This document shows, one piece after another, positions 1 to 64,000 of a stretch of 64,000 bases of DNA; positions within the stretch are counted from its first letter, which is position 1; the number at the start of each line of letters is the position of its first letter. The stretch comes from Escherichia phage EP335: sequence record MG748548; one strand, written 5' to 3'. Position numbers and translations under genes: made by a program. Below the pieces are notes generated by a model. That model was given only the letters and a program-made list of their open reading frames with translations. It had not been told where the DNA came from and did not search any database.

Positions 1-141
1 ATGAAATGTAAACATGATTACTATCTTCTTCGTAAAGCTTACGGGGATGAAAGAATACACGGGCTATACCTATCAACATGGAAATGTAAGGATTGTGGTA
101 AGCTACGGTTTAGTGAATGGATAGACAGACCGGGATGATAG
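1..141 (+). CDS. small Cys/His-rich (zinc-ribbon-like) protein, 46 aa; may be 5'-truncated by window edge
   Basis: ATG at 1, in-frame stop TGA at 139-141; CxH...CxxC pattern (MKCKH...WKCKDCG); below ORF-track size cutoff, translated by eye. Confidence 0.25.
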
Positions 142-250
142 TGCCTTAACGTGACATGGCCTTTACATGAGGTCCCCTTTATATCAGCGTACACGGGTTG
201 TCAATGATGACTACGCCTTTACGGGGTGGCCTTAATATGAGCGCCCCTTT

Positions 251-538
251 ATGTCTTCCCTTATTCAGAGGAGAATTAATATGGATTTTATCTTAGACTT
301 TTTATCAGAGGTGATTCCTCGGTTTCGCACTGAAAGATGTGCATTCACATTTGAAGATATGGGTGACGGGGAGTTAATCCTCACCTGTATTGGTCGCTTG
401 GTAGACCTAGATGATGACGAAGACTTCGATGCCACAATGGACGTAAGCGCCTTGGGTTGGCTTTACATGAGAGCTTTCCTGTCATTCAAAACAAACACAT
501 TTACTGATTATAGAAAAGAGGACACTGATAATGAATAA
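251..538 (+). CDS. hypothetical protein
   Basis: ORF track 95 aa; stop overlaps next start (ATGA-type junction at 531-538). Confidence 0.4.
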   Translation: MSSLIQRRINMDFILDFLSEVIPRFRTERCAFTFEDMGDGELILTCIGRLVDLDDDEDFDATMDVSALGWLYMRAFLSFKTNTFTDYRKEDTDNE

Positions 539-1049
539 CACAACAATCATCGCAGCACAGGCTATGGACTTAAACAACTACAACTCTGCTCTGTGTGGCT
601 CAGGCACTGCAACTAAACTGGTTAACGGAGAAGTTGTTACGGTGAATGGTCTTTACTCTCCGGATATTTATAGTGGCTCTATCCTCAAGCCAGAACACAA
701 GAATCCTTCTACACTGGAAGTTATTCAGTATGAATCTACCAAGCACAACAACTTGCCGGAACATGCACGACAGATGATCGAATGGATTGAAGAAGCAGAA
801 TATGAAATGCTGTACAACTATATGAACTCAAAAGATGAGTGGACTCGATTGGTAAGTGTTAATGAAGATGGTACAGAAAAGATTACGTGGATTCATAAAG
901 ACGAAGTGGTTAACGACGTGGTAGAAGATTACGAAAAATTTTTGGTCGGAGGGTTGGCTGAAGTTGAGAAGGGGTATGCAGTTCCTGTAGAATATGAAGG
1001 TGAACTTGTTGCTCTGAAGAAGATGTTTAACCTAAGCATCGATTGCTAA
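531..1049 (+). CDS. hypothetical protein
   Basis: ORF track 172 aa; followed by terminator hairpin. Confidence 0.5.
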   Translation: MNNTTIIAAQAMDLNNYNSALCGSGTATKLVNGEVVTVNGLYSPDIYSGSILKPEHKNPSTLEVIQYESTKHNNLPEHARQMIEWIEEAEYEMLYNYMNSKDEWTRLVSVNEDGTEKITWIHKDEVVNDVVEDYEKFLVGGLAEVEKGYAVPVEYEGELVALKKMFNLSIDC

Positions 1050-1057
1050 TTTGGTGT

Positions 1058-1086
1058 GCCTCTCGTAGTGGGAGGCTTTTTGTTAT
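1058..1086 (+). terminator. rho-independent terminator candidate
   Basis: stem gcctctc / gggaggc with 5-nt loop followed by tttttgtta. Confidence 0.45.
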
Positions 1087-1112
1087 AGTGGTAATGTAAG
1101 AAGGAGAGAAAC

Positions 1113-1583
1113 ATGTTTGGTGAAAAAGGAGAACTCACGCCTCTACAGGTAGCTGAGGTTACAGGAAGATTACCCGGAGTAACGGAAGAACTTGAATCCA
1201 AGGGTATGAACCCAAGCAATGGGAAGTTTCAAAAAGGAAATAAGTTTGGTAGACCAAAAGGTAGTAGAGGTAAACTTACTCAGCTTATGTTAGACCGAGT
1301 AGCTTCTAGTCATTTGTCTCCTGATGAAGTGTTAATTCAAATTTACGAAGACCCTAATATTCCGCCTGATCTTAGATTCAAGGCTGCATCAAAAGTCGCA
1401 GATCTAGTTTATCCTAAGGCAGCTTCTGTTGAAATTAAGATGGAGGATGAGAATGCAATTAATGAGGAAACGTTGAATGCACAAATCAAGGACTTCTTGA
1501 CCGGAGCTTTAGGTATTGATGTTATGCCTCCAGAAGACTCTGAGGACGCTGAAAAGGAGGAGGAAGCGGACGAGAGTAAATAA
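1113..1583 (+). CDS. terminase small subunit (putative)
   Basis: RBS aaggagag upstream; basic motif KGNKFGRPKGSRGK; acidic C-terminus; position immediately upstream of large terminase. Confidence 0.5.
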   Translation: MFGEKGELTPLQVAEVTGRLPGVTEELESKGMNPSNGKFQKGNKFGRPKGSRGKLTQLMLDRVASSHLSPDEVLIQIYEDPNIPPDLRFKAASKVADLVYPKAASVEIKMEDENAINEETLNAQIKDFLTGALGIDVMPPEDSEDAEKEEEADESK

Positions 1584-1651
1584 AGGAAACGGGGAGCTGT
1601 CGAAGATTCTTTTACAGTGTACCTCAGTATAGAGGGGAGGGTTCTTTTCGC

Positions 1652-1673
1652 GAGGGATCTCTCCCTTTTTTTA
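1652..1673 (+). terminator. hairpin plus T-run (attenuator/terminator-like) between terS and terL
   Basis: agggatctctccct stem-loop followed by ttttttt; lies in 5' part of track ORF 1617..3230, probably non-coding. Confidence 0.3.
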
Positions 1674-1688
1674 ATTTTTGGAGGAAGT

Positions 1689-3230
1689 ATGTCATTAGAT
1701 AAAGAAATATATGAAGCTCTCACTGGAGATAAACTAACAGTAGAGGAAAAGAAGCGTCTGTTAGGAATATTAAAAGAGCGAGATACATGGAGAAAGTATA
1801 ATAAGATTCTAGCTTTCAAAGCATACGACTTTCAGAAGAAGTTTTATGAGGCAGGACTGAAGCATCGCTTTAGGTTCCTGTGTGCTGCTAACCGTGTTGG
1901 TAAATCTTACAGCGAGGCATACGAGTTTGCTTGTCATGTCACAGGTCGCTACCCAACTTGGTGGACTGGATATAAATTTAAAAGACCTATCCTTGCATGG
2001 GCAGTCGGGATTACAGGGGATTCCACAAGAAAGGTTTTGCAAAAGGAATTGTTTGGCACACCTATTGGAAAAGATACAGATCTTATTGGTACAGGTGTGA
2101 TTCCTCGTGATGCTATTGTCATAGACACAATAGAACGAGATGGTAACAAGCTTCAGATCGTACAAATCAAACATCAAAACGAAAGGGGAGAGTTTGACGG
2201 CCTGAGCACATTAGAATTCCGTTCAACCCAACAGGGTGAACATACATTGATGGGTGCTACAGTTGATTATATTTGGCTGGACGAAGAAGATCCTTATGAA
2301 AGTATGGCAATCTTCTCTCAGTGTGTAACACGTACACTCACAACTAAAGGTTTAGTAACGATTACAGCTACACCAGAGAACGGTTTAACAGAGCTGGTGG
2401 ATAAGTTTATGAAAGGTGAAGGTGATGCAGATACAGGTTCTCTGTATTTCCAGAATGCTTCTTGGTGGGATGCACATGTTGACTTAGGTGGTCACATCTC
2501 AGACAAGGATATAAAAGACATGACCGAAGGTATTCCTGCTTGGCAGCTAGAGATGCGCTCCAAAGGTATGCCTCTGTTGGGTTCAGGTTTGATTTATGAT
2601 GTATCTGATGACTCAGTTAAGTGTGAACCATTCGATATCCCTGATACATGGAAACGTGTGTGTGCGGTTGATATCGGTATTGATCACCCTACTGCTGCTG
2701 TTTGGTCGGCTTACGATGCTAACACTGATACTATTTACATCTATGACTGCTATAGAGAAGGTGGTTACACTCCAGCTTACCATGCTCCGGCTATTAATGG
2801 TCGAGGACAGTGGATTCCGGTGGTGTTACCTCACGATGCTGACAATCTTGAGAAAGGTAGTGGTTCTTCAGTGGCCCAATTCTATAGGAATGCAGGGGTT
2901 AACGTACAATCTGAGACCTTCTACAACAAGATTGGAATGGATGGTAAAAAGAACTTCTTTGTAGAGCCGGGAATTACAGATATTCGTGAACGTATGATGT
3001 CAGGTCGATTCAAGATCTTTAATACTGCTTCCTGTGCTAAACTCTTTGAAGAAAAAGCACGATACCACCGTAAGGTCGGTAGGATTGTTAAAGAACATGA
3101 CGACTTGATGGATGCGATGCGCTATTCTGCTTGCTCCGTAACACATAGAGGTCGTAGTAAACACGATGCTAGCTACGGAAGTTCGTCGCTTTATCAAGAA
3201 AATATTAACAGATGGAATTCGAGTTACTAA
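1689..3230 (+). CDS. terminase large subunit
   Basis: internal ATG at 1689 preceded by ggagga; Walker A-like AANRVGKS, Walker B-like IWLDEEDP, C-terminal RNase-H-like nuclease region (AVDIGIDHP). Confidence 0.8.
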   Translation: MSLDKEIYEALTGDKLTVEEKKRLLGILKERDTWRKYNKILAFKAYDFQKKFYEAGLKHRFRFLCAANRVGKSYSEAYEFACHVTGRYPTWWTGYKFKRPILAWAVGITGDSTRKVLQKELFGTPIGKDTDLIGTGVIPRDAIVIDTIERDGNKLQIVQIKHQNERGEFDGLSTLEFRSTQQGEHTLMGATVDYIWLDEEDPYESMAIFSQCVTRTLTTKGLVTITATPENGLTELVDKFMKGEGDADTGSLYFQNASWWDAHVDLGGHISDKDIKDMTEGIPAWQLEMRSKGMPLLGSGLIYDVSDDSVKCEPFDIPDTWKRVCAVDIGIDHPTAAVWSAYDANTDTIYIYDCYREGGYTPAYHAPAINGRGQWIPVVLPHDADNLEKGSGSSVAQFYRNAGVNVQSETFYNKIGMDGKKNFFVEPGITDIRERMMSGRFKIFNTASCAKLFEEKARYHRKVGRIVKEHDDLMDAMRYSACSVTHRGRSKHDASYGSSSLYQENINRWNSSY

Positions 3231-3341
3231 TTGTGCAGGGGCGCTAGATTCGTAAGTTAACTAGGCGTGTACAAATCGAAGGGGAGGCTAAGGTCTCCCT
3301 TTAGTAATTCCTTCCCAGCTATCAACCGAGGGAGAGATTAG

Positions 3342-5585
3342 ATGGCTAAGAAGAATTTTAGTGAAGATGTATTGGATGAACTGCGCGTTGACCTTCAACG
3401 TCGATTCAACTACGCTCAAGGCTACGTAGATATCGCTGTAAAAGGCTATGCTCGTGAGGCTTGGGAATATTTTTATGGGAACCTTCCTGCTCCAGTTACA
3501 GCTGGCAGTTCTAGTTGGGTCGATCGTACAGTATGGGAATCAGTAAACGGTACACTCCAAGATATCATCAACGTATTCTGTTCAGGTGATGAAGCAGTGA
3601 CATTTGTAGCGGACAACCAAGCAGATAGTGATGCAGCTGACGTAGCAACTAAGCTCGTTAACCAAATCCTGTTGCGTGATAATCCGGGATACAATGTTAT
3701 TTCCTCAGCGGCACAAGAGTGTCTTGTCACTCGTAACTCTTTTATCAAATACTATTGGGATGAACAAACCTCCACTCAGACAGAAGAGGCAGAGGGCGTA
3801 CCTCCAGAAGCACTTGCTGCATATGTGCAGGGATTAGAGGCTGGCGGTCTTGAAGAGTTAGAAGTCTTTACCACTGATAATGATGACGGTACAGTGGACG
3901 TCAAGGTTAACTACAAACAAACAGTAAAACGTGTGAAGGTTGAGTATGTTCCTTCCGAACAAATCTTTGTAGATGAACATGCAACCAGTTTTGCTGATGC
4001 ACAATATTTCTGTCATCGTGTACGTCGCTCTAAAGAAGATCTCGTAGCTATGGGTTTCCCTAAAGATGAGATTGAAGCTTTTAACGATTGGACTGATACG
4101 ATGGACACTACCCAATCAACCGTTGCTTGGTCACGTACCGACTGGCGTCAGGATATAGACTCAGATATCGGTGTAGACACTGATGATATCGCTTCTATGG
4201 TTTGGGTTTATGAACACTACATCCGTACTGGTGTACTGGATAAGAATAAAGAATCAAAACTCTATCAGGTTATCCAAGCAGGTGAGCATATTCTCAGTTG
4301 TGAAGAAGTAACCAGTATTCCGTTCGTAACTTTCTGCCCGTACCCAATTCCGGGTTCATTCTATGGTCAGTCTGTCTATGACATTACGAAAGATATTCAA
4401 GATTTACGTACCGCACTAGTTCGTGGTTATATTGATAACGTAAACAATGCTAACTATGGTCGTTATAAAGCGATTGTAGGGGCGTATGACCGTCGTTCTT
4501 TGCTAGACAACCGTCCGGGTGGCGTTGTTGAAATGGAGCGTCAGGATGCGATTGATTTGTTCCCATACCACAATCTACCTCAGGGTATCGAGGGTCTGTT
4601 GGGAATGTCTGAAGAATTGAAAGAAACTCGTACAGGTGTCACTAAGCTCGGAATGGGTATTAACCCTGATGTGTTTAAGAATGACAACGCCTATGCTACT
4701 GTAGGCTTGATGATGAATGCAGCTCAGAACCGTCTCCGTATGGTGTGTCGTAACATTGCACACAATGGCATGGTTGAGTTAATGCGTGGAATCTACAACC
4801 TTATCAGAGAAAATGGTGAAACTCCTTTACAGGTTCAAACACCTCGTGGAATGGTTCAGGTAGATCCGAAACAGTTACCACCTCGTCATAATTTACAAGT
4901 TGTTGTAGCTATCTCTCCTAATGAGAAAGCAGAACGTGCACAGAAACTGATTAGTCTGAAACAGCTGATTTCTGCTGACCGACAGTTAGCACCTCTCTTT
5001 ACTCTGGAGCAAGATCGTTACATGACTGCACAGATCTTTGAGTTGATGGGAATTAAGGATACTCATAAATACTTAATGCCTCTTGAACAGTATCAGCCAC
5101 CGCAGCCATCTCCAATGGAAATTCTCCAGCTGGAAATGACTAAAGCTCAGGTTGAGAACGTACAGGCTTCTTCTCAGAAGATGATTGCTGATGCATTCGA
5201 CCAGCGTGAACGTACTACATTCGAACAGCAGAAAGCTGCCGATGAGTTCAGTCTGAAGCAGGAAGAGTTGCAGTTCAAGCAAGAAAATGCAGCAGATGTA
5301 ATGACCTTAGAGAATCGTAAGGAAGACAATAGTGCTACTCTGGAACAAGCTAAACACAAACTGTCTCTTCTTCAGCAGCAGGTTCGTCAGTATGAATCCG
5401 TACTGAAAGAACTACAGATGGTTATGGACCATCAGGTTGACCAAGAGAAGATTGTTGCTCAAGCACAGGTTCAGGATAAGACTTTGGAACTCCAAAAGAA
5501 AGAGTCAAATGTAACTAAGAAAGACCAACAGAAGACTCTAAAAGATTCTAGGATTCCTAACAGACGTCTTGGTAGTAAAAAATAA
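3342..5585 (+). CDS. portal protein (putative)
   Basis: 747 aa ORF immediately after terminase; gggagag RBS; Q-rich coiled-coil C-terminus; synteny terminase-portal-scaffold-capsid. Confidence 0.6.
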   Translation: MAKKNFSEDVLDELRVDLQRRFNYAQGYVDIAVKGYAREAWEYFYGNLPAPVTAGSSSWVDRTVWESVNGTLQDIINVFCSGDEAVTFVADNQADSDAADVATKLVNQILLRDNPGYNVISSAAQECLVTRNSFIKYYWDEQTSTQTEEAEGVPPEALAAYVQGLEAGGLEELEVFTTDNDDGTVDVKVNYKQTVKRVKVEYVPSEQIFVDEHATSFADAQYFCHRVRRSKEDLVAMGFPKDEIEAFNDWTDTMDTTQSTVAWSRTDWRQDIDSDIGVDTDDIASMVWVYEHYIRTGVLDKNKESKLYQVIQAGEHILSCEEVTSIPFVTFCPYPIPGSFYGQSVYDITKDIQDLRTALVRGYIDNVNNANYGRYKAIVGAYDRRSLLDNRPGGVVEMERQDAIDLFPYHNLPQGIEGLLGMSEELKETRTGVTKLGMGINPDVFKNDNAYATVGLMMNAAQNRLRMVCRNIAHNGMVELMRGIYNLIRENGETPLQVQTPRGMVQVDPKQLPPRHNLQVVVAISPNEKAERAQKLISLKQLISADRQLAPLFTLEQDRYMTAQIFELMGIKDTHKYLMPLEQYQPPQPSPMEILQLEMTKAQVENVQASSQKMIADAFDQRERTTFEQQKAADEFSLKQEELQFKQENAADVMTLENRKEDNSATLEQAKHKLSLLQQQVRQYESVLKELQMVMDHQVDQEKIVAQAQVQDKTLELQKKESNVTKKDQQKTLKDSRIPNRRLGSKK

Positions 5586-5594
5586 GGACACTGA

Positions 5595-5831
5595 ATGAAT
5601 ACACAACATCAATTCAATAAAGAGCATGCCGCCAGTTTGGCGGCTCTCAATCTTACAGGCAGTCTTGACGCAGCATTAGAGGCATTGAAAGAGAAACTCA
5701 TGAAAGAGATCGTATCAACCGAGCCTCATGAGAACAAGAAACGCGAAGATTGTTATCAAAAGTATAAAATGGTGGGTAGCTTAAAAGAGGTCATAAAAGC
5801 TGCTATCAATAGTGCAGGAGATGTTTCATAA
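5595..5831 (+). CDS. hypothetical protein
   Basis: ORF track 78 aa between portal and scaffold. Confidence 0.4.
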   Translation: MNTQHQFNKEHAASLAALNLTGSLDAALEALKEKLMKEIVSTEPHENKKREDCYQKYKMVGSLKEVIKAAINSAGDVS

Positions 5832-6913
5832 TGCCACAAGATAATTATATTGACCCGAACGATTTTAAATCTTTCCTCCAACTGGATGACCTGAAAGGTT
5901 CCTTCAAAGAAGAACTTGGTCGATTAGAATCTGAACAAGAGCCAGAAGTGGACATTGACGAAGACTTCCCTGAATCTCAGGCTGATGACTTCGACATTGA
6001 CACCGACCTTCTCGGCAAAGGCGATACGCTAGCGTTCGAAGATGAAGATGGATGGGAAGATGAAGAAGGAACGGAAGACGAAGCAGATGAGACTGATGAT
6101 GTTGTCGAGGATGACGAATCAGATGAGTCCAGTGATGCTGAACACGAAGAAACAGCTGACGAGGACGTAGACTACGAAGACGGCGACGTCTATGATGTTG
6201 ACTACGAAACCGTTATCACTCTTCCGGACGGTCGTGAAATGACAATCGAAGAATTGTCTAACGGCTACTTAACTGGTTCAGCAATGACCGAACGAGAAGA
6301 AACTCTCCAACGTCATGTTGAAGCTTTTGAAGAACGTGTTACAGGTTTGACGGATGTATTAGATTTGGCGTCTCTGGAAGCAGACCGTGTGATTGAAGAT
6401 TACAACGGCTTTGATTGGGACAAGCTCGCACAAGAAGATCCTCAGGCTTATGTAGAAAACAAACGTTTCTTAGAAAAATATGTAGCTCGTCGTCAGCAGC
6501 TGGAAGCAGCTCAGGCTAAGGCTAAACAGGAAGCGCAAGCTAAAGAAGAAGCTGTATTCCGCTCTAAGAGTGCTGAATGTGTTGCTATTCTGAAGCGTGA
6601 GATTCCTAATTGGGATGAGAATCTGTATCAGGGACTGATGCAATATGCAATTGATCTCGGTGCTACAGAGGAAGAAGTATTGCGGGAGAATCGTCCGTCT
6701 ATCTTCTTGGCTTTACATAAAGCATACCAATTTGATAAAGGTAAGCAACAGGTAATGGCTAAGATTAAGCGTCCGGGTGCTCCACGAAAAGTCGTGAAGT
6801 CTGATGCTTCTAAAGCTCGTACTTCCGGTAAGCCAGACAACGCTAAGGTTGCCAAGGCATTTGCAGAGGGTCGTATTCGTCATGAAGATGCATTTAAGTA
6901 TCTCGTAGATTAA
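5831..6913 (+). CDS. scaffolding protein (putative)
   Basis: highly acidic D/E-rich, coiled-coil A/K/Q-rich region; position directly upstream of major capsid gene. Confidence 0.5.
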   Translation: MPQDNYIDPNDFKSFLQLDDLKGSFKEELGRLESEQEPEVDIDEDFPESQADDFDIDTDLLGKGDTLAFEDEDGWEDEEGTEDEADETDDVVEDDESDESSDAEHEETADEDVDYEDGDVYDVDYETVITLPDGREMTIEELSNGYLTGSAMTEREETLQRHVEAFEERVTGLTDVLDLASLEADRVIEDYNGFDWDKLAQEDPQAYVENKRFLEKYVARRQQLEAAQAKAKQEAQAKEEAVFRSKSAECVAILKREIPNWDENLYQGLMQYAIDLGATEEEVLRENRPSIFLALHKAYQFDKGKQQVMAKIKRPGAPRKVVKSDASKARTSGKPDNAKVAKAFAEGRIRHEDAFKYLVD

Positions 6914-6954
6914 TCGACAAATTTATTTTTTAATAGTATAGGAGCTAACATAAC

Positions 6955-8028
6955 ATGGCAAATCCAACTTTATTTGTATCTTACGACCAGAACGGTAAAA
7001 AACTTTCCTTCGCTAACTGGATTTCTGTTCTGTCCCCGCAAGACACTCCGTTTGTGTCTATGACTGGTAAAGAGTCTATTAATCAGACTATTTTCAGCTG
7101 GCAGACCGACGCACTGGCAGCAGTTGATGCATCTAACGCACACATCGAAGGCTCTCGTGCTGATGATGGCGAAATGCAGCCGACTGTAATTAAATCGAAC
7201 GTTACTCAGATCCTGCGTAAAGTTGTTCGTGTATCCGATACCGCTAACACCACCGCTAACTACGGTCGTGGTCGTGAACTGATGTATCAGCTGGAGAAGA
7301 AAGGTAAAGAGATCAAGCGTGACCTCGAAAAAATCCTTCTGTCCGGTCAGGCTCGTACCGACGTGCTGGCTGACCAGTACCTGACTAACTCTGCAACTGA
7401 TCCTGATCTGGTTGGTAAGAATGACACCAATGCAGCTCGTAAGACTGGTGCTTTCCAGTTCCTGTGTGCTCACGGTGGTCTGACTGGTGCTTCTGGTTCT
7501 CAGGTTGTTGATAAAACTAAGAACGGTCCTGCTGACCCGGATACTGGTGCAGTAACTGTTAAAGTTGCACAGAATGCTTCTAACCCGACCACTAACGTTG
7601 GTTTTGATGAAGCTGATATCTTTGATATGACTCTGCAACTGTACACTGCTGGTTCTGAAGCTGATATTATCATGATCAACCCTGCTCATGCTAAGATCTT
7701 TGCTGCTCTTCAGGAAAACTCTGTTGGTTCTCGTCAGCGTATCTTTGAGAACACCAAGCAGTTCATCTATGAAGTTAACAGCATTACTGACCCGCTGGGC
7801 CAGAGCTACAAAATCATCGTTAACCGTTGGATGCCTACTGATGCAGTATACTTCTTCCGTAGTGCTGACTGGACTCAGATGGTCCTGCGTGCTCCGAAGC
7901 GTACTGAACTGGCTAAAGATGGTTCTTACGAGAAGTGGATGATTGAAATGGAAGTTGGTCTGCGTCACCGCAACCCTTATGCTTCCGGCGTTCTGTTCAC
8001 TGCTGCGGGAAAGGTAGTGGCGGCGTAA
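6955..8028 (+). CDS. major capsid protein
   Basis: 357 aa; aggag RBS; position after scaffold; long spurious antisense ORF across it suggests strongly biased codon usage; slippery site at its 3' end. Confidence 0.7.
   Translation: MANPTLFVSYDQNGKKLSFANWISVLSPQDTPFVSMTGKESINQTIFSWQTDALAAVDASNAHIEGSRADDGEMQPTVIKSNVTQILRKVVRVSDTANTTANYGRGRELMYQLEKKGKEIKRDLEKILLSGQARTDVLADQYLTNSATDPDLVGKNDTNAARKTGAFQFLCAHGGLTGASGSQVVDKTKNGPADPDTGAVTVKVAQNASNPTTNVGFDEADIFDMTLQLYTAGSEADIIMINPAHAKIFAALQENSVGSRQRIFENTKQFIYEVNSITDPLGQSYKIIVNRWMPTDAVYFFRSADWTQMVLRAPKRTELAKDGSYEKWMIEMEVGLRHRNPYASGVLFTAAGKVVAA
8007..8013 (+). other. candidate -1 programmed ribosomal frameshift slippery heptamer G_GGA_AAG
   Basis: GGGAAAG in X_XXY_YYZ register within last codons of capsid gene (..A-G-K-V-V-A-A-stop); -1 frame is open from 7947 through 9131. 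Confidence 0.5.
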
Positions 8029-9131
8029 CAGTAGATACCGTAACTGTTAGTCCTTCGTCGGTTGCAAGCCTTCCGACGGGGGCTACTCAGCAGTTTACAG
8101 CTACAGCAGAAATGAGTGACAGCTCCACAAGCACAACCGGATTTAATTGGTCCGTTGAGGGCGGTGGGGCTATTTCTGTTTCTGGGCTATATACTGCACC
8201 GAGTGCGTCGCAAGAAACCCCAGCAACTATTACGGCTACTAAAGGTGGTAAGGCAGGTACTGCTACAGTTCAGTCTGTTTTTGAACCTGCTACTATTGAA
8301 GCCAAAGCCAACATCACTGGTAAAGTAGGTGGAAGCACTACAGCCTTTACTACAATGTTTACAGCAACTAATTCTTCGGCAGAAGATTATTCTTTTGTTG
8401 TATCTCCAACATCAGCAGGAACTGTCAGTGCCGCAGGAGTTTTAACTTTAAGTAATGATGCAACTGGCACAGTTACTGTTAAAGCAACTCATAAAACTCA
8501 GTCAGGTGTTGAAGCCACTGTAACCTTTACGGGTGTTGTTGCTAAAGCTGCTATTACTGGAAAAACAGTCACAGGTAAAGTTGGTGGTGATGTGATTCCT
8601 TTCACGGACATGTTCACTAGTAACAAACCAGCATCAGAATTCAACTACGTGTTGACTCCGACTGGTGATGTAGGTGAAATTGACACTACTACAGGTGCAC
8701 TGACTCTCTTAGATGACCCTACAGACGAACTTATTAGTGTTAAAGCTACTCATAAAACTCAAACTTCTGTAACAGCAACCACTACAATCACAGCTACTCC
8801 GAAACTTACGGGCCTTGTTGCTTCTACTGTTTCTAATACTGTGGTCGTAGGTGCTACAGATAACCCTCTTGCTACAGACTCTATCACAATCACTGACTCC
8901 GCTCAACCGGGTGTAGTTCGTTTTGATGGTGTACCTCAGGGTTCAGTAGTTGGTGCTCTATCTTATGACACAGAAGGTACTGATGTAGGTTTGATGGAAG
9001 TTGATTTAACAGGTCAGGTGTTGACAATCACTTTATCAGCTCCGATTACCAGTGAAGATACTAAAATCTCAATCAGAACTAACCCAGCCTCCACAATATT
9101 CCGTACTTATGTTGTCAAGTCTGGTGCATAA
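8013..9131 (+). CDS. Ig-like (Big_2) domain extension, probably expressed as capsid-Ig fusion by -1 frameshift; independent start at ATG 8112 not excluded
   Basis: frame open upstream of ATG 8112 and already encodes Big_2-like sequence VTVSPSSVASLPTGATQQFTATA before the ATG; no clear SD before 8112; T/S/V-rich Ig-like repeats. Confidence 0.55.
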   Translation, partial: GSGGVTVDTVTVSPSSVASLPTGATQQFTATAEMSDSSTSTTGFNWSVEGGGAISVSGLYTAPSASQETPATITATKGGKAGTATVQSVFEPATIEAKANITGKVGGSTTAFTTMFTATNSSAEDYSFVVSPTSAGTVSAAGVLTLSNDATGTVTVKATHKTQSGVEATVTFTGVVAKAAITGKTVTGKVGGDVIPFTDMFTSNKPASEFNYVLTPTGDVGEIDTTTGALTLLDDPTDELISVKATHKTQTSVTATTTITATPKLTGLVASTVSNTVVVGATDNPLATDSITITDSAQPGVVRFDGVPQGSVVGALSYDTEGTDVGLMEVDLTGQVLTITLSAPITSEDTKISIRTNPASTIFRTYVVKSGA

Positions 9132-9136
9132 ACCTA

Positions 9137-9165
9137 AGCTGCCTTCGGGCGGCTTTTCTTGTTTT
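9137..9165 (+). terminator. rho-independent terminator (UUCG tetraloop hairpin)
   Basis: agctgcc-ttcg-ggcggct followed by tttcttgtttt. Confidence 0.6.
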
Positions 9166-9185
9166 AAGACCTATACATGACCAAG

Positions 9186-9197
9186 TGTAATGTATAT
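9186..9197 (+). promoter_or_regulatory. promoter-like motif GTGTAATGTATA
   Basis: conserved TAATGTATA-type motif about 35-40 nt upstream of ATG 9230; recurs at 26307, 35797 (+) and 35724, 46340 (-). Confidence 0.35.
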
Positions 9198-9229
9198 TCT
9201 TTGTCTACATACAACTAGGAGGACAATCT

Positions 9230-9976
9230 ATGGCGATGCCAGACGTTCAGTACCCAATTAATACCTACGGATGGCTTAAGAAGGCTGTGTCCCTCTGGGC
9301 TGACCGTGATGACCCTGAATTTGTTAATCAGATTCCGAACTTTATTAACTTTGCAGAAAAGGAAATCTATCGTAATTTACGTATTCCTCCTCTGGAAAAA
9401 GAAGTCTATTTAGATATTAAAGATGGTGTGGCTTTTATCCCACCAGATTACTTAGAAGCTCAGTGGATGATGAGATCTAAAGATGGTTTAATCTTCCGTG
9501 TAACCTCTCTTGAAGAAGTTGATTGGCTTAAGCGTAATAACTCAGTCAACCCCACTAATTGGAATCAAGGAGAAGTTGTCTTTGCTCGTTTGGGTAGTCG
9601 GTTTATCTTCTATCCTGCAATTGAAGCAGATACTCCAGTTTACCCTGATGATGGCAGCCCTGAGATTCCAGCAGAGAATGCGGTCATTCTTAGCTATTAT
9701 GCTGACCCACCAGAGTTCTGGGAAGATTCAGACACAAGCGCTATTCTTACTATAGCCCCAGAGCTTCTACTGTATTTTGCTTTACGTCATGCTTCCTTGT
9801 TTGTTCAGGATGACAATGCAGTTCAGAAGTGGTCTGCTTTAGGTAAAGCCATTCTTGATGAAGTTGTTGAGCAGAGTAAGAAAGCAGAATACTCAGGTTC
9901 ACCTTTAGTTATTCCTAACACGATTAGCCGTCTACATAGCTCTCGTGAAGTATATGGGATTCGTCGTTTTAGATAA
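9230..9976 (+). CDS. virion structural protein (putative head-tail/tail component)
   Basis: ORF track 248 aa; ggagg RBS; position between capsid and tail fibre genes. Confidence 0.45.
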   Translation: MAMPDVQYPINTYGWLKKAVSLWADRDDPEFVNQIPNFINFAEKEIYRNLRIPPLEKEVYLDIKDGVAFIPPDYLEAQWMMRSKDGLIFRVTSLEEVDWLKRNNSVNPTNWNQGEVVFARLGSRFIFYPAIEADTPVYPDDGSPEIPAENAVILSYYADPPEFWEDSDTSAILTIAPELLLYFALRHASLFVQDDNAVQKWSALGKAILDEVVEQSKKAEYSGSPLVIPNTISRLHSSREVYGIRRFR

Positions 9977-9985
9977 GGAGAGAAT

Positions 9986-12766
9986 ATGATCGTTTATAAT
10001 AACCAAGCACCTTCGGCTGTTAACAACGTTGGTCAGTTTGGTGCAACAGAAGGCTCTATCGGAGCCTATAAACAAGCTGCTGAATACGCAGCTGACTCTA
10101 AGTATTGGGCACTTTTAGCTGAGTCTAAATTTGGTACAGTTGATGACTTGATTGCTCAGGTTGAAATTCTGTACAAACAAGGTGTTCTATTAAAAGAAGA
10201 TATTGAAGACTTAAAACAAGACTTCATTGCACAAGATGCTCGTTTGATGAATCTCATTGCTCAAACTAACGCAGCCGTAGCTGATGCAAATAATGCAGTT
10301 GCTCTGATTAATCAGAAGCTTGTAGAAGTTCAACGCCAGCTGGATATTCTGTTGGGCATGACAGTCACCGTTACAACCCTCCCCCCAGGTTCTGAGGCCA
10401 CTGGTTCATTTAACAGCCAGACCGGTGAAATCAAACTTGGTATTCCTGAAGGTGAGAAAGGTGCAGATGGTTCTGTTACTGACCTATCTACTGCCCCTAC
10501 CGGTACACCAGAGCTGGGGGATATTGGTTTCTATGTAGACAAAGATGATAACACTGTTCATAAAACCTCTCTTGAAGCTATTGCAAACCTGATCCCATCT
10601 GTTCGCTCTGTTTCTATTAACGGCGGCCCTGCGCTTGATGGTGAAGTTGCTCTTACAATCAACAAAGAGACAGTAGGTCTTGGGAACGTTTTGAACGTGG
10701 CTCAATATAGTCGCCAAGAGATTAACGATAAGTTTGATAAAACAACTAAAACATACCAATCGAAAGCTGAAGCTGATGCAGATGCTCAATTTCGACAAGT
10801 GGGAGAGAAGGTTTTGGTGTGGGATTCAACTAAATATGAATTTTATACTGTTGCAGCTAATAAGACACTCACTCCAGTTAAAACGGAAGGCCGTATCCTG
10901 ACTGTTAACTCTCGTGCTCCTGATTCAACAGGTAATATTGATATCACAATTCCAACAGGAAACCCATCTTTGTATTTAGGTGAGATGGTGATGTTCCCTT
11001 ATGACCCAGCTAAAACTGTTTCATATCCGGGAGTTCTTCCTGCGGACGGTCGTCTTGTTCCGAAAGCAAACGCAGCAGACCTTGGACCCTCTTTAGTCAG
11101 TGGTCAATTGCCTGTAGTTTCTGAAACAGAGTGGCAAGCTGGTGCTCGTCAATATTTCTCTTGGGGTAAACTTGCTGATGGTATTAATGATGCAGATTCA
11201 ACCAACTTCATCAACATCCGTCTTCCTGATTGGACAGGTGGTGAGGCTATTCGCTCCCCTGACTCTGATAAAGATACTAACTACAAAGGTCGTGTTTTGT
11301 CTCAGGTTCCTTATATTGTTACGGTTAACGGTAAAGCTCCTGATGACACTAATGGGAATGTAGTTCTAACAGCAGCTAATGTTGGGGCAGCGTCTTCAGG
11401 TGCTAACTCTGATATCACGTCTCTCAATGGACTGACTACTCCTCTCTCTGTTGCCCAAGGCGGTACAGGTGTTACTGACATAGGATCTTTGCGTAGAGCG
11501 GCGTTGGTTCAGGGGGTTCTGTGTAATGATCAGGCTGGCCCTCAATCTTATAACAGCTATAGATCTCCTAACGGGGAGTATGCTTTCAAAGTGGATAACT
11601 CGGGGCTTGTTGCTTCTATTAATGCAGGGACGGAAGAAGTTGTACCTTTTGCTATAGAATCAGGTGGTACGGGAGCAACCACATTAAATGATGCTCGAAT
11701 TAGTTTAAATTTGGAGAGATTTTTACAGCCTAGCAATGAAACCATAGTTATGGCTCCTAGTAAATCTTCATATTTAACAATTTCAGACACCTCTTGGGGG
11801 GCTTATAGTTCTTCTGACTCATCATGGAGAGCTTTAGGGATAGGACAAGGTGGTACAGGAGCGACCTCTGAGGCTGCTGCTCGTGTCAATCTGAAGGTGG
11901 ATAAGCTTGTTCAAAGTTCAACAGACACAAAACTTCTGGATGGTTCAGGAGAACACACCTTCTTTATTACAGATGCAGATTGGGGGTATTTCAATAACTC
12001 CGATTCTTCTCGAATAGCTTTGCCGGTAATAAGTGGTGGTACAGGAGGGAAGACTCCAGCCGAAGGTTCTGAAAAACTAGGAGCTATGCACTATCAGTAT
12101 GGTCAATCGACTTTTTATGGTAGCGAAGATTTGCCAACAGGTATTGGCTTCTACAGTCAAGACGTTTCCCCGTTCCCCGGGGGTAATGGAGCACCCTACT
12201 CCTATGCAGAGATTATGACCATCTCTGAAGGAGGTCGTGGTGGGAATTGGTCTCAGATTGGTTTCTCTACCATCACCAAGCAAGCTCCTCGGTATCGTCA
12301 AAGAACTAATGACCCAGCTTTGATCACTAACTGGAGAGACTTCTTGGTCAGAGACTTAAACACAACTGTGGATGTTAACGGTTTTGTTAAAATAGCATCC
12401 CCTATTGTCAAGCTTAAACCAGACGGCTCCTCTGAAGTTAATGATCAAGCACAAGGCGTAATCACAGAAAGATTAGATGTTGGTGTTTATAAGATCTCTG
12501 GAGTTCTAGGTTTTAACTCCGACCCTTCTTGGGGTGGTAATGGGGGTGGATTCTCTATTCCTCAAAACTCTAATGGACTTCCTTTACTGTGGGTGGATTA
12601 TGAAGTGGATGAGATTGGTGATATAACCCTTAAGACTTACCACAGAGTTCACAGTGGGGTTCCTTCTTTTGCTAGTAATGAAAAAGAAGGGGTTGTTGAT
12701 GGAGAACCTGTTGACATTCCAGAGGGCCGTTGGGTAGATCTTCGTGTAGAGATGCCAACCGAGTAA
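9986..12766 (+). CDS. tail fibre protein with phage tail-fibre repeats
   Basis: 926 aa; repeated GGTG(A/V)T...AR.NL motifs (QGGTGVTD, SGGTGATTLNDARISLNL, QGGTGATSEAAARVNLK, SGGTGGKT); N-terminal coiled coil. Confidence 0.6.
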   Translation: MIVYNNQAPSAVNNVGQFGATEGSIGAYKQAAEYAADSKYWALLAESKFGTVDDLIAQVEILYKQGVLLKEDIEDLKQDFIAQDARLMNLIAQTNAAVADANNAVALINQKLVEVQRQLDILLGMTVTVTTLPPGSEATGSFNSQTGEIKLGIPEGEKGADGSVTDLSTAPTGTPELGDIGFYVDKDDNTVHKTSLEAIANLIPSVRSVSINGGPALDGEVALTINKETVGLGNVLNVAQYSRQEINDKFDKTTKTYQSKAEADADAQFRQVGEKVLVWDSTKYEFYTVAANKTLTPVKTEGRILTVNSRAPDSTGNIDITIPTGNPSLYLGEMVMFPYDPAKTVSYPGVLPADGRLVPKANAADLGPSLVSGQLPVVSETEWQAGARQYFSWGKLADGINDADSTNFINIRLPDWTGGEAIRSPDSDKDTNYKGRVLSQVPYIVTVNGKAPDDTNGNVVLTAANVGAASSGANSDITSLNGLTTPLSVAQGGTGVTDIGSLRRAALVQGVLCNDQAGPQSYNSYRSPNGEYAFKVDNSGLVASINAGTEEVVPFAIESGGTGATTLNDARISLNLERFLQPSNETIVMAPSKSSYLTISDTSWGAYSSSDSSWRALGIGQGGTGATSEAAARVNLKVDKLVQSSTDTKLLDGSGEHTFFITDADWGYFNNSDSSRIALPVISGGTGGKTPAEGSEKLGAMHYQYGQSTFYGSEDLPTGIGFYSQDVSPFPGGNGAPYSYAEIMTISEGGRGGNWSQIGFSTITKQAPRYRQRTNDPALITNWRDFLVRDLNTTVDVNGFVKIASPIVKLKPDGSSEVNDQAQGVITERLDVGVYKISGVLGFNSDPSWGGNGGGFSIPQNSNGLPLLWVDYEVDEIGDITLKTYHRVHSGVPSFASNEKEGVVDGEPVDIPEGRWVDLRVEMPTE

Positions 12767-12806
12767 ATAATATATGCTCCCTTCGGGGAGCTTTAAGGAG
12801 ATTTTA

Positions 12807-14996
12807 ATGTCTAGAGAATTAATGCCCAAATCTGGCATAATGATGCCTCATGTTGTTATTAACCGAGATGCTGCGGTGGTGGGTGTCTCAACTGTTGATG
12901 GTGTTGCTGGTGCGGTTAATCTGACTGATAAATATTTACAGAAAACAGATGCAGCTTCTACTTATTTAACTAGAGCCGAAGGTGCTACTAAAACTTTTGT
13001 AACAGATGCAATTGGACCTATCATGTCTGGTGCACTGTTTAAAGATGACCCTGTTGTTGCAAATGATGTAGCTTTCCGTTCAGGTGGAGCTAATGGTGTA
13101 GAATCTGTGGATATGATTAAAGTCACTCCAGAGAATACTATCAAACTTGGTAGTTATGCATCTTCTGTTCAGGGAGTAGAGATTCACTCAGCTGGTCGTC
13201 TTCAGGTTGTTGATCAGAATGACAGTGGTGTAGAAACTAAATACCCTGTTTATTCTAAACGGTATCGTCCTGAGATTGAAGATTTACCTTTTGCTGCAAT
13301 TGGGTCTTATGTTAAGGATTCTAAAGGTCGTACTATTGGTGTTACTCGTACTGGTATCAACTCTGATATCAAACAGCTTACACAGAAAGTCACATTTACT
13401 CAGCCTGTAACTGTAGCAGATGGTGTTGGGGACTACGATGCTGTAACAATGAGGCAGCTGCGTAATAGTGGTGGTGGCTCTGGTGGTCCTACCATGAGTG
13501 GTATTTCTAACTTTGGTATTGGTGATTTTCACCTACGTGACAGTCGTGCTTTCATCCCCGCTTTTGAGGTAGTCTCTGACGGGCAGCTTTTGAATCGCGC
13601 TGACTACCCTGATTTATGGGCTTATGCTCAACTCTTAACTCCAATCAGTGACGCTGCTTGGTTGGCGGATGCACAGCAGAGAGGTAAATACTCTACTGGT
13701 GATGGTACAACCACTTTCAGGGTTCCGGATAGAAACGGCGTACAAGCAGGATCTCTTAAAGAACTGTTTGCCCGTGGTGACGGTGGTAATTCTTCTAATA
13801 ACGGTATGATGTATGATGCAGCTCTTCCTAATATCGTGGGCTATACCGCACATACTCTGCTAACAGCGTCTAGCTCTCAAGGACAGGTGGCAACTGATGG
13901 AGCTTTCACTTCAACCACATCAACCCAAGGTGTATGGCCTGTTAGTGGGGGGGGTGGTCTTTATACTAACATTCGTTTTGATGCTAATCAATCTGATCCT
14001 ACCTATGGTAGATATGGAATTACATCAAACGTAATACCTCGTAACTTTATAGGTGTTTGGACTATTCGTGCGCATGGTGGTTTTACTGCTGCTAATACTT
14101 CTTGGTCTGTTATTGATAGTGACTCGACAGAGCCTGCATCCGGAACAGTTGTTAGGGGCGGTAGTGTCAAATCTGAATACAAGATTGGTACAAGCCCAAA
14201 ATATCAAGCATATCTTCAGGCATATGGGAAAATTGGTGGGTTAGCAATTGACCGAGGTGCAGTTCTATCAAACGGGGTACAGGAGTGGTTCTTTAATCAA
14301 GATGGGACTTTGTATTTCCCAGACGCAGAGACGCAAATTGGTACATTAAGGTCTGATGGCGCGTTACATATTAGCGCATACGTCAGGCCAAAGGATGTCG
14401 TTGTAAATCCATTAAACTCTGTTGGGGTTGCAGCTTCAGAAAGAAACGCCGTCAGAATGATCAACTACGCAAATGTACCAGAAGGGGGTTATATTAACTC
14501 AGTTGGTGGCGACTGGTATGATGGGAATTGGATGCTCGGCGGAGTCAGAAGTGGCACAACAGCATTGGACCGTGCGCAACTTAACATTTTGAATGGCATT
14601 GGCAGCAGCGCCTCGTATATATTTGGCTCTGATGGTATAGCAAGATGTCAAGAATGGAGAAGTACATCTGATGAACGGATTAAAAGCAATATTGAGCGTA
14701 TCAGTGATCCACTCTCCAAGATGAAAAACATCAAGGGGGTTACGTGGGTTCTGGAAACCAACGGCTCGGTAGGGTACGGATTCATCGCACAGGACGTAGA
14801 GAAGGATTTTCCTGAAGCTGTATCAGAAATAAAGGCTTCACCAGTCACTCTGCGAGACGGGTCTGTGTTGGACAATGTAAAGTCAGTTAACACCTCGGGA
14901 GTTGCTGCTGCGTTGCACCATGAAGCTATTCTTGAACTTATGAAGCAGGTTGAAGATCTTAAGAAAGAGGTGTCAGAGCTTAAGTCTAGTAAGTAA
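12807..14996 (+). CDS. tail fibre/tailspike with C-terminal intramolecular chaperone (peptidase S74-like) domain
   Basis: internal ATG 12807 with aaggag RBS; C-terminus SDERIKSNIE...GYGFIAQDVEK plus terminal coiled coil matches autoproteolytic chaperone domains of endosialidase/L-shaped fibres. Confidence 0.7.
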   Translation: MSRELMPKSGIMMPHVVINRDAAVVGVSTVDGVAGAVNLTDKYLQKTDAASTYLTRAEGATKTFVTDAIGPIMSGALFKDDPVVANDVAFRSGGANGVESVDMIKVTPENTIKLGSYASSVQGVEIHSAGRLQVVDQNDSGVETKYPVYSKRYRPEIEDLPFAAIGSYVKDSKGRTIGVTRTGINSDIKQLTQKVTFTQPVTVADGVGDYDAVTMRQLRNSGGGSGGPTMSGISNFGIGDFHLRDSRAFIPAFEVVSDGQLLNRADYPDLWAYAQLLTPISDAAWLADAQQRGKYSTGDGTTTFRVPDRNGVQAGSLKELFARGDGGNSSNNGMMYDAALPNIVGYTAHTLLTASSSQGQVATDGAFTSTTSTQGVWPVSGGGGLYTNIRFDANQSDPTYGRYGITSNVIPRNFIGVWTIRAHGGFTAANTSWSVIDSDSTEPASGTVVRGGSVKSEYKIGTSPKYQAYLQAYGKIGGLAIDRGAVLSNGVQEWFFNQDGTLYFPDAETQIGTLRSDGALHISAYVRPKDVVVNPLNSVGVAASERNAVRMINYANVPEGGYINSVGGDWYDGNWMLGGVRSGTTALDRAQLNILNGIGSSASYIFGSDGIARCQEWRSTSDERIKSNIERISDPLSKMKNIKGVTWVLETNGSVGYGFIAQDVEKDFPEAVSEIKASPVTLRDGSVLDNVKSVNTSGVAAALHHEAILELMKQVEDLKKEVSELKSSK

Positions 14997-15090
14997 TCTA
15001 GTAGCCCCTTCGGGGGCTTTAGTAGTAAGTATGTTCAAGAAGTAATGAAACTACTATATCACAAAAGGAATACACATAGGAGATACGAAG

Positions 15091-15309
15091 ATGAAAATGA
15101 TGAAACAAATCAGTTATGGGTTAGCTTGTGTTGCTACCGGTTTTGCTGTGTCAGTGGCTGTTCCTGTTAACGCAGTGCATCCTCTGGTAACACACCCTGC
15201 ACCAATTGAGAAGTTAAGTGCATCTTGTAAGCAGCGTACAATTCAGAATAATCTTGTGGTTATTTGTCCAGACTCTGATTCTAGTGCTCTGAGAAACATG
15301 CTTCAGTAA
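15091..15309 (+). CDS. small secreted or membrane-anchored protein (possible lysis accessory/holin-like)
   Basis: 72 aa; N-terminal hydrophobic segment ISYGLACVATGFAVSVAVPVNA with AxA-like cleavage site; immediately upstream of lysozyme; ggag RBS. Confidence 0.45.
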   Translation: MKMMKQISYGLACVATGFAVSVAVPVNAVHPLVTHPAPIEKLSASCKQRTIQNNLVVICPDSDSSALRNMLQ

Positions 15310-15340
15310 TTTAGGGCTAACTGGGAAGGGAGGTGAAAAA

Positions 15341-15832
15341 ATGGATAATGTCGCATTGCCACCGATACAGCTGAGCTTAAGCCCAGACGGGATGGAATTC
15401 ATCATGAAGCATGAAGGTATGAGAACTCGTGCTTACCAAGATTCCGCAGGTATCTGGACGATATGTGTTGGGGCTACGCGCGATATGAATGGGTATCCAG
15501 TTAGACAGGGATTAACGTATTCTATAGAGGATTGTCTAGCTCTGCTAGATAGAGACACACAAGACTCTGTTCGTGCCACTCAGAAAAATATTAGGGTTCC
15601 TTTGTTAACCCACGAGTTTGATGCTCTCACCTCTTTCAACTTCAACGTTGGTGGTGGGGCTTTATCAACTTCTAAACTTAGGAAAGTTATTAACGGAGAT
15701 GTAAAGGGTGATGTTTATTCTGAGTTCCTCCGTTGGGATAAAATTACAGTTAAAGGTAAGAAGATTAGCAGTCCGGGATTGAAGAATCGTAGAACTGCTG
15801 AAGCTGACCTTTACACTGAAGGTAAATACTAA
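15341..15832 (+). CDS. lysozyme (glycoside hydrolase family 24, T4-lysozyme-like)
   Basis: catalytic motif HEG(x7)D(x5)WTI(C/G)VG in MKHEGMRTRAYQDSAGIWTICVG. Confidence 0.8.
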   Translation: MDNVALPPIQLSLSPDGMEFIMKHEGMRTRAYQDSAGIWTICVGATRDMNGYPVRQGLTYSIEDCLALLDRDTQDSVRATQKNIRVPLLTHEFDALTSFNFNVGGGALSTSKLRKVINGDVKGDVYSEFLRWDKITVKGKKISSPGLKNRRTAEADLYTEGKY

Positions 15833-15843
15833 AAGGAGTTGTC

Positions 15844-16647
15844 ATGGCAGTAGAAACTAATGCTAACACAATTAATGACCTCAACCCCCTGTACCCTCGT
15901 GACAGGGATTATCTTTACGAAGGGGCGGCTCAGATTCGCCTCGTTAAACAAGTATTGCAGAACACTTTTCCAAACGTAACAGAACCAGTTCAATTGGACT
16001 CAGACTCTCTCAATATTCTGGCTAGCAAAGTTACTTTTACTGGTGACTCTATGGATGTTGGTGGGTTGATGATCAAGAATGCAACTCCGGGTACAGGTGA
16101 TAGAGATGTTGTCACTAAAGGCCAGATGGAAGCTTTCATGCAGAACTGGATGGCTAACAAAGTATTCAGGATTGGTTCTTACTATATCACTGAAGAAGAT
16201 ATTAACCCCGGTGATAGTTCTTCTCTTGGTTTTGGCTCTTGGGCTAAAGTGACTGGTGTTATTATGGGTTCTGGTGTAGTAAACCCTGACGGTTCTGTTC
16301 CTAATGCTCAGCGTGTTGAATTCCAAGCAGGTGGTACAGGTGGTCGTGTGTTTAACACTATCCGTGCTGATAACCTACCTCTTGTAACTATCAATGGCTC
16401 AAGCTTCTCTGTATCTAGTAACACTCACGGTCACAACATGGTGTTTGGTCGTGGTGACGCAAGTGGTCATAACAGCTCCCCTAACTGGTATAGTCCGGGT
16501 GGTGGTTATAGTCAGAGAACTGAAAATGATACACACTCTCACACAATCTCTGGTTCTGTATCTTTTGGTCGTGATGATGTTTCTCGTCAGCCAATTAATA
16601 CTTTACCACCTTTCCGATCTGCACACATCTGGAGACGTATTAGCTAA
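15844..16647 (+). CDS. tail-associated structural protein (putative)
   Basis: ORF track 267 aa; aaggag RBS; in tail gene block. Confidence 0.45.
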   Translation: MAVETNANTINDLNPLYPRDRDYLYEGAAQIRLVKQVLQNTFPNVTEPVQLDSDSLNILASKVTFTGDSMDVGGLMIKNATPGTGDRDVVTKGQMEAFMQNWMANKVFRIGSYYITEEDINPGDSSSLGFGSWAKVTGVIMGSGVVNPDGSVPNAQRVEFQAGGTGGRVFNTIRADNLPLVTINGSSFSVSSNTHGHNMVFGRGDASGHNSSPNWYSPGGGYSQRTENDTHSHTISGSVSFGRDDVSRQPINTLPPFRSAHIWRRIS

Positions 16648-16656
16648 GGAGGAATT

Positions 16657-19600
16657 ATGGCGTTATACCCTATAAAATCACTTGGGGCTGTCGGTGTTAT
16701 CGCTGATCAGGCACCAACTGATTTAGCACCTAACGCTTTCACCAACGCTATGAACGCTCGGTTTGTTGAGCAGAGAGTTTTTAAGACGGGGGGCAATGCC
16801 CCTCTTTCTTACGTGGAAGAAGACAAAGATCTGACTCCACTCTCTTTTGTCTCCATGCCTTTCGATTATTATAGCGCAGGAAATAGCTTCCTTGTAGTAG
16901 GTACAGATAAGAAGTTATATAAACTGACAGATGAAAGCTTAACTGATATCAGTCGTAAAGTTGCTACGGTAACTAAGAAAGCTTCTGCTATCATAAAGAT
17001 TTATCCAGTGGTCTCAAGGATTGTTCCTAAAGAGAGTACTATCACAATGAACTTTAACCAGACAAAAGAGTTAGAAGTTCAGGTTTTTCCAGAGGATGCT
17101 AATAATGCTAATCTGACTTGGGAAGTAAGTAACCCTTCTTATGCCAGTATTGCAGTAAATCCTACAGATTCTAAAAAAGCCACCCTCACTACATTATCTA
17201 CAGAAGGAACACTGTCCATTACTGTTTCCATTGAAGATGAATCTGTGACAGCTCAAATCTCCGTTAACATTGTTGATGGGGATACGGGTATCTTCTTGAG
17301 TCAAGACACAATCACAATTCGAAGAGGTGGTACAACAACTCTTACTGCTATCTCAGGTAAGACTCCTATCACTTGGATTAGTAGCAATGGTGGTGCTTTG
17401 TCTGTGACACCCAATGCCAATACACTAACTGCTGTTCTCAATGCCATGGGAGAAGGAACTTTTACTGTTACAGCTGATAATGGCTCTAAGTCTGCTACCT
17501 GTACAGTTAATGTGATACCTCAGATTGATTCTATTTCTCTGAGTCAGACAGATGTTCAGATGGATAGAGGGACTCAGTATGTTCTAACTGCAACAGTCAA
17601 CCCTGCTGATGCTCCTAATAAAGCAATCACTTGGACTTCTTCCAATCCTAATATTGCTACAGTATCAGGGACAAGCACAGAGGCTACAATTACTGGACTT
17701 CTGGCTGGGTTTACAGAGATTACAGCAGTAACAGAGGAAGGTAGTCGTTCAGCTGTTTGTACTGTTCGTGTCAACCTAGCAGGTAGAATGCTAAATACCA
17801 GAAGCCTAGCGATGGCTGCTAGTGCACCTCTAGTGGAAGAGTTCAAAGAGGAAGAAGAACCAGTTGTGCAGAATGAAGAAGTTGTTTACTTCATGTCTGA
17901 CTCTATGGGAATTGATACCTCTGGCATGGCTGAAGGCAATAACTTCTTTGACTACTCTAACGTATTTGATATGGAAGGTTTTGCTCGTGCTGCGGAGAAC
18001 TCAAGAGCTGCTCCTCTGACAAATGTGACACTAGATATTGTTGAAGCTTCTCTAGATGTAGGTGAAGAAATTGTCATAACTGCTACAGCAGCTCCAGAAG
18101 GGGATTACTCCTATCAGTGGGTTGTTGACAAGAGTGGTTATGTTTCTACTACCTCAACAACTGGAAGATCTTTGAAACTTACAGCTGTTCGTAAAGGCGA
18201 GATTAAAGTTACATGTACGGCGAGTCAGATGACTCAAAGAGACTACGATGCTTTTGATGATTACCCTTGGTATCATGCAGTAATCTCTAACTGTGCAGTA
18301 GCGACAACTCACTATGAAACTCCTCAGGTTAAAGAATTCGAATCTGAATACTTTACAGACCTTCCGGGCTGGGGTGAACAAACAATTGTTGATGGTGATG
18401 GGAACCCTTCTGTTCGTAAGTTTAACTGGAAGTGCGAAAGGGTTAGAGCTTTTAACAACAGATTGTTTGCTCTGAATATGAGGGAATCTAATGCCTCTGG
18501 TGTTACCACTCACTATCCTTTACGTCTTCGCTGGTCTAACTTTGCGAACGAGAACAAGGCTCCTACTTTGTGGGATGATTATGCTTACGATCGACTGACA
18601 ACTTCTGATCTTTCAGCGAACATTGTTGGGCAGACTGAAGCTCTTGAGAATGGTTATGCAGGGTATATTGATCTGGCTGACTCTAACGGTAGTTTGATTG
18701 ATGTTCTCCCTTTGAAAGATTACTTATTTGTTTACACCGAGTTTGAAACCTACATCGGTTCTCCTACTAACAACACATACCAGCCTCTGATGTTTAAGAA
18801 GCTGTTTAACGATTCAGGTATTCTTGCTCCTGAGTGTGTGGTTGAAGTAGAGGGTGGTCACTTTGTTGTAACACAGAACGATGTGATTCTTCATAACGGT
18901 GCATCTAAGAAATCTATTGCATCTAACCGTGTCAAGAACATGCTTATTAATGAAGTGTGTTTGGTAAACCCTCTAGCTACTAGAGTTCACTTGCACCAAG
19001 ATAAGAAAGAAGTTTGGGTCATGTATGTTGGGCCGGGAGAGCCGAAAGAAAGTTTTGCTTGTACGAAGGCTGCGGTCTGGAATTACGAGTTTGATACTTG
19101 GTCTTTCCGTACTATCCCGTATGCTCAATGTATTGGTCTTGTTGATCCTCCTGTTCTCGAAAGAGGTCCAGTGTGGACTGACTTCCAAACTATCACTTGG
19201 GACGACCCTGCTATTGATAAACTGGTGTGGAGAAAGGATGCAACTAACTTCCGTCAGAGAATTACTATCGTAGGCTCTTTCTTAAGGGGTTTCTATCAAG
19301 TAGATGTTGGTGCTTTGGATTATTTCTATGACAGAGCGAATGACAAAATAATAGAGCGCCCTCTGGAAATGAGGTTAGAGAGAACAGGGATTGATTTTGA
19401 TAACGTCACTAACGAATGGAATCAAAAACACATCAACCGGTTCAGACCTCAGACTACAGGTTCTGGTACGTATATCTTTGAAGCTGGAGGTAGTCAATTC
19501 TCTAACGAGTATGGTCACAACCACACAACTAAGAGTTATACGATTGGAGTTGATAGGCACGTAGCTGTGAGACTGAACCATCCATACCTATTCTATAATG

Positions 19601-19677
19601 TTATAGATAATGATGTTAACAGTAACGCAGCCATAAATGGGCTGACAATAGAGTTTAATGTTGGCGGTCGAAGATAA
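16657..19677 (+). CDS. large structural protein with Big_2 Ig-like domains
   Basis: 1006 aa; aaggagg RBS; repeated Big_2-like segments (ITWISSNGG, ITWTSSNPNIATVSG..ATITGLLAGFTEITAVT). Confidence 0.55.
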   Translation: MALYPIKSLGAVGVIADQAPTDLAPNAFTNAMNARFVEQRVFKTGGNAPLSYVEEDKDLTPLSFVSMPFDYYSAGNSFLVVGTDKKLYKLTDESLTDISRKVATVTKKASAIIKIYPVVSRIVPKESTITMNFNQTKELEVQVFPEDANNANLTWEVSNPSYASIAVNPTDSKKATLTTLSTEGTLSITVSIEDESVTAQISVNIVDGDTGIFLSQDTITIRRGGTTTLTAISGKTPITWISSNGGALSVTPNANTLTAVLNAMGEGTFTVTADNGSKSATCTVNVIPQIDSISLSQTDVQMDRGTQYVLTATVNPADAPNKAITWTSSNPNIATVSGTSTEATITGLLAGFTEITAVTEEGSRSAVCTVRVNLAGRMLNTRSLAMAASAPLVEEFKEEEEPVVQNEEVVYFMSDSMGIDTSGMAEGNNFFDYSNVFDMEGFARAAENSRAAPLTNVTLDIVEASLDVGEEIVITATAAPEGDYSYQWVVDKSGYVSTTSTTGRSLKLTAVRKGEIKVTCTASQMTQRDYDAFDDYPWYHAVISNCAVATTHYETPQVKEFESEYFTDLPGWGEQTIVDGDGNPSVRKFNWKCERVRAFNNRLFALNMRESNASGVTTHYPLRLRWSNFANENKAPTLWDDYAYDRLTTSDLSANIVGQTEALENGYAGYIDLADSNGSLIDVLPLKDYLFVYTEFETYIGSPTNNTYQPLMFKKLFNDSGILAPECVVEVEGGHFVVTQNDVILHNGASKKSIASNRVKNMLINEVCLVNPLATRVHLHQDKKEVWVMYVGPGEPKESFACTKAAVWNYEFDTWSFRTIPYAQCIGLVDPPVLERGPVWTDFQTITWDDPAIDKLVWRKDATNFRQRITIVGSFLRGFYQVDVGALDYFYDRANDKIIERPLEMRLERTGIDFDNVTNEWNQKHINRFRPQTTGSGTYIFEAGGSQFSNEYGHNHTTKSYTIGVDRHVAVRLNHPYLFYNVIDNDVNSNAAINGLTIEFNVGGRR

Positions 19678-19682
19678 CAACT

Positions 19683-19711
19683 AAGGGGCTTCGGCCCCTT
19701 TTCTTGTTTTT
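19683..19711 (+). terminator. rho-independent terminator (UUCG tetraloop hairpin)
   Basis: aaggggc-ttcg-gcccctt followed by ttcttgttttt. Confidence 0.55.
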
Positions 19712-19728
19712 AAACTTTGGAGGTACTT

Positions 19729-20739
19729 ATGGGTGCTGGAGGTTTTCGTAAGAATACTGGACGTAACAACACCACACTTCCCTACAACGTTGGGTTTCTC
19801 AACAGGGTAGAGGATACAGAAACGTATAACACTGCTGTCTATGATGAATTACAGAAAGTCAGTACAGCGACTAACCAAATGTTCCAAGCAATCGACGAGA
19901 TTCATGATGAGATTGATGTTCGTATCAAAGCTCTTAACGCAATGAATCTCCAGTTCGATGAGCTTGAGAATCGAATTACTACAGAGATTGAAACAGCTAT
20001 TGCAGACATTCAAACTCAAATGGGCAATCTATCTACGGATGATATTTGGGATAACTCAACGAATCCTCCTACTAAATTGAACGGTACGGTAGCTGGTATT
20101 AAAACTAGCATTGAAGGTAATGATTTAAAGATTCAAACTGTTCAAGGCATTGTGAATGAGCAAGGACAAGAGATTGCTTTAGTTCAAACAGAACTTACAA
20201 CTCAAGGTCAGAAGATTGTGGATGTTGATGGAAGGGTTACAACTGTACAGAACTCTCTTTCTCAATATATGAAGCTTACCGAATATGAAGCTACTTGGGG
20301 TGTGAACTCAAGTGTTAACGGTCGGTATGCAGGAGTTAAGTTAACTAACAACGGAACGAACAGTGCTTTCCAAGTAACTGCTCAGAAGTTTATTGTCGGT
20401 GATGGTAGCTCTGGTAACACCCCTTTCGTCTTTGAGAATGGTAGGGCTAGAATGGAGTTCGCTGATATAAAGAATGTCAACATCACAACTGCCATGATTG
20501 CTAATGCTCGTATCCAGTTTGCTCAGATTGATAATGTATGGATTCAAGATGGTCAGATTGCTAACCTAACAGCTAACAAGATTACTGCTGGTAGTATGTC
20601 CGGCTCTAACTGGAGACTTACAGTAGGTGGGGATTTTGTAATGGGCGGAACAGGTGGGGCACAGCTTTGGATGAATGGAAACAGAATTGATTTCTATGAT
20701 GGGAGTGGTGCTTTGAGAATTAGAATAGGGAGTTGGTGA
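19729..20739 (+). CDS. virion structural protein (putative tail/fibre-associated)
   Basis: ATG 19729 with ggagg RBS (track start 19717 is TTG); coiled-coil N-terminus. Confidence 0.45.
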   Translation: MGAGGFRKNTGRNNTTLPYNVGFLNRVEDTETYNTAVYDELQKVSTATNQMFQAIDEIHDEIDVRIKALNAMNLQFDELENRITTEIETAIADIQTQMGNLSTDDIWDNSTNPPTKLNGTVAGIKTSIEGNDLKIQTVQGIVNEQGQEIALVQTELTTQGQKIVDVDGRVTTVQNSLSQYMKLTEYEATWGVNSSVNGRYAGVKLTNNGTNSAFQVTAQKFIVGDGSSGNTPFVFENGRARMEFADIKNVNITTAMIANARIQFAQIDNVWIQDGQIANLTANKITAGSMSGSNWRLTVGGDFVMGGTGGAQLWMNGNRIDFYDGSGALRIRIGSW

Positions 20740-20740
20740 T

Positions 20741-21772
20741 ATGGCATATGGAATTTGGGCACAACCTGTAGGGCCGGGGCCAGCTGCCCCTGCTCCTCTC
20801 TTTATAGATAGCGGGAGTACTTTCCCTCAGATAAAGAATACCATAAGTGGTAGTTTCAACTTTAACGGCGGTGGGAGATCTTTCCCTATTAGTGGGTGGG
20901 ATGGTTCAGGTCAGATTGTTATTGTCCCAACAGGATCTCTTTGTTGGCAATGGGAAGTCCCACCTAACCTAGTACCAGATGTTTATTGTGTAAACAATAT
21001 CTACGTAGAGAACACCACATCATTTCGTGTCAACCTTAACCAGAACCCCGGAAGCAACCCTCTTTTCGATTGTGGTTTTAACGTTTACCAAATCTGGCCC
21101 AGAGCTGATAGGAACTACGGTATAACCTTTTCTAACACAGCGGATTACTTCTCTATCTCTGATGCTGGAGTTGTTGGTCAGTGTGTTTGGGCTTGGCAAG
21201 GAACAATAAACAATGCTTTACAAATTCCAGATATCGGTGGATTCTACATGCCTAACGCTGTGGTTTTTGCTAACTGGTCTGATGGTGGTTTAGGTCTATC
21301 TTACACTTCTGGTGACAGGGTTATACGTGTTTATCAAAACCGTCCATATATTAATGGAAACACTAACGAAGGTGGTTCTGTCTTTGCTAGGGTTGCTGTG
21401 TTTTGTAATGGTGCTGGAGTTCCTGAGCACAATGGTGGTTTGAATATTTACTCACCGGGAACTGCACAGTGTGTATTCTCGACAAATAGGACACCTTTTA
21501 CCATCGACAATTTTATAGGCTCTGGTGGGGGTAACACTGGAATGGCTTACCCTATGATACCTCTTTCCTCTGGTATTGGGGCTATAAAGGGTCAAGGAAG
21601 TGGTTGGAGATATCAGCAGATGAGATCTCATACAATGTCCGGTTCTAGTGTAGGAACGGGTTATGGGAGATATCTTTTCCAGTGGGATCAGAATTATGAT
21701 TTAGGGTCTGATACTGTGGTCAATTTATCTATACCTGTAATTAATGCAGCTAAAGTTTTTGCTGGTTTATAA
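20741..21772 (+). CDS. virion structural protein (putative)
   Basis: ORF track 343 aa; start overlaps upstream stop. Confidence 0.45.
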   Translation: MAYGIWAQPVGPGPAAPAPLFIDSGSTFPQIKNTISGSFNFNGGGRSFPISGWDGSGQIVIVPTGSLCWQWEVPPNLVPDVYCVNNIYVENTTSFRVNLNQNPGSNPLFDCGFNVYQIWPRADRNYGITFSNTADYFSISDAGVVGQCVWAWQGTINNALQIPDIGGFYMPNAVVFANWSDGGLGLSYTSGDRVIRVYQNRPYINGNTNEGGSVFARVAVFCNGAGVPEHNGGLNIYSPGTAQCVFSTNRTPFTIDNFIGSGGGNTGMAYPMIPLSSGIGAIKGQGSGWRYQQMRSHTMSGSSVGTGYGRYLFQWDQNYDLGSDTVVNLSIPVINAAKVFAGL

Positions 21773-21784
21773 CAAGGAGAGATT

Positions 21785-22579
21785 ATGGATAGGATTTTAG
21801 GAGTTTCAGAACTAGACCCACTGGTTCAACAAGCTGCTAAGAAGTATGGTATTCCTGCTGCTCTTGTTCATGCGGTCATTCAGAGGGAATCTAGTGGTAA
21901 GCCCTCTGCCGCTTCAGGAACAGGGCCAGTAGGGCTAATGCAGATTAGTAAAAGTTTGGCTAAAGATTATGGTTACAAACTAGAAGACCGTCTAGACCCA
22001 GCTAAGAATATTGACATGGGTGCTAGATATATCAAGGACAACTTAAAAGCATTTAATGGTGATGTAAGAAAGGCAATGGTAGGTTATTCAGAAGGGACTG
22101 GTGGTGCTAAGCAAATGTTTGCTGGTAAGAAAGGGTTCACCCCTCAAGCACTAGACTCCATGAACAACAAACACTTCCTCCCTTTCTTCAACCCTAATGA
22201 TGCAGCAAGACAGACAGCAAACCCTGTAGGAGCTTTACAGGAGGCTCAAGTTGTAGATCAATACAATCCATCAACACTAACTCGTGAGGGTGCTGCAAAC
22301 GCTCCTACACAGGCTGAGGTGATGGCTAGTAAGACAGGCGCTCTTGGTGGGAAACCTGCCGAGTTCTACGCTGAAGAAGTACAAGGTCAAGATCAACAAA
22401 GACCTCAGAACTTTGGGAATGCTGCACTTGCTGCTGCTGCAATGTTGGCTGGTAAAGTTCCTAACTCACAGACTGTTCAAAGAGCACATGCACCTACTGG
22501 AGCTTCCTCTAATTACAGTTCTCAAACTCAAGCGGTGCTCAGACGTTTAGCAAGCATCGGTACAGACATTTACAGGTAA
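21785..22579 (+). CDS. lytic transglycosylase (SLT domain) virion protein
   Basis: SLT motif AVIQRESSGKPSAASGTGPVGLMQIS; aaggagag RBS. Confidence 0.7.
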   Translation: MDRILGVSELDPLVQQAAKKYGIPAALVHAVIQRESSGKPSAASGTGPVGLMQISKSLAKDYGYKLEDRLDPAKNIDMGARYIKDNLKAFNGDVRKAMVGYSEGTGGAKQMFAGKKGFTPQALDSMNNKHFLPFFNPNDAARQTANPVGALQEAQVVDQYNPSTLTREGAANAPTQAEVMASKTGALGGKPAEFYAEEVQGQDQQRPQNFGNAALAAAAMLAGKVPNSQTVQRAHAPTGASSNYSSQTQAVLRRLASIGTDIYR

Positions 22580-22588
22580 GGAGGTTCT

Positions 22589-23635
22589 ATGTCTCTCTTC
22601 GGTTCTTCGGCTAAATCTAAAGTTACAGTATCGCCTTCTTCTCAAGTGGATGCTCTGTTACGTCAGATTGTTTCCAACGCTCAAGGAATGAATAAAGGTC
22701 AATTTGTTGGTCGTGAAATGGCAGGATTCAATCAGAATCAAAGTGCTGCTCTCTCAGGTTTGGCTAACTCTGATGTACAGAAACAATTGGCTGCTCTTTA
22801 TACGCCTCGTACTCAGCAAGGCTTAGACCAGATGAATACTCTGGCCCAGCGATATCAGAGTATGGCAAACGGTGGTGGTGTTACTGGTCAAGCTGTTAAT
22901 GATTATAGCAAATCCCTGAATAACTCGGCTCTTGCACAAGCCACAGGTAAAGCAGCTTCTAATGTATCTCTTGGCAATGGCTCTGATTCTGGTTCACTCC
23001 GTCGTGCTAGTGCTCAAGGTGCTGCTCTGGCTAGTGCAAACACTAACCTCTCTCGTAGTATAGATGGTAAGAACATGGGGATTAATAACCTCCAGAACAA
23101 TGAAGCTTTCCAACGTGGTATCCTAGGTGCTCAGACAGGTCTGGCTGGTCAGAATCTTAACTTGGGTGCACAAGGTGTTCAGGCTACTCAGCAAGCCATT
23201 CAGAATCAGCTCTTGGCTGGTAATCTGCAACAGCAGCAAGATCAGACTCAGGCTAACCTTAATTGGGAGAATGCTATTGGTAATCAACAGTTCGGTTGGA
23301 ATCAACTCAACAACCAGCTTAATGTACTTAACTCAGTAAGTCCTATGGCTGGGTACACAATCAAGAATGCACAACCCGGTGTTAGTCAAGGGCAGCAACT
23401 GCTTGGTGCAGGTATGACTGGACTAGGTATTGCAGGTCGCTTAGGTGCTTTCACTCCTAATGCTCAGACTCAGAATGCTTGGAACTCTTACAACGCTTCT
23501 GGTGGACAATCCGGTATGGCTGGTCCTATGATTGGTGGGTCTAACCTTTCTAATCAACAGAGTCAAAACAACTGGCTATCTACCGCAGGTAATAATATTT
23601 TAGGTGGTGTTCTTGGAGCATTCGGGGCTAACTAA
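22589..23635 (+). CDS. Q/N-rich virion protein with Gly-rich hydrophobic C-terminus (putative internal/ejection protein)
   Basis: 348 aa; aaggagg RBS; paralog of next gene (shared N-terminal M.LFG...GFN.NQ..AL). Confidence 0.5.
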   Translation: MSLFGSSAKSKVTVSPSSQVDALLRQIVSNAQGMNKGQFVGREMAGFNQNQSAALSGLANSDVQKQLAALYTPRTQQGLDQMNTLAQRYQSMANGGGVTGQAVNDYSKSLNNSALAQATGKAASNVSLGNGSDSGSLRRASAQGAALASANTNLSRSIDGKNMGINNLQNNEAFQRGILGAQTGLAGQNLNLGAQGVQATQQAIQNQLLAGNLQQQQDQTQANLNWENAIGNQQFGWNQLNNQLNVLNSVSPMAGYTIKNAQPGVSQGQQLLGAGMTGLGIAGRLGAFTPNAQTQNAWNSYNASGGQSGMAGPMIGGSNLSNQQSQNNWLSTAGNNILGGVLGAFGAN

Positions 23636-23647
23636 GGAGAAAACTTT

Positions 23648-24616
23648 ATGGCTTTATTCGGTGGTGGGGGTGGTTCTACTACCTCCAAAATGACAAGACC
23701 TGACTATATTCAGAGTTACATTGATCAATTAGTTAATCAAGTAAACAACACAAGTTCAGGCGATTATGTTTATCGAGAGAATGTAGGGTTTAATAATAAC
23801 CAGAACCAAGCTCTTAACGATCTTGCTCAATCTGGTGCCCTAGGTGCTCTCTCTTCTCAATATATGGATGCAGCTGGTCAAGGGTTAGGTTATATGGATA
23901 ATGCCTACCAAGGCTTTAATAACCTCTCCGGACAGGGGCCTATCTCAGCAGAACAGATTGGTGCTCTTGCTGGTGAACTCTACGACGATTCTGCTGTACA
24001 AGCAGCTATTACTGCTAACAACGAACAAACTCAACAGAGTCTGGCACGTAATGCTCTTCCTCAACTGGCTCAGCAATATGCTGGTCAACAAGGTTCTGGT
24101 GCTCGTATGGCTAAATCTTTTGCTCAGGGTGATGCTCTGAATCAGATGCAGAATACAGCAACCAACATTACTAACAGTGCTTATGACTCTGCTTTAGGAC
24201 AAGCTCAGAACATCCTCTCTGGAAACAGACAGAACCAAGCAGCTGCTCTTAGTGGACTCTCTAACATTGGTGGTAACTTGGCAGGCCTTGGTCAGCAAGG
24301 TGCTCAGTTGTCACAACAGCAATTAACTAATCAATGGGGTGCTGGTTTGCAGCAACAGCAACAGCAACAAGCCGGTTTGGATAATGCTTATCAGAATGCT
24401 CAGAACGCAGCTAATTGGGGATGGCAAGATATTAATAATCAACTAGGTGCAGCAGGCGTCCTTAATGGTGCTCTCGGAACGACTACAACTACTAAAACAA
24501 CTGGTGGCGGCGGTGGTTTCCTTGGTGGGGCAGCAAGTGGTGCAGCAGCTGGTTCAGCGTTTGGACCTTGGGGTGCATTAGCTGGTGGTGTTATTGGTGG
24601 CTTATCCTCTACCTAA
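23648..24616 (+). CDS. Q/N-rich virion protein paralog with glycine-zipper-like C-terminus
   Basis: 322 aa; aaggag RBS; C-terminus GGGGGFLGGAASGAAAGSAFGPWGALAGGVIGG. Confidence 0.5.
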   Translation: MALFGGGGGSTTSKMTRPDYIQSYIDQLVNQVNNTSSGDYVYRENVGFNNNQNQALNDLAQSGALGALSSQYMDAAGQGLGYMDNAYQGFNNLSGQGPISAEQIGALAGELYDDSAVQAAITANNEQTQQSLARNALPQLAQQYAGQQGSGARMAKSFAQGDALNQMQNTATNITNSAYDSALGQAQNILSGNRQNQAAALSGLSNIGGNLAGLGQQGAQLSQQQLTNQWGAGLQQQQQQQAGLDNAYQNAQNAANWGWQDINNQLGAAGVLNGALGTTTTTKTTGGGGGFLGGAASGAAAGSAFGPWGALAGGVIGGLSST

Positions 24617-24630
24617 CTAGGAGATTAATT

Positions 24631-26295
24631 ATGCAACAAACTTCATATGCGTACCTCCGTAGTCGAGACCCACGCAATCAGATTTATGGTGTAAGTCAGG
24701 GAGGGGCACAAGCCTCTCCTTATGTTCCTCGTCCTGCTTACCCACAAGCAGATATGTCTGTTTATACCCGTCCTAATATGGCTCCTGCTGGATTAGCTGG
24801 ATTGGTTTCTCAGGCTAATGAAGATCAAGAAGCAATGCTTGGTCCAAACAAACAAGTTGTTCAGGGTGCTAATATCCAACCTGATATTCCTAACGAAACT
24901 CCTGTAGCAGCCTCTCAGTCAGCTTCTCCGTTTGCTAACGATGAAAGCATGGTTGCTGCTGGCCTTTCTCCAGAAACTGCTTCTCAAGAGTTCTCAGACC
25001 CTCTACCGGTAAGTGTTCCTCCTAAACCGTTGGAACCTACTGATACAGAGTTTACTCAAGACCAAGTTAAACAGGCACAACAGGTTATGTCAACCCTTTC
25101 TTCCGGCTTACCTGAAGCTGAAGGTATGGCAGGTGCTTCTCGTAGCGCTGATCAAGAACGTGTTAACAAGGATTTAATGGAAGTGGCTAAGGCTAAGAAC
25201 CCGATGGAAGAGTGGGGTAAGTTACAGAAACAACCTTTCTATCAGAACTCTAGCTTCTATACAGGTTTGATGGGTGTAGGTCTTTCTATTATGTCAGGTA
25301 AGTCTCCTATTGAAGCTTTCCAGATTGGTTCTGGTATGGCTGCACAGGATGAGACTAAGAACCAACTTGAAGCTAACCGCGAATCTCTTATTGAACAGGG
25401 TTACTCTCCAGACTCAGTTGCTGCTGCAATTGCTACTGGTGACCCTTCTGCTCTGAAGATGCGTCAGATTAGTCCTCAAGAGAAACTTGCTTTGTCTGCT
25501 ATCGAAGATGAGAGAGCTAACCGTGAATGGGACAGACGCCAACAGGTTAGTGAGCAGTCTATGAGTCGTAGGATGGATGCAACTCGCCAAGCTGCTGAAC
25601 AACGTGCACAAGAACAGTTTGCTCGTCAGAAAGAGTTGATTGGGTATCGTGATCAAGTGAAAGCTGATCGTGCTGAACAAGCTGCTAAGAGTTTTAATTT
25701 TAACCCGAAAGAAGTTCGTCTTGCTCAGAACACAGCTGAAGGTACAGTTGCTAAGCAGTGGGCAGAGAAAGGTGGTCTGTTTAACCAGTCCCATAAAGAC
25801 TTGGACTTGGCAGATCAGGCAGTTAAAGATAAAGACTACCAGACAGCTCGTTCTGCTTACATGCAGGCTATCATGAACTCCGCAAGGGCTGAAATCGGTG
25901 CTACTCGTTCTCTGACTGAAGAAGACTTACGTCACTTTGCAGAAGACCCCTCAATCTTTGTTAAGGTTGGTAATACTTGGTCTCTGAAAGGTGGGTATCG
26001 TCCTACTGATGCTGCTCTTGCTTATGCTCGTAAGCAGGCAACCGTTGGTGCTACTTCAGCAATGAAGGGTGTTAAGGATGCTAAGAAAGCAACCATTGAA
26101 GCTTACGTTGGTTCTGGTATGGATAAGAAACGTGCTACTGCACTTGTTAACCGTGCGATACCTTCTGGTGGTTTCTATGACCCGTTAGGTACTTTTGAAT
26201 CACAGGCTGAGGAAGAGGTTGGTGGTGCTGCTACTAATCCACGCCTGAATGGTGCTCTTTCAGCTTCTGAAGATACTAGCTGGTTCACTCAATAA
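24631..26295 (+). CDS. virion protein (putative internal protein)
   Basis: ATG 24631 preceded by taggag; track ORF begins further upstream in overlap with previous gene. Confidence 0.45.
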   Translation: MQQTSYAYLRSRDPRNQIYGVSQGGAQASPYVPRPAYPQADMSVYTRPNMAPAGLAGLVSQANEDQEAMLGPNKQVVQGANIQPDIPNETPVAASQSASPFANDESMVAAGLSPETASQEFSDPLPVSVPPKPLEPTDTEFTQDQVKQAQQVMSTLSSGLPEAEGMAGASRSADQERVNKDLMEVAKAKNPMEEWGKLQKQPFYQNSSFYTGLMGVGLSIMSGKSPIEAFQIGSGMAAQDETKNQLEANRESLIEQGYSPDSVAAAIATGDPSALKMRQISPQEKLALSAIEDERANREWDRRQQVSEQSMSRRMDATRQAAEQRAQEQFARQKELIGYRDQVKADRAEQAAKSFNFNPKEVRLAQNTAEGTVAKQWAEKGGLFNQSHKDLDLADQAVKDKDYQTARSAYMQAIMNSARAEIGATRSLTEEDLRHFAEDPSIFVKVGNTWSLKGGYRPTDAALAYARKQATVGATSAMKGVKDAKKATIEAYVGSGMDKKRATALVNRAIPSGGFYDPLGTFESQAEEEVGGAATNPRLNGALSASEDTSWFTQ

Positions 26296-26302
26296 GACCT
26301 AA

Positions 26303-26318
26303 GTCCTGCCTTCTATAA
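26303..26318 (+). promoter_or_regulatory. promoter-like motif CTATAATGTATATAGG
   Basis: TATAAT hexamer inside TAATGTATATA motif about 45 nt upstream of ATG 26361. Confidence 0.35.
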
Positions 26319-26360
26319 TGTATATAGGGGGTAGGACATTTTTATTTATAAGGAGACGTT

Positions 26361-29300
26361 ATGGCTAACATTAAATCTTGGGAAGAAGCATCGAAAAGCC
26401 CCAAGTATATGAACGCAACTCCTGAGCAACAAGCTCAGTTGAGAGAGCAATACAAAGCGGCAGGTGGTACAATCCCTGAAGATAAGCCAGTACAACCACA
26501 ACAAGAAGAGCGTGGCTTAGTTGGTGAGTTCGCTCAGGGCGTATCTAATGCTATCGAATCTGGTGGAGCTAATATTGCAGCTAGTACCGCTCGTGGTTTA
26601 GGTGGTCTGGTTGAAATGGGTGAGAACGTTCTCGGTTCCCAAACAAGTTATGGTAAAAGAATTCAAGATAACGCAAAACAAGTATTAGAAAAGCGTATGG
26701 CTGGTATCGAGGATGGCTTTGGTAAGACTGCTGGGCAGTATGCTGGAGTGGCTGCTGATATTGGTTTGACGGTTGCTAACCCAGCTTTGGCTGCTGGTGT
26801 TATTGCGGGACGTGAAGCAGGTCGAGCTTATGCAGACCAGACCCCAGAAGAGGGAGAAGACAAGTCAGTGTTAGATGCTGCTCTTGTTGGTGGTGCTAAC
26901 TTTGCAGCTCAGAAGATTCTTCCGGGTTTTACAGGAACAGCTGAATCTACTTTAGGTCGTATTGGTCAGAGTGCTGCTTCTAACGCCGTGGCTGGCGCTA
27001 AGGGTGGTGCTCTCGTAGGTGCTGCTGAAGCTCAGAATAAGTATGGTGATGACACTACACTTGCCAATGTACTAGAAGGTGCAATTGATGAAGGTGTTGC
27101 TGGTGCTGCTTATGGTGGAGCTATCGGTGGTGTTCATGGTGCAATTAGTCGCCCTAGTCCTCAAGTGTTTGATAAGACTCCTGAGAATGTTAAGACTGAT
27201 ATCTCCGCTGAAGATGAAGCAATTCGTAGTGCGAAGAATGCTGATGAACTCCGTGAAGCTTACTCTCAAGCCGATACTGCTAACACAGCTTCCGCTCTTA
27301 ACCTGCTAGACCAGAACGATTTCCGTATTACAGATGCTGTGGCTATGGATTCTCCTGCTGCCCAACGTATCCTTAATACTGACCAGACTCGTGCTGAGAA
27401 AGCTGCTTCCTCTCTTACAGAGCGTTCTAATATTCCGGGTCTTAATCCTCTTGTTTCTCCAAGTAAGGTCAAGGGTAAAGCTTTTGCGGATAACGAACAT
27501 AACCAGAAGCAAGCCGTAGCAATGAAAGATGCAATGGCTGACTACACTAAAGACAACACCAAGGCTCTTAATGATGTTCTTGATAACCTAGACCGAGAGT
27601 TGAACGACCTTCGTGTTCGTGGTGACTTTACTGGTAGTGCTATTGACATTAAGAATCAGACTCGTAACGATCGTGATTTCATTGATGCTTACAAGAACTT
27701 CTATACTGAAGCAAACAGATTCAAAGCTCGTGATGGCGAAGACTTTAATAACTTTGTAGAGAAAGCTACTGAACTACAGAAACTTGCTGACAATGTTTCT
27801 CCAGAGATGAAGCAAGCTATTGGCGGTTTGAAGAAACTCAAAGGTATGCCTGAAGGTTTCAACCCTATCCAAGATGCCTTTACTCTGAACAACACAGCTA
27901 AACTAATGAGTAATCAAGACCGTGGTTGGACGACACTGACAGATGATGGTTTCCGTGAAGCCTCTTCTCCAAGCTTTGTTATGAACACCCTAGGTGCTGC
28001 TAAGTATGCTCTGAACCGCTTCTCTTCAGAGAGGGCTAGATCTCAACGTGCTCGACAGCAGGACTCAAACAGTGAAGCAATTCGCTCTTTGGCTCGTGGT
28101 GATTTAGAGGTTGCTCGTGCTCGAAGAGCAGCAGCAAAAGCACGCGAAGAAATGGAAGCCGAACCGGTTGTTGATGACGTCCAATTTAAGACGCAAGCTG
28201 ATGACCAAAATCAGGCTGGTTCTGAACCTTCTTCTCCAGCTACTGTGACGGAAGATTTCTCTCCTTCTCCAGCTCCTTTAACTGCTCGTGATTTGGTTGC
28301 TCAAAGACGTGCCATCCGACAGGCGGAACAACGCCGTGCAGAGGAAGAAGCGCAAGCTGCTCAGAATGCTCCAGTTGAACCAGAAGCTCCAGCAGAAACT
28401 TTACCTACGCGTAACCCTCTTGAGGAACGTAGAGTGCAAGAAGCTGAGATGGAACAACAGCGTGCAGCAGAAGAGGCTGCTAAAGCTCCTGAGACGCCCG
28501 TAGAAGAGTCTACAGCTAAAGCTGAGCCATTACCTGCTCGTGCTCCTAAAGCTCCTAAGGAAGCTGCTCCTGAGGTTAAACCGGCTACTGGTGTAGAACG
28601 TCTTGCTGCTATGTCAACAGCTGCTCGTCAGGCTACTAAAAACCGTGCTGAACGTTTTGCTCGTTCTCTGTATACTGCTGGTGCTAAAGCTAAAGCTACT
28701 GCGGAAAACTTCTTGGCTTACAAAGGGGACCCGAAAGAGTTAATGCGTCGTATCCGTCAGGAAGACCAAGCGAACAATGCTGCTCGTCATGAAGAGATGG
28801 CTCGCAACCAATTAACTTCTCAGCAAGGTATTGCAGCTGCTAAGTCTAACCGAGTTCGTTCTGCATTCTCCGATTGGGTTAAAGAACGTGGACTACCTTC
28901 TGAAATCGCCTCTAAAGCCCTGCGTGCTGAAGAACGTGGATTGGATGGTAACGTGTCAAGTCTAGACTCTCTGAAGCGTAGAGCTGAGCGTATGTATCAG
29001 AAAGAACGTGATGATGAGTTTGATAGAATGTATCGTGAAGCTCTGGAAGAAAACAAAGCTTTCGATAAGAACGATGCACCTAAGCTGAAAGACCAGAAGG
29101 CTGAGTTCCAGTCAGAGATTGATTCTCTGCTTGAGAGCGAACCTCTTCGTCCTGCTCAGAAAGATGCAATGCGTAAGATGATGAGTGATTTTGTTGATGG
29201 GAAGTTTAAAGCGGCTGAGAAAGCTGGAAGGGAAGAAGCTTTAGAGGTTGGTCAAATGAAGGATTTGTGGGATGGGTTTATTAATACCTACAATCGTGAA

Positions 29301-30782
29301 GTTGGCATGTTCAATAAAGCTAACAAGAACTCTCAGTATGAAGCAGCAGCTAAACATCTACAGGCTCGTGAAGAACGTCTTACCTCTTTACGTAACAGAG
29401 CAGAAGCTCGTGCTCAAGCGAAAGCTACAGCAGAAGCTGAACGTCAGTCACTCGAAGCGATTGCTGGTCAGAAGACTGAGATAGAGAAGATGTTTGATGA
29501 GTTACCTAAACCTGTCCGCGAGGCTCAGGAAAGTCGTACTCTGAAACAGCTTGCAGCTCACCATGATAAGAACTCCCCTGTTCCTCCAGAACGTTTCCGT
29601 AGTATTATCGAACGTATCCATAACGCAGAGTCAGACTACCTTGATCGTAAGCGTCGTCTCACTGATGCAGAGGAAGATGCTCGTGAAGCTAAGTGGAACA
29701 AGATGTATGAACAAGCAGAGGAGATGAACCGTAAGTTCGATATAGATGCTCGTGTATCCCGTGATAAGAGCCTCAAAGAAGCTCAGGAGCGACAGAATGA
29801 TCTCATGGCAGTACAACGCCAACGTGATGACATTCATAGCCGTCTGGTGCGTTCTATCGAAGATAAGGGCATCCCTAAAGCTGATGCTGAAGCATTTGCT
29901 GGTTCTTATATGGATAACCGTTATGCTCTTCTTGAAAAACCTATGACCCCTACCGAACACCAGAATGCTCGTGCACGTATTGAGTCCGATGTAGAGAAGT
30001 TTGCTAAGAAGTATGAAAGCTTGTCTCCTATTGAGAAAGACGTGGTTAAGATTACTGGTGATGTGGAAGGTAAACTGGATGGGTTGGATGCTGAGACTGT
30101 GAAGGCAGTTGAGGAAGCTAGGAAGGTTGACTCTGATATTAAGAAACTTCAGGACGAAGAGTTGGAAATGGAGAAAATCCGTTCAGCTTTACCTGATGAT
30201 GAAAAGTCTCAGGCAAATTCCGACATTCTGGAAAGCATCAAAAAGCAAGAAGATGAGTTTGCAGGGAAGGTTGAGAAGGCATTCTTGGAAGGCAAGGACT
30301 TGAAGGAACTGGCTAGTGTTGCAGAGGTTCTGGATAGGGTTCATGGTGCTGACAAGGCTGGGAACAACCGTAGATTTGTTCGTGCTCTACAGACTGCTGC
30401 TGACAACAAGAAGAAGTATGGGGATAATCCGGTAGCTTGGTTTAGTGCTGATGATTACTCTGCTATTGCTAAACTTGGTGCTGCATCAGCGGGCGGTAAC
30501 AAATCGAGAGCGTTGGAGAAGATCTTTGGTTCTACAGCAGATCAAGCTAAGGCTAAGCTTTTGGGGAGAGATGATGTAGCGAAGATGAGACGTGTGATTG
30601 AAGCGAATCCTGAAGTCAAGATTCCTTCTTACAAGACTACTACTCGTCAAGAGTATTTACAGTTCTTGGAGAAGTATAATGATGAGGGAGTGTTGAAAGT
30701 CAAACGTGGTTCTCTGTCTGACAAATTAGAAAGGAATAAGCGTCAAGCTAAACTCCGTGTTAGAGTTCGCTCGAAAGAGTAA
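26361..30782 (+). CDS. large virion protein (putative internal/DNA-ejection protein), 1473 aa
   Basis: aaggag RBS; long A/E/K/R-rich coiled-coil content; last gene of structural block. Confidence 0.5.
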   Translation: MANIKSWEEASKSPKYMNATPEQQAQLREQYKAAGGTIPEDKPVQPQQEERGLVGEFAQGVSNAIESGGANIAASTARGLGGLVEMGENVLGSQTSYGKRIQDNAKQVLEKRMAGIEDGFGKTAGQYAGVAADIGLTVANPALAAGVIAGREAGRAYADQTPEEGEDKSVLDAALVGGANFAAQKILPGFTGTAESTLGRIGQSAASNAVAGAKGGALVGAAEAQNKYGDDTTLANVLEGAIDEGVAGAAYGGAIGGVHGAISRPSPQVFDKTPENVKTDISAEDEAIRSAKNADELREAYSQADTANTASALNLLDQNDFRITDAVAMDSPAAQRILNTDQTRAEKAASSLTERSNIPGLNPLVSPSKVKGKAFADNEHNQKQAVAMKDAMADYTKDNTKALNDVLDNLDRELNDLRVRGDFTGSAIDIKNQTRNDRDFIDAYKNFYTEANRFKARDGEDFNNFVEKATELQKLADNVSPEMKQAIGGLKKLKGMPEGFNPIQDAFTLNNTAKLMSNQDRGWTTLTDDGFREASSPSFVMNTLGAAKYALNRFSSERARSQRARQQDSNSEAIRSLARGDLEVARARRAAAKAREEMEAEPVVDDVQFKTQADDQNQAGSEPSSPATVTEDFSPSPAPLTARDLVAQRRAIRQAEQRRAEEEAQAAQNAPVEPEAPAETLPTRNPLEERRVQEAEMEQQRAAEEAAKAPETPVEESTAKAEPLPARAPKAPKEAAPEVKPATGVERLAAMSTAARQATKNRAERFARSLYTAGAKAKATAENFLAYKGDPKELMRRIRQEDQANNAARHEEMARNQLTSQQGIAAAKSNRVRSAFSDWVKERGLPSEIASKALRAEERGLDGNVSSLDSLKRRAERMYQKERDDEFDRMYREALEENKAFDKNDAPKLKDQKAEFQSEIDSLLESEPLRPAQKDAMRKMMSDFVDGKFKAAEKAGREEALEVGQMKDLWDGFINTYNREVGMFNKANKNSQYEAAAKHLQAREERLTSLRNRAEARAQAKATAEAERQSLEAIAGQKTEIEKMFDELPKPVREAQESRTLKQLAAHHDKNSPVPPERFRSIIERIHNAESDYLDRKRRLTDAEEDAREAKWNKMYEQAEEMNRKFDIDARVSRDKSLKEAQERQNDLMAVQRQRDDIHSRLVRSIEDKGIPKADAEAFAGSYMDNRYALLEKPMTPTEHQNARARIESDVEKFAKKYESLSPIEKDVVKITGDVEGKLDGLDAETVKAVEEARKVDSDIKKLQDEELEMEKIRSALPDDEKSQANSDILESIKKQEDEFAGKVEKAFLEGKDLKELASVAEVLDRVHGADKAGNNRRFVRALQTAADNKKKYGDNPVAWFSADDYSAIAKLGAASAGGNKSRALEKIFGSTADQAKAKLLGRDDVAKMRRVIEANPEVKIPSYKTTTRQEYLQFLEKYNDEGVLKVKRGSLSDKLERNKRQAKLRVRVRSKE

Positions 30783-30790
30783 ACAAGAAA

Positions 30791-30825
30791 AGCCCCAACC
30801 GAAAGGAAGGGGCTTTATTTTTATC
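30791..30825. terminator. bidirectional rho-independent terminator at convergence of + and - transcription units
   Basis: agcccc...ggggct stem flanked by T-runs on both strands (tttatttttat on +, tttcttgttt on -). Confidence 0.6.
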
Positions 30826-30885
30826 TAAATTTTAGAAACCATCAAATTCGTCATACATCCCAATTTTCTTCATTCATACAACCTC

Positions 30886-31140
30886 CTAGATTAAGTCGTA
30901 ATATTGAATAATATCTTTCAGAGCAAAGTCACGAATCTGATCTTTCTCTGTATCATAGGCTGTCATAATCCAGCAAGGATTCCCGTCATTGTGATAAACG
31001 GAAACACCAACTGAAGTTCGGATAGGAATAACGGCGCGGTCTGCAACCTCACCTCTCCAATTACGATAGCGAAAGCGAAGAATTTGTTTCGTAGAGACTG
31101 GAGCATCAGTTGTTTCCTTTTTTAAATTGTTTTCTAGCAT
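30886..31140 (-). CDS. hypothetical protein
   Basis: track ORF 30886..31254 overlaps HNH gene by 149 nt; internal ATG 31140 gives 84 aa with smaller overlap. Confidence 0.3.
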   Translation of the reverse strand: MLENNLKKETTDAPVSTKQILRFRYRNWRGEVADRAVIPIRTSVGVSVYHNDGNPCWIMTAYDTEKDQIRDFALKDIIQYYDLI

Positions 31141-31507
31141 TATTTTCTTCTTGAGTTTTAGTCTTGTGACAAGGTTCTTTACAAAGCACTTGGAATCCGT
31201 GTTTCTCAACAAGTGCTCTCTGAATAATTTCATCCCAAGTAGCTTCATGGTCAATAGGGACCAGAGGTTCTATATGGTCAATAGCCATTTCTTTAACAGG
31301 GTGATCGTTGCCACACATAGCACATTGATAGTGCATTGCCAGCTTCCCTGTCTTGGGGTTTATCTTGCGTTCTGTTTGAGCATCTTTAAGAGCATCGAAC
31401 ATAGGCTTCCACTTCCTAGTCAGAGAACGAATCCCTGACTTGATGAAGGAATTGTATCGAGCTTCTGTCCAAGTGCCACTACAGCGAGTCTTCTCAACCT
31501 TCGCCAT
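31106..31507 (-). CDS. HNH endonuclease
   Basis: Cys/His motif HYQCAMCGNDHPVKEMAIDHIEP...H typical of HNH nucleases. Confidence 0.65.
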   Translation of the reverse strand: MAKVEKTRCSGTWTEARYNSFIKSGIRSLTRKWKPMFDALKDAQTERKINPKTGKLAMHYQCAMCGNDHPVKEMAIDHIEPLVPIDHEATWDEIIQRALVEKHGFQVLCKEPCHKTKTQEENNARKQFKKGNN

Positions 31508-31688
31508 AACCTACATCCATATCATCCTCCTGCCAGACTCGTTTGTTAACACGGTGACTAACCTTGTCAGCTTTAGGGATACGACCAGTACGTTGATCAA
31601 ACAGTTGGTGTTTAATCTTCTGATCTTTACGAGTTTCACGGTTAGGTGAAGTTTCATCATAAGTACGGTAGTTGAATTTATTACCCAT
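31494..31688 (-). CDS. small basic protein
   Basis: internal ATG 31688 with aagga RBS; K/R-rich 64 aa. Confidence 0.3.
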   Translation of the reverse strand: MGNKFNYRTYDETSPNRETRKDQKIKHQLFDQRTGRIPKADKVSHRVNKRVWQEDDMDVGYGEG

Positions 31689-32520
31689 TATCAATATCCT
31701 TATTCCAAATTTTATCAAGCCATGACCACTCGAAGAGGTCTTCTGGTGTTTGACCTACGAATAGGAGACGAGCATTCTCAAGCATCTTCTCTTCCCATTC
31801 TGTATCAAACTTCTTATAATATTCCATTCGCACTATATGATAAAGAGTCCACTTATCACTTACACCTTGTAAAAGGTTGATAGCGGCTTTCTTTCCAACC
31901 CCTTGACGACGGAGTTGTAACTTACCTCCCCACATAACTTCCTCACGTTCGCCACAACCGGGAATGTTATCTGTTCCATCACCAATGAGCATTTGATAAA
32001 AGAAGTTTTGCCAAGCAACCTCATCTGATACATAGTGAGGAGGAACCTCTTTCTGCCTTTCTCCACATGCCCACCGATAATGCCAACCGGGAGTTATCAG
32101 TAAATCTTTGTCTCGTGTACAGATGATGGTGTTCTTGTCAGTTCGCTGCCTTTCTGCTAATGCGTCATCAGCCTCTCTTCCGTAAACATCTATATACTCA
32201 TAATTGTTTTTAATGTAATCACCAACGTTCTGCCAGTGGAAAGGTCTTTCTCCCGGAGGTCGGTTGGCTTTGTATCCTTGCTGCTTTGCTACATCAAAAC
32301 GGAAGTTACCGCCTTCACTGAAATAGAAGACTGTCTTTCGACAGCCAGCGCGAGCAATGATTGTATCAAGTTTGTTTTGAAGTCGTTCAATTAGAAATCC
32401 ATAATCTACTGGTGTACGTCCTGTATCTAGGAAAGGATGCTCCTGAGTCAGAGCACCCACTTCGTATCGGAGAACATCAGCATCCACTAAAGCTACTTCA
32501 GGATACTTAACGTCTTCCAT
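31681..32520 (-). CDS. 5'-3' exonuclease / flap endonuclease (FEN-like)
   Basis: motifs VDADVLRY, YKANR, GREADDALA, DKDLLI, LIGDGTDNIPG. Confidence 0.8.
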   Translation of the reverse strand: MEDVKYPEVALVDADVLRYEVGALTQEHPFLDTGRTPVDYGFLIERLQNKLDTIIARAGCRKTVFYFSEGGNFRFDVAKQQGYKANRPPGERPFHWQNVGDYIKNNYEYIDVYGREADDALAERQRTDKNTIICTRDKDLLITPGWHYRWACGERQKEVPPHYVSDEVAWQNFFYQMLIGDGTDNIPGCGEREEVMWGGKLQLRRQGVGKKAAINLLQGVSDKWTLYHIVRMEYYKKFDTEWEEKMLENARLLFVGQTPEDLFEWSWLDKIWNKDIDNG

Positions 32521-32521
32521 A

Positions 32522-33113
32522 TTACTCCCCTAAAAGTTTACGAACTTCTTTCTTGAATGTTTCATACTCTTCAGGGTATTCAAACCCACACTCTAGCATT
32601 GCGTAGTGAACAACCTTAAGCAAGTCTTGAACCTTGTTCTTATCTTTGTGACGATAAGCATACTTAATCATGTTGCATTGCTGGAAATTGAGCTGAGGGT
32701 TATTTGCATAGAACATACTTAATCATGTTGCATTGCTGGAAATTGAGCTGAGGGTTATTTGCATAGAACTCAATAGGTTGAATTTTCTTAGAGTCAGGGT
32801 CGTAGTGAGCACCACCAACCATAACATCTAGTGCTGGACTTCTTTTGCTGGTTTGTTCAGTTGTATTCTTAAAACTGACCACAGGAACAGAAGAGTAAAC
32901 TATATACTCTTCCCCTACTGGTGGTTTTACTCTTAGTCCACGCATGGCATATTCAATCTTTATGTCAGCGGAACCTGAAGCGACCTCTTCAATAGATTTT
33001 CGATAGCTGTCAATAACTGCTCTTAGCATAGAGATTGTTTTGGTCATATCTTTTACTTTCTCATTCAGTACAACAATCTCTGATTCTTTGAAATCGAACA
33101 AATTCATTTCCAC
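32522..33113 (-). pseudogene. DUF3310-like phage protein split into two ORFs by a frameshifting 55-bp tandem duplication
   Basis: ORFs 32700..33113 and 32522..32716 both encode FYANNPQLNFQQCNMIKY across the two repeat copies; joined reading gives ~178 aa with motif AHY...IQPIEF...NMIKY.YR...DLLK..HY. Confidence 0.5.
32659..32768. repeat. perfect tandem direct repeat, 2 x 55 bp
   Basis: 32659-32713 and 32714-32768 identical (catacttaatcatgttgcattgctggaaattgagctgagggttatttgcatagaa). Confidence 0.85.
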
Positions 33114-33496
33114 TCTCCAATGATTTCCATATCAAATTTATCTCCTTTCTTCGTAAGGAGTATTGCCGGTTTATCTTTACTTTTCATGTACTCAAACATA
33201 TGCAGAGAGCCTCTTGACTCTCCATCCCAGAAGACTATCGCTGAGTCAGCATACTCTCCCATGTCTACGTTTCGAAGGATACCAGCTTTCTTTCCTAAGG
33301 TTGTCCAAGAAGGGATAAACCTTTTAATACCAAGGCCGTTATGCTTAGCAATAACCTCTCCATGAGAGTCTGGCCCTTTTGCTCCCCCTGATACAACTTC
33401 AGTGAAGAGCTTAGGTATCTCTTTCGGGAGTAAATCCCACATCTGAATAAAAGAAGGCCAGTCAATAGACCGGCTTCCTGCTATAATCACTTTCAT
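33104..33496 (-). CDS. Rossmann-fold SLOG/LOG-like protein (putative nucleotide-binding)
   Basis: MKVIIAGSR..., VVSGGAKGPD..., FWDGESRGS pattern resembles SLOG/LOG-type folds; assignment from motif memory only. Confidence 0.35.
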   Translation of the reverse strand: MKVIIAGSRSIDWPSFIQMWDLLPKEIPKLFTEVVSGGAKGPDSHGEVIAKHNGLGIKRFIPSWTTLGKKAGILRNVDMGEYADSAIVFWDGESRGSLHMFEYMKSKDKPAILLTKKGDKFDMEIIGEWK

Positions 33497-33497
33497 A

Positions 33498-34139
33498 TTA
33501 AGACCCTTGGAATTCTTCCTTGTCGAAGTGCTTCTCTACCACATACTCATACAGATCTTTATACTCTGCATAACGCCGATAGAAAGTCCCGTGTGAGATG
33601 CCTAGCTCTTTCTGAATAGAATCATGAGGGATACCTAAGAAGAGCATTGAGAACATGCTTGCGAGCTTCTGTGTGTCCATTGTATCACTCAAATCTTGGA
33701 AGAAGTAGAAGATACGAGATTCCATGAAAGGGTCCCCAACTGAATCATGCTTATTAACTGCATATTCCAGAGGACCTTCTGAGTAAATGTCAGGGTTGTT
33801 AAACATATCTGCTTCTGGAATAGCATAGATACGTCGATCACCAACTGTCTGTCGATTAGAACGGATAGACCAGATGATATTCTTCACACGATAGGTCATG
33901 TGCTCAATCTCTACTTCACCTTCCAGTAGAAGCTCTTCTTGCTTGGAATAGATAAAACGCCAAACATTAAGCAACACCTCTTGAGCTACATCCTCTGCTT
34001 CATGATAGTCACGAATGTCATACATAAAGAATTTGTGAACCACTTTCCAGTTCACCTTATAGAACTCATCGAAGGTTGGGAAGTATTTGATTGGAATACC
34101 GTGAATACGATATCGAGTAGGTGTTGTTTTCTTAGCCAC
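33498..34139 (-). CDS. phage-encoded sigma factor (sigma-70/ECF-like)
   Basis: region-2-like [15 protein letters not shown] and region-4 HTH-like [16 protein letters not shown]. Confidence 0.6.
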
Positions 34140-34169
34140 AAGTTATCCTTAACTTTGTTGGTTTTAAAT

Positions 34170-34376
34170 TTATACGCTGATCAAGTAAATAGCTGTTTCT
34201 GGGTTTGGTGTGTGTTGTTGTGGTGTTCCGGGGATACGAATCCACTCATCGTTTTCTGGTTCGTAATACAACCAAGCATCTGTGAATTTGAAAGTTCTTC
34301 CAAACACTTTATTATCATGTTCCCAAATTACGTGAACATTCCTAGTATCAGGTAATACTGTTTGCGCTCTAATCAT
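34170..34376 (-). CDS. hypothetical protein
   Basis: ORF track 68 aa. Confidence 0.4.
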   Translation of the reverse strand: MIRAQTVLPDTRNVHVIWEHDNKVFGRTFKFTDAWLYYEPENDEWIRIPGTPQQHTPNPETAIYLISV

Positions 34377-34633
34377 TGGATACCTCTTTCTTTTAGAGCC
34401 TCTATTAACCCGTTGTGGTTAGCAGCACACTCTGTATATTGGTCTTGATACCACTCTAGTGTCGTTGATAGTGCAACACCTTGTGGGCCTTCTAGCATCG
34501 GTAAATCTACCCTACACTCAGCTTTTAGGTTTGCTGGTAAGGGCATTAATTGCCTGCTGTTGTCGCTCATTGAACAGCTTGACGTACTTATCACTAGCGC
34601 AAACATTATAAAAAACTGGCTTAGTCTTTTCAT
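34373..34633 (-). CDS. o-spanin candidate (Rz1-like lipoprotein), overlapping i-spanin gene in another frame
   Basis: signal peptide ending ...ALVISTSSC (Cys20), Pro-rich mature part; 5' end embedded in 3' end of upstream gene. Confidence 0.45.
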   Translation of the reverse strand: MKRLSQFFIMFALVISTSSCSMSDNSRQLMPLPANLKAECRVDLPMLEGPQGVALSTTLEWYQDQYTECAANHNGLIEALKERGIQ

Positions 34634-34868
34634 AGTGCATCTCTTTGTAAACTGTCTCAGTGTTCTTCTTCCAATCTGATAGACCGTTGAGAACTCTCAT
34701 AGCAACCTCATCAGCTGCTTTGTTTCTCTCTATCTCTAATTCTTGCTGATGTTTCTCTTTGTCCAGATTATTACTATCTGTTTGATATTCGTTAAACTTC
34801 ATACCACCAAAGAACACAAGAGCTGAAAAGACGATGAACCCTAAGTTATCACTTAACGTGTTTTGCAT
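34518..34868 (-). CDS. i-spanin candidate (Rz-like)
   Basis: ATG 34868 with ggaga RBS; N-terminal TM segment LGFIVFSALVFFGG then charged coiled-coil periplasmic domain. Confidence 0.5.
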   Translation of the reverse strand: MQNTLSDNLGFIVFSALVFFGGMKFNEYQTDSNNLDKEKHQQELEIERNKAADEVAMRVLNGLSDWKKNTETVYKEMHYEKTKPVFYNVCASDKYVKLFNERQQQAINALTSKPKS

Positions 34869-34880
34869 ATTATCTCCAAC

Positions 34881-34903
34881 GAAAAAAGCCACCCGAAGGT
34901 GGC
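34881..34903 (-). terminator. rho-independent terminator (UUCG tetraloop) on minus strand
   Basis: minus-strand gccacc-ttcg-ggtggc followed by ttttttc, immediately downstream of gene ending 34927. Confidence 0.45.
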
Positions 34904-34926
34904 TAAACTATTACAAGGAGAGATAC

Positions 34927-35667
34927 TTAGAATGGAGATTCGTCTTCTTCAAAAGTAGACTCAGGCTCACGATCGATAGTAGGGATAGAAGCAACCGGCT
35001 CTTTCTGCTCGTTCTCAGAAGCCTTAGTGACTTCACGACCAGCGAGAGGAATGTTCTTAGCGTCATTAGCTTGGGTAAGCAGGTTACGCTGGAATGGGAA
35101 GATTACCTGATAAGCAGCTACGTTATCATCTGTTTCAGCATACGGTTCGAAGAAGACCAGAGGACTGCGAGCAGCAGCAACAGCTTCACGATACTTGGTA
35201 GGAATCGGAGTAATCTGTTTGATAGAGTTCTTAACTTCACCAGCTTTGTTGGTGTAAGAGTTGATTAGAACGTTTACAGGCTGACCTAACAGCATTTCTT
35301 TAAACCAAGCCAAATCACCTTTCAGTGCTTGGATGCTAGGGTCAACCATCTTAATTAGGTTGAGAATACCAGAGTTCTTAGCTCGTGGGTTTACATCGAA
35401 GCTCTTAAACTGACATGCAGGGCGCGGGTCAAGAGCATTGCCTTCAGAGTCCTTACCGGTTGCATCAACACCAATCAGCTCAAACGCCAAGTCCATACGG
35501 AAAGCTGGGTTCTTAGGAGTAACTGCTTTAGTCTTAGGGTCAACCCAAGGGTCACGATTGTGAACACCAAGACCAACAACACGAACGATACGAGCTTCGT
35601 ACTCACCATCAGGGATTACGTCGTAGTTGGATTTACGGGAAACGGACATAGTTGGGATAGAAGACAT
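34927..35667 (-). CDS. single-stranded DNA-binding protein (putative)
   Basis: 246 aa with acidic C-terminal tail ending EEDESPF, characteristic of SSB C-termini; located in replication block. Confidence 0.45.
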   Translation of the reverse strand: MSSIPTMSVSRKSNYDVIPDGEYEARIVRVVGLGVHNRDPWVDPKTKAVTPKNPAFRMDLAFELIGVDATGKDSEGNALDPRPACQFKSFDVNPRAKNSGILNLIKMVDPSIQALKGDLAWFKEMLLGQPVNVLINSYTNKAGEVKNSIKQITPIPTKYREAVAAARSPLVFFEPYAETDDNVAAYQVIFPFQRNLLTQANDAKNIPLAGREVTKASENEQKEPVASIPTIDREPESTFEEDESPF

Positions 35668-35721
35668 ATTTTAATTTCCTTATTTAATTTAAGATTGTTG
35701 CTCACTTTGAGCGGTTATGTA

Positions 35722-35736
35722 TAGTATACATTACAC
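35722..35736 (-). promoter_or_regulatory. promoter-like motif GTGTAATGTATAC (minus orientation)
   Basis: reverse complement of 35722-35736; in 415-bp AT-rich intergenic region upstream of minus-strand gene starting 35667. Confidence 0.3.
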
Positions 35737-35981
35737 CTATACCGATAAGGGTGCTATATAGTATAAGCAGTAGTGGTAGTAGATATTGACTACTAGTAAT
35801 GTATATATTGTATAGATGATAATTCTATTGCAGGCTTGTATATTGGGCAATTCTCAGAATCCCTTGCAAGTACCGAAGGGCAGGAGACACCTGCGAGATA
35901 AAAATAGAGAATTAAGGAATCCTTGATTTAGGTTGTAGGGACTCCTAGGGACTTTGATTCTCTATTTAAAAGAAATATTAA

Positions 35982-36089
35982 TTACTTACTACCTAAATAG
36001 TTAACTAACTTACTTAAAACCTTTTCAATAAGAATTGCTAAAAGGATAATTCCTAAGAAAGCTAATAAGAGAAAGGCATAAGTTACCAT
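35982..36089 (-). CDS. unannotated 35-aa single-TM peptide
   Basis: MVTYAFLLLAFLGIILLAILIEKVLSKLVNYLGSK; ATG 36089 overlaps stop of upstream ORF; ggaatgatgga upstream. Confidence 0.3.
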   Translation of the reverse strand: MVTYAFLLLAFLGIILLAILIEKVLSKLVNYLGSK

Positions 36090-36334
36090 TCCATCATTCC
36101 TTTTAATCTAGATTCTTCTACTATTCGCTGATAGAGTAAGTTAGACTCAGCTTGATCTTTTAACATTTTACTGTATTGATCTCTGAGACTATCTTTATAA
36201 ACAACAGGTGGTTTAAATAGTGATGATACTTTGTTCTTTTCTTCTTTCATCAAAAGTCTTCCTAATCTCTTGCAGAGATACAGCTTTAAAGTTGATTTGT
36301 TCCATCGAGGTACAGAAGTATCTCCAATCATCAA
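36083..36334 (-). CDS. hypothetical protein (true start probably internal)
   Basis: track ORF overlaps 3' end of phosphoesterase gene by 120 nt in another frame. Confidence 0.25.
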   Translation of the reverse strand: MMIGDTSVPRWNKSTLKLYLCKRLGRLLMKEEKNKVSSLFKPPVVYKDSLRDQYSKMLKDQAESNLLYQRIVEESRLKGMMEW

Positions 36335-36719
36335 TCACATGATTGTGAGTATGAGCATAGATGTTGAACTTCCCTCTCATTTCATCAGCGTGAATGGGAA
36401 TGTGAGTCACCCAAAACTCTTTGTACTTGAAGTCACCTGATACAGTTCTGAACACTTTCATAATCTGTGGTAACAAATCCAGTCTGTCATGATTCCCTAA
36501 GACAAGATGCTTCTCGCCTTTAATCTCATAGATGATATCCAGTGCATATGGTTCAAACACCCAATCACCAGTGAAGAAAGTCTTATCTCGTTTAGTCACA
36601 TGGTCAAACGCTGAAAGAACTGCTTTATCGTGCTCTTCAATACTACCAAACTGTTTACGAAACTTGCAGATATTACGATGACCTAAGTGACCATCTCCTG
36701 CGAAATATACTTCAGCCAT
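36213..36719 (-). CDS. calcineurin-like metallophosphoesterase (Ser/Thr phosphatase-like)
   Basis: motifs GDGHLG, TGDWV, LGNHD, HTHNH. Confidence 0.7.
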   Translation of the reverse strand: MAEVYFAGDGHLGHRNICKFRKQFGSIEEHDKAVLSAFDHVTKRDKTFFTGDWVFEPYALDIIYEIKGEKHLVLGNHDRLDLLPQIMKVFRTVSGDFKYKEFWVTHIPIHADEMRGKFNIYAHTHNHVIDDWRYFCTSMEQINFKAVSLQEIRKTFDERRKEQSIITI

Positions 36720-36728
36720 AAAGACCTC

Positions 36729-36929
36729 TTAGATTGTGCAACCATCACACACGAAATCCCCACTCAGGGATTCTTGTAATAAACGACTTTGTTCATCAGA
36801 GACTAACTGATTAACAACTTTCTGTAACTCTAACAGTTGATCAAAATCTATATATCCCCCTTCCTCAAGAACGTTAGTTTCAATCCCCCATAAAGGTGAT
36901 GGCATGTTTCTGCTTGCATTAAAAATCAT
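36729..36929 (-). CDS. hypothetical protein
   Basis: track ORF starts at TTG 36950; internal ATG 36929 has aaggaaa RBS. Confidence 0.35.
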   Translation of the reverse strand: MIFNASRNMPSPLWGIETNVLEEGGYIDFDQLLELQKVVNQLVSDEQSRLLQESLSGDFVCDGCTI

Positions 36930-36940
36930 CGTATGTTTCC

Positions 36941-37084
36941 TTATGTCCAAGATTTAGCTTTTACTTCAACGTAGGTTTTAACTTCACCTTTCAGAACCTC
37001 TTGAGAAGCGATAGCGCTTTCTTCAGAGTGGTGTACAACAGTAATTACTTTCTTCCCAATCTTATAAGTATGAACCCAAATCAT
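36941..37084 (-). CDS. unannotated small ORF, 47 aa
   Basis: ATG 37084 overlaps TGA of upstream gene (ATGA); translated by eye MIWVHTYKIGKKVITVVHHSEE... Confidence 0.3.
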   Translation of the reverse strand: MIWVHTYKIGKKVITVVHHSEESAIASQEVLKGEVKTYVEVKAKSWT

Positions 37085-37287
37085 TTAACTTCCTCAATAT
37101 CAACTAGTTCAAAACTTCCTATTTCTTCAAGCTGGATAATCTCTTTAACCTTCTCAACAGCTTTAATAGGGTTTTCTTCTTCTACAACTTTACACCCTGA
37201 CACTTCGAGACTGCCTGTTCCACGAAGGTATAGATTTAACTTATAGATCACTTTGTAATATTTCATCGTATTCCCAATTTCTTTCAT
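37081..37287 (-). CDS. hypothetical protein
   Basis: ORF track 68 aa. Confidence 0.35.
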   Translation of the reverse strand: MKEIGNTMKYYKVIYKLNLYLRGTGSLEVSGCKVVEEENPIKAVEKVKEIIQLEEIGSFELVDIEEVK

Positions 37288-37420
37288 AATATCCAGAGTT
37301 GTAGTTTAGGGCGCATTTCTCAGCCTCTTCTATGTCATCTGTGTTTAGGATATTAACCCAACCACCAACTTCATCAAAACCCTCTTCTTCTTCATTAAAC
37401 CATACGCTGTATTTCTTCAT
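37241..37420 (-). CDS. small acidic protein
   Basis: ATG 37420 (track start 37441 is TTG); D/E-rich MKKYSVWFNEEEEGFDE... Confidence 0.35.
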   Translation of the reverse strand: MKKYSVWFNEEEEGFDEVGGWVNILNTDDIEEAEKCALNYNSGYYERNWEYDEILQSDL

Positions 37421-37596
37421 CTTGATAAGACTCTTCCCCAATCCTTGATGTAACAGCGACCATCAACCCACTTGGTCTCTGATTTAAACTCTTGAGAGAT
37501 TCTTGTTTCACAGTCTTCTTTACTGTAATCACCAAGCATCTCCATCACACAAATAAACAGAGCTATACCAATGGCCCACAGAATTAATTTCTTCAT
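37417..37596 (-). CDS. unannotated small membrane protein, 59 aa
   Basis: MKKLILWAIGIALFICVMEM... N-terminal TM; ATGA overlaps at both ends (37593-37596 and 37417-37420). Confidence 0.35.
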   Translation of the reverse strand: MKKLILWAIGIALFICVMEMLGDYSKEDCETRISQEFKSETKWVDGRCYIKDWGRVLSR

Positions 37597-37985
37597 CGAA
37601 TCACCAAAGGCTCATCAGAATACACAGGAGCTGCTATTTCTACAGGAGGTGCTGCTCTGAGGTCATTAAGTCTTACACCTTTTAGCATTCCATCTAGATG
37701 GTCCATTTTAGGAATTCCAACAGGGAAGTCGTCAATCCAAATATCTACAAAGAAACCAAGCTGACGACACACATCATCCTTCTGTACGCCGTTACAAAAG
37801 ATAATAGGAATCTGCAAGCACTCTGCATCAATCTTAATGTCGTGGTTGTCGTACCCATTAGGCTCTGCAAAGCGATAAGTTACGAATCGTACATCATAAC
37901 CCTTCGACTGCATTAATGCTACCACAGAACGCCACAACTCTTTATCAGAGGTGTAGGTATCATCGTAATCTAAACCAATGTTCAT
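37593..37985 (-). CDS. HAD-like phosphatase/nucleotidase (putative)
   Basis: N-terminal DxDxT-like motif IGLDYDDTYT and later DIWIDD. Confidence 0.35.
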   Translation of the reverse strand: MNIGLDYDDTYTSDKELWRSVVALMQSKGYDVRFVTYRFAEPNGYDNHDIKIDAECLQIPIIFCNGVQKDDVCRQLGFFVDIWIDDFPVGIPKMDHLDGMLKGVRLNDLRAAPPVEIAAPVYSDEPLVIR

Positions 37986-37997
37986 ATCTAATCCTTA

Positions 37998-38026
37998 GAC
38001 AAGAAAAGCCGCCCGAAGGCAGCTTT
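37998..38026 (-). terminator. rho-independent terminator (UUCG tetraloop); 27-nt copy of terminator at 9137
   Basis: minus-strand aagctgccttcgggcggcttttcttgt identical to plus-strand 9136-9162. Confidence 0.5.
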
Positions 38027-38031
38027 TTAGT

Positions 38032-38229
38032 TTATGCTTCTTGTTCTTCTGGCTCTTCAGCATTCAGCTGTTCCAGCCGATCATTCTCAATACTCAGATC
38101 GATAACTACACCAGTAAGCTCTACTACAGCCTGACGCAGTGCATCTTTACCCATCGAGTTAACTTGGGTCAGGAAGAATGCTTTACCTTCTTCGGTGGAT
38201 AGGGTTTCTTTAAGTTCAATAGGGGTCAT
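38032..38229 (-). CDS. small acidic protein
   Basis: ORF track 65 aa, E-rich C-terminus. Confidence 0.4.
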   Translation of the reverse strand: MTPIELKETLSTEEGKAFFLTQVNSMGKDALRQAVVELTGVVIDLSIENDRLEQLNAEEPEEQEA

Positions 38230-38576
38230 TTATTATCTCTCATAAATTCGGGTTACTGTACCACCCGCAGCTTCTACTTGAGCTACGAATGAATCACGCT
38301 CTTCGTCTGTATAAACCAGCTCATTCAGGAACGTCCCTTCAGAGTCTTGGTACAGGATGTTCCACTTAGGCAGGGGCTTACGAATCAAGTCCATCATTCT
38401 TTATCCTCCCGTTCTTTCCACAGTTGGGCTAGTTCTAAATAATACTCAGCTTCTTCAGTGCGTCCTTGTTCTTTACAGACACTGTACTGACGGAAGCACC
38501 AATCTGAAGGTTGCTCTTCCACTTCCTTGTCTCCTTGAGAAGTAATCAATAAGACTACTTCATTTGTTTTTCCAAT

Positions 38577-38768
38577 TCACTCTGCCATTTGAGGAATCTC
38601 TAGATGCTTTATAGAGAAACTTTTATTTGGGAAAGTCTTTATTAGCCAAGCTGCTTCTTGGATAGCTTTGTTTTCTTTCTCGTAAATACAAAGCCTAGCA
38701 TCCAAGGAAACAATTCTCCCGGTTTCACTGACGACTACCCATGTTTTATATGTGTAAGTAGGTGTCAT
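38577..38768 (-). CDS. hypothetical protein
   Basis: ORF track 63 aa. Confidence 0.4.
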   Translation of the reverse strand: MTPTYTYKTWVVVSETGRIVSLDARLCIYEKENKAIQEAAWLIKTFPNKSFSIKHLEIPQMAE

Positions 38769-39140
38769 TTATTTCTCCAACACTGAGATACTGTACCAAT
38801 TGTGTAAGGTTTTTCTAACCCAAGCAATGCGTTTAGGGTTTTTGTGATGAGAGCCTGTGTAACGTTCTCTGTGGTATGTGTCACAACCGAAAGGGTATAC
38901 CGGGTCCTCAAACCCTTCGTGTTCAAACATATACGTCAGGTCATTAAAGTCTATATGTTTTGTGAAGAAGTAATAGCTTTTATAACAACGGTAGTTGAAA
39001 CACAAACCGTGCTCAGGACTGAACCATTTTGGGTATTCGTCTGTCTGAGAGATGTTATAATACTGGAGGAGGAAATCCTCCATCCCCCTTTCTTTGGCAA
39101 TACATCTTAGTGTTCGGTACATAATGTTACTCTGCTTCAT
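38769..39140 (-). CDS. hypothetical Cys/aromatic-rich protein
   Basis: ORF track 123 aa. Confidence 0.45.
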   Translation of the reverse strand: MKQSNIMYRTLRCIAKERGMEDFLLQYYNISQTDEYPKWFSPEHGLCFNYRCYKSYYFFTKHIDFNDLTYMFEHEGFEDPVYPFGCDTYHRERYTGSHHKNPKRIAWVRKTLHNWYSISVLEK

Positions 39141-39149
39141 TGTGAATTC

Positions 39150-40997
39150 TCAGTGTGTGTGATTCCAGTTTAATCCAATCTGACAATCAGATGCCAGAGG
39201 GCATTCCATCTTGAGATACTCACCAGCTTTCTTAACACAAAGCTCTGTAAGTTCTTTTAGTTTTTGTGCATCATTACGGTGAACAGAGAACTGCCCTTCA
39301 TCGTGCATGTCAATAACCTTCGCACAACGAACACTATCACGCTCAATCCACTTGTTAAGGAAAAGCATGGCATACTTCATAACAATCGCACCAGCACTCT
39401 GTAAGAGTGTATTCAGTGCTTTATGAACCATAACCTTACCTGTTGCGTCACGTCTCATTGTAATACGACGACCATCAACACCCAAGATATAACCTTGAGC
39501 TGCTTTCTCTGTCATACGCTCAATAAGAATTGCAATACAAGGATTCTCTGCCAAGAAACGTGTTCTCATTACTGAACCTTCTTCAGAGCCTCCACCAACA
39601 ATAGAACCAAGCTTAGCATCACCTGCTCCGTAGTTGAACGCATAGATAAACGTCTTAGCGTTGTCACGAGTAGGAAGACCAGCAAGTCTCTGGTTGTGGG
39701 AGTGGATATCACCTTCTAATAGAATGTCACGATACATAACAGCAGAAGCTAAACCACGTTCAGCTAATGCTTTCTTACCAGCGTTACCTTCTGCAATTGC
39801 TTCAGCAAGCATGTCTCTACACTCTTTAATGAGGTAGTGAGCAAGCATACGAAGTTCTAATCCAGAACCATCATAACCTAGGAAGAGTTCTCTACCAGCT
39901 GGTACATAATACTTATACAGCCCTACTGGTTTGTCTTTCTTTCCGGGTTTTCCACGTTCGTAGATAACGTTTGTATTTTTTCGTAAGTAACACCCATCAG
40001 GGATATTGTTGGTAATGATGAAAGGATAGTTATGACTATCATCTGTGGAGTAGTTAGATTGAAATAAACTCCTACACTCGTGACCAAACAGACCGCGAGA
40101 AGGAATATTAACAACAATGCGATGTTTAAAACGAAATGTCGGAGTAGCGCAGCTATTAGCTTCCGCTGAGAGTTTACCATCTGGACGTTCCTTATCAATC
40201 AGTCCATTAATCAAGCCTAGTCTGTGAGCCGCTACAACACGTCTCTTAAGCAGACTTCCCACTTTACCTAGATCACCCTCAAGACCTTCTTCAAGAGTCT
40301 CTTCGAGGTTTGTAGGAGCTGTGGGCCACTTGTTCGAAGTAGCTAATGCTCTCTTAATTTCATCAAAGGTTACAGGTTTCTTCCTGTTAGGGTTTAAACC
40401 TAAACCAAAGACATAAGCCTTCATGTAGTTGACAGTTTTGTGACGAAAGTGCTTATCCAAGAACTTCTTGATATCAGCATCAACCATCTGAGCTGTCTGT
40501 CGCTCTTTCTCATTGCCACGCATCCAAGAGTTGTACCATTCTTGATACGTTCCACACTTACGCATGGCTCGCTTAATCTCAAATGTGTTCCAAGGCTTCT
40601 TAGATGTATTAAATTCTGGAGGAAGAAAACCTTCATCCATCAGTGCTTCTTTAACTCGTGCATCCTTTGATGGGTCAAAGTCAACATACTCAACACAAGT
40701 AAAAGCTCCACCAATATCTTCTCTCTTTAACCCCACTCTGTCGCAATATAATTGAGGCCACTTCTGAAGAGCACCAGTCTTCTTAAAGGGTTTCATGTAA
40801 GTAGAACCATCAACCCTCATCTTAGGTAACAGAGGAATCAGCTCTCTGTCGATGTTAACGATAATCTCTCTGAGAAGGTGAACATACCACCGTGCATTCC
40901 TCCGATTAAAGTTGACACCACTCTTCGCTTGCTTTGAAATTATATCAGCGACAGTCATCTCCGTTAAGAACGGAAGTACATCAGGGTTCTCCATCAC
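39150..40997 (-). CDS. DNA polymerase, family A, polymerase domain only
   Basis: motif A DGSGLELRMLAHY, motif B RDNAKTFIYAFNYGAGDAKLG, motif C VIDMHDEGQF; no 3'-5' exonuclease motifs in N-terminus. Confidence 0.85.
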   Translation of the reverse strand: MMENPDVLPFLTEMTVADIISKQAKSGVNFNRRNARWYVHLLREIIVNIDRELIPLLPKMRVDGSTYMKPFKKTGALQKWPQLYCDRVGLKREDIGGAFTCVEYVDFDPSKDARVKEALMDEGFLPPEFNTSKKPWNTFEIKRAMRKCGTYQEWYNSWMRGNEKERQTAQMVDADIKKFLDKHFRHKTVNYMKAYVFGLGLNPNRKKPVTFDEIKRALATSNKWPTAPTNLEETLEEGLEGDLGKVGSLLKRRVVAAHRLGLINGLIDKERPDGKLSAEANSCATPTFRFKHRIVVNIPSRGLFGHECRSLFQSNYSTDDSHNYPFIITNNIPDGCYLRKNTNVIYERGKPGKKDKPVGLYKYYVPAGRELFLGYDGSGLELRMLAHYLIKECRDMLAEAIAEGNAGKKALAERGLASAVMYRDILLEGDIHSHNQRLAGLPTRDNAKTFIYAFNYGAGDAKLGSIVGGGSEEGSVMRTRFLAENPCIAILIERMTEKAAQGYILGVDGRRITMRRDATGKVMVHKALNTLLQSAGAIVMKYAMLFLNKWIERDSVRCAKVIDMHDEGQFSVHRNDAQKLKELTELCVKKAGEYLKMECPLASDCQIGLNWNHTH

Positions 40998-41009
40998 CCT
41001 CTCCTTTTA

Positions 41010-41387
41010 TTATCGGTATAGTAAATCTGTAAACGCTTGGTTGTCTGCTATTACGTCCAAAGCCTCATCCGTGCTAGGAACTTCAGTTTCTTCCACTTGG
41101 TACGCAACCTCACGTACACGGAAAGCTCTTGCAGGAACCCTAAAGCCAGCATGTCTCTCCATAACATCTTTCTGAACCTGTGCAAGCTTCATACCCCACA
41201 CTTCTTCATAAAGCTCTGGATGTTTATTACTAATAACTACATACTGACGATGTACGGACTTCGACTCTCTGACCTTAGCTAATAACTCATTAAACAAGTC
41301 TAACTCTTCTTCAGAGAGCGCATCTACAACGTCTTCCCACTTCTCTACACAGAAGCGGTGGGCATGTCTGATAGGAAGTGACATCAT
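41010..41387 (-). CDS. hypothetical protein
   Basis: ORF track 125 aa. Confidence 0.45.
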   Translation of the reverse strand: MMSLPIRHAHRFCVEKWEDVVDALSEEELDLFNELLAKVRESKSVHRQYVVISNKHPELYEEVWGMKLAQVQKDVMERHAGFRVPARAFRVREVAYQVEETEVPSTDEALDVIADNQAFTDLLYR

Positions 41388-41642
41388 TTACCCCTTAGGA
41401 AAAGGAAGAAGATTCTCTACTGCAACACGATAAACCTTTTCTACGTTTTTGTTTTTATAGGAGATGAACTTGCCATCAGCACCACGAAGGATTACATTAG
41501 TGCGAGCAGTCTTCGGGTTCTGGGAAATCTGACCAGCAATGATAGATGCATTAAGTGCGTTCTCAGCGTAGTTAGTAAACTTCCACTTAACAAGTTTATT
41601 GGCAATTGAATCGATAATGGTTACAGTTTTTACGATAGACAT
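41388..41642 (-). CDS. hypothetical protein
   Basis: ORF track 84 aa. Confidence 0.45.
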   Translation of the reverse strand: MSIVKTVTIIDSIANKLVKWKFTNYAENALNASIIAGQISQNPKTARTNVILRGADGKFISYKNKNVEKVYRVAVENLLPFPKG

Positions 41643-41711
41643 AATTTCTTACCTAAGAAGTTTAATTTGGTTTATATAAAAGAAAAGGCCACCCAAACGG
41701 GTAGCCTCTGA

Positions 41712-42026
41712 TTAACTAGAGCTTAAAGCTCCTTTGCGACCGCCAGCTGATTTTCCAGCGCGATCTCCACTTTTGCCGCCAGCTGAACGATTTCCGCTGA
41801 CTGTCTCAACACGTAAATTGCTTGACGCATTAGAGCCTCCTGATTTAATGGCTCGTTTGTGTCCGACATCTTTACCTTTGAGTGCAGATTTTCCAACGCG
41901 TTTTTCAACGATGCGACGTGCACGGTGGCGCTGAGCATCTCCGCTCTTACTTCCAATTCCCGTTTCACCTCTTGCGATGGCTGTACGTCTTTCTTGTGCA
42001 TAATCTCTTTTAGCCTTATCAGTCAT
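41712..42026 (-). CDS. small basic low-complexity protein (G/K/R/S-rich)
   Basis: aaggag RBS 7 nt upstream of ATG 42026 supports this frame over overlapping ORF 41723..42001. Confidence 0.5.
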   Translation of the reverse strand: MTDKAKRDYAQERRTAIARGETGIGSKSGDAQRHRARRIVEKRVGKSALKGKDVGHKRAIKSGGSNASSNLRVETVSGNRSAGGKSGDRAGKSAGGRKGALSSS

Positions 42027-42084
42027 TTACAACTCCTTAATATATCAGTGTACACTAAGGAGTATACATTATGAGAGGGTAGCT

Positions 42085-42825
42085 TTAGTTGCCATCCTTC
42101 TCCATAGCTTTAACGATTGCTTTACAGAAACCAGAACGAACAATATCATCCGAGTCACCATCAACAATATCAGCGAACTCATACAGATCGTGCTCGTCAA
42201 TGAACTCGGTAGCCCAAGTAAGACCACTCTCTCGACCTTTCATATCGTGCTGGTTAGTGTCACCCATGCAGAACAGCTGGGATGTTTCACCCAAGCGAGT
42301 CATAATAGAGAATGCTTCATCTTTGGTTGTATTCTGGAACTCATCCACAATAACAATGGCATCATTGAAAGAGCGACCACGGAGATATTCCAGAGGTACG
42401 AACTCAATATTACCGTTACCAAGCTGGCATTCATAGAAACCTTTACCATACCGCTGAGTGATTACATCAACAATAGGCATTAGGTACGGTTCGAACTTAT
42501 CACGAAGCCCACCCGGAAGTAGTCCAAGAGAGTTACCCATGCCAACAGAAGGTCGGCTAATGATAATCTTTTGAATCTTACCGCTCTTCAGTGCATCAAT
42601 GACAGTAGAGGTGATGACGAACGTCTTACCACAGCCCGCAGGAGCGTCTGTGAACACCACTTGTTTAGTCTTGATAGCATTGAGCAGCTCAGATTGAAAC
42701 TGATTCTGAGGGACCACTGGCTTCGCTAAAACAACCTCTTCATATTCACGCTTACCCTTCTTGGTGACTAAGGCTTCACGACGTAAATCTTTACGAGACT
42801 CTCTACGGGACTGTCTACGGCTCAT
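42085..42825 (-). CDS. phoH: PhoH-like ATPase
   Basis: P-loop DAPAGCGKTF, motifs YLRGRSFNDAIVIVDEFQN and GDTNQHD. Confidence 0.8.
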   Translation of the reverse strand: MSRRQSRRESRKDLRREALVTKKGKREYEEVVLAKPVVPQNQFQSELLNAIKTKQVVFTDAPAGCGKTFVITSTVIDALKSGKIQKIIISRPSVGMGNSLGLLPGGLRDKFEPYLMPIVDVITQRYGKGFYECQLGNGNIEFVPLEYLRGRSFNDAIVIVDEFQNTTKDEAFSIMTRLGETSQLFCMGDTNQHDMKGRESGLTWATEFIDEHDLYEFADIVDGDSDDIVRSGFCKAIVKAMEKDGN

Positions 42826-43007
42826 TTGCGCTCTCCTAGCTCTTCGTAATTAAATACAGAGGTTCGACAATCTTTACATGTTGTTGTATAGACCCGAACA
42901 TTAATGAACTTCTTGTTCTTCCCTTTGGTGGGTGAGCCTTTAGCAAGCTCACTAATAACCTTAGAACTCAGGTTTAGGTTTGTGCCCTCGCATTTAGAGC
43001 ACTTCAC
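42822..43007 (-). CDS. small zinc-ribbon protein
   Basis: CSKCEG...CKDC pattern, 61 aa. Confidence 0.4.
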   Translation of the reverse strand: MKCSKCEGTNLNLSSKVISELAKGSPTKGKNKKFINVRVYTTTCKDCRTSVFNYEELGERK

Positions 43008-43170
43008 TCAGGCTCACCAACAGTAACTTCCCATACAACTTGAGAGATGATATTGTTGATCTGTTTGATTTGCTCGTGAGTCAGTTGCATGCCTTTCATT
43101 TTCCGAGAGGCATTACTTCGTGCTCTTCGCTGACGGTAGAAGTTATTCTTCTTAACAGAGTGTAAGCTAC

Positions 43171-43416
43171 TCATTTCACAAGCTCCACTTCTTCAATGCT
43201 GTACCCTTCATAATCCCACTCATCTCCCCAATAACTCTCCTTACCTTCGAGAAGTGATTCAATAACTCGCTCACGGTGTTTATCTGGAATAGGAAGACTT
43301 TCTAAATCCTTGCGTTCAGGGGGTGATAGAAAAACTTTGACAGCATAGGAGTAATCAGAACTCCCTTCCATCTCTCCTGCAAGTTTTGTTAAGACGAAAC
43401 ATTTAGATGCAGTCAT
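43171..43416 (-). CDS. hypothetical protein
   Basis: ORF track 81 aa. Confidence 0.4.
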   Translation of the reverse strand: MTASKCFVLTKLAGEMEGSSDYSYAVKVFLSPPERKDLESLPIPDKHRERVIESLLEGKESYWGDEWDYEGYSIEEVELVK

Positions 43417-43634
43417 TTCACAACCTTAAACTTAAATGTTGTTGGGTGGTAGTAGTGTAACCTGTTTATTGTATGCTTAGTCTCATGATACAGGATACAA
43501 GAGTGGCACATTGAATGGTGCAAACAGGTTACTGGATTACGTTTGAAATTGGCAATAAGCTTCCGCTTGTTACAGAAGCTACATGTTTTGTGTAAGTCCA
43601 TTAACTCTCCAGAGTTTTCCTTAGAGCTGACCAA
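43413..43634 (-). CDS. small Cys/His-rich protein
   Basis: ORF track 73 aa (CSFC...CLHHSMCHSC). Confidence 0.35.
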   Translation of the reverse strand: MVSSKENSGELMDLHKTCSFCNKRKLIANFKRNPVTCLHHSMCHSCILYHETKHTINRLHYYHPTTFKFKVVK

Positions 43635-44257
43635 GAAATTGGGTAGAGTTTAGCCATCTCTTCATCTAATGACTGAGCAAACAGTCGAACTTCATACTGA
43701 GCATGGGATGATAGTCGTTGACGACACAATTCAAACCAGCCATACAAACTACCAGTCCATACCCACTCAGTAATCATCCCCTGAGGAAGAACAAAGCGAG
43801 CTTGCTCTGGTGCAACAAATTCAATTAATTTGTCATAGGCTGCCAGTGAAGCCTCATACGCATTATTGATTAGCATTAATGCTTCGGCTCGTTCTCCGTT
43901 GACAAGCTGTGTCCCTGAACCTGCATGGAGGTCCGAAGGTCTCGCAAAAATCTCTTTAGGGATGAAGACTTCAACTGCTCCATCTTTATACCGCCGGGAC
44001 ATTTCGTTCCACGAGAATCCAACCTGATGTTTTTGTAGTTGACGAGCTATTGCAATTGGAGCTTTACATCGAAAAGATACTTGAGGGTGTCTGAACGGAG
44101 TACAGTGTTTCTCTCTGGCAAGAAAGTTGATTAATCGAGTATCACGATCATTCAAATCACCCTCTCGCACAACACCGAAAGAAACTCTTGCAGCATTAAC
44201 AACTGTTTTATCACTACCCATAGCTTCAATCAATGTTGCCTTCAATTGTTCATTCAT
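43601..44257 (-). CDS. thyX: flavin-dependent thymidylate synthase ThyX-like
   Basis: ThyX-type signature region ARQLQKHQVGFSWNEMSRRY (SxxxxSxRY present; canonical RHR replaced by KHQ) and C-terminal ARFVLPQG...GWFELCRQRL..HAQYEVR. Confidence 0.65.
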   Translation of the reverse strand: MNEQLKATLIEAMGSDKTVVNAARVSFGVVREGDLNDRDTRLINFLAREKHCTPFRHPQVSFRCKAPIAIARQLQKHQVGFSWNEMSRRYKDGAVEVFIPKEIFARPSDLHAGSGTQLVNGERAEALMLINNAYEASLAAYDKLIEFVAPEQARFVLPQGMITEWVWTGSLYGWFELCRQRLSSHAQYEVRLFAQSLDEEMAKLYPISWSALRKTLES

Positions 44258-44732
44258 ACTTCAACTTCTCCTTGTTATAAGCAATCTCTGCTTCCTCTGG
44301 AGTGTGGAAAGTTCCCAAATGTTTAGTCTTTCCGCCAACTCCGATGATAGCTCTGAATTTTGTACCACTCGCCGTCTCTCTGATATAGACACCCATTGGG
44401 AGCTTTCCAGCTTTTCCGGCTCTGTTATATTGTTTCCTGTTATGACAGTTTGTAGATGGGTCAACATCTCTTAGGTTTTTAAGAGAGTCATCCAGTTTAA
44501 TCTGGTTGATATGATCAATCTCAAACTCAGGCATCTTTCCATAAGAGAAAAACCAAGCTAAACGACAAGCTCTGTAAGATTTTCCTTCGTAATAAATATA
44601 CCTGTAACCTAGTGTAGAGATACACCCAGCAATATTCCCAGCCACCCGTCTACCTTTGGTATTCTTCCACCGAAAGATTCCAGTTTCAGGGTCATAAGAC
44701 AGGTCTTCTTTTATCTTGTCAGTTAATATCAA
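44250..44732 (-). CDS. HNH homing endonuclease with AP2-type DNA-binding domain
   Basis: HNH motif EIDHINQIKLDDSLKNLR...NCHN and AP2-like GVYIRETASGTKFRAIIGVGGKTKHLGTFHTPEEAEIAY. Confidence 0.7.
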   Translation of the reverse strand: MILTDKIKEDLSYDPETGIFRWKNTKGRRVAGNIAGCISTLGYRYIYYEGKSYRACRLAWFFSYGKMPEFEIDHINQIKLDDSLKNLRDVDPSTNCHNRKQYNRAGKAGKLPMGVYIRETASGTKFRAIIGVGGKTKHLGTFHTPEEAEIAYNKEKLKYE

Positions 44733-44994
44733 AAGCTGTTACCAAGAAAGATTTCAGGTTTGCTTCAGTCTGCATACCAGATAAGCTATAATGTGCACCG
44801 CTGTTACGGTTAGGTACGATGAAAGCAGGAATACTTCGTACACCGTATTCGATAGCTCGATCACGACCATTGCCTTCGAGGATGTTAACCTCTTCAACTT
44901 CTAGGTTAAGCTCTTCAGCTAATTTGTTGAGGGTAGGGGCCATTGCTTTGCAAGGAGCACACTGATTACTATAAAACTTAATAACTTTATTCAT
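44719..44994 (-). CDS. thioredoxin-like protein
   Basis: CxxC active site in FYSNQCAPCKAMAPTLNKLAEE. Confidence 0.6.
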   Translation of the reverse strand: MNKVIKFYSNQCAPCKAMAPTLNKLAEELNLEVEEVNILEGNGRDRAIEYGVRSIPAFIVPNRNSGAHYSLSGMQTEANLKSFLVTAFDIN

Positions 44995-45167
44995 TCACTC
45001 TTCCCATTTACAAACAGCTCAAGATGTCGCTTGGTAGTGGGGACTACGATATAGTCCTTGTAGCCATGAGACTTAGCAAGCTCTTCTGCTATCTTTTTGG
45101 TAGCACCTAATGCTACTACACATCGGCACACGATGATTGTGTGCGCTTTGTATTCATCTTTGTTCAT
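44991..45167 (-). CDS. unannotated small ORF, 58 aa
   Basis: translated by eye (MNKDEYKAHTIIVCRCVVALGATKK...); stop TGA overlaps ATG of thioredoxin gene (ATGA). Confidence 0.35.
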   Translation of the reverse strand: MNKDEYKAHTIIVCRCVVALGATKKIAEELAKSHGYKDYIVVPTTKRHLELFVNGKSE

Positions 45168-45174
45168 AAAAACC

Positions 45175-45360
45175 TTAAGCAGTGATCAGGTGGAGGATAA
45201 ACGGGATGACTACAGAGATGATAACCCAAGCAACAGATGCGATTTGAATTTCAGCTTTCTTGTCAGGAGTTTCTTCAATAAGTTTCTTGCTACCATAATA
45301 AACACCTCCGCCAATGAGAAGTGCCCAAATACTCCAAATGATTGCTGATAACATATTCAA
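45175..45360 (-). CDS. small membrane protein with two TM segments (holin-like candidate)
   Basis: 61 aa; hydrophobic segments AIIWSIWALLIGGGVYY and VAWVIISVVIPFILHLI. Confidence 0.45.
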   Translation of the reverse strand: MNMLSAIIWSIWALLIGGGVYYGSKKLIEETPDKKAEIQIASVAWVIISVVIPFILHLITA

Positions 45361-45412
45361 TTCCTTATAAATAAGTTCGCCCTACCTCGGATTAGGAGAC
45401 AGGGCGGAGGTT

Positions 45413-46000
45413 TTAGTATGAGACGTCACTAGAGTGTGACATGTTACTTTTAACGAAGTAGCAATACTTGCCTAACCCTTCGTTGATTTCTTGGAGCATG
45501 CTCTGGTCAACTGGATACTCGCTCAAACATCCATCGAACTCATCCATTTTGTCAATCATGCACATTAAAGACATGCACATATCAGAGAGCATACCATCCA
45601 TATCTAGGTCTGCATTTCCTTCAGAGAACCAAGAGTGTGATAGGTAGTTAGAAGCAGTTGCATCCACCTTAATACAGTGGAAACGCATACGTTCAGCTAT
45701 CCGATCACCTGTCTCACGAGCATAATCTTCAAGCTCATCAAACATTCCATGAACACCCTGAAATCCTGCACCAGATACGTTCCAGTGATAATTCTTAGCT
45801 TTGATATGCAAGAGTTCTAAATTAGCTTGAATACCGCATAGAATGTGTTCTAGGCTGTTTCCACTAATCATCCCTTGCATACGCTCTAAACGGGAGATAG
45901 AAGAGTCTGTTTCACGTAATACATCACGGAAAGAAGTCTCTTTTGTTAGAGTTGGTAGGTCGAAAACATTGTGATTAGGCATTAGGATTCTCTCCATCAA
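45413..46000 (-). CDS. dps: Dps/ferritin-like protein
   Basis: Dps signature LHIKAKNYHWNVSGAGFQGVHGMFDELEDYARETGDRIAERM. Confidence 0.7.
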   Translation of the reverse strand: MMERILMPNHNVFDLPTLTKETSFRDVLRETDSSISRLERMQGMISGNSLEHILCGIQANLELLHIKAKNYHWNVSGAGFQGVHGMFDELEDYARETGDRIAERMRFHCIKVDATASNYLSHSWFSEGNADLDMDGMLSDMCMSLMCMIDKMDEFDGCLSEYPVDQSMLQEINEGLGKYCYFVKSNMSHSSDVSY

Positions 46001-46304
46001 GTTCTACTGAGTTCGCAACATTGCGTGTAATGTTATCCATTACCTGTTGGGTGATAACGATGCAGTTCTGTGGGTCAACCGACTTAGAACGTCCCATCTC
46101 AGGGTCATACACTTTAACGCGCTTTGCTGTAGAACCAGTTACCTGTAACACCTTGAGAAGATAACCCTGATTCCCGATAGACCATGCAACAACATCACGA
46201 TTCTTGATGAATCGACCAAGCATATCACGATGATAGAACTGCTGCATAACCTTTGATTTATTAATCTCTTCGGCTGGCGGAGCCACTTTACTCAAATCTA
46301 ACAT
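45975..46304 (-). CDS. hypothetical protein
   Basis: ORF track 109 aa; overlaps Dps start. Confidence 0.35.
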   Translation of the reverse strand: MLDLSKVAPPAEEINKSKVMQQFYHRDMLGRFIKNRDVVAWSIGNQGYLLKVLQVTGSTAKRVKVYDPEMGRSKSVDPQNCIVITQQVMDNITRNVANSVELDGENPNA

Positions 46305-46335
46305 TTCACTCTCTCCTGTTCAATACAATATTCTT

Positions 46336-46350
46336 ATACTGTATATACAT
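46336..46350 (-). promoter_or_regulatory. promoter-like motif AATGTATATACAG (minus orientation)
   Basis: reverse complement of 46336-46350; about 35-45 nt upstream of minus-strand gene start 46304. Confidence 0.3.
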
Positions 46351-46376
46351 TTGAGAGTGATCATATCTACTACCAA

Positions 46377-46583
46377 CTAGTAGAAAACTGCTTTGGATAT
46401 AAAAGAGCCAGTATTAGGGTCCTCATGCCATCGATGCATAGTGACTTTTGAGATAACCTTGCAAGCTTTCAAGTTTTTCTTGGTGAGACGAGCTTCTTCT
46501 CTGGTGTTGAATAACTTGATGGTATCTTTACCCACACGCTCTTCTACTCTCCACACTATTCGTATAGCCCACATCTTTTTCAT
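46377..46583 (-). CDS. small protein, paralog family A (member 3)
   Basis: 68 aa; shares MKK.W.V.I...TRE.AR..KKNLK...Y pattern with two upstream neighbours. Confidence 0.45.
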   Translation of the reverse strand: MKKMWAIRIVWRVEERVGKDTIKLFNTREEARLTKKNLKACKVISKVTMHRWHEDPNTGSFISKAVFY

Positions 46584-46798
46584 TAGTAATGTACCTTTCC
46601 GCTGATATAAATACGGCCTGAGGTATACTCATAGCCCTTGAGGATTTTGACAGAGGAAACACTATTCATCCCACTGAGAGATTTCTTAAGATTACGTGAA
46701 CCCTCTCGTGTTTTCTGATAGGTCATGGTTGTATTACCATTATCCCACTCTATCTTAACTATCCAAATTCTTTTCATAAGACCTGCTCTCTTTACCAT
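46583..46798 (-). CDS. small protein, paralog family A (member 2)
   Basis: 71 aa (internal start MKRIW possible); ATGA overlap with neighbour. Confidence 0.45.
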   Translation of the reverse strand: MVKRAGLMKRIWIVKIEWDNGNTTMTYQKTREGSRNLKKSLSGMNSVSSVKILKGYEYTSGRIYISGKVHY

Positions 46799-46995
46799 TA
46801 GTAGTACACCTTGCTATTGGCGAAAAAAGCACCTTCGCTATTCACAATAGCTTTTCCTAATGTAACCTTGTTAAGTCTAAAAGTAGACTTGTATTGATTT
46901 TTGACCCTACGTGCGTGATCTCGAGTCTTAACAAAATCTACAGCTACCAAGTCTCCAGTCATGTTATCATGTACACGAACAATCCACTTTTTCAT
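46798..46995 (-). CDS. small protein, paralog family A (member 1)
   Basis: 65 aa MKKWIVRV...; ATGA overlap with neighbour. Confidence 0.45.
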   Translation of the reverse strand: MKKWIVRVHDNMTGDLVAVDFVKTRDHARRVKNQYKSTFRLNKVTLGKAIVNSEGAFFANSKVYY

Positions 46996-47529
46996 TTACA
47001 CACCCTTAGAAGCAACAACACCTTCGCTACCATTGTAGCGACCTTTAACTGCATAGGAATGCTCACCAGCATGTGAATGCTCAAACATCACCATCTGACC
47101 GACACGCATACCAGCACGAACCCGTAAGCTGTGGTGCTTGGTTACGTTATGGAACTCAAATGTCAGCTTGCTATTGTTAAACCCAGCGTCTGCCCAACCA
47201 GCGTGCAAGTGGTTCAAGCCACAACGAGCCATTGAAGATCGTAGAACAAACAAGCTGGAGATGTTATCTGGGAGGTTGAACTCTTCCATTGAGTGAGCCA
47301 AGAAGAATTGTCCCGGAGTGATGATAATGCCATCTTCAGGGATTTTTACTTCTTTCCACTTGAGGTTTTCTTTCGCATCAATGTCAACAATCCCATCAGC
47401 CTGTTCTTCAATAAGGATAGTATCACCAACACGGATATCCACACTAGCAGCGTTAACATACTTATGCTCCGCATCCAGAAAACCGTTGTCGATAACGTCG
47501 TGTAATTCCATGCTTCCTAATAAACTCAT
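46996..47529 (-). CDS. dcd: dCTP deaminase / dUTPase-superfamily protein
   Basis: motif SSMARCGLNHLHAGWADAGFNNSKLTFEFHN...GMRVGQMVMF. Confidence 0.7.
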   Translation of the reverse strand: MSLLGSMELHDVIDNGFLDAEHKYVNAASVDIRVGDTILIEEQADGIVDIDAKENLKWKEVKIPEDGIIITPGQFFLAHSMEEFNLPDNISSLFVLRSSMARCGLNHLHAGWADAGFNNSKLTFEFHNVTKHHSLRVRAGMRVGQMVMFEHSHAGEHSYAVKGRYNGSEGVVASKGV

Positions 47530-47543
47530 TCTTATTCCTTATG

Positions 47544-48824
47544 TTAATCTGCGATACTGTCGCTTTCGTCCATCCAGACTGGACTGTTAACCTGTCCTAG
47601 ACGACGAGCTGATGTTTCGTTAATAGAGTTAACCCCTGCTGTGCGAGGGTTTGTGTACCACGGTCGAGCTATGGTGCCCTCTCGAATCACTTGGTTCGTT
47701 TCGACATGCCATCTGTTTGATACCGTGTTGGCTCCGAAGTTACCACCCGCCCCACCACTAACAGGTACAGCTTGAGCTGGTTGGTTTACTCGGTTAGTTC
47801 CTGCCCCAAAGGCTGCTGCAAATTCAGACACACGTGCATCAAATGAAGAACGAACACGCTGAGTAGGTGATATATCATTTCGTGTATCTACTGCACGAGG
47901 CATAGCCCAAGTATCATCTGTTGAGATATCAGGGGTAGGCTCTTGCTCTAGAGGTTGAAGATTAGCTGTCCATTGACTATTCAGTATACGATAGAAATCT
48001 GCACCATAACCACTTCGGATAACATCCTCTCTGACACCAAAGAAGCGACTGATATCCCCACCGATTCGGGCTAGTTTGTCATTGTATGCAGGTATGATTA
48101 TTCCACCCTCTGTCACTAAATCAGAGACACGACTTGTTGTAAGTGGTGAAGTGATCCAACAATAATAATCAGTAATGTGACCATCGTATCCGAAGAATGC
48201 AATCTCTGCATCAGGCCATTTCTTGTGGACATATGCCACTTCACGGTTAGAACAAACAGGGATTGCACCTGTTTCAGTCATTGCATAGAAGCCGTCAGAA
48301 GAGAACCAAAGTGAATCTAGTGCTAAGAATCCACGACACACGCTCGGGAAAGTAGCAGCCAGCGCCCCAAGTGAGGTAGGTTCATTGAACATTAACTGAA
48401 TCTTTGCACCCTGATAATTAATCTCTAGGATATCTACAAAATTCAAAGAAGACCCAGGGGCATATTGATTATTACTTCGTCCAATATCCTGCTCAATGAG
48501 AAGAGATCTTGTTTCAACACCATGAGCCTCTGCCCACTCTTTGAAATCTTCAAGGAACAAGCGAGCCTTAGCTCGCCACATCGACCGATCAATTACAGAC
48601 TGTCTCGGCAATCCACCCTCTGTAGTGATGAGAAAGATATCAATGTCGTGAGGTTCACGCGTCTGAAAGATTGCATCCCTAACAGCACCACCTGCAATGA
48701 TAGGGTACACACCATCAGGGATTAAACGGTTTGCAATCAACTCGTTAATTAACGTAAGACCAGACACAAGCTGCGGACTATCATCAATCCGTCGACGAAT
48801 TAGTGCATTAGGGATATTATACAT
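47544..48824 (-). CDS. Pol-beta superfamily nucleotidyltransferase with CCA-adding-enzyme-like head motif and G/N/A-rich C-terminal region
   Basis: IIAGGAVRDAIFQTREPHDIDIF (GGxVRD ... DxD); C-terminal ~120 aa low complexity. Confidence 0.55.
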   Translation of the reverse strand: MYNIPNALIRRRIDDSPQLVSGLTLINELIANRLIPDGVYPIIAGGAVRDAIFQTREPHDIDIFLITTEGGLPRQSVIDRSMWRAKARLFLEDFKEWAEAHGVETRSLLIEQDIGRSNNQYAPGSSLNFVDILEINYQGAKIQLMFNEPTSLGALAATFPSVCRGFLALDSLWFSSDGFYAMTETGAIPVCSNREVAYVHKKWPDAEIAFFGYDGHITDYYCWITSPLTTSRVSDLVTEGGIIIPAYNDKLARIGGDISRFFGVREDVIRSGYGADFYRILNSQWTANLQPLEQEPTPDISTDDTWAMPRAVDTRNDISPTQRVRSSFDARVSEFAAAFGAGTNRVNQPAQAVPVSGGAGGNFGANTVSNRWHVETNQVIREGTIARPWYTNPRTAGVNSINETSARRLGQVNSPVWMDESDSIAD

Positions 48825-49373
48825 TTACATTTTCCAATATAAAGATGGGGGGTCATTTGGGTCAAAGTTTGCAATATGACAAAGATATTTATAAACCTTA
48901 ACCGTTAAGTTTACGTCCTGTTCACAATAAGTAAACATGTCCTCTGTAAAGGCATCCCATGCTTCTTCCTGTTCACCGTAATCGCCCTTAAGCTCTTCTA
49001 AGAACTCACCCCATTGCTTTAAGCCATGACCTCTTGGGCCATGTCTAGGGTCGCCTTTCGGATACTCAGGACTGTCACCAATACGGTCAGGTTTAAGATA
49101 CCGACTCAGACATAAAGTGTCTAGGACGTTGAATTTGTATTTGATTAATTTCGGATATACTTTCTTCAGAGCTGGAAGGTCGAAGTCAATAATATTATGA
49201 CCTACAACAATATCAGCCTCTGTAAGTTTCTTGATACCCTCTTCAATCTGGTGAGGACGAAATCCCCACCGTTCACCAGTTGCTATATCGAAGATAAAGA
49301 TACACCATACGTTTGTGATATTGTCGTACAGTGCATCACTCTCAATATCAAATGCGTAGACTTTCTTTACCAC
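48825..49373 (-). CDS. stand-alone 3'-5' exonuclease (DnaQ-like DEDDy)
   Basis: Exo I FDIESD, Exo [11 protein letters not shown], Exo III YCEQDV; sits directly after primase-helicase as in T7 gene 4 / gene 5 order. Confidence 0.75.
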
Positions 49374-51157
49374 GGGCTTTTCTCTCCATCTTGAGCAAGA
49401 AGTGATGCTGCATCCTCTCCATTTGTCAGCGAGAATGGATTTTCTTCATCAATTTCATGATCTTCACGCTCAAGCAACCGTCCCGTCTCTCCTACATACT
49501 TCGTATAGCACACCCCTGTTTGTCCATAGTTACGCTCTTTGAGGAGTCGTATAATGGATAGGTTCTTAGCCAGACCATCTGCTTGTTTGTCACGTTCAAA
49601 ACCGATGATACATTGACACCAACGCATAAGAGAACGAGAACCAGTAAACTGTACCTCTCGAACCTGACCACCTTCTTCATGAGGTGCACCACCTGCCGGA
49701 GCATTAAGATGAGATAGCACGAATGCTGTGAAGTTTAATTCTTGACACATACCAGCAAGCTCTGAAGCAATCTTACTGATTTCAGTGTTAATCTCTGAAG
49801 GTGTTAAATGGGATACCAGAGCGGTAATGTTATCAAGGATGATAAACTTACACTGGTTTTCAACAACCCAGAAACGGATACACTGTTTAATGTCGGCCCA
49901 TTCATTCTGACCAAAGTTATCATAGAGGAAGAATTTATCTGCATATCGAAGAGCTTCGTTACGCAATGTATCTTCATCATACTCAACATCAGGTCTGTGG
50001 AAAGGAATAGATGCTGACTTACCTGCAATATTCTTAACGGACATTCCGACCTTCTCTTCCAAGAAGAATCCACCACCATTAAAACCATGCTCAAGACAAA
50101 GCCAAGCAACCAGTTCATGTGCAATCAATGTTTTACCAGAGCCTACACCTCCACCAATTGCTACCATCTCTCCCCAACGAATACCGTAGGTCATCTCATT
50201 AAGAGTCTTCCACGGATATGGGATACCCCACTCTGCTTTCTTCAGAGCATCATCTAAGCAATCAAAAACAGTTACAGCACCAGCTGGGGATTCCCGCTTC
50301 GCTGAATATTTAAGAATGTTAAACAACTCCTGACCACGACCAGAGAGGAGCATATCATTCGCATCTTTAAGCTCTTTCTCAACACCGTTGTACTGGAAAG
50401 AACCTTTAGGAATACGAGCAAACTTCACATGGGGGAACAGAGCACGCCCTTTGGTAAGAGCAATCTCACCAGCATCATCGTTGTCCATACAGAGAACAAC
50501 CTCTTCAAAACCATTCAAGAACTCACGGTTGCGAGATAAAACGGAAGAGATTGACCCTGCACCGAAGGGTAAAGAGACGCACGCTGGTTTAATATTTGTT
50601 GCATTTGTAAAAGCTGTAAGAACATGGAAACCAGACATGCAAGACAAAGGGTCTTCAAAGATGAAGAGCTTCTTATTGTACACATCTCCACGTTTAGCCT
50701 GTGCCATACCAAACAAATCAGCTTCTTTCACACTACCGATGTAATAAAACTTTTTACTATCAAGTAGTTTAACCTCATAACCAACAATGTTTCCATCACG
50801 TTCACGAGGGAAGAAGTAACTGTCTGGTGTCTGACCATCAGTTTGACTGAGACCGATACGACATTCAAAACGCTCTGATACAGCTTTAGGGATTAATCGA
50901 CGAGTGAGTTCTCCTTGAGGTAACTCCAAGCAATCATCCAAGACTTCTCGAAGTTCTTCAGGGGACAGCTCTTTCTTTTCGTTTGGTGTAGGTGTCGTGC
51001 CTTTCTCAAAGACTTCGTAATTACCACACCGGTTACAACTACCCCACTCTTCACCGGATTCCTCATTACGGAAGAGAATCATGTGATTGTGGGTTTTATC
51101 ACGACCATGAGAGATGCACTCTTTACAGCCTGTATCTCCCAAAATGATCTTTGACAT
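49367..51157 (-). CDS. DNA primase-helicase (T7 gp4-like)
   Basis: N-terminal zinc ribbon CKEC...[22 protein letters not shown], Walker [10 protein letters not shown], Walker B FIILDN. Confidence 0.85.
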
Positions 51158-51194
51158 GCTCTATCCTCCTTGGATTCTCCTTGAGCAAACTACC

Positions 51195-51404
51195 TTACTT
51201 ATAAAAACTTCGAATCATGTCCCAGATTTCTTCCTGCTGGACCCTAAAGAAAGCTAAACGTGTCGATGTACGTTCAATAAATTCTTCACTATGCTTTTCT
51301 CTATCTAGCATACTGACAAGCTTTTCATATTTATTGATCTTCCATCGCATTTTTAAATAGTCTGATTCCAGTGTCCTTAACCTCTGACACTCAATCAAAC
51401 CCAT
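51195..51404 (-). CDS. hypothetical protein
   Basis: ORF track 69 aa. Confidence 0.4.
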   Translation of the reverse strand: MGLIECQRLRTLESDYLKMRWKINKYEKLVSMLDREKHSEEFIERTSTRLAFFRVQQEEIWDMIRSFYK

Positions 51405-51823
51405 TAGTTATCCTCTGACAGATAAAGAGACCAGTCACCAGATTCAACCAGCTCATCCTGCTCTTCATCGATGTGATAAATCCAAGCAGTGATAGTTTCA
51501 CCACTATCCATTACAACTTCGATAGGAGTACGCTTATAGAAAGTGTGTGGGTTGTCATTACCGCGATGCCCTTCCAGCATATCATAAGCACCCTCAACAC
51601 CATCCATATCCGTCTTAAATACTTCAACACGAACAGGTTTACCGTTGCTGTTGTGTTCCAGAGAAACACTTGGGAAGTATGAACCACCGTAGCGGTACAA
51701 GTTGTAGTTTTCTTTAGTGAAGCCTTCACCAATTGATTCAGCACCTGCACGAGCATTCACTCGGAAGTTGGCCTGACCAGTGCGAAGAGAACCGTAAGTT
51801 GCTACATAAATTACTTCTGACAT
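51404..51823 (-). CDS. gamma-glutamyl cyclotransferase-like (AIG2/GGCT family) protein
   Basis: N-terminal YVATYGSLRTG motif typical of AIG2/GGCT fold. Confidence 0.5.
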   Translation of the reverse strand: MSEVIYVATYGSLRTGQANFRVNARAGAESIGEGFTKENYNLYRYGGSYFPSVSLEHNSNGKPVRVEVFKTDMDGVEGAYDMLEGHRGNDNPHTFYKRTPIEVVMDSGETITAWIYHIDEEQDELVESGDWSLYLSEDN

Positions 51824-51824
51824 T

Positions 51825-52034
51825 TTAAATACCTTTCCAATCGTTCATGATTTTTTCAATATAAGCACACTGTTGATCAGTGGCACCTGTTACAAATATT
51901 TCACACCCTAACTGTTCACAGAAAGGATTGAGTATTAAGATTTGAGATTTACCATATGAGTGATGCTCTCTGTAAATAACACAACCAGCATCCCAAACTG
52001 AATCTAATGCCTTACTTAACCTTTTGTGTTTCAT
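51825..52034 (-). CDS. hypothetical protein
   Basis: ORF track 69 aa. Confidence 0.35.
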   Translation of the reverse strand: MKHKRLSKALDSVWDAGCVIYREHHSYGKSQILILNPFCEQLGCEIFVTGATDQQCAYIEKIMNDWKGI

Positions 52035-52090
52035 ACAGTCTCCAGTTAATCCGAACTAGCCTCCTCTTTCGAAGAAGCTAGAGCAGATTG

Positions 52091-52273
52091 CTATGCTGTG
52101 AAGTTTTTGATTACACCGCAAATAACATCTGTTTCAAACGTACCCACCAGAACATCGTCTCGGTAGAAATTAATCGCTTTACCATCTCGGTTAAAGTGAT
52201 CTGCTTCAATGAGCATAGATTGTACCTGACCATCTGGGGTGGAGGTTCGAAAGATGACGTTATACTGACTCAT
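52091..52273 (-). CDS. hypothetical protein
   Basis: ORF track 60 aa. Confidence 0.3.
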   Translation of the reverse strand: MSQYNVIFRTSTPDGQVQSMLIEADHFNRDGKAINFYRDDVLVGTFETDVICGVIKNFTA

Positions 52274-52512
52274 AAAGAAGTTACTCCCTTATCTTCTTGA
52301 GCGATAGAGATGATACGACTCACACACTGCATTGAGTACTCATCACCACGCTTTAGGAACGTTACGATAGCAGAGAATTGATTACCAATCATCCGCTCAT
52401 TTGTAATACCGAACTCTTTGCAGAGTTCTTTCAGTTTGCTACGAGAACCAATAATCAGAGGTTCTTTTTCTTCAGTCATTCCACGACTAATCAAATCTTC
52501 AATAGACAACAT
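52270..52512 (-). CDS. hypothetical protein
   Basis: ORF track 80 aa. Confidence 0.35.
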   Translation of the reverse strand: MLSIEDLISRGMTEEKEPLIIGSRSKLKELCKEFGITNERMIGNQFSAIVTFLKRGDEYSMQCVSRIISIAQEDKGVTSL

Positions 52513-52535
52513 AATTCCATTCCTTGGGGGTTTAA

Positions 52536-53753
52536 TTAAAAGTTTACTGCTTCACCATCAACGGTAGTTACTGATGCAAGACGACGAACACGGCCAATCT
52601 GTTCACGACTGATTGGAGTATTCCAACCAGAGCGATAGAAGTTGCGACCACAGAAGAACACAACAACATTAGAAGCAATCCGTCCGTAGTTACGATCAGG
52701 GTGATTGATGTTAGCAAGATAATAACCACGGGTCAAGTTTGCATTTTCGTTGATATGCCGAGCATTTGGTGCAGTTGTTTCAGCTTGCATCATTTCAGGA
52801 ACATCTTCTACGATAGGCTCAACCGTAGGTTCATCACCAGCTAAAGCAAAGTTCTCATCAGCAGCCTCTTCTGCATCATCTTCCAGCTCCACAGTTTCCT
52901 GAATAACTGGCAGAGGGTATGCTACACGATACTCAGGGTTTTGACCACGGAGAGATTCAACATACTGCAAGAAGTTGTGCTGGTAAGTTTCCAGAGTTGT
53001 ACCAGTCAGGCCCGGAGCGGTATTAACTTCTAACACCCACGCTTCCTCACCTTTACTGATAAGATCAACAGCACCAAAGTTAAGACCGAGTGCTTGTACT
53101 GCTTTGTGCGCTTGAATTAGAACCTGATCAGGTGGTGAATCATTAAAAGAGTTGGAATAAACCCAACCAGTGTGGTGATTACGAACATCTTCACGATAGT
53201 CAGGGTTATCACGATACCCATTACGACGAATCTTCTTCTGGACGTAAGTAATAACACCTTCAAAAACATGCACACGCCATTCACGACGTGGACCAGTGAT
53301 TGCTTTTGTATACAGAGGAGCCTCAGCAACACCCTCACGAGGAAGACGAACAGTGATGCCTTCACCAGAGTGACCATTAAGTACACCACGTTCGTAAACA
53401 ATACTGTTTTGGTTCCAGTTAAGTGCTTCATCTCGGTTAGTGGTATACTCAACAGTCTTGACTTCCGCAAGACGCATGGCATTGAAAGCTGCAACCTTGT
53501 TAGCCGCACGATTCAATGCTGCTACGTTGTTCAGAACCGTTGCACCTTCGAAGAAGGATTCTTGATAACGACGGTTTCCATAGTTGATAATCACGTCACC
53601 AGAACGAGCACGGAATCGGCTGGTTCCATCAGACAGAAGAGCCATTGCGTTGGCATTGATTCGGTTGTCACGGAGATGTTGATTCAAGCTGGATACCAGA
53701 GCATTAACAGAATCAGAAGGGCCATAAGGGAGAACACGGATACGAGTAGTCAT
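52536..53753 (-). CDS. ATP-grasp family ligase with ~130-aa C-terminal extension
   Basis: ATP-grasp hallmark WVLEVNTAPGLTG near residue 260; acidic linker then extra C-terminal domain. Confidence 0.55.
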   Translation of the reverse strand: MTTRIRVLPYGPSDSVNALVSSLNQHLRDNRINANAMALLSDGTSRFRARSGDVIINYGNRRYQESFFEGATVLNNVAALNRAANKVAAFNAMRLAEVKTVEYTTNRDEALNWNQNSIVYERGVLNGHSGEGITVRLPREGVAEAPLYTKAITGPRREWRVHVFEGVITYVQKKIRRNGYRDNPDYREDVRNHHTGWVYSNSFNDSPPDQVLIQAHKAVQALGLNFGAVDLISKGEEAWVLEVNTAPGLTGTTLETYQHNFLQYVESLRGQNPEYRVAYPLPVIQETVELEDDAEEAADENFALAGDEPTVEPIVEDVPEMMQAETTAPNARHINENANLTRGYYLANINHPDRNYGRIASNVVVFFCGRNFYRSGWNTPISREQIGRVRRLASVTTVDGEAVNF

Positions 53754-53755
53754 TT

Positions 53756-53989
53756 TTAGATACCTTTAAGTTTAAGAATTTCGTTGCGAGTACGTTGGAT
53801 ACGTTCTTCAAGAGTATGATAATCAAAGATGCACATCTCTTCTGCTTCATCAGAAGGTGCATCCATTAAACCCATAGCAATCGGATACACCTTTCGCTGT
53901 TCCGTTGTCATGTCCTGTAGCCGGAGTCGTTGATACTCCAGCAGGGTAATTTTCGGCTTGTTAGTTTCCTTGCTTGACATGAGGCTCAA
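53756..53989 (-). CDS. hypothetical protein
   Basis: ORF track 77 aa. Confidence 0.35.
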   Translation of the reverse strand: MSLMSSKETNKPKITLLEYQRLRLQDMTTEQRKVYPIAMGLMDAPSDEAEEMCIFDYHTLEERIQRTRNEILKLKGI

Positions 53990-54194
53990 CCTTGATACCT
54001 TTCAGTTTCACATAGTCAGCCAGCACGTTGTTAATAACTGTTGGGAAAGGAATCTCAACAGGTGCATTAACTAACCCACCAATACCCTCTTGCATCCACT
54101 TCTGGATTGCACGAAGGTTATCACATCCTGTGCTTGTCATTGGAATACGGCGAGTGGTTACAACGTTATCCAACATCATCTTACGAATTTCCAT
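53961..54194 (-). CDS. hypothetical protein
   Basis: ORF track 77 aa. Confidence 0.35.
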   Translation of the reverse strand: MEIRKMMLDNVVTTRRIPMTSTGCDNLRAIQKWMQEGIGGLVNAPVEIPFPTVINNVLADYVKLKGIKVEPHVKQGN

Positions 54195-54204
54195 AATACA
54201 CCTC

Positions 54205-56223
54205 TTAATTATGACCTTTACAGTGCACTGAATCGCACACCACTTGATTGGTATTGTTTAGTGTGCAGAGTTCTGCATCACGCCACGGAATCTTTTTAAA
54301 ACAGACTGCACAAAACCCAAGAGTAGACCAGAGGGCTTTTGTGAAGGTTGCTGATCGGTTTCCATCGAAGGACGCAACTGTTCTGGTAATTGAGACTTTT
54401 GACTCACGAAAGGTTTCCGCTGCTGGAGCGGGTTCCTCCTTTGGGGTAGTCACTGCAATAGCATAAACACCACCCCAACGCTTCTCAATGTAAGCACCGA
54501 ACACATCTTCCAGAGTGATTTCACTCTTACGTTTGGTTGAGGATTCCATGACAATCATGTTGTCCAGAATCTTTTGATCAACACGAAGAGCTACTTCAGG
54601 ACGTCGAGCACTTGTTGTATCAACATACTTGGTCCAAACATAACCCTCTTTCAGAGTGACTTGAGTTGCTTGCTTCTTTGCTTTATTAGCACAGATTTTA
54701 CAAACATCGTCACCACGAAGTTTACTGAACTCTTCATCAAATTCAAAGTCAGACTTCACTTCGCCGCACACTGAACAAACGCCGATAGGAATCTCATCCT
54801 CTTCAACGTCTTCCACTTGCTTCTGGATAGAATCAAAACAAGCTTTATGCCAATATGCTTGGTATGCGAAGATCGCACTTGGTGCTTCTTTCCAGTCAAT
54901 GTGCTTATCACATCCACCACAATCACCGTGGGAATGGGCTTCCCAGAACTTACGAGTGATAGTCACCCCATTCTTGCTGACAAAACTATCCTCTGCATCA
55001 AAAGGGATATCATCATCGAAATCAGCTGTAGTGCTTTCCGGCTCCTTTTTCGACAAGTCAAAGAAGTGACCAGAGATCAACACCAAACGAATCATGCTAT
55101 TAACTTCAGAGATACAGCCAACCGTACCACGGTAAACCATATGCTTGTTCTTAAGAGCAGCTTCGTAATCAGTTTGCAGGATGTTATGAACATCACCCTC
55201 AATATACTCTTGAGCTTTGTCATCATAAATATAACCAACCATCTTACCGCGATCGGTATCTTTATAACAAACAAACTCGTGAGGAATAATATCAACCTGC
55301 ATATCACGACGGACATCAACACCTTTGTCAGAGGCGATCTTGTTTTGTTTCAAGATTGCTTCACGACGACGTACATCACCTGCGGTTACGCCGGGCTTTC
55401 TTTGCTCGTCGCTGTTCCCGTTTACGTAACTTTTTGTCACGCTTGAGTGATTGTTGCTGTAGCTGTTCGAGTAATAACTTCCCCAACGCGTTGCTACCGT
55501 AAAAACCGGGAGTTCATGTACGACCTCCTCTACCAAAGTCATCTTGTTGTCAGAAACATCAAAGATGTACTCTGTACCGACTTTACACTCAAAGTGCTCA
55601 TCAATTCGGTTCTTGTGGCTCTTAGAACGCTGAAGAATCCACATTAGCATCGCTTCTTCTGAAGCACCAAACCATGAAGTTCCCAGACGGGCCAGATGGA
55701 AAGGACGTTCATCGTTACGAATGATGTGAAGACGGTTATCACTTGCATCATGCCAGATTAGAGTGAATGCACCATCCAACTTCTGAATAGTCTCTGCTGC
55801 ACCAATCTTGTTAATAGAGTGGCAGATGTTCTCACTATCAACCTCAAAAGCCTTACTGTCAGGCAGAAGGTCTTGATCAACTAAGGTTCCGTTATGAACC
55901 AGAGTAATATTTCCGTGAGAGAATGGGTGAGCGTTACGTGAGTTAATAGCGCCTTTCGTAGCATGTCGGCTGTGACCAACAATCCATGAAGGAGGCACTG
56001 TGTAATTAGTAAGGCCAGTTGTCAGCTCGGTGTACTCTTTCTGTAACATGAAAGCATAGGAAGGCAGTGCTTCTTTGTAAGAGAACACAGATCTTTCGCT
56101 TTTACGCTGACCGAAAATACCAGTTGAGTGTTGACCACGAAATACACCAGCATAAAGAAGCTGGTTGTAAATATCTAAGTCATAACTTGAGAGGCTTCCA
56201 CCTGCTAATACGATACCACAAAT
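54205..56223 (-). CDS. class-II (Ntn) glutamine amidotransferase domain protein with Cys-rich C-terminal domain; probable non-canonical ATT start
   Basis: in-frame upstream sequence K-I-CGIVLAGG...HSRHATKG...NAHPF...VHNG; Cys codon 56218-56220 preceded by ATT with aggtgga 7 nt upstream; track start is GTG 56088. Confidence 0.6.
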   Translation of the reverse strand: MCGIVLAGGSLSSYDLDIYNQLLYAGVFRGQHSTGIFGQRKSERSVFSYKEALPSYAFMLQKEYTELTTGLTNYTVPPSWIVGHSRHATKGAINSRNAHPFSHGNITLVHNGTLVDQDLLPDSKAFEVDSENICHSINKIGAAETIQKLDGAFTLIWHDASDNRLHIIRNDERPFHLARLGTSWFGASEEAMLMWILQRSKSHKNRIDEHFECKVGTEYIFDVSDNKMTLVEEVVHELPVFTVATRWGSYYSNSYSNNHSSVTKSYVNGNSDEQRKPGVTAGDVRRREAILKQNKIASDKGVDVRRDMQVDIIPHEFVCYKDTDRGKMVGYIYDDKAQEYIEGDVHNILQTDYEAALKNKHMVYRGTVGCISEVNSMIRLVLISGHFFDLSKKEPESTTADFDDDIPFDAEDSFVSKNGVTITRKFWEAHSHGDCGGCDKHIDWKEAPSAIFAYQAYWHKACFDSIQKQVEDVEEDEIPIGVCSVCGEVKSDFEFDEEFSKLRGDDVCKICANKAKKQATQVTLKEGYVWTKYVDTTSARRPEVALRVDQKILDNMIVMESSTKRKSEITLEDVFGAYIEKRWGGVYAIAVTTPKEEPAPAAETFRESKVSITRTVASFDGNRSATFTKALWSTLGFCAVCFKKIPWRDAELCTLNNTNQVVCDSVHCKGHN

Positions 56224-56297
56224 TTTCTAATCCACCTGAAGGGTAAACCCTTTCATCTAATTAACCTTTAGTTGTGCCCCTTTCGAGGCACCCATTG

Positions 56298-57398
56298 TTA
56301 CAGCAGTCGTTCTAACTGAATTTCCAAGTGATCTGGAATATATTCAGTGACGTTGTTATCGGAGACGCCAGATTCACGCATCATGTTGAGCATGCTACGA
56401 ATCTGTCCTTCTGTTGCTTCACGAGTTTCACTAATCTCTGTTTCATACAGAGCCATGATCTCGTTATGAACATCTTGAGCATTACCACGGACATATCCGA
56501 GGAAGCCATAGAAGTCAGACATATCACGAAGGGATACAACTACCGACCCACTATTATCAAGAGTTTGTAAACGAATACGCCCAACCTGACGGACAGAACG
56601 ATTACGACAGAACAGGATATCACGAGCCAGACGATAACCACTATCAAGATCTTCGTGTCTTGGGGTGTAGTCTAGAGGTAGGTGAGGGAGCATAGGGTCA
56701 AAACGAACCCTGTTAAGCATCTCAACAAACTCTTCATTGTCCATCTCTGCATTTTCAACTGCTAATTTCTTAAGAACCAAGAAGCGGTTTACCAGATTTA
56801 ACAGCTGACCTTTCTTCCACTTAGGCTCTGAGATACGGAACTCAACAGAACCGAACTGAGCCAGAGGAAGTAGGTTAAGTGATGTGTACTTATCCCAACG
56901 ATCAACAATGTGTCGGAAGAAGTTCTCACCTTCGTAGTTAAATGCTTCAGAAGCATTCATTACTTGAGCCTGCACTACCGCAAAAGCAGGACAGAAATTA
57001 CTACGGTAACGGTGATAACCAGAGCACTTAAACATCAATGCTTCATAGAAAGTCCACCCAAGGATAACTTTCTTAACGATATTGCTATCAGCATCTCGCA
57101 TATCCATATGAACGTGAGTGGAACAGCGCCAAGTCCCTTCTGCTTCGGACTCCATCACTGCCTCACTCAGATTGTTGATAGCGTCAAACAGTTCTACACC
57201 ATTGTAAGGGCGAGAACAGACCATTTCACATCCGTTGCGAAGCGAGCCATCCTCTGTACATTCCCACATATCTGCTTCGATATGATCGTCACCTTCAAGC
57301 TCCAGCTCAATACCAATACCGCATTGGAATGCGATACTCGGATGTGCTTCACTCAGACGATTACTACGGTATCCAAAAGCTTGCGCTACAGTTGTCAT
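56298..57398 (-). CDS. amidoligase-like (glutamine-synthetase-fold COOH-NH2 ligase) candidate
   Basis: N-terminal G.E.E strand motif FQCGIGIELELEG and His/Glu-rich core; assignment tentative. Confidence 0.4.
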   Translation of the reverse strand: MTTVAQAFGYRSNRLSEAHPSIAFQCGIGIELELEGDDHIEADMWECTEDGSLRNGCEMVCSRPYNGVELFDAINNLSEAVMESEAEGTWRCSTHVHMDMRDADSNIVKKVILGWTFYEALMFKCSGYHRYRSNFCPAFAVVQAQVMNASEAFNYEGENFFRHIVDRWDKYTSLNLLPLAQFGSVEFRISEPKWKKGQLLNLVNRFLVLKKLAVENAEMDNEEFVEMLNRVRFDPMLPHLPLDYTPRHEDLDSGYRLARDILFCRNRSVRQVGRIRLQTLDNSGSVVVSLRDMSDFYGFLGYVRGNAQDVHNEIMALYETEISETREATEGQIRSMLNMMRESGVSDNNVTEYIPDHLEIQLERLL

Positions 57399-58009
57399 AA
57401 CGACTCCACTAACTCCACAGTGTATTGGTTAAAATCACTTTGAATATGCTTGAACACATCAAGCAGTTGTACGGTCTGACGACCACGGCTGTCATGTCCA
57501 GCACCGAGAAGCACGCGACCAACGTGTGCTCCTTTATAATAAACAAGACCATCGGAAGGGTTGATGAAGATAAAGCGAGTCAACAAACCTTCAAAAGATG
57601 GATTAAACAGGTTATAAACCATCTCACCGGAGATGTTACGACCAAGAGAAGTTACGCCACGGAGTTTGTTACCCATCAACCCCTTAGCTCGCTGACGAAC
57701 TGGATTGATATGGGTCCAACTTACCATGTTACGACCATGTTGAAGATAACCAACATCAGGGGATTCCAGAATCAGGTTAGGGTTGAACACTCCAATCTGA
57801 ACTGTTGTACGGTTAAACCCTGAGTCTGTTTTAACCCAACGCTCTGCTTCGAACATCAAAGCCATCTCTGCTTCGTGAGAGAAGTCATCACGAGAGAACT
57901 CGCCTTGTTGGAATACGTTCATAACAAACAATGGGATGTTTAAGTTCCCACGTCTTTCAGCAATCCATGTCCCACAATAGTAATGAGAGAAGTCAGTTAC
58001 TAAGCTCAC
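57395..58009 (-). CDS. hypothetical protein in amidoligase cluster
   Basis: ORF track 204 aa, GTG start; 4-nt overlap with upstream gene. Confidence 0.45.
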   Translation of the reverse strand: MSLVTDFSHYYCGTWIAERRGNLNIPLFVMNVFQQGEFSRDDFSHEAEMALMFEAERWVKTDSGFNRTTVQIGVFNPNLILESPDVGYLQHGRNMVSWTHINPVRQRAKGLMGNKLRGVTSLGRNISGEMVYNLFNPSFEGLLTRFIFINPSDGLVYYKGAHVGRVLLGAGHDSRGRQTVQLLDVFKHIQSDFNQYTVELVESL

Positions 58010-58018
58010 GATAACCCC

Positions 58019-58906
58019 TTACGCTACCTGTAAACGTTTCAAGAACACATCTGCTTCACGAACATCGTTGGTGTTGATGATCTGGTGCAGCTTTTCAATC
58101 GGAAGGCGAGAGTGGAGGCCCATCAAGAACTCCATGTCGCTGTTTTGTACAACCTTGTCAACTTGATCATACACAAATTGACGATCTTCTTTCTTGCCAA
58201 TCCAGAAGTTTGACAGAGAGCGATACTCAATGCCATAAGGTTTGTAACGGATTGCGGATGCTTTACCGTATAGCTCTTTACGACGAGCATCACCGTCCAT
58301 CAGAACAGCAGGCAATGACAGGAAGTAATCACACAGAACGCCCAGCATCATCTGAACCTTCTTATTCACATCCAGAGAGCCAGTGACACCGATATGCACA
58401 TGACCGCCTGCTGTACGCAAGCCCTTGTTCTCTGAAGTTGGGGAAGCATTCTTTTGACCAGTGAATGCGTTGAAGTCTGGAGTACAACCAAACACGAAAG
58501 CGGACGGATGGAATGATTCCAATTCTTCTTTAGAGAAGATATGAGAACTTACACCCAGAGCCGCTTCCATGTCCTGTTTCTTCAGAACTTCGTTGGTAAG
58601 ATCAATACCACGCTGAACGTTGTCATTAAACGCTTCAAAACCTTGTTGTGGGTTGATATCAAATTCAGCAAGAACGTTGTCTTCTTGGAGACGAACATCC
58701 TTAGCCAGATCGATTTTATTTTCTTTAGAACAGCCCAGCTTTCCAGCAACAGAGGTGATGATGCCAGAAGAAGTACGAACAAACATTTCAGGGTCAGTGC
58801 CGATTAAAAAGATGCGCTTAGTCATTGTAGTATTCCACCAATTCTTTAAAGAGGGATGTGATTGTTTCTTTGTTGCTCTCTGTACTAGAGTCACAACGAC
58901 TTTCAA
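58019..58906 (-). CDS. hypothetical protein in amidoligase cluster (possible second ligase-like enzyme)
   Basis: ORF track 295 aa; internal start MTKRIFLIGTDPEMF plausible. Confidence 0.45.
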   Translation of the reverse strand: MKVVVTLVQRATKKQSHPSLKNWWNTTMTKRIFLIGTDPEMFVRTSSGIITSVAGKLGCSKENKIDLAKDVRLQEDNVLAEFDINPQQGFEAFNDNVQRGIDLTNEVLKKQDMEAALGVSSHIFSKEELESFHPSAFVFGCTPDFNAFTGQKNASPTSENKGLRTAGGHVHIGVTGSLDVNKKVQMMLGVLCDYFLSLPAVLMDGDARRKELYGKASAIRYKPYGIEYRSLSNFWIGKKEDRQFVYDQVDKVVQNSDMEFLMGLHSRLPIEKLHQIINTNDVREADVFLKRLQVA

Positions 58907-59747
58907 TACGTTCTAAGAAACCATTTACACTGATGTTAGAAATCTTTTCATCAAGAGATGAACGTTTCCAACCAGTGCTCATAGACCAAACTCTCAAAAA
59001 GGTACTCATTGAAGAGTACATCTCTGCGTTTTGGTTTCGACGACGAGCAATACGACGAAGGGCTGCACGGTCATGGTTTCGGATATACCCTGATGTGTTA
59101 TCACCTTCTCCAACTTTGTTTTGCAACCAAACATCGGTTGAAAACTCATCTGTATTGCAAATGATCGGAAGAAATGCAAATGCTGGTAAGTCGTGCGGTA
59201 AGTAGATAGATGTTGATTCATCAGTGGAATCATTAACTCTATCAAAGTTAAGCTCCCCAAAGAAATCCTTACTTACCCCAGCAAGAGCTAGAGCTAATCC
59301 AACACGACGACGGAATAGCCATTCTTCTCTATCATCAACTCCCTCTGAAAGAAAATCCATAGATTCATACTCGCAATCGAGATAACTACGGAAAGTCATT
59401 AGTCCTGTAAAAACTTTATCTGCTGCGTGTTCACGAAGATCAACCTCTACACTATTAGCAGAAGTGATTGTGAACATATCTTTGTACATAGAACAGGAGT
59501 TTAGTACATCAGCAGTATCCAACAAATGAGACTCAATCTCATCCATGTTGCAGTGAGGCCAGTAGTTAATCTTACCCATGTGTGCTGTGAAGTTATCTAA
59601 GCTGGTTCGATTACTCAGGCCATTAATATCACGAGTGCTGAAGTTGTGCATAGAGTTGTGGATACCGAAACAGACTCGGCTCGTAAAACTCTGCTCACCC
59701 ACCATATCACTAACTTCTACAGGAGCTAATGTTGTGGAAATTGCCAT
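58818..59747 (-). CDS. hypothetical protein in amidoligase cluster
   Basis: ORF track 309 aa. Confidence 0.45.
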   Translation of the reverse strand: MAISTTLAPVEVSDMVGEQSFTSRVCFGIHNSMHNFSTRDINGLSNRTSLDNFTAHMGKINYWPHCNMDEIESHLLDTADVLNSCSMYKDMFTITSANSVEVDLREHAADKVFTGLMTFRSYLDCEYESMDFLSEGVDDREEWLFRRRVGLALALAGVSKDFFGELNFDRVNDSTDESTSIYLPHDLPAFAFLPIICNTDEFSTDVWLQNKVGEGDNTSGYIRNHDRAALRRIARRRNQNAEMYSSMSTFLRVWSMSTGWKRSSLDEKISNISVNGFLERIESRCDSSTESNKETITSLFKELVEYYND

Positions 59748-59759
59748 TGTCTTTAACCT

Positions 59760-60953
59760 TTAATTTCCTAAGAAAAGTTTCGTGAGAATTGAATCCCACT
59801 CCGTACTAGGCAGTACATCAAAACTGCTATTATTTGACAGATTCGACTGTTGAAAGTGGCGAATCATTGTGTAAGTATTAACACGGTCATTGCCAAATCG
59901 AGTATACAACAACTCATTTCGAGTCTTGTCTGATAGGGAAATAGCTTTGGCAAAAGCTACAATCAGCATAGGCTCTTTGAGGGCACGATCTTGAAGGGCT
60001 TCCGGTTGAAGAATAGGTAAGAACATTGAGTTGTTTACATACAGCTCATGCTCTTCGTGTCCGGGAACGTCATACCAAACACTCGAATAGTCTTCATCAC
60101 GGAAATGTCCTTCACCAGCCATATATGACGGTTGACGCCACGCAGTCTGGCGAGGTTCTGCCATATTAGCTCCGATGCCCACTGTGTACAGTGTTACAGG
60201 GAACAGGCAGTTATCGTATTCATTACCAGTAAAGGCAACTCGTACTTCGCCAAACAGATTCTCTTTTGCGTTAATCAATCGAGAATAGGCAAGAGCTTGT
60301 AACGGAGACCAATCGTCCATAAAGAGCTTATCAAGGAAAGTCCACACATTTGCTTGCTCATCTTCTTGATAAAACAGACGATTAACCATAAGATAGAACA
60401 GGCAACGATCAGCAGGCACTGGTTCAGATACATCTTCTGTTACCACACCCATAAAACCTTTTTCATGCCAAACAAGACATGAAGGACGATCTTTATCCAT
60501 GAAAGCTTCAAGTGCTTCCATAACTGACTTGACAGTTACATCAGGTCGTTCACGATATTCAGCCCAAAGCTCAACTGCGTTCTTAGGCTTTTCATCCCCT
60601 ACATCAGCGTGATAGAAAGCATATTGGAAGGAGATGATGTTGTTGCTCCCATCCTTTCCACGCATAGGGATATGGGTTCCAGAGTTCCAGATAATACGAA
60701 TATCTTCCATTGACATTAAACTGCTTAGGAGTTCATCGCTGCCAGAGCTTTGCATCAAGCTATAGCTGCTATCCCAAACATGGACATACTGCGTCCAGCC
60801 TTCATTGGCTTCGTAGGTAATGGGGTCGTAATAATCACTATCTTCGTCACAATCATCACCACCGTGGTAGTTGCTGTGCTGAAGAAAGCCATAGCAAGGA
60901 GGCCAGACTGTTACTACATTGTCCTGCTTATCCTGCAATGTTACTGGAAACAT
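59760..60953 (-). CDS. hypothetical protein in amidoligase cluster
   Basis: ORF track 397 aa. Confidence 0.45.
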   Translation of the reverse strand: MFPVTLQDKQDNVVTVWPPCYGFLQHSNYHGGDDCDEDSDYYDPITYEANEGWTQYVHVWDSSYSLMQSSGSDELLSSLMSMEDIRIIWNSGTHIPMRGKDGSNNIISFQYAFYHADVGDEKPKNAVELWAEYRERPDVTVKSVMEALEAFMDKDRPSCLVWHEKGFMGVVTEDVSEPVPADRCLFYLMVNRLFYQEDEQANVWTFLDKLFMDDWSPLQALAYSRLINAKENLFGEVRVAFTGNEYDNCLFPVTLYTVGIGANMAEPRQTAWRQPSYMAGEGHFRDEDYSSVWYDVPGHEEHELYVNNSMFLPILQPEALQDRALKEPMLIVAFAKAISLSDKTRNELLYTRFGNDRVNTYTMIRHFQQSNLSNNSSFDVLPSTEWDSILTKLFLGN

Positions 60954-60964
60954 TTTGAAACCTC

Positions 60965-61327
60965 TTATTGTTGTTTGATCAACTCAACGGACTTACGGAT
61001 GTAAAGAATATCACGGAAGTTACGGTAGTTGTTCATGAATTGATGCTTCTGGAACTCCGCTTCAAGCAGAGATTCTTTGGCACTTTCATAACTCTTACGG
61101 GCAAGATACACAACCCGCTCTGGTAATACGTTTGCACGACGGATGATATACTTGTGAGCTTTCATATTGCTCTGCTCACGAGATATCTTACTTTTCGCTA
61201 CCGTAATGCCATTTGCAAGCCAAACAAGCTCTTGCTCAAGCTCTTCGTTGGACATTCCACCGAGGTTTGATGCAACCTTGTTCAGAGTTTCAATGTTAAC
61301 GTTGCCCTTGATGGGACGTGTATTCAT
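60965..61327 (-). CDS. hypothetical protein
   Basis: ORF track 120 aa; aggag RBS. Confidence 0.4.
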   Translation of the reverse strand: MNTRPIKGNVNIETLNKVASNLGGMSNEELEQELVWLANGITVAKSKISREQSNMKAHKYIIRRANVLPERVVYLARKSYESAKESLLEAEFQKHQFMNNYRNFRDILYIRKSVELIKQQ

Positions 61328-61330
61328 ACC

Positions 61331-61487
61331 TACTCCTGTTGTTTACACTCACCAATAACCCACTGATAAGAAGTGGATTGACCTGAAAAGAAACACTGAA
61401 TAAATCCAGACGTTCTCTGCGTTACCAGTGCTAGTGCACATATCACTACCGCTGCTGCTAGCAGTTTCATATCTAATTTAGACATAT
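61331..61487 (-). CDS. unannotated small secreted protein, 51 aa
   Basis: MSKLDMKLLAAAVVICALALVTQRTSG... signal-peptide-like N-terminus; gagaggaaa RBS. Confidence 0.35.
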
Positions 61488-61504
61488 TTCCTCTCTTTGA
61501 ATTT

Positions 61505-61529
61505 AAAAAAGGACTCTCCGAAAAGAGCC
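61505..61529 (-). terminator. rho-independent terminator candidate (UUCG loop)
   Basis: minus-strand ggctct-ttcg-gagagtc followed by tttttt. Confidence 0.4.
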
Positions 61530-61718
61530 AAGCTTTAAATACAAAAAGATATTACCCAATATCTGTGGATAACCTGCTCTTAAAATATCTATCCGACGGA
61601 TGTTCGAGGATTGTTCCTCTCCCTAGCATCGGCCCCATACGGGAAATATATTAAGATTAGGTTAGTTGAGTCAGAATGACTCACATAGCCCTCCGAAGGG
61701 AAGGCTATAAATGTCACT

Positions 61719-61961
61719 CTATTTATCCCCACCAAAGGCGAGGTAGGCATCTCTGATTTCAGTAACCTGTGAATCAGGTTTGAATGCAGACAAATGTCCT
61801 GTGTTCAGGTTAACTGCGTTGGCAGGGATGATGCAACCCTCTACTTTAGTATCAGGGATTTTCATGTAGTAACTTGAAAAGTGCTCTGCTGAGAAAACTT
61901 CTCCAACAGTGATATCACTAATCTTCGCTAGAACATCCTTAGCTGGTTGCCCTATTTTCAT
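61719..61961 (-). CDS. small protein, paralog family B
   Basis: 80 aa; ISDITVGEVF...YYMKI...AVNLNTG motif shared with neighbours. Confidence 0.45.
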   Translation of the reverse strand: MKIGQPAKDVLAKISDITVGEVFSAEHFSSYYMKIPDTKVEGCIIPANAVNLNTGHLSAFKPDSQVTEIRDAYLAFGGDK

Positions 61962-62194
61962 TACTCACCTTTCTTAGCACGGTCTTTGGCAGTTTTACCA
62001 GTGCGGATACGATGGGAAACGTTAACCAGAGTGCCACCTTCAATAATGGTAACGCTCTTGTTCTTGGCAATGTCAAACACAGACTTCTCTGTGCCACCCA
62101 AGCGAATCTGCTTAGGCTCGCTGAAGGTTTGAGTGGACTTGGATTGGATGTTGAACGGCTGACGGATTGCATCGATTGCGCTTACTTTACTCAT
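61961..62194 (-). CDS. small protein (weak family B resemblance)
   Basis: internal ATG 62194 with aggag RBS. Confidence 0.4.
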   Translation of the reverse strand: MSKVSAIDAIRQPFNIQSKSTQTFSEPKQIRLGGTEKSVFDIAKNKSVTIIEGGTLVNVSHRIRTGKTAKDRAKKGE

Positions 62195-62228
62195 AGGGGA
62201 ATAGCTCCTAAAAATCATGACTGCGCAG

Positions 62229-62240
62229 AGGGAATTCCCT
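62229..62240. promoter_or_regulatory. perfect 12-bp palindrome AGGGAATTCCCT (operator-like)
   Basis: between minus-strand terminator hairpin and RBS of gene starting 62194. Confidence 0.3.
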
Positions 62241-62244
62241 ACGC

Positions 62245-62268
62245 AAAAACGACGCTAAAAGAAGCGTC
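62245..62268 (-). terminator. rho-independent terminator candidate
   Basis: minus-strand gacgct-tctttt-agcgtc followed by gttttt. Confidence 0.45.
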
Positions 62269-62427
62269 ACAGTAGTTGAAAAGAGGTACAGAAACAGGGG
62301 TTATTTAGCTACCTTTTTCTGACCGTTTACGAACCAGATAATTGAACCGTCAGGCTGTCGTTGACCGAAGCCTTTCATGGTTAGCATGTCTTCCGAAAAC
62401 TCTTTAAAAGTAATCACTTACTTACCC

Positions 62428-62673
62428 TTACATTGGAGTTAATATAATCTCTGCTTTGGCATACTTAACACCGACTTCAAGATTGTCAGCAACAGGACGA
62501 GGTTTGCCTGTACCCAAATTAACTGCTCTGCGATATCCTCCGGATACAGTCATCATCAAATAGATGGTGCTGCTGTCATCTTCTTTTAAAGTGAAGATAT
62601 CAGCGGTTGACAGATCTTTAACAAAGAGTTTCTTTTCTTCTTCGTGACGAACCTTGATATGTATTGTGCTCAT
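62428..62673 (-). CDS. small protein, paralog family B
   Basis: 81 aa; VKDLSTADIF...IYLMMTV...AVNLGTG. Confidence 0.45.
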   Translation of the reverse strand: MSTIHIKVRHEEEKKLFVKDLSTADIFTLKEDDSSTIYLMMTVSGGYRRAVNLGTGKPRPVADNLEVGVKYAKAEIILTPM

Positions 62674-62675
62674 AC

Positions 62676-62927
62676 CTACTCCTGAACCACGGACATACGA
62701 ATCATTTCTACCGGAGTGTCACCCTTCATAACACCCAGCACGCCAGTCAGAAGGTTAACTGTAGTAATCCAGTCTTTTTCTACAGAGATTTTGCTGGATA
62801 CATTGGCAACACGCATATGATACTGAGGTGATGCTGAACCTCGCTGAATTACGAAAGGGTTTCCGGGGATGATAGTATCCAGTGGATAAGTGTTATCTTT
62901 AACCTTGGGGATAATTTTCATTAGCAA
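62676..62927 (-). CDS. small protein, paralog family B
   Basis: 83 aa; LDTIIPGNPF...YHMRV...TVNLLTG. Confidence 0.45.
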   Translation of the reverse strand: MLMKIIPKVKDNTYPLDTIIPGNPFVIQRGSASPQYHMRVANVSSKISVEKDWITTVNLLTGVLGVMKGDTPVEMIRMSVVQE

Positions 62928-63190
62928 CCACTCACTAAAAGTTCAGCTGATACAGGGACAACATGGCACGTAGAATCTGGTGCTGTTACCAATCCATCAC
63001 ACAGACGAAGGGCTAAGGTACGTCCACTTTTTACGGACACATTAGGAGTATTGTGAACAAAGCCTTTAACATAGAGGGTGTCGCTGTCTGGGTGCTTGAA
63101 CACCGCTCCATTTTCTAAGGACTCGAGTCGGACACGATCTGTTCTGTTGGTAATTTTCACATTAACCCTTAACAACCTTAGCTTCAACAT
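62921..63190 (-). CDS. small protein, paralog family B
   Basis: 89 aa; LESLENGAVF...LYVKGF. Confidence 0.45.
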   Translation of the reverse strand: MLKLRLLRVNVKITNRTDRVRLESLENGAVFKHPDSDTLYVKGFVHNTPNVSVKSGRTLALRLCDGLVTAPDSTCHVVPVSAELLVSGC

Positions 63191-63407
63191 TGACAGGATA
63201 AACCTTCATGCCATCAACAGGGGCACTCAGTTCGCCATTTTCCAGTTTAACACACACAATACGACCGAGAGGTGGCTCAATCCAAGACGTCTTATCTGTT
63301 GTACATACCATGTGAATAGGTCCACATGACTCTTTTCTGAAGGTGTCTCCGCTTTTTAACTCGGACAGCTTTACAGTTTTAGTAGGACTAACATCATTAA
63401 CTTTCAT
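63162..63407 (-). CDS. small protein, paralog family B
   Basis: internal ATG 63407; LSELKSGDTF... Confidence 0.4.
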   Translation of the reverse strand: MKVNDVSPTKTVKLSELKSGDTFRKESCGPIHMVCTTDKTSWIEPPLGRIVCVKLENGELSAPVDGMKVYPVNVEAKVVKG

Positions 63408-63408
63408 A

Positions 63409-63639
63409 TTATTTACCCTGAATAATAAGTTTAGACTCGAACATCTCAACAGTATTGGATTGAGGGACTGGATAGAAAATTTCTTTGGAGTTCTGAACAC
63501 CCATTGCAGAGTGGTCTCCTATTTTCATCCAGAACTTAGGGGCTATGCTGTCACCAGTAAAACGGAAAACATCTCCATTCTCTAAGTCAGAGAAGGTCTT
63601 GGAGGGTTCTTTGCTTTTTGGTACTTGCTCAAAGTTCAT
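63409..63639 (-). CDS. small protein, paralog family B
   Basis: 76 aa; FSDLENGDVF...FWMKI. Confidence 0.45.
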   Translation of the reverse strand: MNFEQVPKSKEPSKTFSDLENGDVFRFTGDSIAPKFWMKIGDHSAMGVQNSKEIFYPVPQSNTVEMFESKLIIQGK

Positions 63640-63647
63640 CTTGATTC

Positions 63648-63971
63648 CTATTTAAGTTTAAGGCTGATATTAAGGTGCATACACGCCCTGTTCTGTACAG
63701 CGGCATAACTTCTACCGAGCATGTCTGCCATTCTCTGAATAGGCATGAATCCAGCATTACGAATAACAAACTGATCTTCTTCTTCCGTCCACTTGACACG
63801 TAGAGTAGCTCTGGAAATTTTGAATTTAGTACAAGCTGTGTTAACAGCATTCTCTGTAACATTCATAATCAAAGCTATCTCAGGGATAGAGTATTCTTTG
63901 ATCAACCGTCTAAGATTCTCGATTTGCATCGGAGTCCATATGGTTCTTCTGGCTTTCATCTCACCACCCAT
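63648..63971 (-). CDS. DNA-binding protein with two Myb/SANT-like HTH repeats (putative early regulator)
   Basis: two W-containing repeats RRTIWTPMQIENLRRLI... and RVKWTEEEDQFVIRNAG... Confidence 0.45.
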   Translation of the reverse strand: MGGEMKARRTIWTPMQIENLRRLIKEYSIPEIALIMNVTENAVNTACTKFKISRATLRVKWTEEEDQFVIRNAGFMPIQRMADMLGRSYAAVQNRACMHLNISLKLK

Positions 63972-64000
63972 GTCTACTTTTAACTAGGATGCCATCAATT

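Follow-up and report, generated by a model that had tools for sequence, protein, structure and literature searches.

UUCG-capped hairpins of a phiEco32-like phage as probable transcription-stop and RNA-stabilising elements

Hairpins with a G+C-rich stem and a UUCG loop recur between the genes of Escherichia phage EP335 (record MG748548), raising the question of whether they end transcripts, protect RNA or serve as borders for module exchange. A first-pass annotation of the window, by which we mean the whole 64,000-nt stretch analysed, had reported at least eight of these hairpins as a terminator family; it listed seven, all of which we found within a few bases of their reported positions. The window is from a phiEco32-like podophage of the subfamily Gordonclarkvirinae, with approximately 94% identity to KBNP1711 and Bas89, and its nearest relative is Nieuwekanaalvirus KBNP1711. 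In the phiEco32-like group, the host RNA polymerase transcribes all genes, first with sigma-70 and later with a phage sigma factor, and transcription units should therefore be bounded by E. coli-type intrinsic terminators. The sequence comparisons below indicate that the hairpins are very probably ordinary conserved transcription-stop and RNA-stabilising elements of these units.

Six C(UUCG)G-loop hairpins with stems of at least 6 bp were identified in the window, against a chance expectation of 0.03. With stems of at least 6 bp and at least four G-C pairs, six TTCG-loop hairpins were counted over both strands, as compared with a mean of 0.03 and a maximum of 1 in 200 dinucleotide-preserving shuffles, which rules out a chance origin. 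TTCG was the most frequent tetraloop among the 33 hairpins with such stems. All six are intergenic, carry the UUCG loop on the sense strand (6/6), lie 5-10 nt after a stop codon and share the strand of the flanking genes.

9136..9166, plus strand: predicted intrinsic terminator T9136, AAGCUGCC-UUCG-GGCGGCUU then UUCUUGUUUU; 8-bp stem (9136-9155)
12776..12794, plus strand: intercistronic hairpin H12776, GCUCCC-UUCG-GGGAGC then UUU; 6-bp stem (12776-12791)
15003..15021, plus strand: hairpin H15003, AGCCCC-UUCG-GGGGCU then UUAGUAGU; 6-bp stem (15003-15018)
19683..19711, plus strand: predicted intrinsic terminator T19683, AAGGGGC-UUCG-GCCCCUU then UUCUUGUUUUU; 7-bp stem (19683-19700)
34877..34904, minus strand: predicted intrinsic terminator T34904, AGCCACC-UUCG-GGUGGCU then UUUUUCGUU; 7-bp stem (34904-34887)
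37995..38027, minus strand: predicted intrinsic terminator T38027, AAAAGCUGCC-UUCG-GGCGGCUUUU then CUUGUCUA; 10-bp stem including A-U pairs (38027-38004)

The folding-energy check proposed with the first-pass annotation gave hairpins at all seven listed sites. The six above folded as predicted, at -12 to -15 kcal/mol (folded segments of 36-44 nt), each with a UUCG/UNCG loop on a C-G closing pair. The seventh, at 61529, was the weakest (-7.3 kcal/mol, z = -0.5) and falls outside the C(UUCG)G class owing to its U.G closing pair. A further CUUCGG sequence, at 61709-61684, folds with a CUUC loop and is hence not of the UUCG type.

The T-runs separate the sites. T9136, T19683, T34904 and T38027 have 5-6 T within the first 8 nt past the G-C stem core, and the motif UUUUCUUGU is common to their U-tracts; for T38027, which a simple terminator scan missed, the count is 4/8 after the 10-bp stem with its A-U pairs. 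Only TTT follows the stems at 12776 and 15003. The earlier statement that most hairpins precede T-runs thus applies to these four and, after a 1-nt spacer, to 61529. A terminator index (d-score), computed with modern energy parameters and used for ranking only, was positive for 9136, 19683, 34904 and 38027, and also for the sites 1058, 30800 and 41709 described below; it was about 0 for 15003 and below 0 for 12776.

The Ig-like extension of the major capsid protein ends at a stop codon 5 nt before T9136, which lies downstream of a slippery site (GGGAAAG, 8007-8013); a late-promoter motif, TAATGTATA, follows 33 nt after the terminator at 9188-9196, matching a listed late promoter of SU10. T19683 separates the gene for a large Ig-like virion protein from the tail gene after it (ATG at 19729), and T34904 lies upstream of an Rz-like spanin gene. 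The next start codon is 18-28 nt past 19683, 34904 and 38027, with no promoter motif between.

Homologues at syntenic positions are already on record as predicted Rho-independent terminators, that is, G+C-rich stem-loops with a U-tract after a gene. SU10 lists the T9136 homologue ('8934-aactagaccctgccttcgggcggggttttttcgtttt'), followed by the same late promoter (PMC4281155, Table S2). Phage 4E8 (OQ689734) annotates the homologues of 1058, 9136, 19683, 30800, 34904, 38027, 41709, 61529 and 62260, and Paul (MN045231) those of 1058, 9136, 19683, 30800 and 34904. We observed no essential difference from these terminators, apart from the window having its own stem variants. On sequence grounds, 9136, 19683, 34904 and 38027 are canonical intrinsic terminators: the original reading of the hairpins as terminators holds for these four, which carry every sequence feature of the type and have annotated or published homologues.

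The hairpins occupy syntenic sites in approximately 20 relatives, where the stems change in a compensatory manner and the UUCG loop is kept. Examples are GCTCCC to GCCCTC at 12776, GCCCC to CCCCGC at 15003, GGGGC to GGGAGC at 19683, and G-C to A-T at 38027. T9136 occurs in six stem variants (eight with hairpin and tail together; e.g., AGCTGCC, CCCTGCC, GGCTGCC, GCCGCC), all with TTCG loops. T19683 has GGGAGC/GCUCCC stems in relatives, with UUCG or UUCGU loops; the T34904 loop switches between UUCG and UCCG, both of the UNCG type; and T38027 is found in all relatives, with the compensated change to A-U in the TH42, TH43, NC-B and 4E8 group. In a pooled alignment, which joins non-homologous sites selected for being hairpins, 95.8% of the cells were paired and 47 were changed on both sides, as compared with 11 +/- 3.5 in shuffles (0/500 as high) and 5-12 in slid controls. 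The stems at 12776, 15003 and 34904 are mostly invariant in most relatives and are uninformative on structure either way. G.U pairs, such as those in GGCTGCC/GGTGGCC, work in the RNA sense only.

Loop identity is preserved at the UUCG sites, whereas at the non-UUCG terminators 1058 and 41709 almost every variant has a loop of its own. The exceptions are TTAG at 38027 (Paul) and, at 12776, CTCG (Bas89), GAAA (Paul) and CTTC (TH42). This pattern across relatives indicates that the identity of the UUCG loop, and not the stem alone, is held by selection.

Mechanistically, each canonical terminator would combine a U-tract with a G+C-rich stem on which the extra-stable C(UUCG)G forms the cap. Once the nascent hairpin had formed in the exit channel of the polymerase, the weakness of the rU:dA hybrid would allow transcript release. 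T9136 appears to close the head module, following the frameshift-extended major capsid protein, with the late promoter directly after it. Because essential genes follow 19683, 34904 and 38027 without a recognisable promoter between, we infer that these three are leaky; expression ratios between modules would then depend on them, and the 3' ends that they leave would be protected against exonucleases. The analysis establishes sequence, fold, enrichment, strand bias, synteny and covariation; termination efficiency, read-through and the stabilising role are predictions from sequence.

The two remaining C(UUCG)G hairpins bracket the second tail-fibre gene. They were originally placed just before a ribosome-binding site, which is correct for H12776, as it runs directly into the Shine-Dalgarno sequence AAGGAG of that gene (ATG at 12806). 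H15003 instead follows the stop codon of the same gene by 6 nt, with the holin start codon 72 nt downstream of the hairpin. The layout of hairpin, UUU and Shine-Dalgarno sequence at 12776 is kept in all relatives, even with the stem and loop replaced; NC-B, for instance, has GCCCUC-UUCG-GAGGGC. H15003 is likewise conserved, with a compensated variant CCCCGC-UUCG-GCGGGG. The terminator annotations of 4E8, SU10 and Paul include neither. In the window and in every relative, their tails (UUUAAGGA at 12776; UUAGUAGU or UUUAGUAG at 15003) fall short of about five U's in 8 nt, so we did not file them as terminators. Since only three U's are present in every relative, even where the stem is replaced, they are probably intercistronic stabilisers or weak attenuators and not full stops, as the first-pass annotation had proposed.

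The same function might be extended to the whole set, in which case all the hairpins would be mainly RNA-stability or processing elements, acting as 3' barriers to PNPase/RNase II or as 5' stem-loops after RNase E cleavage, with little termination. The short distances to essential genes past 19683, 34904 and 38027 would indeed require high read-through, the layout at 12776 is conserved, and a 5' CUUCGG hairpin stabilises the T4 gene 32 mRNA (cited in PMC8948821). However, the conserved U-tracts and the UUUUCUUGU motif at 9136, 19683, 34904 and 38027 would be needless for a pure stabiliser, and T9136 followed by its own promoter is a classic end-of-unit arrangement. We therefore regard this extension as possible, though unlikely, and retain termination for the canonical four.

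The 27-mer AAGCTGCCTTCGGGCGGCTTTTCTTGT is identical at 9136-9162 on the plus strand and in the reverse complement of 37999-38025. The match had been noted before, with the minus-strand copy one base off (38000-38026), and taken as a sign of modular reuse or recombination of terminator cassettes. A recent duplication is weakened as its source, because both sites are alike in all relatives in which both were recovered: wherever the 38027 site was recovered, it reads AGCTGCC-TTCG-GGCGGCT or the compensated AGCTACC-TTCG-GGTGGCT, apart from the loop mutant of Paul, and the 9136-site variants differ from the 38027-site sequence by 0-5 nt across the subfamily. The identity is perfect only in the window; Bas89 shares 26 nt, and exact matches span 8-14 nt in relatives with both sites recovered. 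An additional upstream match, GCATAAAC, considered as a trace of duplication, is largely an Ala-stop codon coincidence. The 27-nt identity thus looks like old paralogy or convergence between two related terminators similar throughout the subfamily, perhaps with local gene conversion, and not like a fresh cassette move.

This identity could alternatively be a trace of exchange or gene conversion, if the hairpins and terminator-promoter cassettes also served as DNA linkers for the recombinational swap of variable modules, like the PeSL cassettes of T4-type phages (PMC4122927). The modules in question are the Ig-like decoration of the capsid and the tips of the tail fibres. Compared with eight relatives, the window regains homology at the hairpins: five of the eight rejoin it at 9136-9139, four at 14991-15004 and another two at 14976, while near 12776 two rejoin at 12762-12793 and another two some 110 nt further upstream, at 12666-12668. 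Such coincident breakpoints are also expected without exchange, because the variable parts are C-terminal domains ending at a stop codon, so that the first conserved sequence is the intergenic hairpin regardless. The confinement of the perfect T9136/T38027 identity to the window's lineage would fit the linker role, but the two 27-mers are inverted and 29 kb apart, such that a crossover would invert half of the genome, and the resemblance between T9136-like and T38027-like sequences extends to all relatives. Approximately six copies are present, as opposed to dozens for PeSLs. A linker function is accordingly rather improbable, and more so than a mainly stabilising role. The possibility that the hairpins arose as palindromes by chance, or bind proteins as DNA and play no part as RNA, has in its favour only the DNA inverted repeat inherent in a hairpin sequence and can on the sequence evidence be practically dismissed, given six hairpins observed against 0.03 expected, the invariable sense-strand UUCG, the RNA-sense G.U pairs and the compensatory stem changes.

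The window also has predicted terminators that are bidirectional or lack UUCG.

1058..1084, plus strand: predicted terminator T1058 without UUCG, GCCUCUC-GUAGU-GGGAGGC then UUUUUGUU
30777..30826 (30789-30816 within), both strands: predicted bidirectional terminator T30800, where the plus-strand late genes meet minus-strand genes
41674..41709, minus strand: predicted terminator T41709 without UUCG, 11-bp stem and tail UCUUUUAU
62244..62268, minus strand: hairpin T62260, GACGCU-UCUUUU-AGCGUC, then G, then UUUUU

T1058 and T62260, the latter conserved, form the left and right limits of the range covered by the first-pass annotation. T1058 has a different loop in every variant among relatives and is followed by a late-promoter-like motif, TAATGTA, at 1092. 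T41709 shows six loops among eight variants in relatives. T30800, absent from the earlier list, presents an inner C-GAAA-G hairpin and UUUAUUUUU on the plus strand, and on the minus strand the tail GGGGCUUUUCUUGUUU with the motif GGCUUUUCUUGU, as in T9136, T19683 and T38027. Its stem changes in relatives are compensatory; 4E8 and Paul carry the annotation on each strand, and SU10 on the minus strand.

The seventh listed hairpin belongs to a different kind of structure.

61503..61529, minus strand: weak hairpin T61529, GGCUCUU-UUCG-GAGAGUC, then C, then UUUUUU; 7-bp stem with a U.G closing pair (61529-61512)
61503..61709, minus strand: conserved, covarying structured non-coding element of about 207 nt, with T61529 at its 3' end

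The flanks extend the T61529 hairpin by A/U pairing. In 4E8, 7-11 and SU7 its homologue carries a terminator annotation, and the closing pair is compensated (U.G, C-G, G-C). The site is not a conserved UUCG hairpin: relatives have UUAU, UUAG or GAAA loops. The hairpin ends the non-coding element, not a protein gene. The element has a hairpin at its 5' end (61709-61684) and also comprises a branched core, a DnaA-box 9-mer and T61529. In a set of 22 distinct sequences obtained from blastn and pattern matches, we detected compensatory changes in eight helices, along with a covarying pair of the non-Watson-Crick kind (A..G to C..A). The perfect DnaA-box 9-mer, TTATCCACA at 61572-61564, is the sole perfect one in the window and is invariant in all 22 versions. 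Nucleotide identity is 69-99% across phiEco32-like coliphages and the distant 7-11-like Salmonella phages, two groups with sigma factors only 15% identical (PMC8948821).

A search of the whole window gave no Rfam match at gathering thresholds, and at E <= 10 only spurious matches to the terminator part of the element; a tRNA search of the window found none. Metagenome and genome scans located the element on eleven metagenome contigs and one metagenome-assembled-genome contig, all twelve of which carry phiEco32-like or 7-11-like sequences (68-90 kb for those long enough to judge). Homologue scans of IMG/VR yielded few contigs, and three matches there to GGTTATCCACANANATTNGGT were discarded, the element being absent. 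The proteins flanking the element had no match in a Pfam search. Between the coliphage and Salmonella-phage versions, the upstream ORFs are at best weakly similar (E = 0.2) and the downstream genes are unrelated, so that no particular neighbour gene goes with the element. The GC skew tracks the direction of transcription only, with no origin signal in the window. From these comparisons, we give roughly even weight to the possibility that 61529-61512 is the 3' end of an undescribed, self-contained structured non-coding RNA of about 207 nt and not a gene-end terminator. The element could be a regulatory RNA, an anti-host RNA, or an RNA/DNA element linked to the start of replication.

In phage T7, the hairpin terminator T-phi follows capsid gene 10A/10B, which has a -1 frameshift extension, and acts on T7 RNA polymerase. 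T9136 is similar in being a strong hairpin directly after a frameshifted major capsid gene, with later tail genes in need of read-through or a following promoter; unlike T-phi, the terminators of the window are predicted to act on the host RNA polymerase. CUUCGG hairpins of phage intergenic regions have been known since 1988 (Tuerk et al. 1988, via PMC8948821). They are described as common in phages, above all in T4, and a related hairpin with a GTTCGG loop, before the sigma-factor gene of the phiEco32-like phage 7-11, was noted in 2022 (PMC8948821). The C(UUCG)G tetraloop hairpin also serves as an NMR model system (PMC2811024). The window hairpins resemble this class, which is linked to termination and mRNA stability, in their UUCG loops, C-G closing pairs and intergenic positions. 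They differ in that four of the six also have full U-tracts, the 61529 closing pair is U.G, one site alternates UUCG/UCCG, one relative has CUCG at 12776, and Kuravirus has UUCGU at one site. As in PeSL cassettes (PMC2839356, PMC4122927), a stem-loop is combined with a promoter at 9136 + 9188 and 1058 + 1092, and similar copies recur in the genome at the edges of variable modules; in contrast to PeSLs, the copies are few and the promoter is of the phage-sigma late type, not early sigma-70.

UUCG terminator hairpins are thus already known and ordinary, with homologues annotated in relatives, and little is at stake for the terminator finding as given; the non-coding element could matter more. 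The map of phiEco32-like transcription units is nevertheless made cleaner, with full terminators set apart from intercistronic hairpins, which aids annotation. The conserved terminator sequences are candidate engineering parts once their strength is measured and, because the hairpins mark module borders, they may help in designing tail-fibre swaps in therapeutic Kuravirus-type phages. The sites also offer a natural example in which selection appears to keep the UUCG loop while the stems drift. If the reading of the 207-nt element is true, a strongly conserved early-region element shared by two phage groups would represent a phage RNA of a new kind or a candidate for an element linked to replication.

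Six hairpins in the window came out of a systematic search that required a TTCG loop, a stem of ≥6 bp and ≥4 G-C pairs: four on the plus strand (9136, 12776, 15003, 19683) and two on the minus strand (34904, 38027), each coordinate being the 5′ end on the hairpin's own strand. The chance expectation was 0.03 (maximum 1) in 200 dinucleotide-preserving shuffles. No other loop is as frequent as TTCG in the window's 33 strong tetraloop hairpins, and the segments carrying the six have folding energies of −12 to −15 kcal/mol. The first-pass annotation had announced at least eight UUCG hairpins; it named seven, all of which we found, displaced by a few bases at most. The one at 61529-61512 is closed by a U·G pair and is weak (−7.3 kcal/mol, z = −0.5). 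At 61709-61684, a CUUCGG sequence forms a hairpin whose loop is CUUC, not UUCG. All six hairpins are intergenic, with a stop codon 5-10 nt upstream and UUCG on the sense strand. The features are as follows.

8112-9131, plus strand: 339-aa ORF, ending just 5′ of the terminator at 9136
9136, plus strand: terminator hairpin 3′ of the Ig-like extension of the major capsid protein, with the late-promoter motif TAATGTATA then at 9188
12776, plus strand: intercistronic hairpin followed by UUU and immediately by the Shine-Dalgarno sequence of the second tail-fibre gene, which this hairpin and the one at 15003 flank on both sides
15003, plus strand: intercistronic hairpin, holin start 72 nt downstream
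19683, plus strand, and 34904 and 38027, minus strand: terminator hairpins with the next start codon within 18-28 nt and no promoter motif in between
30777-30826, both strands: bidirectional terminator at the convergence point of the two gene blocks, absent from the first-pass list
61503-61709, minus strand: non-coding element with a 5′ hairpin (61709-61684), a branched core and terminator 61529 at its 3′ end

Such hairpins are already known in kind: a description of CUUCGG hairpins between phage genes dates from 1988 (as cited in PMC8948821), and for the phiEco32-like phage 7-11, one before the sigma-factor gene was discussed in 2022 in a paper that also reviewed their roles (PMC8948821); members of the present set are already annotated in relatives.

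Megablast placed the window among the phiEco32-like podophages of E. coli (subfamily Gordonclarkvirinae), with ~94% identity to KBNP1711 (genus Nieuwekanaalvirus) and to KarlSchell_Bas89, and ~80% to Kuravirus members such as phiEco32, SU10 and 4E8. Late structural genes occupy the plus strand up to ~30.8 kb; middle and early genes occupy the minus strand beyond. In this group, the host RNA polymerase carries out all transcription, with sigma-70 first and a phage sigma factor (gp36 in phiEco32) later. Promoters of the group carry the TAATGTATA element (PMC4281155; PMC12276001). A 15-bp inverted repeat at 26303-26347 (+; −22.8 kcal/mol) holds this late-promoter element in its loop, corresponding to P26 of phiEco32, and is followed by ATTTTTATTT; it is near-identical in all relatives, with 4E8 the sole deviant (three stem bases). 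Transcribed from upstream, this repeat would look like a terminator as RNA, and as DNA it is cruciform-capable and carries the promoter at its tip. The slippery heptamer GGGAAAG at 8007-8013 lies 15 nt upstream of the capsid-gene stop codon and is the site named for the capsid frameshift in the annotation of Paul, the frameshift being annotated for both Paul and phiEco32; hence the 339-aa ORF probably extends the major capsid protein by way of a −1 frameshift. Among relatives, this extension varies as a module.

Syntenic sites were compared in ~20 genomes and contigs, and every hairpin was present at the same location, with compensated stem changes. At 9136, the stems AGCTGCC/GGCGGCT, CCCTGCC/GGCGGGG, GGCTGCC/GGTGGCC, GCCGCC/GGCGGC, GCCGCC/GGTGGC and AGCTGCC/GGTGGCT all retain the TTCG loop. 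The stem at 12776 changes from GCTCCC/GGGAGC to GCCCTC/GAGGGC, and the loop is GAAA or CTTC in two phages, with the order hairpin, UUU, Shine-Dalgarno retained. Elsewhere, GCCCC becomes CCCCGC (15003), GGGGC becomes GGGAGC with a TTCG or TTCGT loop (19683), one G-C pair becomes A-T (38027), and TTCG and TCCG loops, both of the UNCG type, interchange (34904). A loop-anchored alignment of 27 distinct variants had 95.8% of cells paired and 47 both-side-changed cells, versus 11 ± 3.5 in shuffles (0/500) and 5-12 in slid controls; this pooled test mixes non-homologous sites that were selected for being hairpins, so the within-site stem changes are the cleaner evidence. The UUCG loops are kept, while at the non-UUCG terminators 1058 and 41709 the loop differs in nearly every variant, which suggests that the UUCG loop, where present, is itself under selection.

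The six hairpins differ in their tails. At 9136, 19683, 34904 and 38027, 5-6 of the first 8 nt past the G-C stem core are T, and three of these four share the tail UUUUCUUGU, which recurs in the bidirectional terminator (30789-30816) on its minus-strand side. An index after d'Aubenton-Carafa, serving for ranking only, was above zero for these four and for 1058, 30800 and 41709; 12776 and 15003 scored near or below zero. The earlier suggestion that the latter two may be less than full terminators fits these tails. Their three-U tail is identical across all relatives, so the weak tail is a retained feature, not decay. Both had also been placed just before a ribosome-binding site; this is valid for 12776 alone, because 15003 lies 72 nt from the holin start. 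Those 72 nt (15019-15090, +) are conserved in all relatives and include AGTAATGAAACTA, which has TAATG in common with the phage-sigma promoter element; the stretch could serve as a structured leader or weakly promote lysis-gene transcription.

Published annotations follow the same division. The SU10 paper lists the homologue of 9136 as a terminator and the following motif as a late promoter (PMC4281155). Terminators are annotated at the homologues of 1058, 9136, 19683, 30800 and 34904 in both 4E8 (30800 on both strands) and Paul, and in 4E8 also at those of 38027, 41709, 61529 and 62260. The homologues of 12776 and 15003 have no terminator annotation in SU10, 4E8 or Paul. The bidirectional terminator is a stem with a 2x2 internal loop and, on the plus strand, an inner C-GAAA-G hairpin; in relatives, the stem changes are compensatory and inner parts have been swapped. 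Other hairpins were also seen. Two tandem hairpins at 62221-62268 (−), conserved in 4E8, are GACGCU..AGCGUC, with G and U5 after it, and next a 10-bp hairpin, UUGCGUAGGGAAUUCCCUCUGCGCAG. A strong 11-bp hairpin at 45378-45406 (−; 7 G-C pairs, CGCCCUGUCUCCUAAUCCGAGGUAGGGCG) is without a U-tract, and ARAGORN found no tRNA there. The hairpin 3′ of the large terminase gene (3279-3302, +) has a weak tail (UUUAGUAAUU), whereas a full U-tract is present in its Kuravirus homologue, a terminator in the SU10 annotation; terminator strength thus appears to have been lost here in the Nieuwekanaalvirus lineage.

The 27-nt identity between 9136-9162 (+) and the reverse complement of 37999-38025 was confirmed. 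Exact sharing between the two sites amounts to 8-14 nt in other phages and 26 nt in Bas89, and reaches 27 nt in this window only; the NJ01 version of site 9136 is one base off the window's. Wherever site 38027 was recovered in relatives, it reads AGCTGCC-TTCG-GGCGGCT plus UUUUCUUGU, or the compensated AGCTACC-TTCG-GGTGGCT; Paul has a TTAG loop. Since the two sites are alike in relatives, they are, on this comparison, either terminators with an old relationship to each other or sites restricted to a narrow sequence space. The match had been taken to suggest modular reuse or recombination; gene conversion may have contributed to its perfection in this lineage. Homology with relatives restarts at or near hairpins (9136-9139, 14976-15004, 12666-12793), which fits hairpins as module borders, as described for the PeSL cassettes of T4-type phages (PMC4122927). 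The C-terminal location of the variable domains predicts such restarts equally well.

The 230-nt gap that hairpin 61529 closes has no credible ORF and is more conserved than the surrounding genome (95-99% identity in 34 phage records). The element within it ranges over phiEco32-like coliphages and 7-11-like Salmonella phages (7-11 and pSal-SNUABM-01, ~69-77% identity), and its neighboring genes differ between the two groups. From 22 distinct versions (~207 nt), RNAalifold predicted 52 pairs, with 99.5% of cells pairing and compensatory changes at 11 pairs over 8 of 10 helices. These eleven covarying pairs support the predicted fold (5.4 ± 1.6 both-side-changed pairs in shuffles, 0/500; 0-2 in slid controls), and they come mainly from two clades and thus represent few independent events. 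Covariation extends to a non-canonical pair (GGG[A/C]GAG with CTC[G/A]AAC). The invariant stretch GGTTATCCACA holds the DnaA-box 9-mer TTATCCACA (61564-61572, −), the only perfect one in the 64-kb window and unchanged in 22/22 versions; it may reflect a DNA-level role (replication or DnaA binding) or an RNA constraint. The element was unmatched in Rfam, and the records checked carry no annotation of it beyond 3′-end terminator features and edge-overlapping ORF calls.

From this anatomy we infer the following mode of action. A hairpin capped by C(UUCG)G would form when the host polymerase reaches the U-tract, and a fraction of the polymerases would be let go. Termination at 19683, 34904 and 38027 would have to be partial, because essential genes follow without a promoter. 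Such a partial stop would fix how much downstream product is made relative to upstream product, and the 3′ ends it leaves would be protected by a hairpin. The terminator at 9136 would end the head module ahead of a new late promoter, and the most likely role of the hairpins at 12776 and 15003 would be to protect or shape the mRNAs for tail fibre and lysis, or to attenuate weakly.

Follow-up and report, generated by a model that had tools for sequence, protein, structure and literature searches.

A programmed −1 frameshift very probably fuses the major capsid protein of Escherichia phage EP335 to an extension of Ig-like domains encoded in the overlapping frame. We analysed a stretch of 64,000 nucleotides of this phage (sequence record MG748548), referred to below as the window, and every in-silico test that was run sides with this reading, which we regard as supported. 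It had been put forward in a first-pass annotation, and it is borne out by the invariance of the slip site, the switch of the frame under selection, the position of the domain boundary and the poor quality of the ATG annotated as the start of the extension. A capsid-Ig frameshift has already been annotated and published in the group of phages to which EP335 belongs, and our result is in this sense a re-discovery.

The capsid gene and its overlapping frames

The window comes from a phiEco32-like prolate podophage infecting E. coli. It is of the Kuravirus type (phiEco32-like, Gordonclarkvirinae) and shows 96.5% identity to phage KarlSchell_Bas89 (Bas89 below). The capsid region contains the following features.

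6955..8028, + strand: major capsid protein gene, zero frame (357 aa, 39.1 kDa, HK97 fold)
7947..8028, + strand: overlap in which the zero and −1 frames are both open (27 codons; last −1 stop at 7944-7946)
8007..8013, + strand: G_GGA_AAG, a slippery heptamer of the form X_XXY_YYZ in phase with the zero frame, 19 nt upstream of the capsid TAA
8013..9131, + strand: extension that would be read in the −1 frame after slippage (372 codons plus stop, the stop at 9129-9131)
8112..8114, + strand: ATG at which gene callers begin a separate 'Ig domain containing protein' (Met36 of the structural model, Met387 of the fused product)
9136..9165, + strand: intrinsic-terminator-like hairpin and T-run, just 3' of the extension stop codon

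The capsid protein carries the full SU10_MCP domain, above the curated threshold (Pfam PF17236, residues 12-348, E 7e-76, 255.9 bits against a cut-off of 24.1), and matches both PHROG 1328, 'major head protein' (E 2.5e-117), and the major head protein of SU10 (PDB 7z45, E 5.4e-222). Its start codon is preceded by a Shine-Dalgarno sequence, AGGAG, with an anti-Shine-Dalgarno (anti-SD) duplex of -6.5 kcal/mol. The raw sequence at the 3' end of the gene reads ...GCT GCG GGA AAG GTA GTG GCG GCG TAA, as the first-pass annotation had quoted it from the GCG on, with the TAA at 8026-8028. Here lies the heptamer that had been called a canonical slippery site, and it does stand at the right position and in the right register, its zero-frame codons being GGA (8008-10) and AAG (8011-13), so that it has the form and phase on which tandem slippage depends. 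It is the sole in-frame X_XXY_YYZ within the capsid ORF. The ORFs of the window hold 48 in-frame heptamers of this form per 17,547 codon positions, and just 4 of the XXXAAAG kind; by chance one would expect about 0.07 canonical heptamers of any type, and about 0.006 of the XXXAAAG type, in the 27-codon overlap.

The −1 frame was likewise found to be open as proposed, running from 7947, immediately past the stop at 7944-7946, into the ORF at 8112..9131 and so into a real protein domain. Between 7947 and 8111 it contains no ATG, GTG or TTG ahead of the ATG at 8112. A search for a terminator or promoter between the capsid ORF and the Ig ORF found none, and the stretch from the capsid stop to the Ig ORF holds no hairpin and T-run comparable to that at 9136..9165; the two ORFs form one expression unit. 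The site equivalent to 9136..9165 is annotated as a terminator in phages Paul and SU10. The fused product would have 725 aa and a mass of 76.0 kDa; the capsid protein, at 357 aa and 39.1 kDa, is about 37 kDa smaller. The earlier estimate of about 720 aa and an increase of about 40 kDa was thus roughly right, if slightly off in both figures. The predicted junction reads ...FTAAGK/GSGGVTVDTVTVSP, a peptide from the junction region would be TAAGKGSGGVTVDTVTVSPSSVASL, and residues 354-386, which lie upstream of Met387, are GSGGVTVDTVTVSPSSVASLPTGATQQFTATAE.

Conservation of the slip site and switch of the selected frame

All 18 Gordonclarkvirinae loci compared have GGGAAAG, unchanged and in frame, its distance to the first base of the stop codon being 16-22 nt. 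Synonymous sites near it vary among these loci, but the heptamer does not; the slip site and the arrangement of frames are thus conserved beyond what the zero-frame protein needs. The same heptamer is found in Privateer and CsaP_009, 7 nt ahead of the start of the stop codon. Past the heptamer, the zero-frame tail differs from one relative to another (VVAA, VAAA, AGA, AVAA, VEAA or a tail beginning LDPQQ) and the −1 frame keeps the pattern GKG(S)GGVTVDxVTVSP. Judged from these alignments, selection acts on the zero frame up to the heptamer and on the −1 frame past it.

The frameshift has been described in several of these relatives. In the GenBank entry of phage Paul the capsid CDS (CPT_Paul_010) is joined; its note places a 'Frameshift at GGGAAAG' and adds 'Frameshift in PhiEco32 major capsid protein product as well (PMID: 18294652)'. 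The capsid CDS of YF01 is also joined in GenBank, and the accompanying paper describes a GGGAAAG frameshift and two capsid isoforms across the whole group (PMC9965538). For phiEco32 itself, the capsid frameshift and the virion proteomics are reported in citing papers and GenBank notes (PMC9965538, PMC7881722). Mass spectrometry of SU10 gave head-protein forms of 38.5 and 55.4 kDa (PMC4281155), and Privateer showed two bands in SDS-PAGE, with the long form detected by mass spectrometry (PMC7881722). Most database annotations, including that of the closest relative, Bas89, nevertheless give two separate genes.

The extension is an array of Ig-like domains

The extension matches PHROG 13745, 'Ig domain containing protein' (E 3.5e-67). 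From the single sequence AlphaFold2 reached a pLDDT of only 36.9; the model used here, built on an alignment of 37 sequences (pLDDT 90.4), predicts four tandem Ig-like domains. With this model Foldseek returned tandem Ig-like domain arrays, among them the LigA Big_2 tandem 8gyr (TM 0.62 on the target, 26% identity). The domain boundaries below follow the strands of the model.

8028..8276, + strand: Ig-like domain 1, Big_2-like (model residues ~8-90)
8286..8546, + strand: Ig-like domain 2, 'ITGKVGG...VKATHKTQ' repeat (model residues ~94-180)
8553..8804, + strand: Ig-like domain 3, second copy of the domain 2 repeat type (model residues ~183-266)
8808..9128, + strand: C-terminal beta-sandwich domain, 'PKLTGLV...TYVVKSGA' (model residues ~268-374)

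Domain 1 begins 7-8 residues after the slip. It is modelled as seven strands within residues 8-90 (pLDDT 93-96), a predicted Ig-like beta-sandwich of the kind that characterises Big_2, and its strands at residues 9-15, 27-29 and 31-36 all lie at or upstream of Met36. The Pfam Big_2 profile (PF02368) aligns to fused residues 360-438 over positions 2-76 of 79, starting seven residues past the slip, with 19.4 bits, which is below the cut-off of 22.8; the orthologous domain of Paul scores 23.4 bits against the same cut-off. The model strands agree with the claim that Big_2-like sequence is encoded before the ATG at 8112, and the sub-threshold profile match also starts upstream of it.

Separate parts of the extension match one and the same stretch of a relative's extension in blastp, and the repeats are thus paralogous. 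In the metagenomic sequence P0038 a capsid paralog carries, in frame, the repeat type of domain 2 (66% identity), and the C-terminal beta-sandwich domain is common to the relatives with long extensions and to P0038. A sequence search of the extension against the PDB gave marginal matches, among them a weak one (E 0.088) to the T5 tail tube protein (5ngj, C-terminal region), which falls on domain 2 and not on domain 1.

Among the relatives the length of the extension changes in steps of whole domains (180, 273, 372-374, 457-461 and 545-547 aa), corresponding to two to six Ig-like domains. There are two in phiEco32, NJ01 and KBNP1711 (about 180 codons), three in TH42, four in EP335, five in Bas89, Bas86 and Bas87, and six in Paul and YF01 (892-894 aa fused). 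The extension of EP335 is one repeat of about 87 aa shorter than that of Bas89.

One unit or two genes

The arrangement could also be read as two separate genes, the second encoding a 339-aa Ig-like decoration protein that starts at the ATG at 8112 and binds the capsid non-covalently, with the heptamer irrelevant; we hold this to be very unlikely. Gene callers have annotated it so in Bas89, Bas86, SU10, SU7 and others, a 339-aa call of the same length is found in a public assembly (P0002, 99% identity), and the authors of the SU10 structure view gp10 as a possible separate minor capsid protein (PMC9509320). Against this, the ATG is a poor start. As had been noted, it has no clear Shine-Dalgarno sequence: its best anti-SD duplex is at +0.7 kcal/mol, weaker than about 90% of positions across 7000-9099 and the second-weakest among the 19 starts checked, most of the + strand gene starts in that set lying between -6 and -12.6 kcal/mol. 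The codon itself is replaced in 10 of 17 relatives, by AAG (the phiEco32, KBNP1711, SU7, IME267, SU10 and Bas94 type) or by CTA (TH42, Bas87 and EK010), and the starts annotated in relatives fall on scattered, differing codons. Initiation there would remove the first strands of Ig domain 1, and the ORF taken from this ATG no longer gives the Big_2 match. The 33 codons upstream of the ATG are conserved as protein in the −1 frame. In L009-L011 the homologous extension has no start codon in at least its first ~120 codons, and in LAh_6 and LAh_8 its sole ATG is internal, about halfway through a single Ig domain. The Ig ORF of EP335 thus does not show the conserved start, ribosome-binding site and complete first domain of an independent head-decoration gene. 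It contains no usable independent start, and the ATG at 8112 is probably not functional as one.

Less probable still is that the extension is a decaying remnant, in which the frameshift signal persists but the −1 product is no longer usefully made or incorporated. This has been argued for SU10, whose deposited sequence carries a 1-nt insertion that shuts the −1 frame after 33 codons and whose cryo-EM reconstruction has no density for the extension or a minor capsid protein (PMC9509320); the EP335 window, too, is without a canonical stimulator (see below). The −1 frame of EP335, however, is intact over 372 codons and encodes four confidently modelled Ig-like domains, and the conservation of the extension as protein, together with the change of domain number in whole-domain steps, points to continuing selection and not to decay. 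That the long form stems from RNA polymerase slipping during transcription, or from an indel introduced into the G3A3 run in sequencing or assembly, we consider the least credible of all. Such events can in principle occur at homopolymer runs, and this is all that speaks for them; the runs here are just three G and three A, and known bacterial transcriptional slippage sites need roughly 8 or more A or T. An assembly error is ruled out, since more than 18 genomes sequenced independently show the same two-frame arrangement.

A conserved hairpin far from the slip site

A stimulatory structure or Shine-Dalgarno-like element is common at bacterial frameshift sites, although it is not universal. EP335 has neither a structure 5-9 nt downstream of the heptamer, as 8014-8063 folds no better than shuffled sequences (z -0.07), nor, as far as could be seen by eye, a Shine-Dalgarno-like or GGAGG-like element in the 25 nt before it, so that the efficiency of slippage may be low. 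Further downstream there is a well-defined element.

8048..8085 (extendable to 8042-8095), + strand: conserved GC-rich hairpin inside the extension coding sequence

It pairs 8048-8054 with 8079-8085 and 8057-8061 with 8073-8077 around a loop at 8062-8072. The segment 8040-8095 folds at -24.3 kcal/mol (z -4.49), and none of 200 shuffles was as stable. Across 15 distinct relatives 98.9% of the cells are paired, against just 28-51% in slid controls; the pair 8060-8074 is U-A in 6, G-C in 5 and A-U in 4, and broken in none. The covariation score was matched by 0 of 500 shuffles, and in the 3' arm the covariation comes at the cost of amino-acid changes (P, L, Q, E). The first-pass annotation had recorded a GC-rich stem at 8051-8080. 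The stem exists, but its coordinates were 1-2 nt off (ccttcgtcgg is at 8052-8061 and ccgacggggg at 8073-8082), and the conserved hairpin is larger. The accompanying remark that it lies too far from the slip site for a typical stimulator was accurate, since the hairpin starts 34 nt past the heptamer (28 nt in the extended form) and is thus no canonical stimulator.

A conserved hairpin at such an unusual distance from a slip site is of some interest in itself. One might entertain the idea that it is a functional RNA element acting at a non-canonical distance, though we think this rather unlikely. It may pause a ribosome that has already shifted, so that the follower queues roughly one ribosome-length upstream, on the heptamer, which would amount to collision-stimulated frameshifting; or its role may lie in adjusting how readily ribosomes terminate at the end of the capsid gene, or in the stability of the mRNA. 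Any such role, if true, would be a new kind of modulator of bacterial −1 frameshifting.

Two other candidate stimulators were rejected. A three-way fold of 8014-8095 (z -1.69) has an outer stem that is not conserved, owing to a codon indel. The stem-loop proposed in the SU10 paper (CTGCTGC-GGGAAAG-GCGGCGG) has a 3' arm that is not conserved either (GCGGGAG in KBNP1711), and it cannot form with a ribosome on the heptamer, because the slip site makes up its loop and that ribosome would cover its 5' arm. Scanning the complete window for Rfam families and tRNAs gave no matches.

Proposed mechanism

For EP335 we infer the slippage, its efficiency, the incorporation of the long form into virions and the function of the Ig arm as follows. 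Most ribosomes would by default terminate at the TAA at 8026-8028 and yield the 39-kDa HK97-fold capsid protein. A minority would slip back one base on G_GGA_AAG (8007-8013), as the P-site tRNA-Gly re-pairs from GGA to GGG and the A-site tRNA-Lys from AAG to AAA, and would read 372 further codons in the −1 frame, to 9131. The resulting 76-kDa capsid protein would end in a short linker of Gly and Ser followed by four Ig-like beta-sandwich domains in tandem. It would co-assemble as a minor subunit, so that a few capsomers show an Ig-like arm on the surface of the head. By analogy with other phage Ig-like decorations, this arm is probably weakly adhesive to carbohydrate or cell surfaces.

Comparison with known systems

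The fusion of capsid proteins to Ig-like domains by −1 frameshifting is an established theme in tailed phages, and specifically in the group of EP335, so that the present case adds little new biology. Its value is rather one of annotation: in Bas89 and the majority of deposited Kuravirus genomes the unit still appears as two entries, a 'major head protein' and an 'Ig domain containing protein' that lacks its N-terminal part, and the correct annotation would be a joined CDS at GGGAAAG.

The closest systems are those of phiEco32, SU10, Paul and YF01 (Kuravirus and Suseptimavirus), whose capsid gene is orthologous (84-97% nucleotide identity) and has GGGAAAG in the identical position, followed by the GKG(S)GGVTVDxVTVSP junction, the first Big_2-like domain and the terminator past the extension; the sole difference is the length of the extension. 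Proteus phage Privateer (Grimontviridae) shares with EP335 a homologous capsid protein, GGGAAAG and an Ig-like extension in the −1 frame, but its heptamer lies 7 nt and not 19 nt before the start of the stop codon, and its 171-aa extension, made of I-set and Big_2, is not orthologous to the EP335 domains.

The G/G-T site of lambda has a heptamer, G_GGA_AAG, identical to that of EP335, which works at a few per cent without a downstream element; no downstream stimulator is known to be required there. Such a rate would fit a minor capsid species; the YF01 paper cites about 3.5% for lambda (PMC9965538). Unlike the EP335 protein, the lambda product is a tail assembly chaperone and its long form is not a virion component.

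A further parallel is gene 10A/10B of T7 and T3, where ribosomes shifting to the −1 frame close to the 3' end of the major capsid gene produce a minor head subunit with a C-terminal extension. In T7 the slip sequence is G_GUU_UUC, distal 3' sequences are needed and the extension is of about 50 aa. The capsid proteins of T7 and T3 and of EP335 belong to sequence families that are unrelated at this level, and the EP335 extension has 372 aa and four Ig-like domains. The analogy, also drawn in the first-pass annotation, has been made by the authors of the Privateer and YF01 papers (PMC7881722, PMC9965538).

Salmonella phage 7-11 and Cronobacter phage A24, finally, resemble EP335 in having an Ig-extended second version of the capsid protein beside the plain one. 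The second capsid gene of 7-11 encodes 585 aa with SU10_MCP and Big_2 in frame, and the metagenomic P0038 (501 aa) is a capsid paralog with the ITGKVGG repeat and the C-terminal domain in frame. In contrast to EP335, 7-11 and A24 have a duplicated gene, one copy of which is fused in frame to the Ig-like part and separated from the other by a terminator, with no slip site and no overlapping frames. Duplication of the capsid gene in related phages thus reaches the same end as the proposed frameshift in EP335.

Identity of the capsid region

Region 6900-9200 matches 124 phage records, nearly all of them phiEco32-like coliphages (Kuravirus / Gordonclarkvirinae), and shares 96.5% identity with Escherichia phage KarlSchell_Bas89, which is also the top match for another 24 kb of window sequence. 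The gene order is that of the phiEco32-like coliphages.

Genes of the capsid region
3342-5585, portal
5831-6913, scaffold
6955-8028, capsid (SU10_MCP, PHROG 1328, 7z45)
8112-9131, Ig ORF, as gene callers start it
9230-9976, adaptor

The capsid protein scores 255.9 bits with Pfam SU10_MCP, matches PHROG 1328 and finds the SU10 major head protein structure 7z45 at E 5.4e-222. On the minus strand, a 332-aa ORF (6970-7968) covers nearly all of the capsid gene in antisense; a shadow ORF of this highly expressed, codon-biased gene is the most likely reading. An ARAGORN scan of window positions 1-64000 gave neither tRNA nor tmRNA genes, and an Rfam scan gave no family at or above its gathering score.

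A slippery heptamer at the end of the capsid gene

The capsid ORF ends in GCT GCG GGA AAG GTA GTG GCG GCG TAA, and its G_GGA_AAG (8007-8013) is, as the first-pass annotation had proposed, a canonical slippery heptamer in proper X_XXY_YYZ register, the only one in frame in the gene. The -1 frame is indeed open from 7947 (last stop, 7944-7946) into the Ig ORF and on to 9131, with no ATG, GTG or TTG before the ATG at 8112. The computed frame-shifted product stands close to the roughly 720 aa first estimated, its exact length being 725 aa (76.0 kDa; junction ...FTAAGK/GSGGVTVDTVTVSP), the unshifted capsid protein having 357 aa (39.1 kDa). Across the window ORFs (17,547 codon positions) we counted 48 in-frame canonical heptamers, just 4 of the form XXXAAAG, a frequency that puts the chance expectation for the 27-codon overlap at about 0.006.

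Capsid loci were gathered without reference to the slip site, by (i) a protein-based IMG/VR scan, (ii) an EMEVGLRHRNP codon scan and (iii) annotated phage records over the whole similarity range. In all 18 Gordonclarkvirinae loci, 16-22 nt separate GGGAAAG from the capsid stop codon. The codons GCG GGA AAG are unchanging, although the third-codon positions just 5' of the heptamer differ (TCC/TCT, GGC/GGT/GGA, GTT/GTA, ACT/ACC). Past the heptamer the zero-frame tails are VVAA, VAAA, AGA, AVAA, VAA, VEAA, VEA, VVA, AAA or LDPQQ, and GKG(S)GGVTVDxVTVSP is encoded in the -1 frame of all the loci. With the zero-frame tail unconstrained and the -1 frame kept, selection therefore switches frame at the heptamer.

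Separate initiation at ATG 8112 fares poorly by comparison. The lack of a clear Shine-Dalgarno sequence there was borne out: pairing with the anti-Shine-Dalgarno is +0.7 kcal/mol, and about 90% of positions between 7000 and 9099 pair more strongly; most of the + strand gene starts checked have -6 to -12.6 kcal/mol. The ATG (AEMSD) is replaced by AAG (AEKSD) in phages of the phiEco32, KBNP1711, SU7, IME267, SU10 and Bas94 type, and CTA stands at its position in TH42, Bas87 and EK010; since the codon is not kept among relatives, "Ig protein" starts are annotated at differing places. Heptamer conservation, frame switch and ATG loss thus support a programmed -1 frameshift fusing the capsid protein to the Ig-like extension, a reading of which we are highly confident.

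In the SU10 locus (L028 1658-1760, NC_027395) a single extra base (GACACTGTCTACTG vs GACAGTGT-GACTG) brings the -1 frame to a stop 33 codons from its opening, about 12 codons past the heptamer; it is the only such 1-nt insertion among the Gordonclarkvirinae loci compared. Either a sequencing error or a genuine loss may lie behind it, and it is not easily reconciled with the "gp9+10" form of 55.4 kDa that mass spectrometry is reported to have shown for SU10.

A conserved hairpin downstream of the slip site

There is no unusual structure in the 50 nt directly 3' of the heptamer (z -0.07), and no Shine-Dalgarno-like element was seen by eye in the 25 nt upstream of it. The GC-rich stem noticed in the first-pass annotation does exist, with its arms at 8052-8061 and 8073-8082, 1-2 nt from where they had been placed. 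Region 8040-8095 folds at -24.3 kcal/mol (z -4.49; 0 of 200 shuffles as good), and this hairpin also emerges from a consensus fold of 16 relatives. Over 12 pairs and 15 distinct sequences, 98.9% of cells are paired, versus 28-51% with one arm slid; pair 8060-8074 is U-A in 6, G-C in 5 and A-U in 4, unbroken in all. The covariation score was reached by 0 of 500 shuffles, and reflects few independent events among related sequences. Pair-changing substitutions are synonymous in the 5' arm (TCG/TCA/TCT) and alter the amino acid in the 3' arm (P, L, Q, E); that the latter cost amino acids suggests that the RNA pairing itself is under selection. The hairpin starts 34 nt past the heptamer (28 nt in its extended form) and is therefore too far to act on the ribosome at the slip site.

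A terminator-like hairpin with a T-run (9136-9165) follows the stop of the extension; nothing similar was found between the capsid stop and the Ig ORF. Elsewhere, a 36-nt terminator-like hairpin (30788-30823, aaaagccccaaccgaaaggaaggggctttatttt) lies just 3' of ORF 26361..30782, between converging gene blocks. It has matches of at least 99% in 144 phage records; among the matches listed, identity is mostly 100% and all correspond to this stretch in otherwise unrelated T4-like phages (RB16, Lw1, many Klebsiella, Enterobacter and Cronobacter myophages). Either horizontal transfer or convergence towards an ideal terminator could account for its spread.

The Ig-like extension

Positions 2-76 of the 79-position Pfam Big_2 profile align with residues 360-438 of the fused protein at 19.4 bits, below the cut-off of 22.8; the Paul ortholog scores 23.4 bits. 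As had been claimed, Big_2-like sequence precedes the annotated ATG, and the match is gone if the ORF is scanned from there. With 37 sequences aligned from a single homolog search, AlphaFold2 gave the extension a pLDDT of 90.4 (single-sequence prediction, 36.9), with four tandem beta-sandwich domains at residues ~8-90, 94-180, 183-266 and 268-374, residue 1 being at nt 8007. In this model Met36 (ATG 8112) ends strand 31-36, so that an ATG-started protein would lack domain 1 strands 9-15 and 27-36. Foldseek matches are arrays of Ig-like domains, including the LigA Big_2 tandem 8gyr (TM 0.62 on target, 26% identity) and SU10 Ig-like nozzle domains.

Extension lengths in relatives move in whole-domain steps (180, 273, 372-374, 457-461 and 545-547 residues), with repeats of ~87-90 aa; close relatives have between two and six domains. 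Compared with that of its 96.5%-identical relative Bas89, the window extension is shorter by exactly one repeat. This whole-repeat gain and loss, seen in 8286-8804 of the window and in the orthologous stretches of L001-L003 and L034-L038, suggests frequent recombination between repeats.

More distant relatives

Privateer and CsaP_009 have GGGAAAG 7 nt ahead of the stop codon start, then an I-set plus Big_2 extension. In LAh_6, LAh_8, L012 and the three metagenomic contigs L009-L011, the capsid gene ends ...CTG AAG GTA AAG xxx TAA.

Loci with an Ig-like extension in the -1 frame
L031 (Aeromonas phage LAh_6), 2620-2910
L012
L009-L011, 4900-5430

The extension of L009-L011 lacks a start codon for at least ~120 codons from its beginning. 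The non-canonical G_GTA_AAG is the likely slip site, no other being plausible, and the GC hairpin 6 nt downstream does not differ significantly from shuffles. For LAh_6 and LAh_8, the sole ATG falls about halfway through the single Ig domain; in LAh_6 it is the annotated start of a "putative tail protein", which appears to be the C-terminal part of the extension. The arrangement in LAh_6, L012 and L009-L011 is probably an unannotated frameshift.

In 7-11, A24, L013, L018 and L042 the capsid gene lacks a slip site and a terminator follows it; beyond the terminator, 7-11, A24, L013 and L042 have a second capsid paralog, L018 stopping short of that position. Paralog extensions were assessed in L030, L033 and L042.

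Second capsid paralogs
7-11 (Salmonella phage, L030), 2725-4482, 585 aa, SU10_MCP plus Big_2, in-frame Ig-like domains
A24 (Cronobacter phage, L033), 2731-3816, 361 aa, in-frame Ig-like domains
L042, 996-3506, P0038, 501 aa, in-frame Ig-like domains
L013, 5029-

On these gene arrangements, duplication would reach the same end as frameshifting, a minor Ig-decorated capsid subunit. P0038 has the ITGKVGG...VKATHK repeat and C-terminal domain in common with the window (66% identity); being an independent in-frame fusion, it shows that the window's domain types work as C-terminal appendages of the capsid fold.

Annotation and comparison with known systems

Most deposited genomes of the group have a two-gene annotation (L002 (Bas89), L034 (Bas86), L036-L041 and others); the start given to the "Ig domain containing protein" varies among ATG, GTG and TTG codons that lie within Ig domain 1 or shortly 5' of it. 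Among the records examined, only Paul, YF01 and Privateer have a joined CDS: that of Paul (GenBank MN045231) notes the GGGAAAG frameshift, also for the PhiEco32 major capsid protein (PMID: 18294652), and YF01 is OQ025076. The capsid frameshift is already published; the remaining value lies in correcting split annotations (Bas89, many others) and in the conserved hairpin.

The lambda G/GT heptamer is the same as the GGGAAAG found here. Slippage at the lambda site is cited as ~3.5% in the YF01 paper (PMC9965538), which describes two capsid isoforms across the group and the Ig-like character and size variation of the extension, with SU10 as exception, and whose authors pointed out the SU10 insertion, in agreement with the sequence here. 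The SU10 paper (PMC4281155) named GGGAAAG slippage and, from mass spectrometry, reported the head protein in forms of 38.5 and 55.4 kDa. For Privateer (PMC7881722), two bands and mass-spectrometric detection of the frameshifted product were reported, with the statement that phiEco32 and SU10 also showed such a product.

Follow-up and report, generated by a model that had tools for sequence, protein, structure and literature searches.

In the coliphage phiEco32, the promoters of the phage sigma factor gp36 have been defined experimentally and share the consensus tAATGTAtA (Pavlova 2012, as cited in PMC8948821, PMC4281155 and PMC12276001). As these citing papers present the work, one consensus describes six mapped promoters (P6, P13, P26, P40, P58 and P68), with AATGTA centred at −11.5 and transcription starting 6–8 nt downstream. 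A second phiEco32 protein, gp79, activates the holoenzyme containing gp36 but inhibits the one containing sigma70, and it shuts off sigma70 transcription. Transcription activated by gp79 is known for P26 and P68, and that from P26 is dependent on gp36 and gp79 in vitro. In the open complex formed on P68, solved by cryo-EM in 2025 (PDB 9m7y; Xu et al. 2025), the N-terminal domain of gp36 reads A-14 A-13 T-12 G-11, and its C-terminal domain contacts G-37 and A-34.

The late promoters of Salmonella phage 7-11 are recognized by the sigma factor gp47 and have the consensus GTAAtg-(16)-aCTA (PMC8948821). As in the gp36 system, a phage sigma directs the host core enzyme, and the promoters, similarly placed in the genome, precede structural genes and some of those on the replication side. 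However, the phage 7-11 consensus is a different and explicitly bipartite one, its sigma factor is only ~15% identical to gp36, and the phage has neither a gp79 homologue nor a middle promoter class (PMC8948821).

The recurrent motif and the phage sigma factor

We analysed a 64,000-nt stretch of Escherichia phage EP335 (record MG748548), referred to here as the window. It belongs to a phiEco32-like coliphage (Kuravirus) that is 96.4% identical to KBNP1711 over positions 33000–37000, and Bas89 is 100% identical to it over 35500–36300. The genome of phiEco32 is only ~81% identical to the window where the two can be aligned, and all seven motif sites have a counterpart in it at the same relative position.

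Exact copies of the 9-mer TAATGTATA are found five times in the window (9188+, 26316+, 35725−, 35797+ and 42063−) against 0.58 expected for the window-wide count, and none of 100 shuffled sequences contained at least five. All five copies are intergenic, in a window of which intergenic DNA makes up ~5.6% (rough P ~5×10−7). The motif had been described beforehand as recurrent and intergenic; both descriptions hold. The five motif strings quoted in the original prediction are all present, with the coordinates exact for the first + strand copy (9185–9199) and displaced by up to 10 nt for the others, which we place at 26313–26328 (rather than 26303–26318), 35794–35809, 35721–35736 and 46339–46351.

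Searching with AATGTATA adds two copies, 46344− and 48818−. When one mismatch is allowed, 19 copies are found against 16.6 expected, which is no enrichment; the signal therefore resides in the near-perfect copies, and a loose consensus search is uninformative. Near-matches at 20532, 22960, 12805 and 48818 lie within coding sequence or extend across it. The bipartite pattern given below does not recover the first three, and the copy at 20532 is not kept in phiEco32. The fourth, AAATGTATA at 48818..48826 on the − strand, overlaps the stop/start junction of the open reading frames 48825..49373 and 47544..48824. It lacks T-38 and A-34, has no gene start at a promoter-like distance, and reads AAATGTAAA at the matching position in phiEco32; it is probably not a promoter.

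The window encodes a gp36 homologue at 33498..34139 on the − strand, which matches PDB 9m7y_F with E=4.5e-121; with Pfam Sigma70_r2 it gives a weak match only, below threshold. The residues by which gp36 contacts DNA are all kept (E79, H80, Y83, R84, W90, S91, S94 and N95), and the equivalents of Y186 and R187, the Y and R of FYRRY, are identical. A gp79 homologue is encoded at 52270..52512, also on the − strand (PDB 9m7y_G / 9m7z, E=4.2e-36).

The window thus resembles phiEco32 in its motif consensus, in the positions of the motifs relative to orthologous genes, in a sigma factor with identical DNA-contact residues, and in the presence of gp79. It also shows the same division between late promoters, on the + strand with the structural genes, and middle promoters on the − strand. 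The TAATGTATA motif is the published phiEco32-type gp36 promoter element and is not new. In the window it very probably serves as the promoter element for the sigma factor that the phage itself encodes, namely the gp36 homologue (33498..34139). The original prediction had suggested a −10-type element read by this protein, in agreement with the literature on tAATGTAtA and gp36; this reading is supported but already known, since the phiEco32 promoters have been mapped, an open complex has been solved by cryo-EM, and the same six promoters have been predicted for KBNP1711 (Table S3 of PMC8948821). Little is at stake in the motif itself, the class having also been reconstituted in vitro in phiEco32.

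It is highly improbable that these motifs are instead host sigma70 promoters, with an AT-rich, −10-like TATA core and weak −35 boxes. A consensus scan does reveal weak 9-of-12 sigma70-like matches overlapping two of the sites (35780–35809, + strand, and 42095–42068, − strand), and according to the SU10 paper sigma70 promoters may also reach some middle genes. However, sigma70-like matches are no commoner in the window than in shuffled sequence, and the letters that are conserved are AATGTA, not TATAAT. In phiEco32, moreover, it is the gp36 holoenzyme that transcribes from the same sequences, and sigma70 transcription is turned off by gp79.

Late promoters of phage T4 provide another point of comparison for recognition by the phage sigma factor. 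There gp55 reads TATAAATA at −10, with no −35 element, and requires gp33 and the sliding clamp gp45. In both systems a divergent sigma of the phage, bound to the host core enzyme, reads a short, highly conserved −10-type element, but the gp36-type sigma touches the −35 region with a sigma4-like domain of its own, and the small activator gp79 takes the place of sigma appropriation.

If the window follows the scheme drawn from the phiEco32 literature, host sigma70 RNA polymerase would transcribe the early genes, and gp36 and gp79 would be made as middle-gene products. The gp79 homologue would displace sigma70 region 4 from the host core and stabilize gp36 there. AATGTA at −14 to −9 would then be read by the gp36 N-terminal domain, with melting from −11, while the C-terminal domain would touch the −35 region at G-37 and A-34, and transcription would start ~7 nt past the 9-mer. 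By orthology, three late promoters on the + strand (1092, 9188 and 26316) would stand ahead of the packaging and structural modules, and three middle promoters on the − strand (35725, 42063 and 46344) would drive units of one or two genes.

Predicted promoter map and −35 region

Start sites in the window are predictions extrapolated from phiEco32. The late P6 homologue occupies 1069..1107 on the + strand (phiEco32 counterpart 1677+), with T(-38)GGGA, TAATGTAAG at 1092–1100, a predicted +1 at 1107 and the gene 1113..1583 downstream. Its 9-mer, which begins at 1092 and lies 12 nt before that gene, is degenerate and differs from the TAATGTAGA of phiEco32, yet fits the bipartite pattern. The predicted start would give a leader of only 6 nt, cutting into the Shine-Dalgarno sequence, and a terminator-like hairpin (1058–1076) is found just upstream. 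The late P13 homologue, at 9165..9203 on the + strand (phiEco32 9101+), carries TAAGACCTA at −38 to −30 and TAATGTATA at 9188–9196. Its predicted +1 at 9203 leaves a 27-nt leader to gene 9230..9976, which encodes a virion structural protein, and a terminator-like hairpin lies upstream at 9136–9155. The late P26 homologue, at 26293..26331 on the + strand (phiEco32 26014+), has the same TAAGACCTA at −38 to −30, with TAATGTATA at 26316–26324 and a predicted +1 at 26331, and precedes gene 26361..30782. Here the 9-mer sits in the loop of a 15-bp hairpin (26303–26337) that is followed by ATTTTTATTT.

The three middle promoters are on the − strand. The P40 homologue at 35718..35756 (phiEco32 36632−) has TAGCA at −38 to −34, TAATGTATA at 35733–35725 and a predicted +1 at 35718, with a 51-nt leader to gene 34927..35667; a terminator at 34904–34887 comes directly after this gene, so the P40 unit consists of one gene. 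The P58 homologue at 42056..42094 (phiEco32 42937−) has TGGCA at −38 to −34, TAATGTATA at 42071–42063 and a predicted +1 at 42056. Its leader to gene 41712..42026 measures 30 nt, the 9-mer being 36 nt before the gene start, and a terminator (41709–41684) directly follows the gene. The P68 homologue at 46337..46375 (phiEco32 46862−) combines TGGTAGTAGATA at −38 to −27 with AAATGTATA at 46352–46344 and a predicted +1 at 46337. Downstream are the genes 45975..46304 and 45413..46000, the latter for a Dps-like DNA-binding protein, and a terminator at 45406–45378.

Terminator-like hairpins flank the transcription units, as this promoter map would predict. The AATGTA core is intact at all seven sites, namely the five exact 9-mers, AAATGTATA at 46344− and TAATGTAAG at 1092+. 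Four copies had earlier been placed roughly 35–65 nt upstream of gene starts. From the first base of the 9-mer, the start codons are 42, 45, 66 and 48 nt away, and the four sites occupy the orthologous positions of phiEco32 P13, P26, P40 and P68. The homologues of P58 (42063−, a perfect copy) and P6 (1092+, degenerate) had been missed. For annotation, the outcome is a seven-site map of phage-sigma promoters with predicted starts, in which middle units are only one to two genes long.

In the −35 region, T-38 and A-34 are present at all 14 sites (seven of seven in the window and seven of seven in phiEco32), and G-37 at only four of the seven window sites, with A in late promoters and in P40. The bipartite pattern TRRNA-N18-WAATGTA has eight matches in the window against 0.45 expected, seven of them being the predicted promoters, although this enrichment is partly circular, the T-38/A-34 rule having been drawn from these very sites. 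The TAAGACCTA block is specific to late promoters. The window contains the 12-mer TGGTAGTAGATA at two places only, P68 and the seventh site, each time 23 nt upstream of the 9-mer. In the accessible literature on these promoters, we found no statement on the invariant T-38 and A-34, the late TAAGACCTA block or the TGGTAGTAGATA block common to P68 and the seventh site.

A promoter-like site without a gene

The seventh site lies at 35774..35812 on the + strand, back to back with P40. It has TGGTAGTAGATA at −38 to −27, TAATGTATA at 35797–35805 and a predicted +1 at 35812. The published six-promoter lists for phiEco32 do not include this perfect copy between genes 40 and 41, although phiEco32 itself carries it, at 36704 on the + strand. 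In 23 distinct relatives the −35 block, the −10 box and their spacing are invariant, while the sequence of the spacer varies.

No + strand gene lies downstream of 35797, as the original prediction had observed, and no record annotates any gene in 35668–35981. A greedy map of open reading frames places a 37-aa frame over 35797, which we regard as spurious, as it is unannotated in all records examined. A 36-aa frame at 35816..35926 (+ strand) was rejected as coding because it has no start codon in phiEco32 and SU7. More generally, relatives lack the start codon of the + strand 36-aa and 21-aa frames or interrupt them with a stop, and an alternative middle module of the region, type B below, eliminates both.

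The 35797 copy is most likely a working gp36 promoter of the P68, or middle, type, as judged from its sequence and conservation. It would transcribe ~155 nt of conserved non-coding sequence, giving either a small structured RNA or a transcript that primes or activates an origin. The original prediction had proposed a promoter for a non-coding RNA or an origin region. The site is indeed conserved and looks like a complete promoter, and its function is a candidate one. The chances appear evenly balanced that Kuravirus and Suseptimavirus carry an undescribed seventh gp36 promoter that would fire rightward, against all neighbouring genes, into ~155 nt of near-invariant non-coding DNA and yield either a new small RNA or a transcript that primes or activates a replication origin beside an AT-rich unwinding stretch. 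This site carries more weight than the motif itself, these phages being candidates for therapy that also serve as a model of sigma replacement. If the proposal is true, a seventh transcription unit would bear on either the non-coding RNAs or the replication origin of these phages.

The conserved non-coding element

The candidate ~155-nt transcript corresponds to a conserved element at 35812..35967 on the + strand, downstream of the seventh site. It is built from a hairpin on the 5′ side, at the predicted +1, a variable middle module that is of type A in the window, a GCAGG/CCTGC hairpin and a long hairpin on the 3′ side. The 3′ half of the element has a mean pairwise identity of 0.96, as compared with 0.87 in the gene 40 coding sequence and 0.59 just downstream. 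The middle module is exchanged between fixed flanks, types A and B being non-homologous. Changes on both sides of a predicted pair affect two of 43 pairs, both in the 6-bp 5′ hairpin (UA/GC, and CG/AU/UA), and the G-U variants of this hairpin can pair on the + strand only. The other six helices are uninformative, as they are invariant or vary on one side only, and folding z-scores for the element are modest (−1.8 to −2.7).

It is possible, though somewhat short of an even chance, that the promoter drives a stand-alone small RNA of ~155 nt acting in trans on either host or phage, for instance through protein sequestration or base pairing. Such an RNA would fit a complete and conserved promoter that leads into an element with no conserved open reading frame, better conserved than the adjacent coding sequence and sharply bounded on its right-hand side. 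Covariation in the 5′-terminal hairpin, with G-U variants that suit the + strand only, points in the same direction, and the exchange of type A and type B modules resembles the variable domains of RNAs. Against an RNA of this kind, most helices are invariant, so that its structure remains a prediction, and the + strand terminator is poor, with no good U-tract after the 3′ hairpin. No complementarity above chance to a target of the element RNA was found within the window.

The element also matches no described RNA family: Rfam 15 gave no match at gathering thresholds anywhere in the window. At E<=10, a search of 35700–36100 returned two weak matches only, with E values of 0.076 and 0.23 that fall far short of the gathering threshold; both lie at 36003–36069 and thus outside the element. 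ARAGORN found no tRNA or tmRNA. Pattern scans of IMG/VR and metagenomes recovered kuravirus-like contigs only, plus unrelated GC-rich chance matches, and a scan of GTDB genomes yielded one chance match in an archaeal MAG. The element was not matched in E. coli genomes, and it is absent from the Grimontviridae relatives, the distant contig L011 and the relatives of the phage 7-11 group that were examined. In these scans there was accordingly no homologue outside Kuravirus and Suseptimavirus, a further point against the small RNA. A literature search on non-coding RNAs, replication origins or transcriptomes in this phage group turned up nothing relevant.

On the opposite strand, the long hairpin at 35902–35967 is followed by TTTTTAT, so that it could plausibly work as an intrinsic terminator a short way upstream of P40. 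The conserved block might then serve chiefly as a − strand terminator or insulator, stopping leftward transcription ahead of P40, with the + strand 9-mer a by-product or a roadblock without a product of its own, and other gp36 promoters also have terminators ahead of them. We consider this unlikely, as it leaves unexplained the near-invariant hairpin interior, the conservation of the 90 nt that separate the terminator from P40, and the conserved + strand −35 and −10 boxes at fixed spacing; in addition, neither strand gives a match here in a simple terminator scan.

The primary replication origin of phage T7 consists of the promoters phi1.1A/B and an AT-rich region, and T4 oriF and oriG each pair a middle promoter with an unwinding element. 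Similarly, the seventh site is a putative phage-specific promoter without a gene to express, and it is aimed at an AT-rich stretch. The 80 nt directly 3′ of the element are 74–84% AT in every relative, including those whose sequences there are unrelated; the window as a whole averages 57%. The difference from T7 and T4 is the 155-nt conserved, partly structured block that lies between promoter and AT-rich stretch, and the origin here is a candidate only.

It is rather doubtful that a replication origin is made up of the promoter and the conserved block together, with a gp36-dependent rightward transcript that would prime or open the adjacent AT-rich DNA. The literature on this phage group yielded no mapped origin, and AT-richness could stem from the small membrane-peptide gene and the gene ends located there. 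GC skew is uninformative on this point because it tracks the switch in gene orientation near 31 kb. Covariation that tolerates G-U pairs argues for selection on the 5′ hairpin at the RNA rather than the DNA level. For gp40, considered as a single-stranded DNA-binding protein, no support emerged: it belongs to a PHROGs family of unknown function, has no sequence match in the PDB, and gives an unusable AlphaFold single-sequence model (pLDDT 36). In favour of an origin, the phage has a T7-like replication set of primase/helicase and DNA polymerase (phiEco32 annotation), and the −35 block common to P68 suggests middle timing, when replication begins. Paired direct repeats would also be consistent with an origin: two copies of AGGGACT lie one helical turn apart, and in some relatives both have changed together to AGGACT.

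Motif copies and the sigma factor that reads them

The window, together with KBNP1711 and Bas89, belongs to the phiEco32-like podoviruses (Gordonclarkvirinae, Kuravirus). Over 33000-37000, identity is 96.4% with Escherichia phage KBNP1711 and 97.9% with Bas89, the latter rising to 100% across 35500-36300, and phiEco32 aligns over ~43 kb of the window at ~81% identity.

The 9-mer TAATGTATA occurs exactly five times, at 9188(+), 26316(+), 35725(-), 35797(+) and 42063(-), compared with an expected mean of 0.58; none of 100 dinucleotide-preserving shuffles reaches five. All five copies are in non-coding DNA, which a simple ORF map puts at ~5.6% of the window; in that map 35797 fell within a spurious 37-aa ORF. 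The 8-mer AATGTATA adds two sites, 46344(-) and 48818(-). When one mismatch is allowed in the 9-mer, the enrichment vanishes (19 matches versus 16.6 expected), and therefore the signal resides in the near-perfect copies. This window-wide search, with its check of coding regions, bears out the original observation of a recurrent intergenic motif. All five strings quoted there are present, albeit with positions off by 0-10 nt, and its sites are real, but 42063(-) and 1092(+) had been missed.

The motif is the known promoter element of the phiEco32 sigma factor gp36, in agreement with the earlier proposal that a phage sigma factor reads it. As Pavlova et al. (2012) are reported in PMC8948821 and PMC4281155, one consensus, tAATGTAtA, is common to all the phiEco32 gp36 promoters and transcription starts 6-8 bp downstream of it; three of the promoters precede late genes and three middle genes. 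Supplementary Table S3 of PMC8948821 gives TAATGTAgA for P6, TAATGTATA for P13, P26, P40 and P58, and aAATGTATA for P68, and predicts the equivalent six promoters for KBNP1711 and four other relatives. The ORF originally named as the sigma gene (33498..34139, -) matches gp36 (9m7y chain F, E=4.5e-121), and all listed DNA-contact residues are identical. A homologue of the co-activator gp79 is encoded at 52270..52512(-) (9m7y chain G, E=4.2e-36).

The open complex was solved on P68 by cryo-EM in 2025 (PMC12276001, PDB 9m7y). The N-terminal domain of gp36 reads A-14, A-13, T-12 and G-11 via N95, S91, S94, E79 and H80, W90 and Y83 are stacked at the fork, and R187 and Y186 of the C-terminal domain touch G-37 and A-34 (PMC12276001). 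In the same study, gp79 is shown to displace region 4 of sigma70 from the core enzyme and to stabilise the C-terminal domain of gp36, and it activates P26 and P68 three- to four-fold. By orthology with phiEco32, where this was demonstrated, the two proteins would bring the host's core RNA polymerase to promoters of the AATGTA type, turning on the middle units before the late operons for packaging, head and tail. The motif finding as first written is correct and already known, useful as annotation and of low value as discovery.

Promoter architecture and transcription units

Scanned in full, the phiEco32 genome yields a matching set of intergenic sites, with order and orientation preserved. Homologous pairs (phiEco32/window) are P6 at 1677(+)/1092(+), P13 at 9101(+)/9188(+), P26 at 26014(+)/26316(+), P40 at 36632(-)/35725(-), P58 at 42937(-)/42063(-) and P68 at 46862(-)/46344(-), plus 36704(+)/35797(+), which is not listed under any published name. 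At the sequence level, the six gene-proximal sites agree with the phiEco32 gp36 promoter class in their AATGTA core and orthologous positions. The site at 42063(-) is a perfect 9-mer 36 nt before gene 41712..42026, and that at 1092(+) is a degenerate copy, TAATGTAAG, 12 nt before gene 1113..1583. At the usual spacing, P6 transcripts would start at ~1107, leaving a 6-nt leader and cutting through the AAGGAG ribosome-binding site, and thus may be translated as near-leaderless mRNA.

With numbering taken from the structure (9-mer at -15 to -7, +1 seven nt after it), T-38 and A-34 are present at 14/14 sites, seven in each phage, and we infer that both form part of recognition. G-37, which gp36 touches in the P68 open complex, is present at only four of the seven window sites. 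The pattern TRRNA-N18-WAATGTA has eight window matches against 0.45 expected, seven of them at the sites paired above; because it was derived from those sites, this enrichment is descriptive and no independent test. The 8-mer copy at 48818(-) was taken as chance: it lacks the T-38/A-34 signature, lies across a stop/start junction and shows no conservation in phiEco32. The eighth match to the full bipartite pattern, TGGAA-N18-TTAATGTA at 23297-23326(+), is intragenic, within the homologue of gene 23. Its key letters recur in phiEco32 at 22978-23066, which would fit either an internal late promoter or mere conservation of the coding sequence.

The upstream block appears to come in two flavours. 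One, TAAGACCTA (9165-9173 and 26293-26301, +), is common to the strong late promoters P13 and P26, and the other, TGGTAGTAGATA (35774-35785, + and 46364-46375, -), to P68 and the 35797(+) site; each has only two window occurrences, and the block begins 23 nt before the 9-mer at all four sites. The two kinds, of which we found no mention in the accessible literature, may constitute a timing or activator code within the gp36 regulon.

The P6 and P13 homologues are each closely preceded by a terminator-like hairpin (1058-1076 and 9136-9155). Terminators directly 3' of genes 40 (34904-34887), 58 (41709-41684) and 67 (45406-45378) indicate that each middle promoter serves just one or two genes. At P26, the loop of a 15-bp hairpin of terminator type (26303-26337, +), followed by the T-run ATTTTTATTT, contains the 9-mer, and the hairpin sequence is identical in phiEco32. 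Transcripts from gene 25 could terminate here, while those started at P26 (+1 ~26331) are predicted to begin within the 3' arm and to be unable to form the hairpin.

The gene 40 homologue (34927-35667, -) is a one-gene unit between P40 and its terminator. Its product has an acidic C-terminal tail (...EEDESPF) that recalls single-stranded DNA-binding proteins, a label that one GenBank record carries on a feature within this interval; PHROGs lists the family's function as unknown, and the product has no match among PDB sequences. At the window start, two similar blocks at 150-251(+), GGCCTTTACATGAGGTCCCCTTTATAT and GGCCTTAATATGAGCGCCCCTTTATGT, with a third partial copy at ~459-482, precede the first small ORFs and could represent hairpins or early sigma70 promoters.

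A putative orphan promoter back to back with P40

Only the + strand copy at 35797, here called the orphan, goes beyond what the accessible promoter papers cover. It stands back to back with P40, their T-38 positions 18 bp apart, and combines a perfect 9-mer with the P68 -35 block at P68 spacing. Among 23 distinct sequences, drawn from phages of Kuravirus and Suseptimavirus and from metagenomic contigs, the GGTAGTA block core, the AAT/TATA letters of the 9-mer and the box-to-box spacing are invariant, and the sequence of the 11-nt spacer is free to vary. Substitutions are confined to single changes at one block position and in the 9-mer of two metagenomic contigs. A functional bipartite promoter would be expected to look like this.

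The orphan shares the sequence features of the gp36 class but has no downstream gene. As had been remarked at the outset, no + strand gene follows it, and no related record places any gene in the interval separating the gene 40 homologue from that of gene 41. A 36-aa ORF from 35816 was rejected as a candidate, its ATG being replaced by CTG or CTA in phiEco32 and SU7. On balance, we favor a functional promoter, which would fire rightward at middle times. It could give these phages a seventh transcription unit, yielding a noncoding RNA or an origin transcript.

The conserved non-coding element at 35812-35967

Downstream of the orphan lies an element of ~155 nt (35812-35967) that is more conserved than adjacent coding sequence, with mean pairwise identity of 0.96 in its 3' half and 0.87 in gene 40; just past its right edge the value is 0.59. 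In relatives lacking gene 41, BLAST matches end at window 35970-35989, consistent with the right boundary of the element.

The orphan product may be a small structured RNA, a tentative reading that we consider less likely than not. For 13 sequences sharing the window's form of the second module (type A), RNAalifold predicts a hairpin from the predicted +1, an irregular hairpin, a GCAGG/CCTGC hairpin and a long 3' hairpin. Apart from one A-to-G change in the 3' hairpin, which also yields G-U, only the first hairpin varies, through UA/GC and CG/AU/UA exchanges and GC-to-GU changes; the remaining helices are invariant and therefore speak neither for nor against the fold. Read on the - strand, each of these G-U pairs would become an A-C mismatch. 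Folding z-scores are modest (-1.8 to -2.7). Rfam and tRNA scans of the element gave no match, no counterpart was found in E. coli genomes, GTDB genomes or more distant Grimontviridae relatives, and no significant complementarity occurs elsewhere in the window.

It is rather doubtful that the element serves the - strand only, as a terminator or insulator. The long hairpin has TTTTTAT after it on that strand and so may also terminate leftward transcription ahead of P40, and the + strand U-tract is poor. However, this reading leaves unexplained both the conserved + strand promoter boxes and the invariant hairpin interior.

Somewhat less doubtful, though still unlikely, is a transcript from the orphan that would prime or open a replication origin in the flanking AT-rich DNA, in the manner of the promoter-dependent origins of T7 (primary origin) and T4 (oriF/oriG). 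AT content over the 80 nt right of the element is 74-84% in all relatives, those with unrelated sequence included, compared with a window mean of 57%.

The second module of the element is 45 nt long in the window (35830-35875), phiEco32 and SU7. Comparison with loci L012, L018, L043, L009 and L026-L035 reveals an unrelated module of ~71 nt (26 nt longer; type B) between unchanged flanks in ECBP2, MN05, ES17 and several metagenomic contigs. The swap is wholesale and does not follow genus boundaries, which suggests recombination.

Directly to the right of the element, the gene 41 homologue (35982-36089, -) encodes a 35-aa hydrophobic peptide (PHROG 24970); it is absent in ECBP2, Paul, EK010, Bas86 and Bas87, where a phosphoesterase gene adjoins the element. 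Inside the 3' hairpin, two direct AGGGACT repeats lie 10 nt apart (35931-35950, +), and both become AGGACT together in Paul, EK010, XT18, Bas87 and ECBP2, the kind of concerted change expected for paired protein-binding sites or a shared pairing partner.
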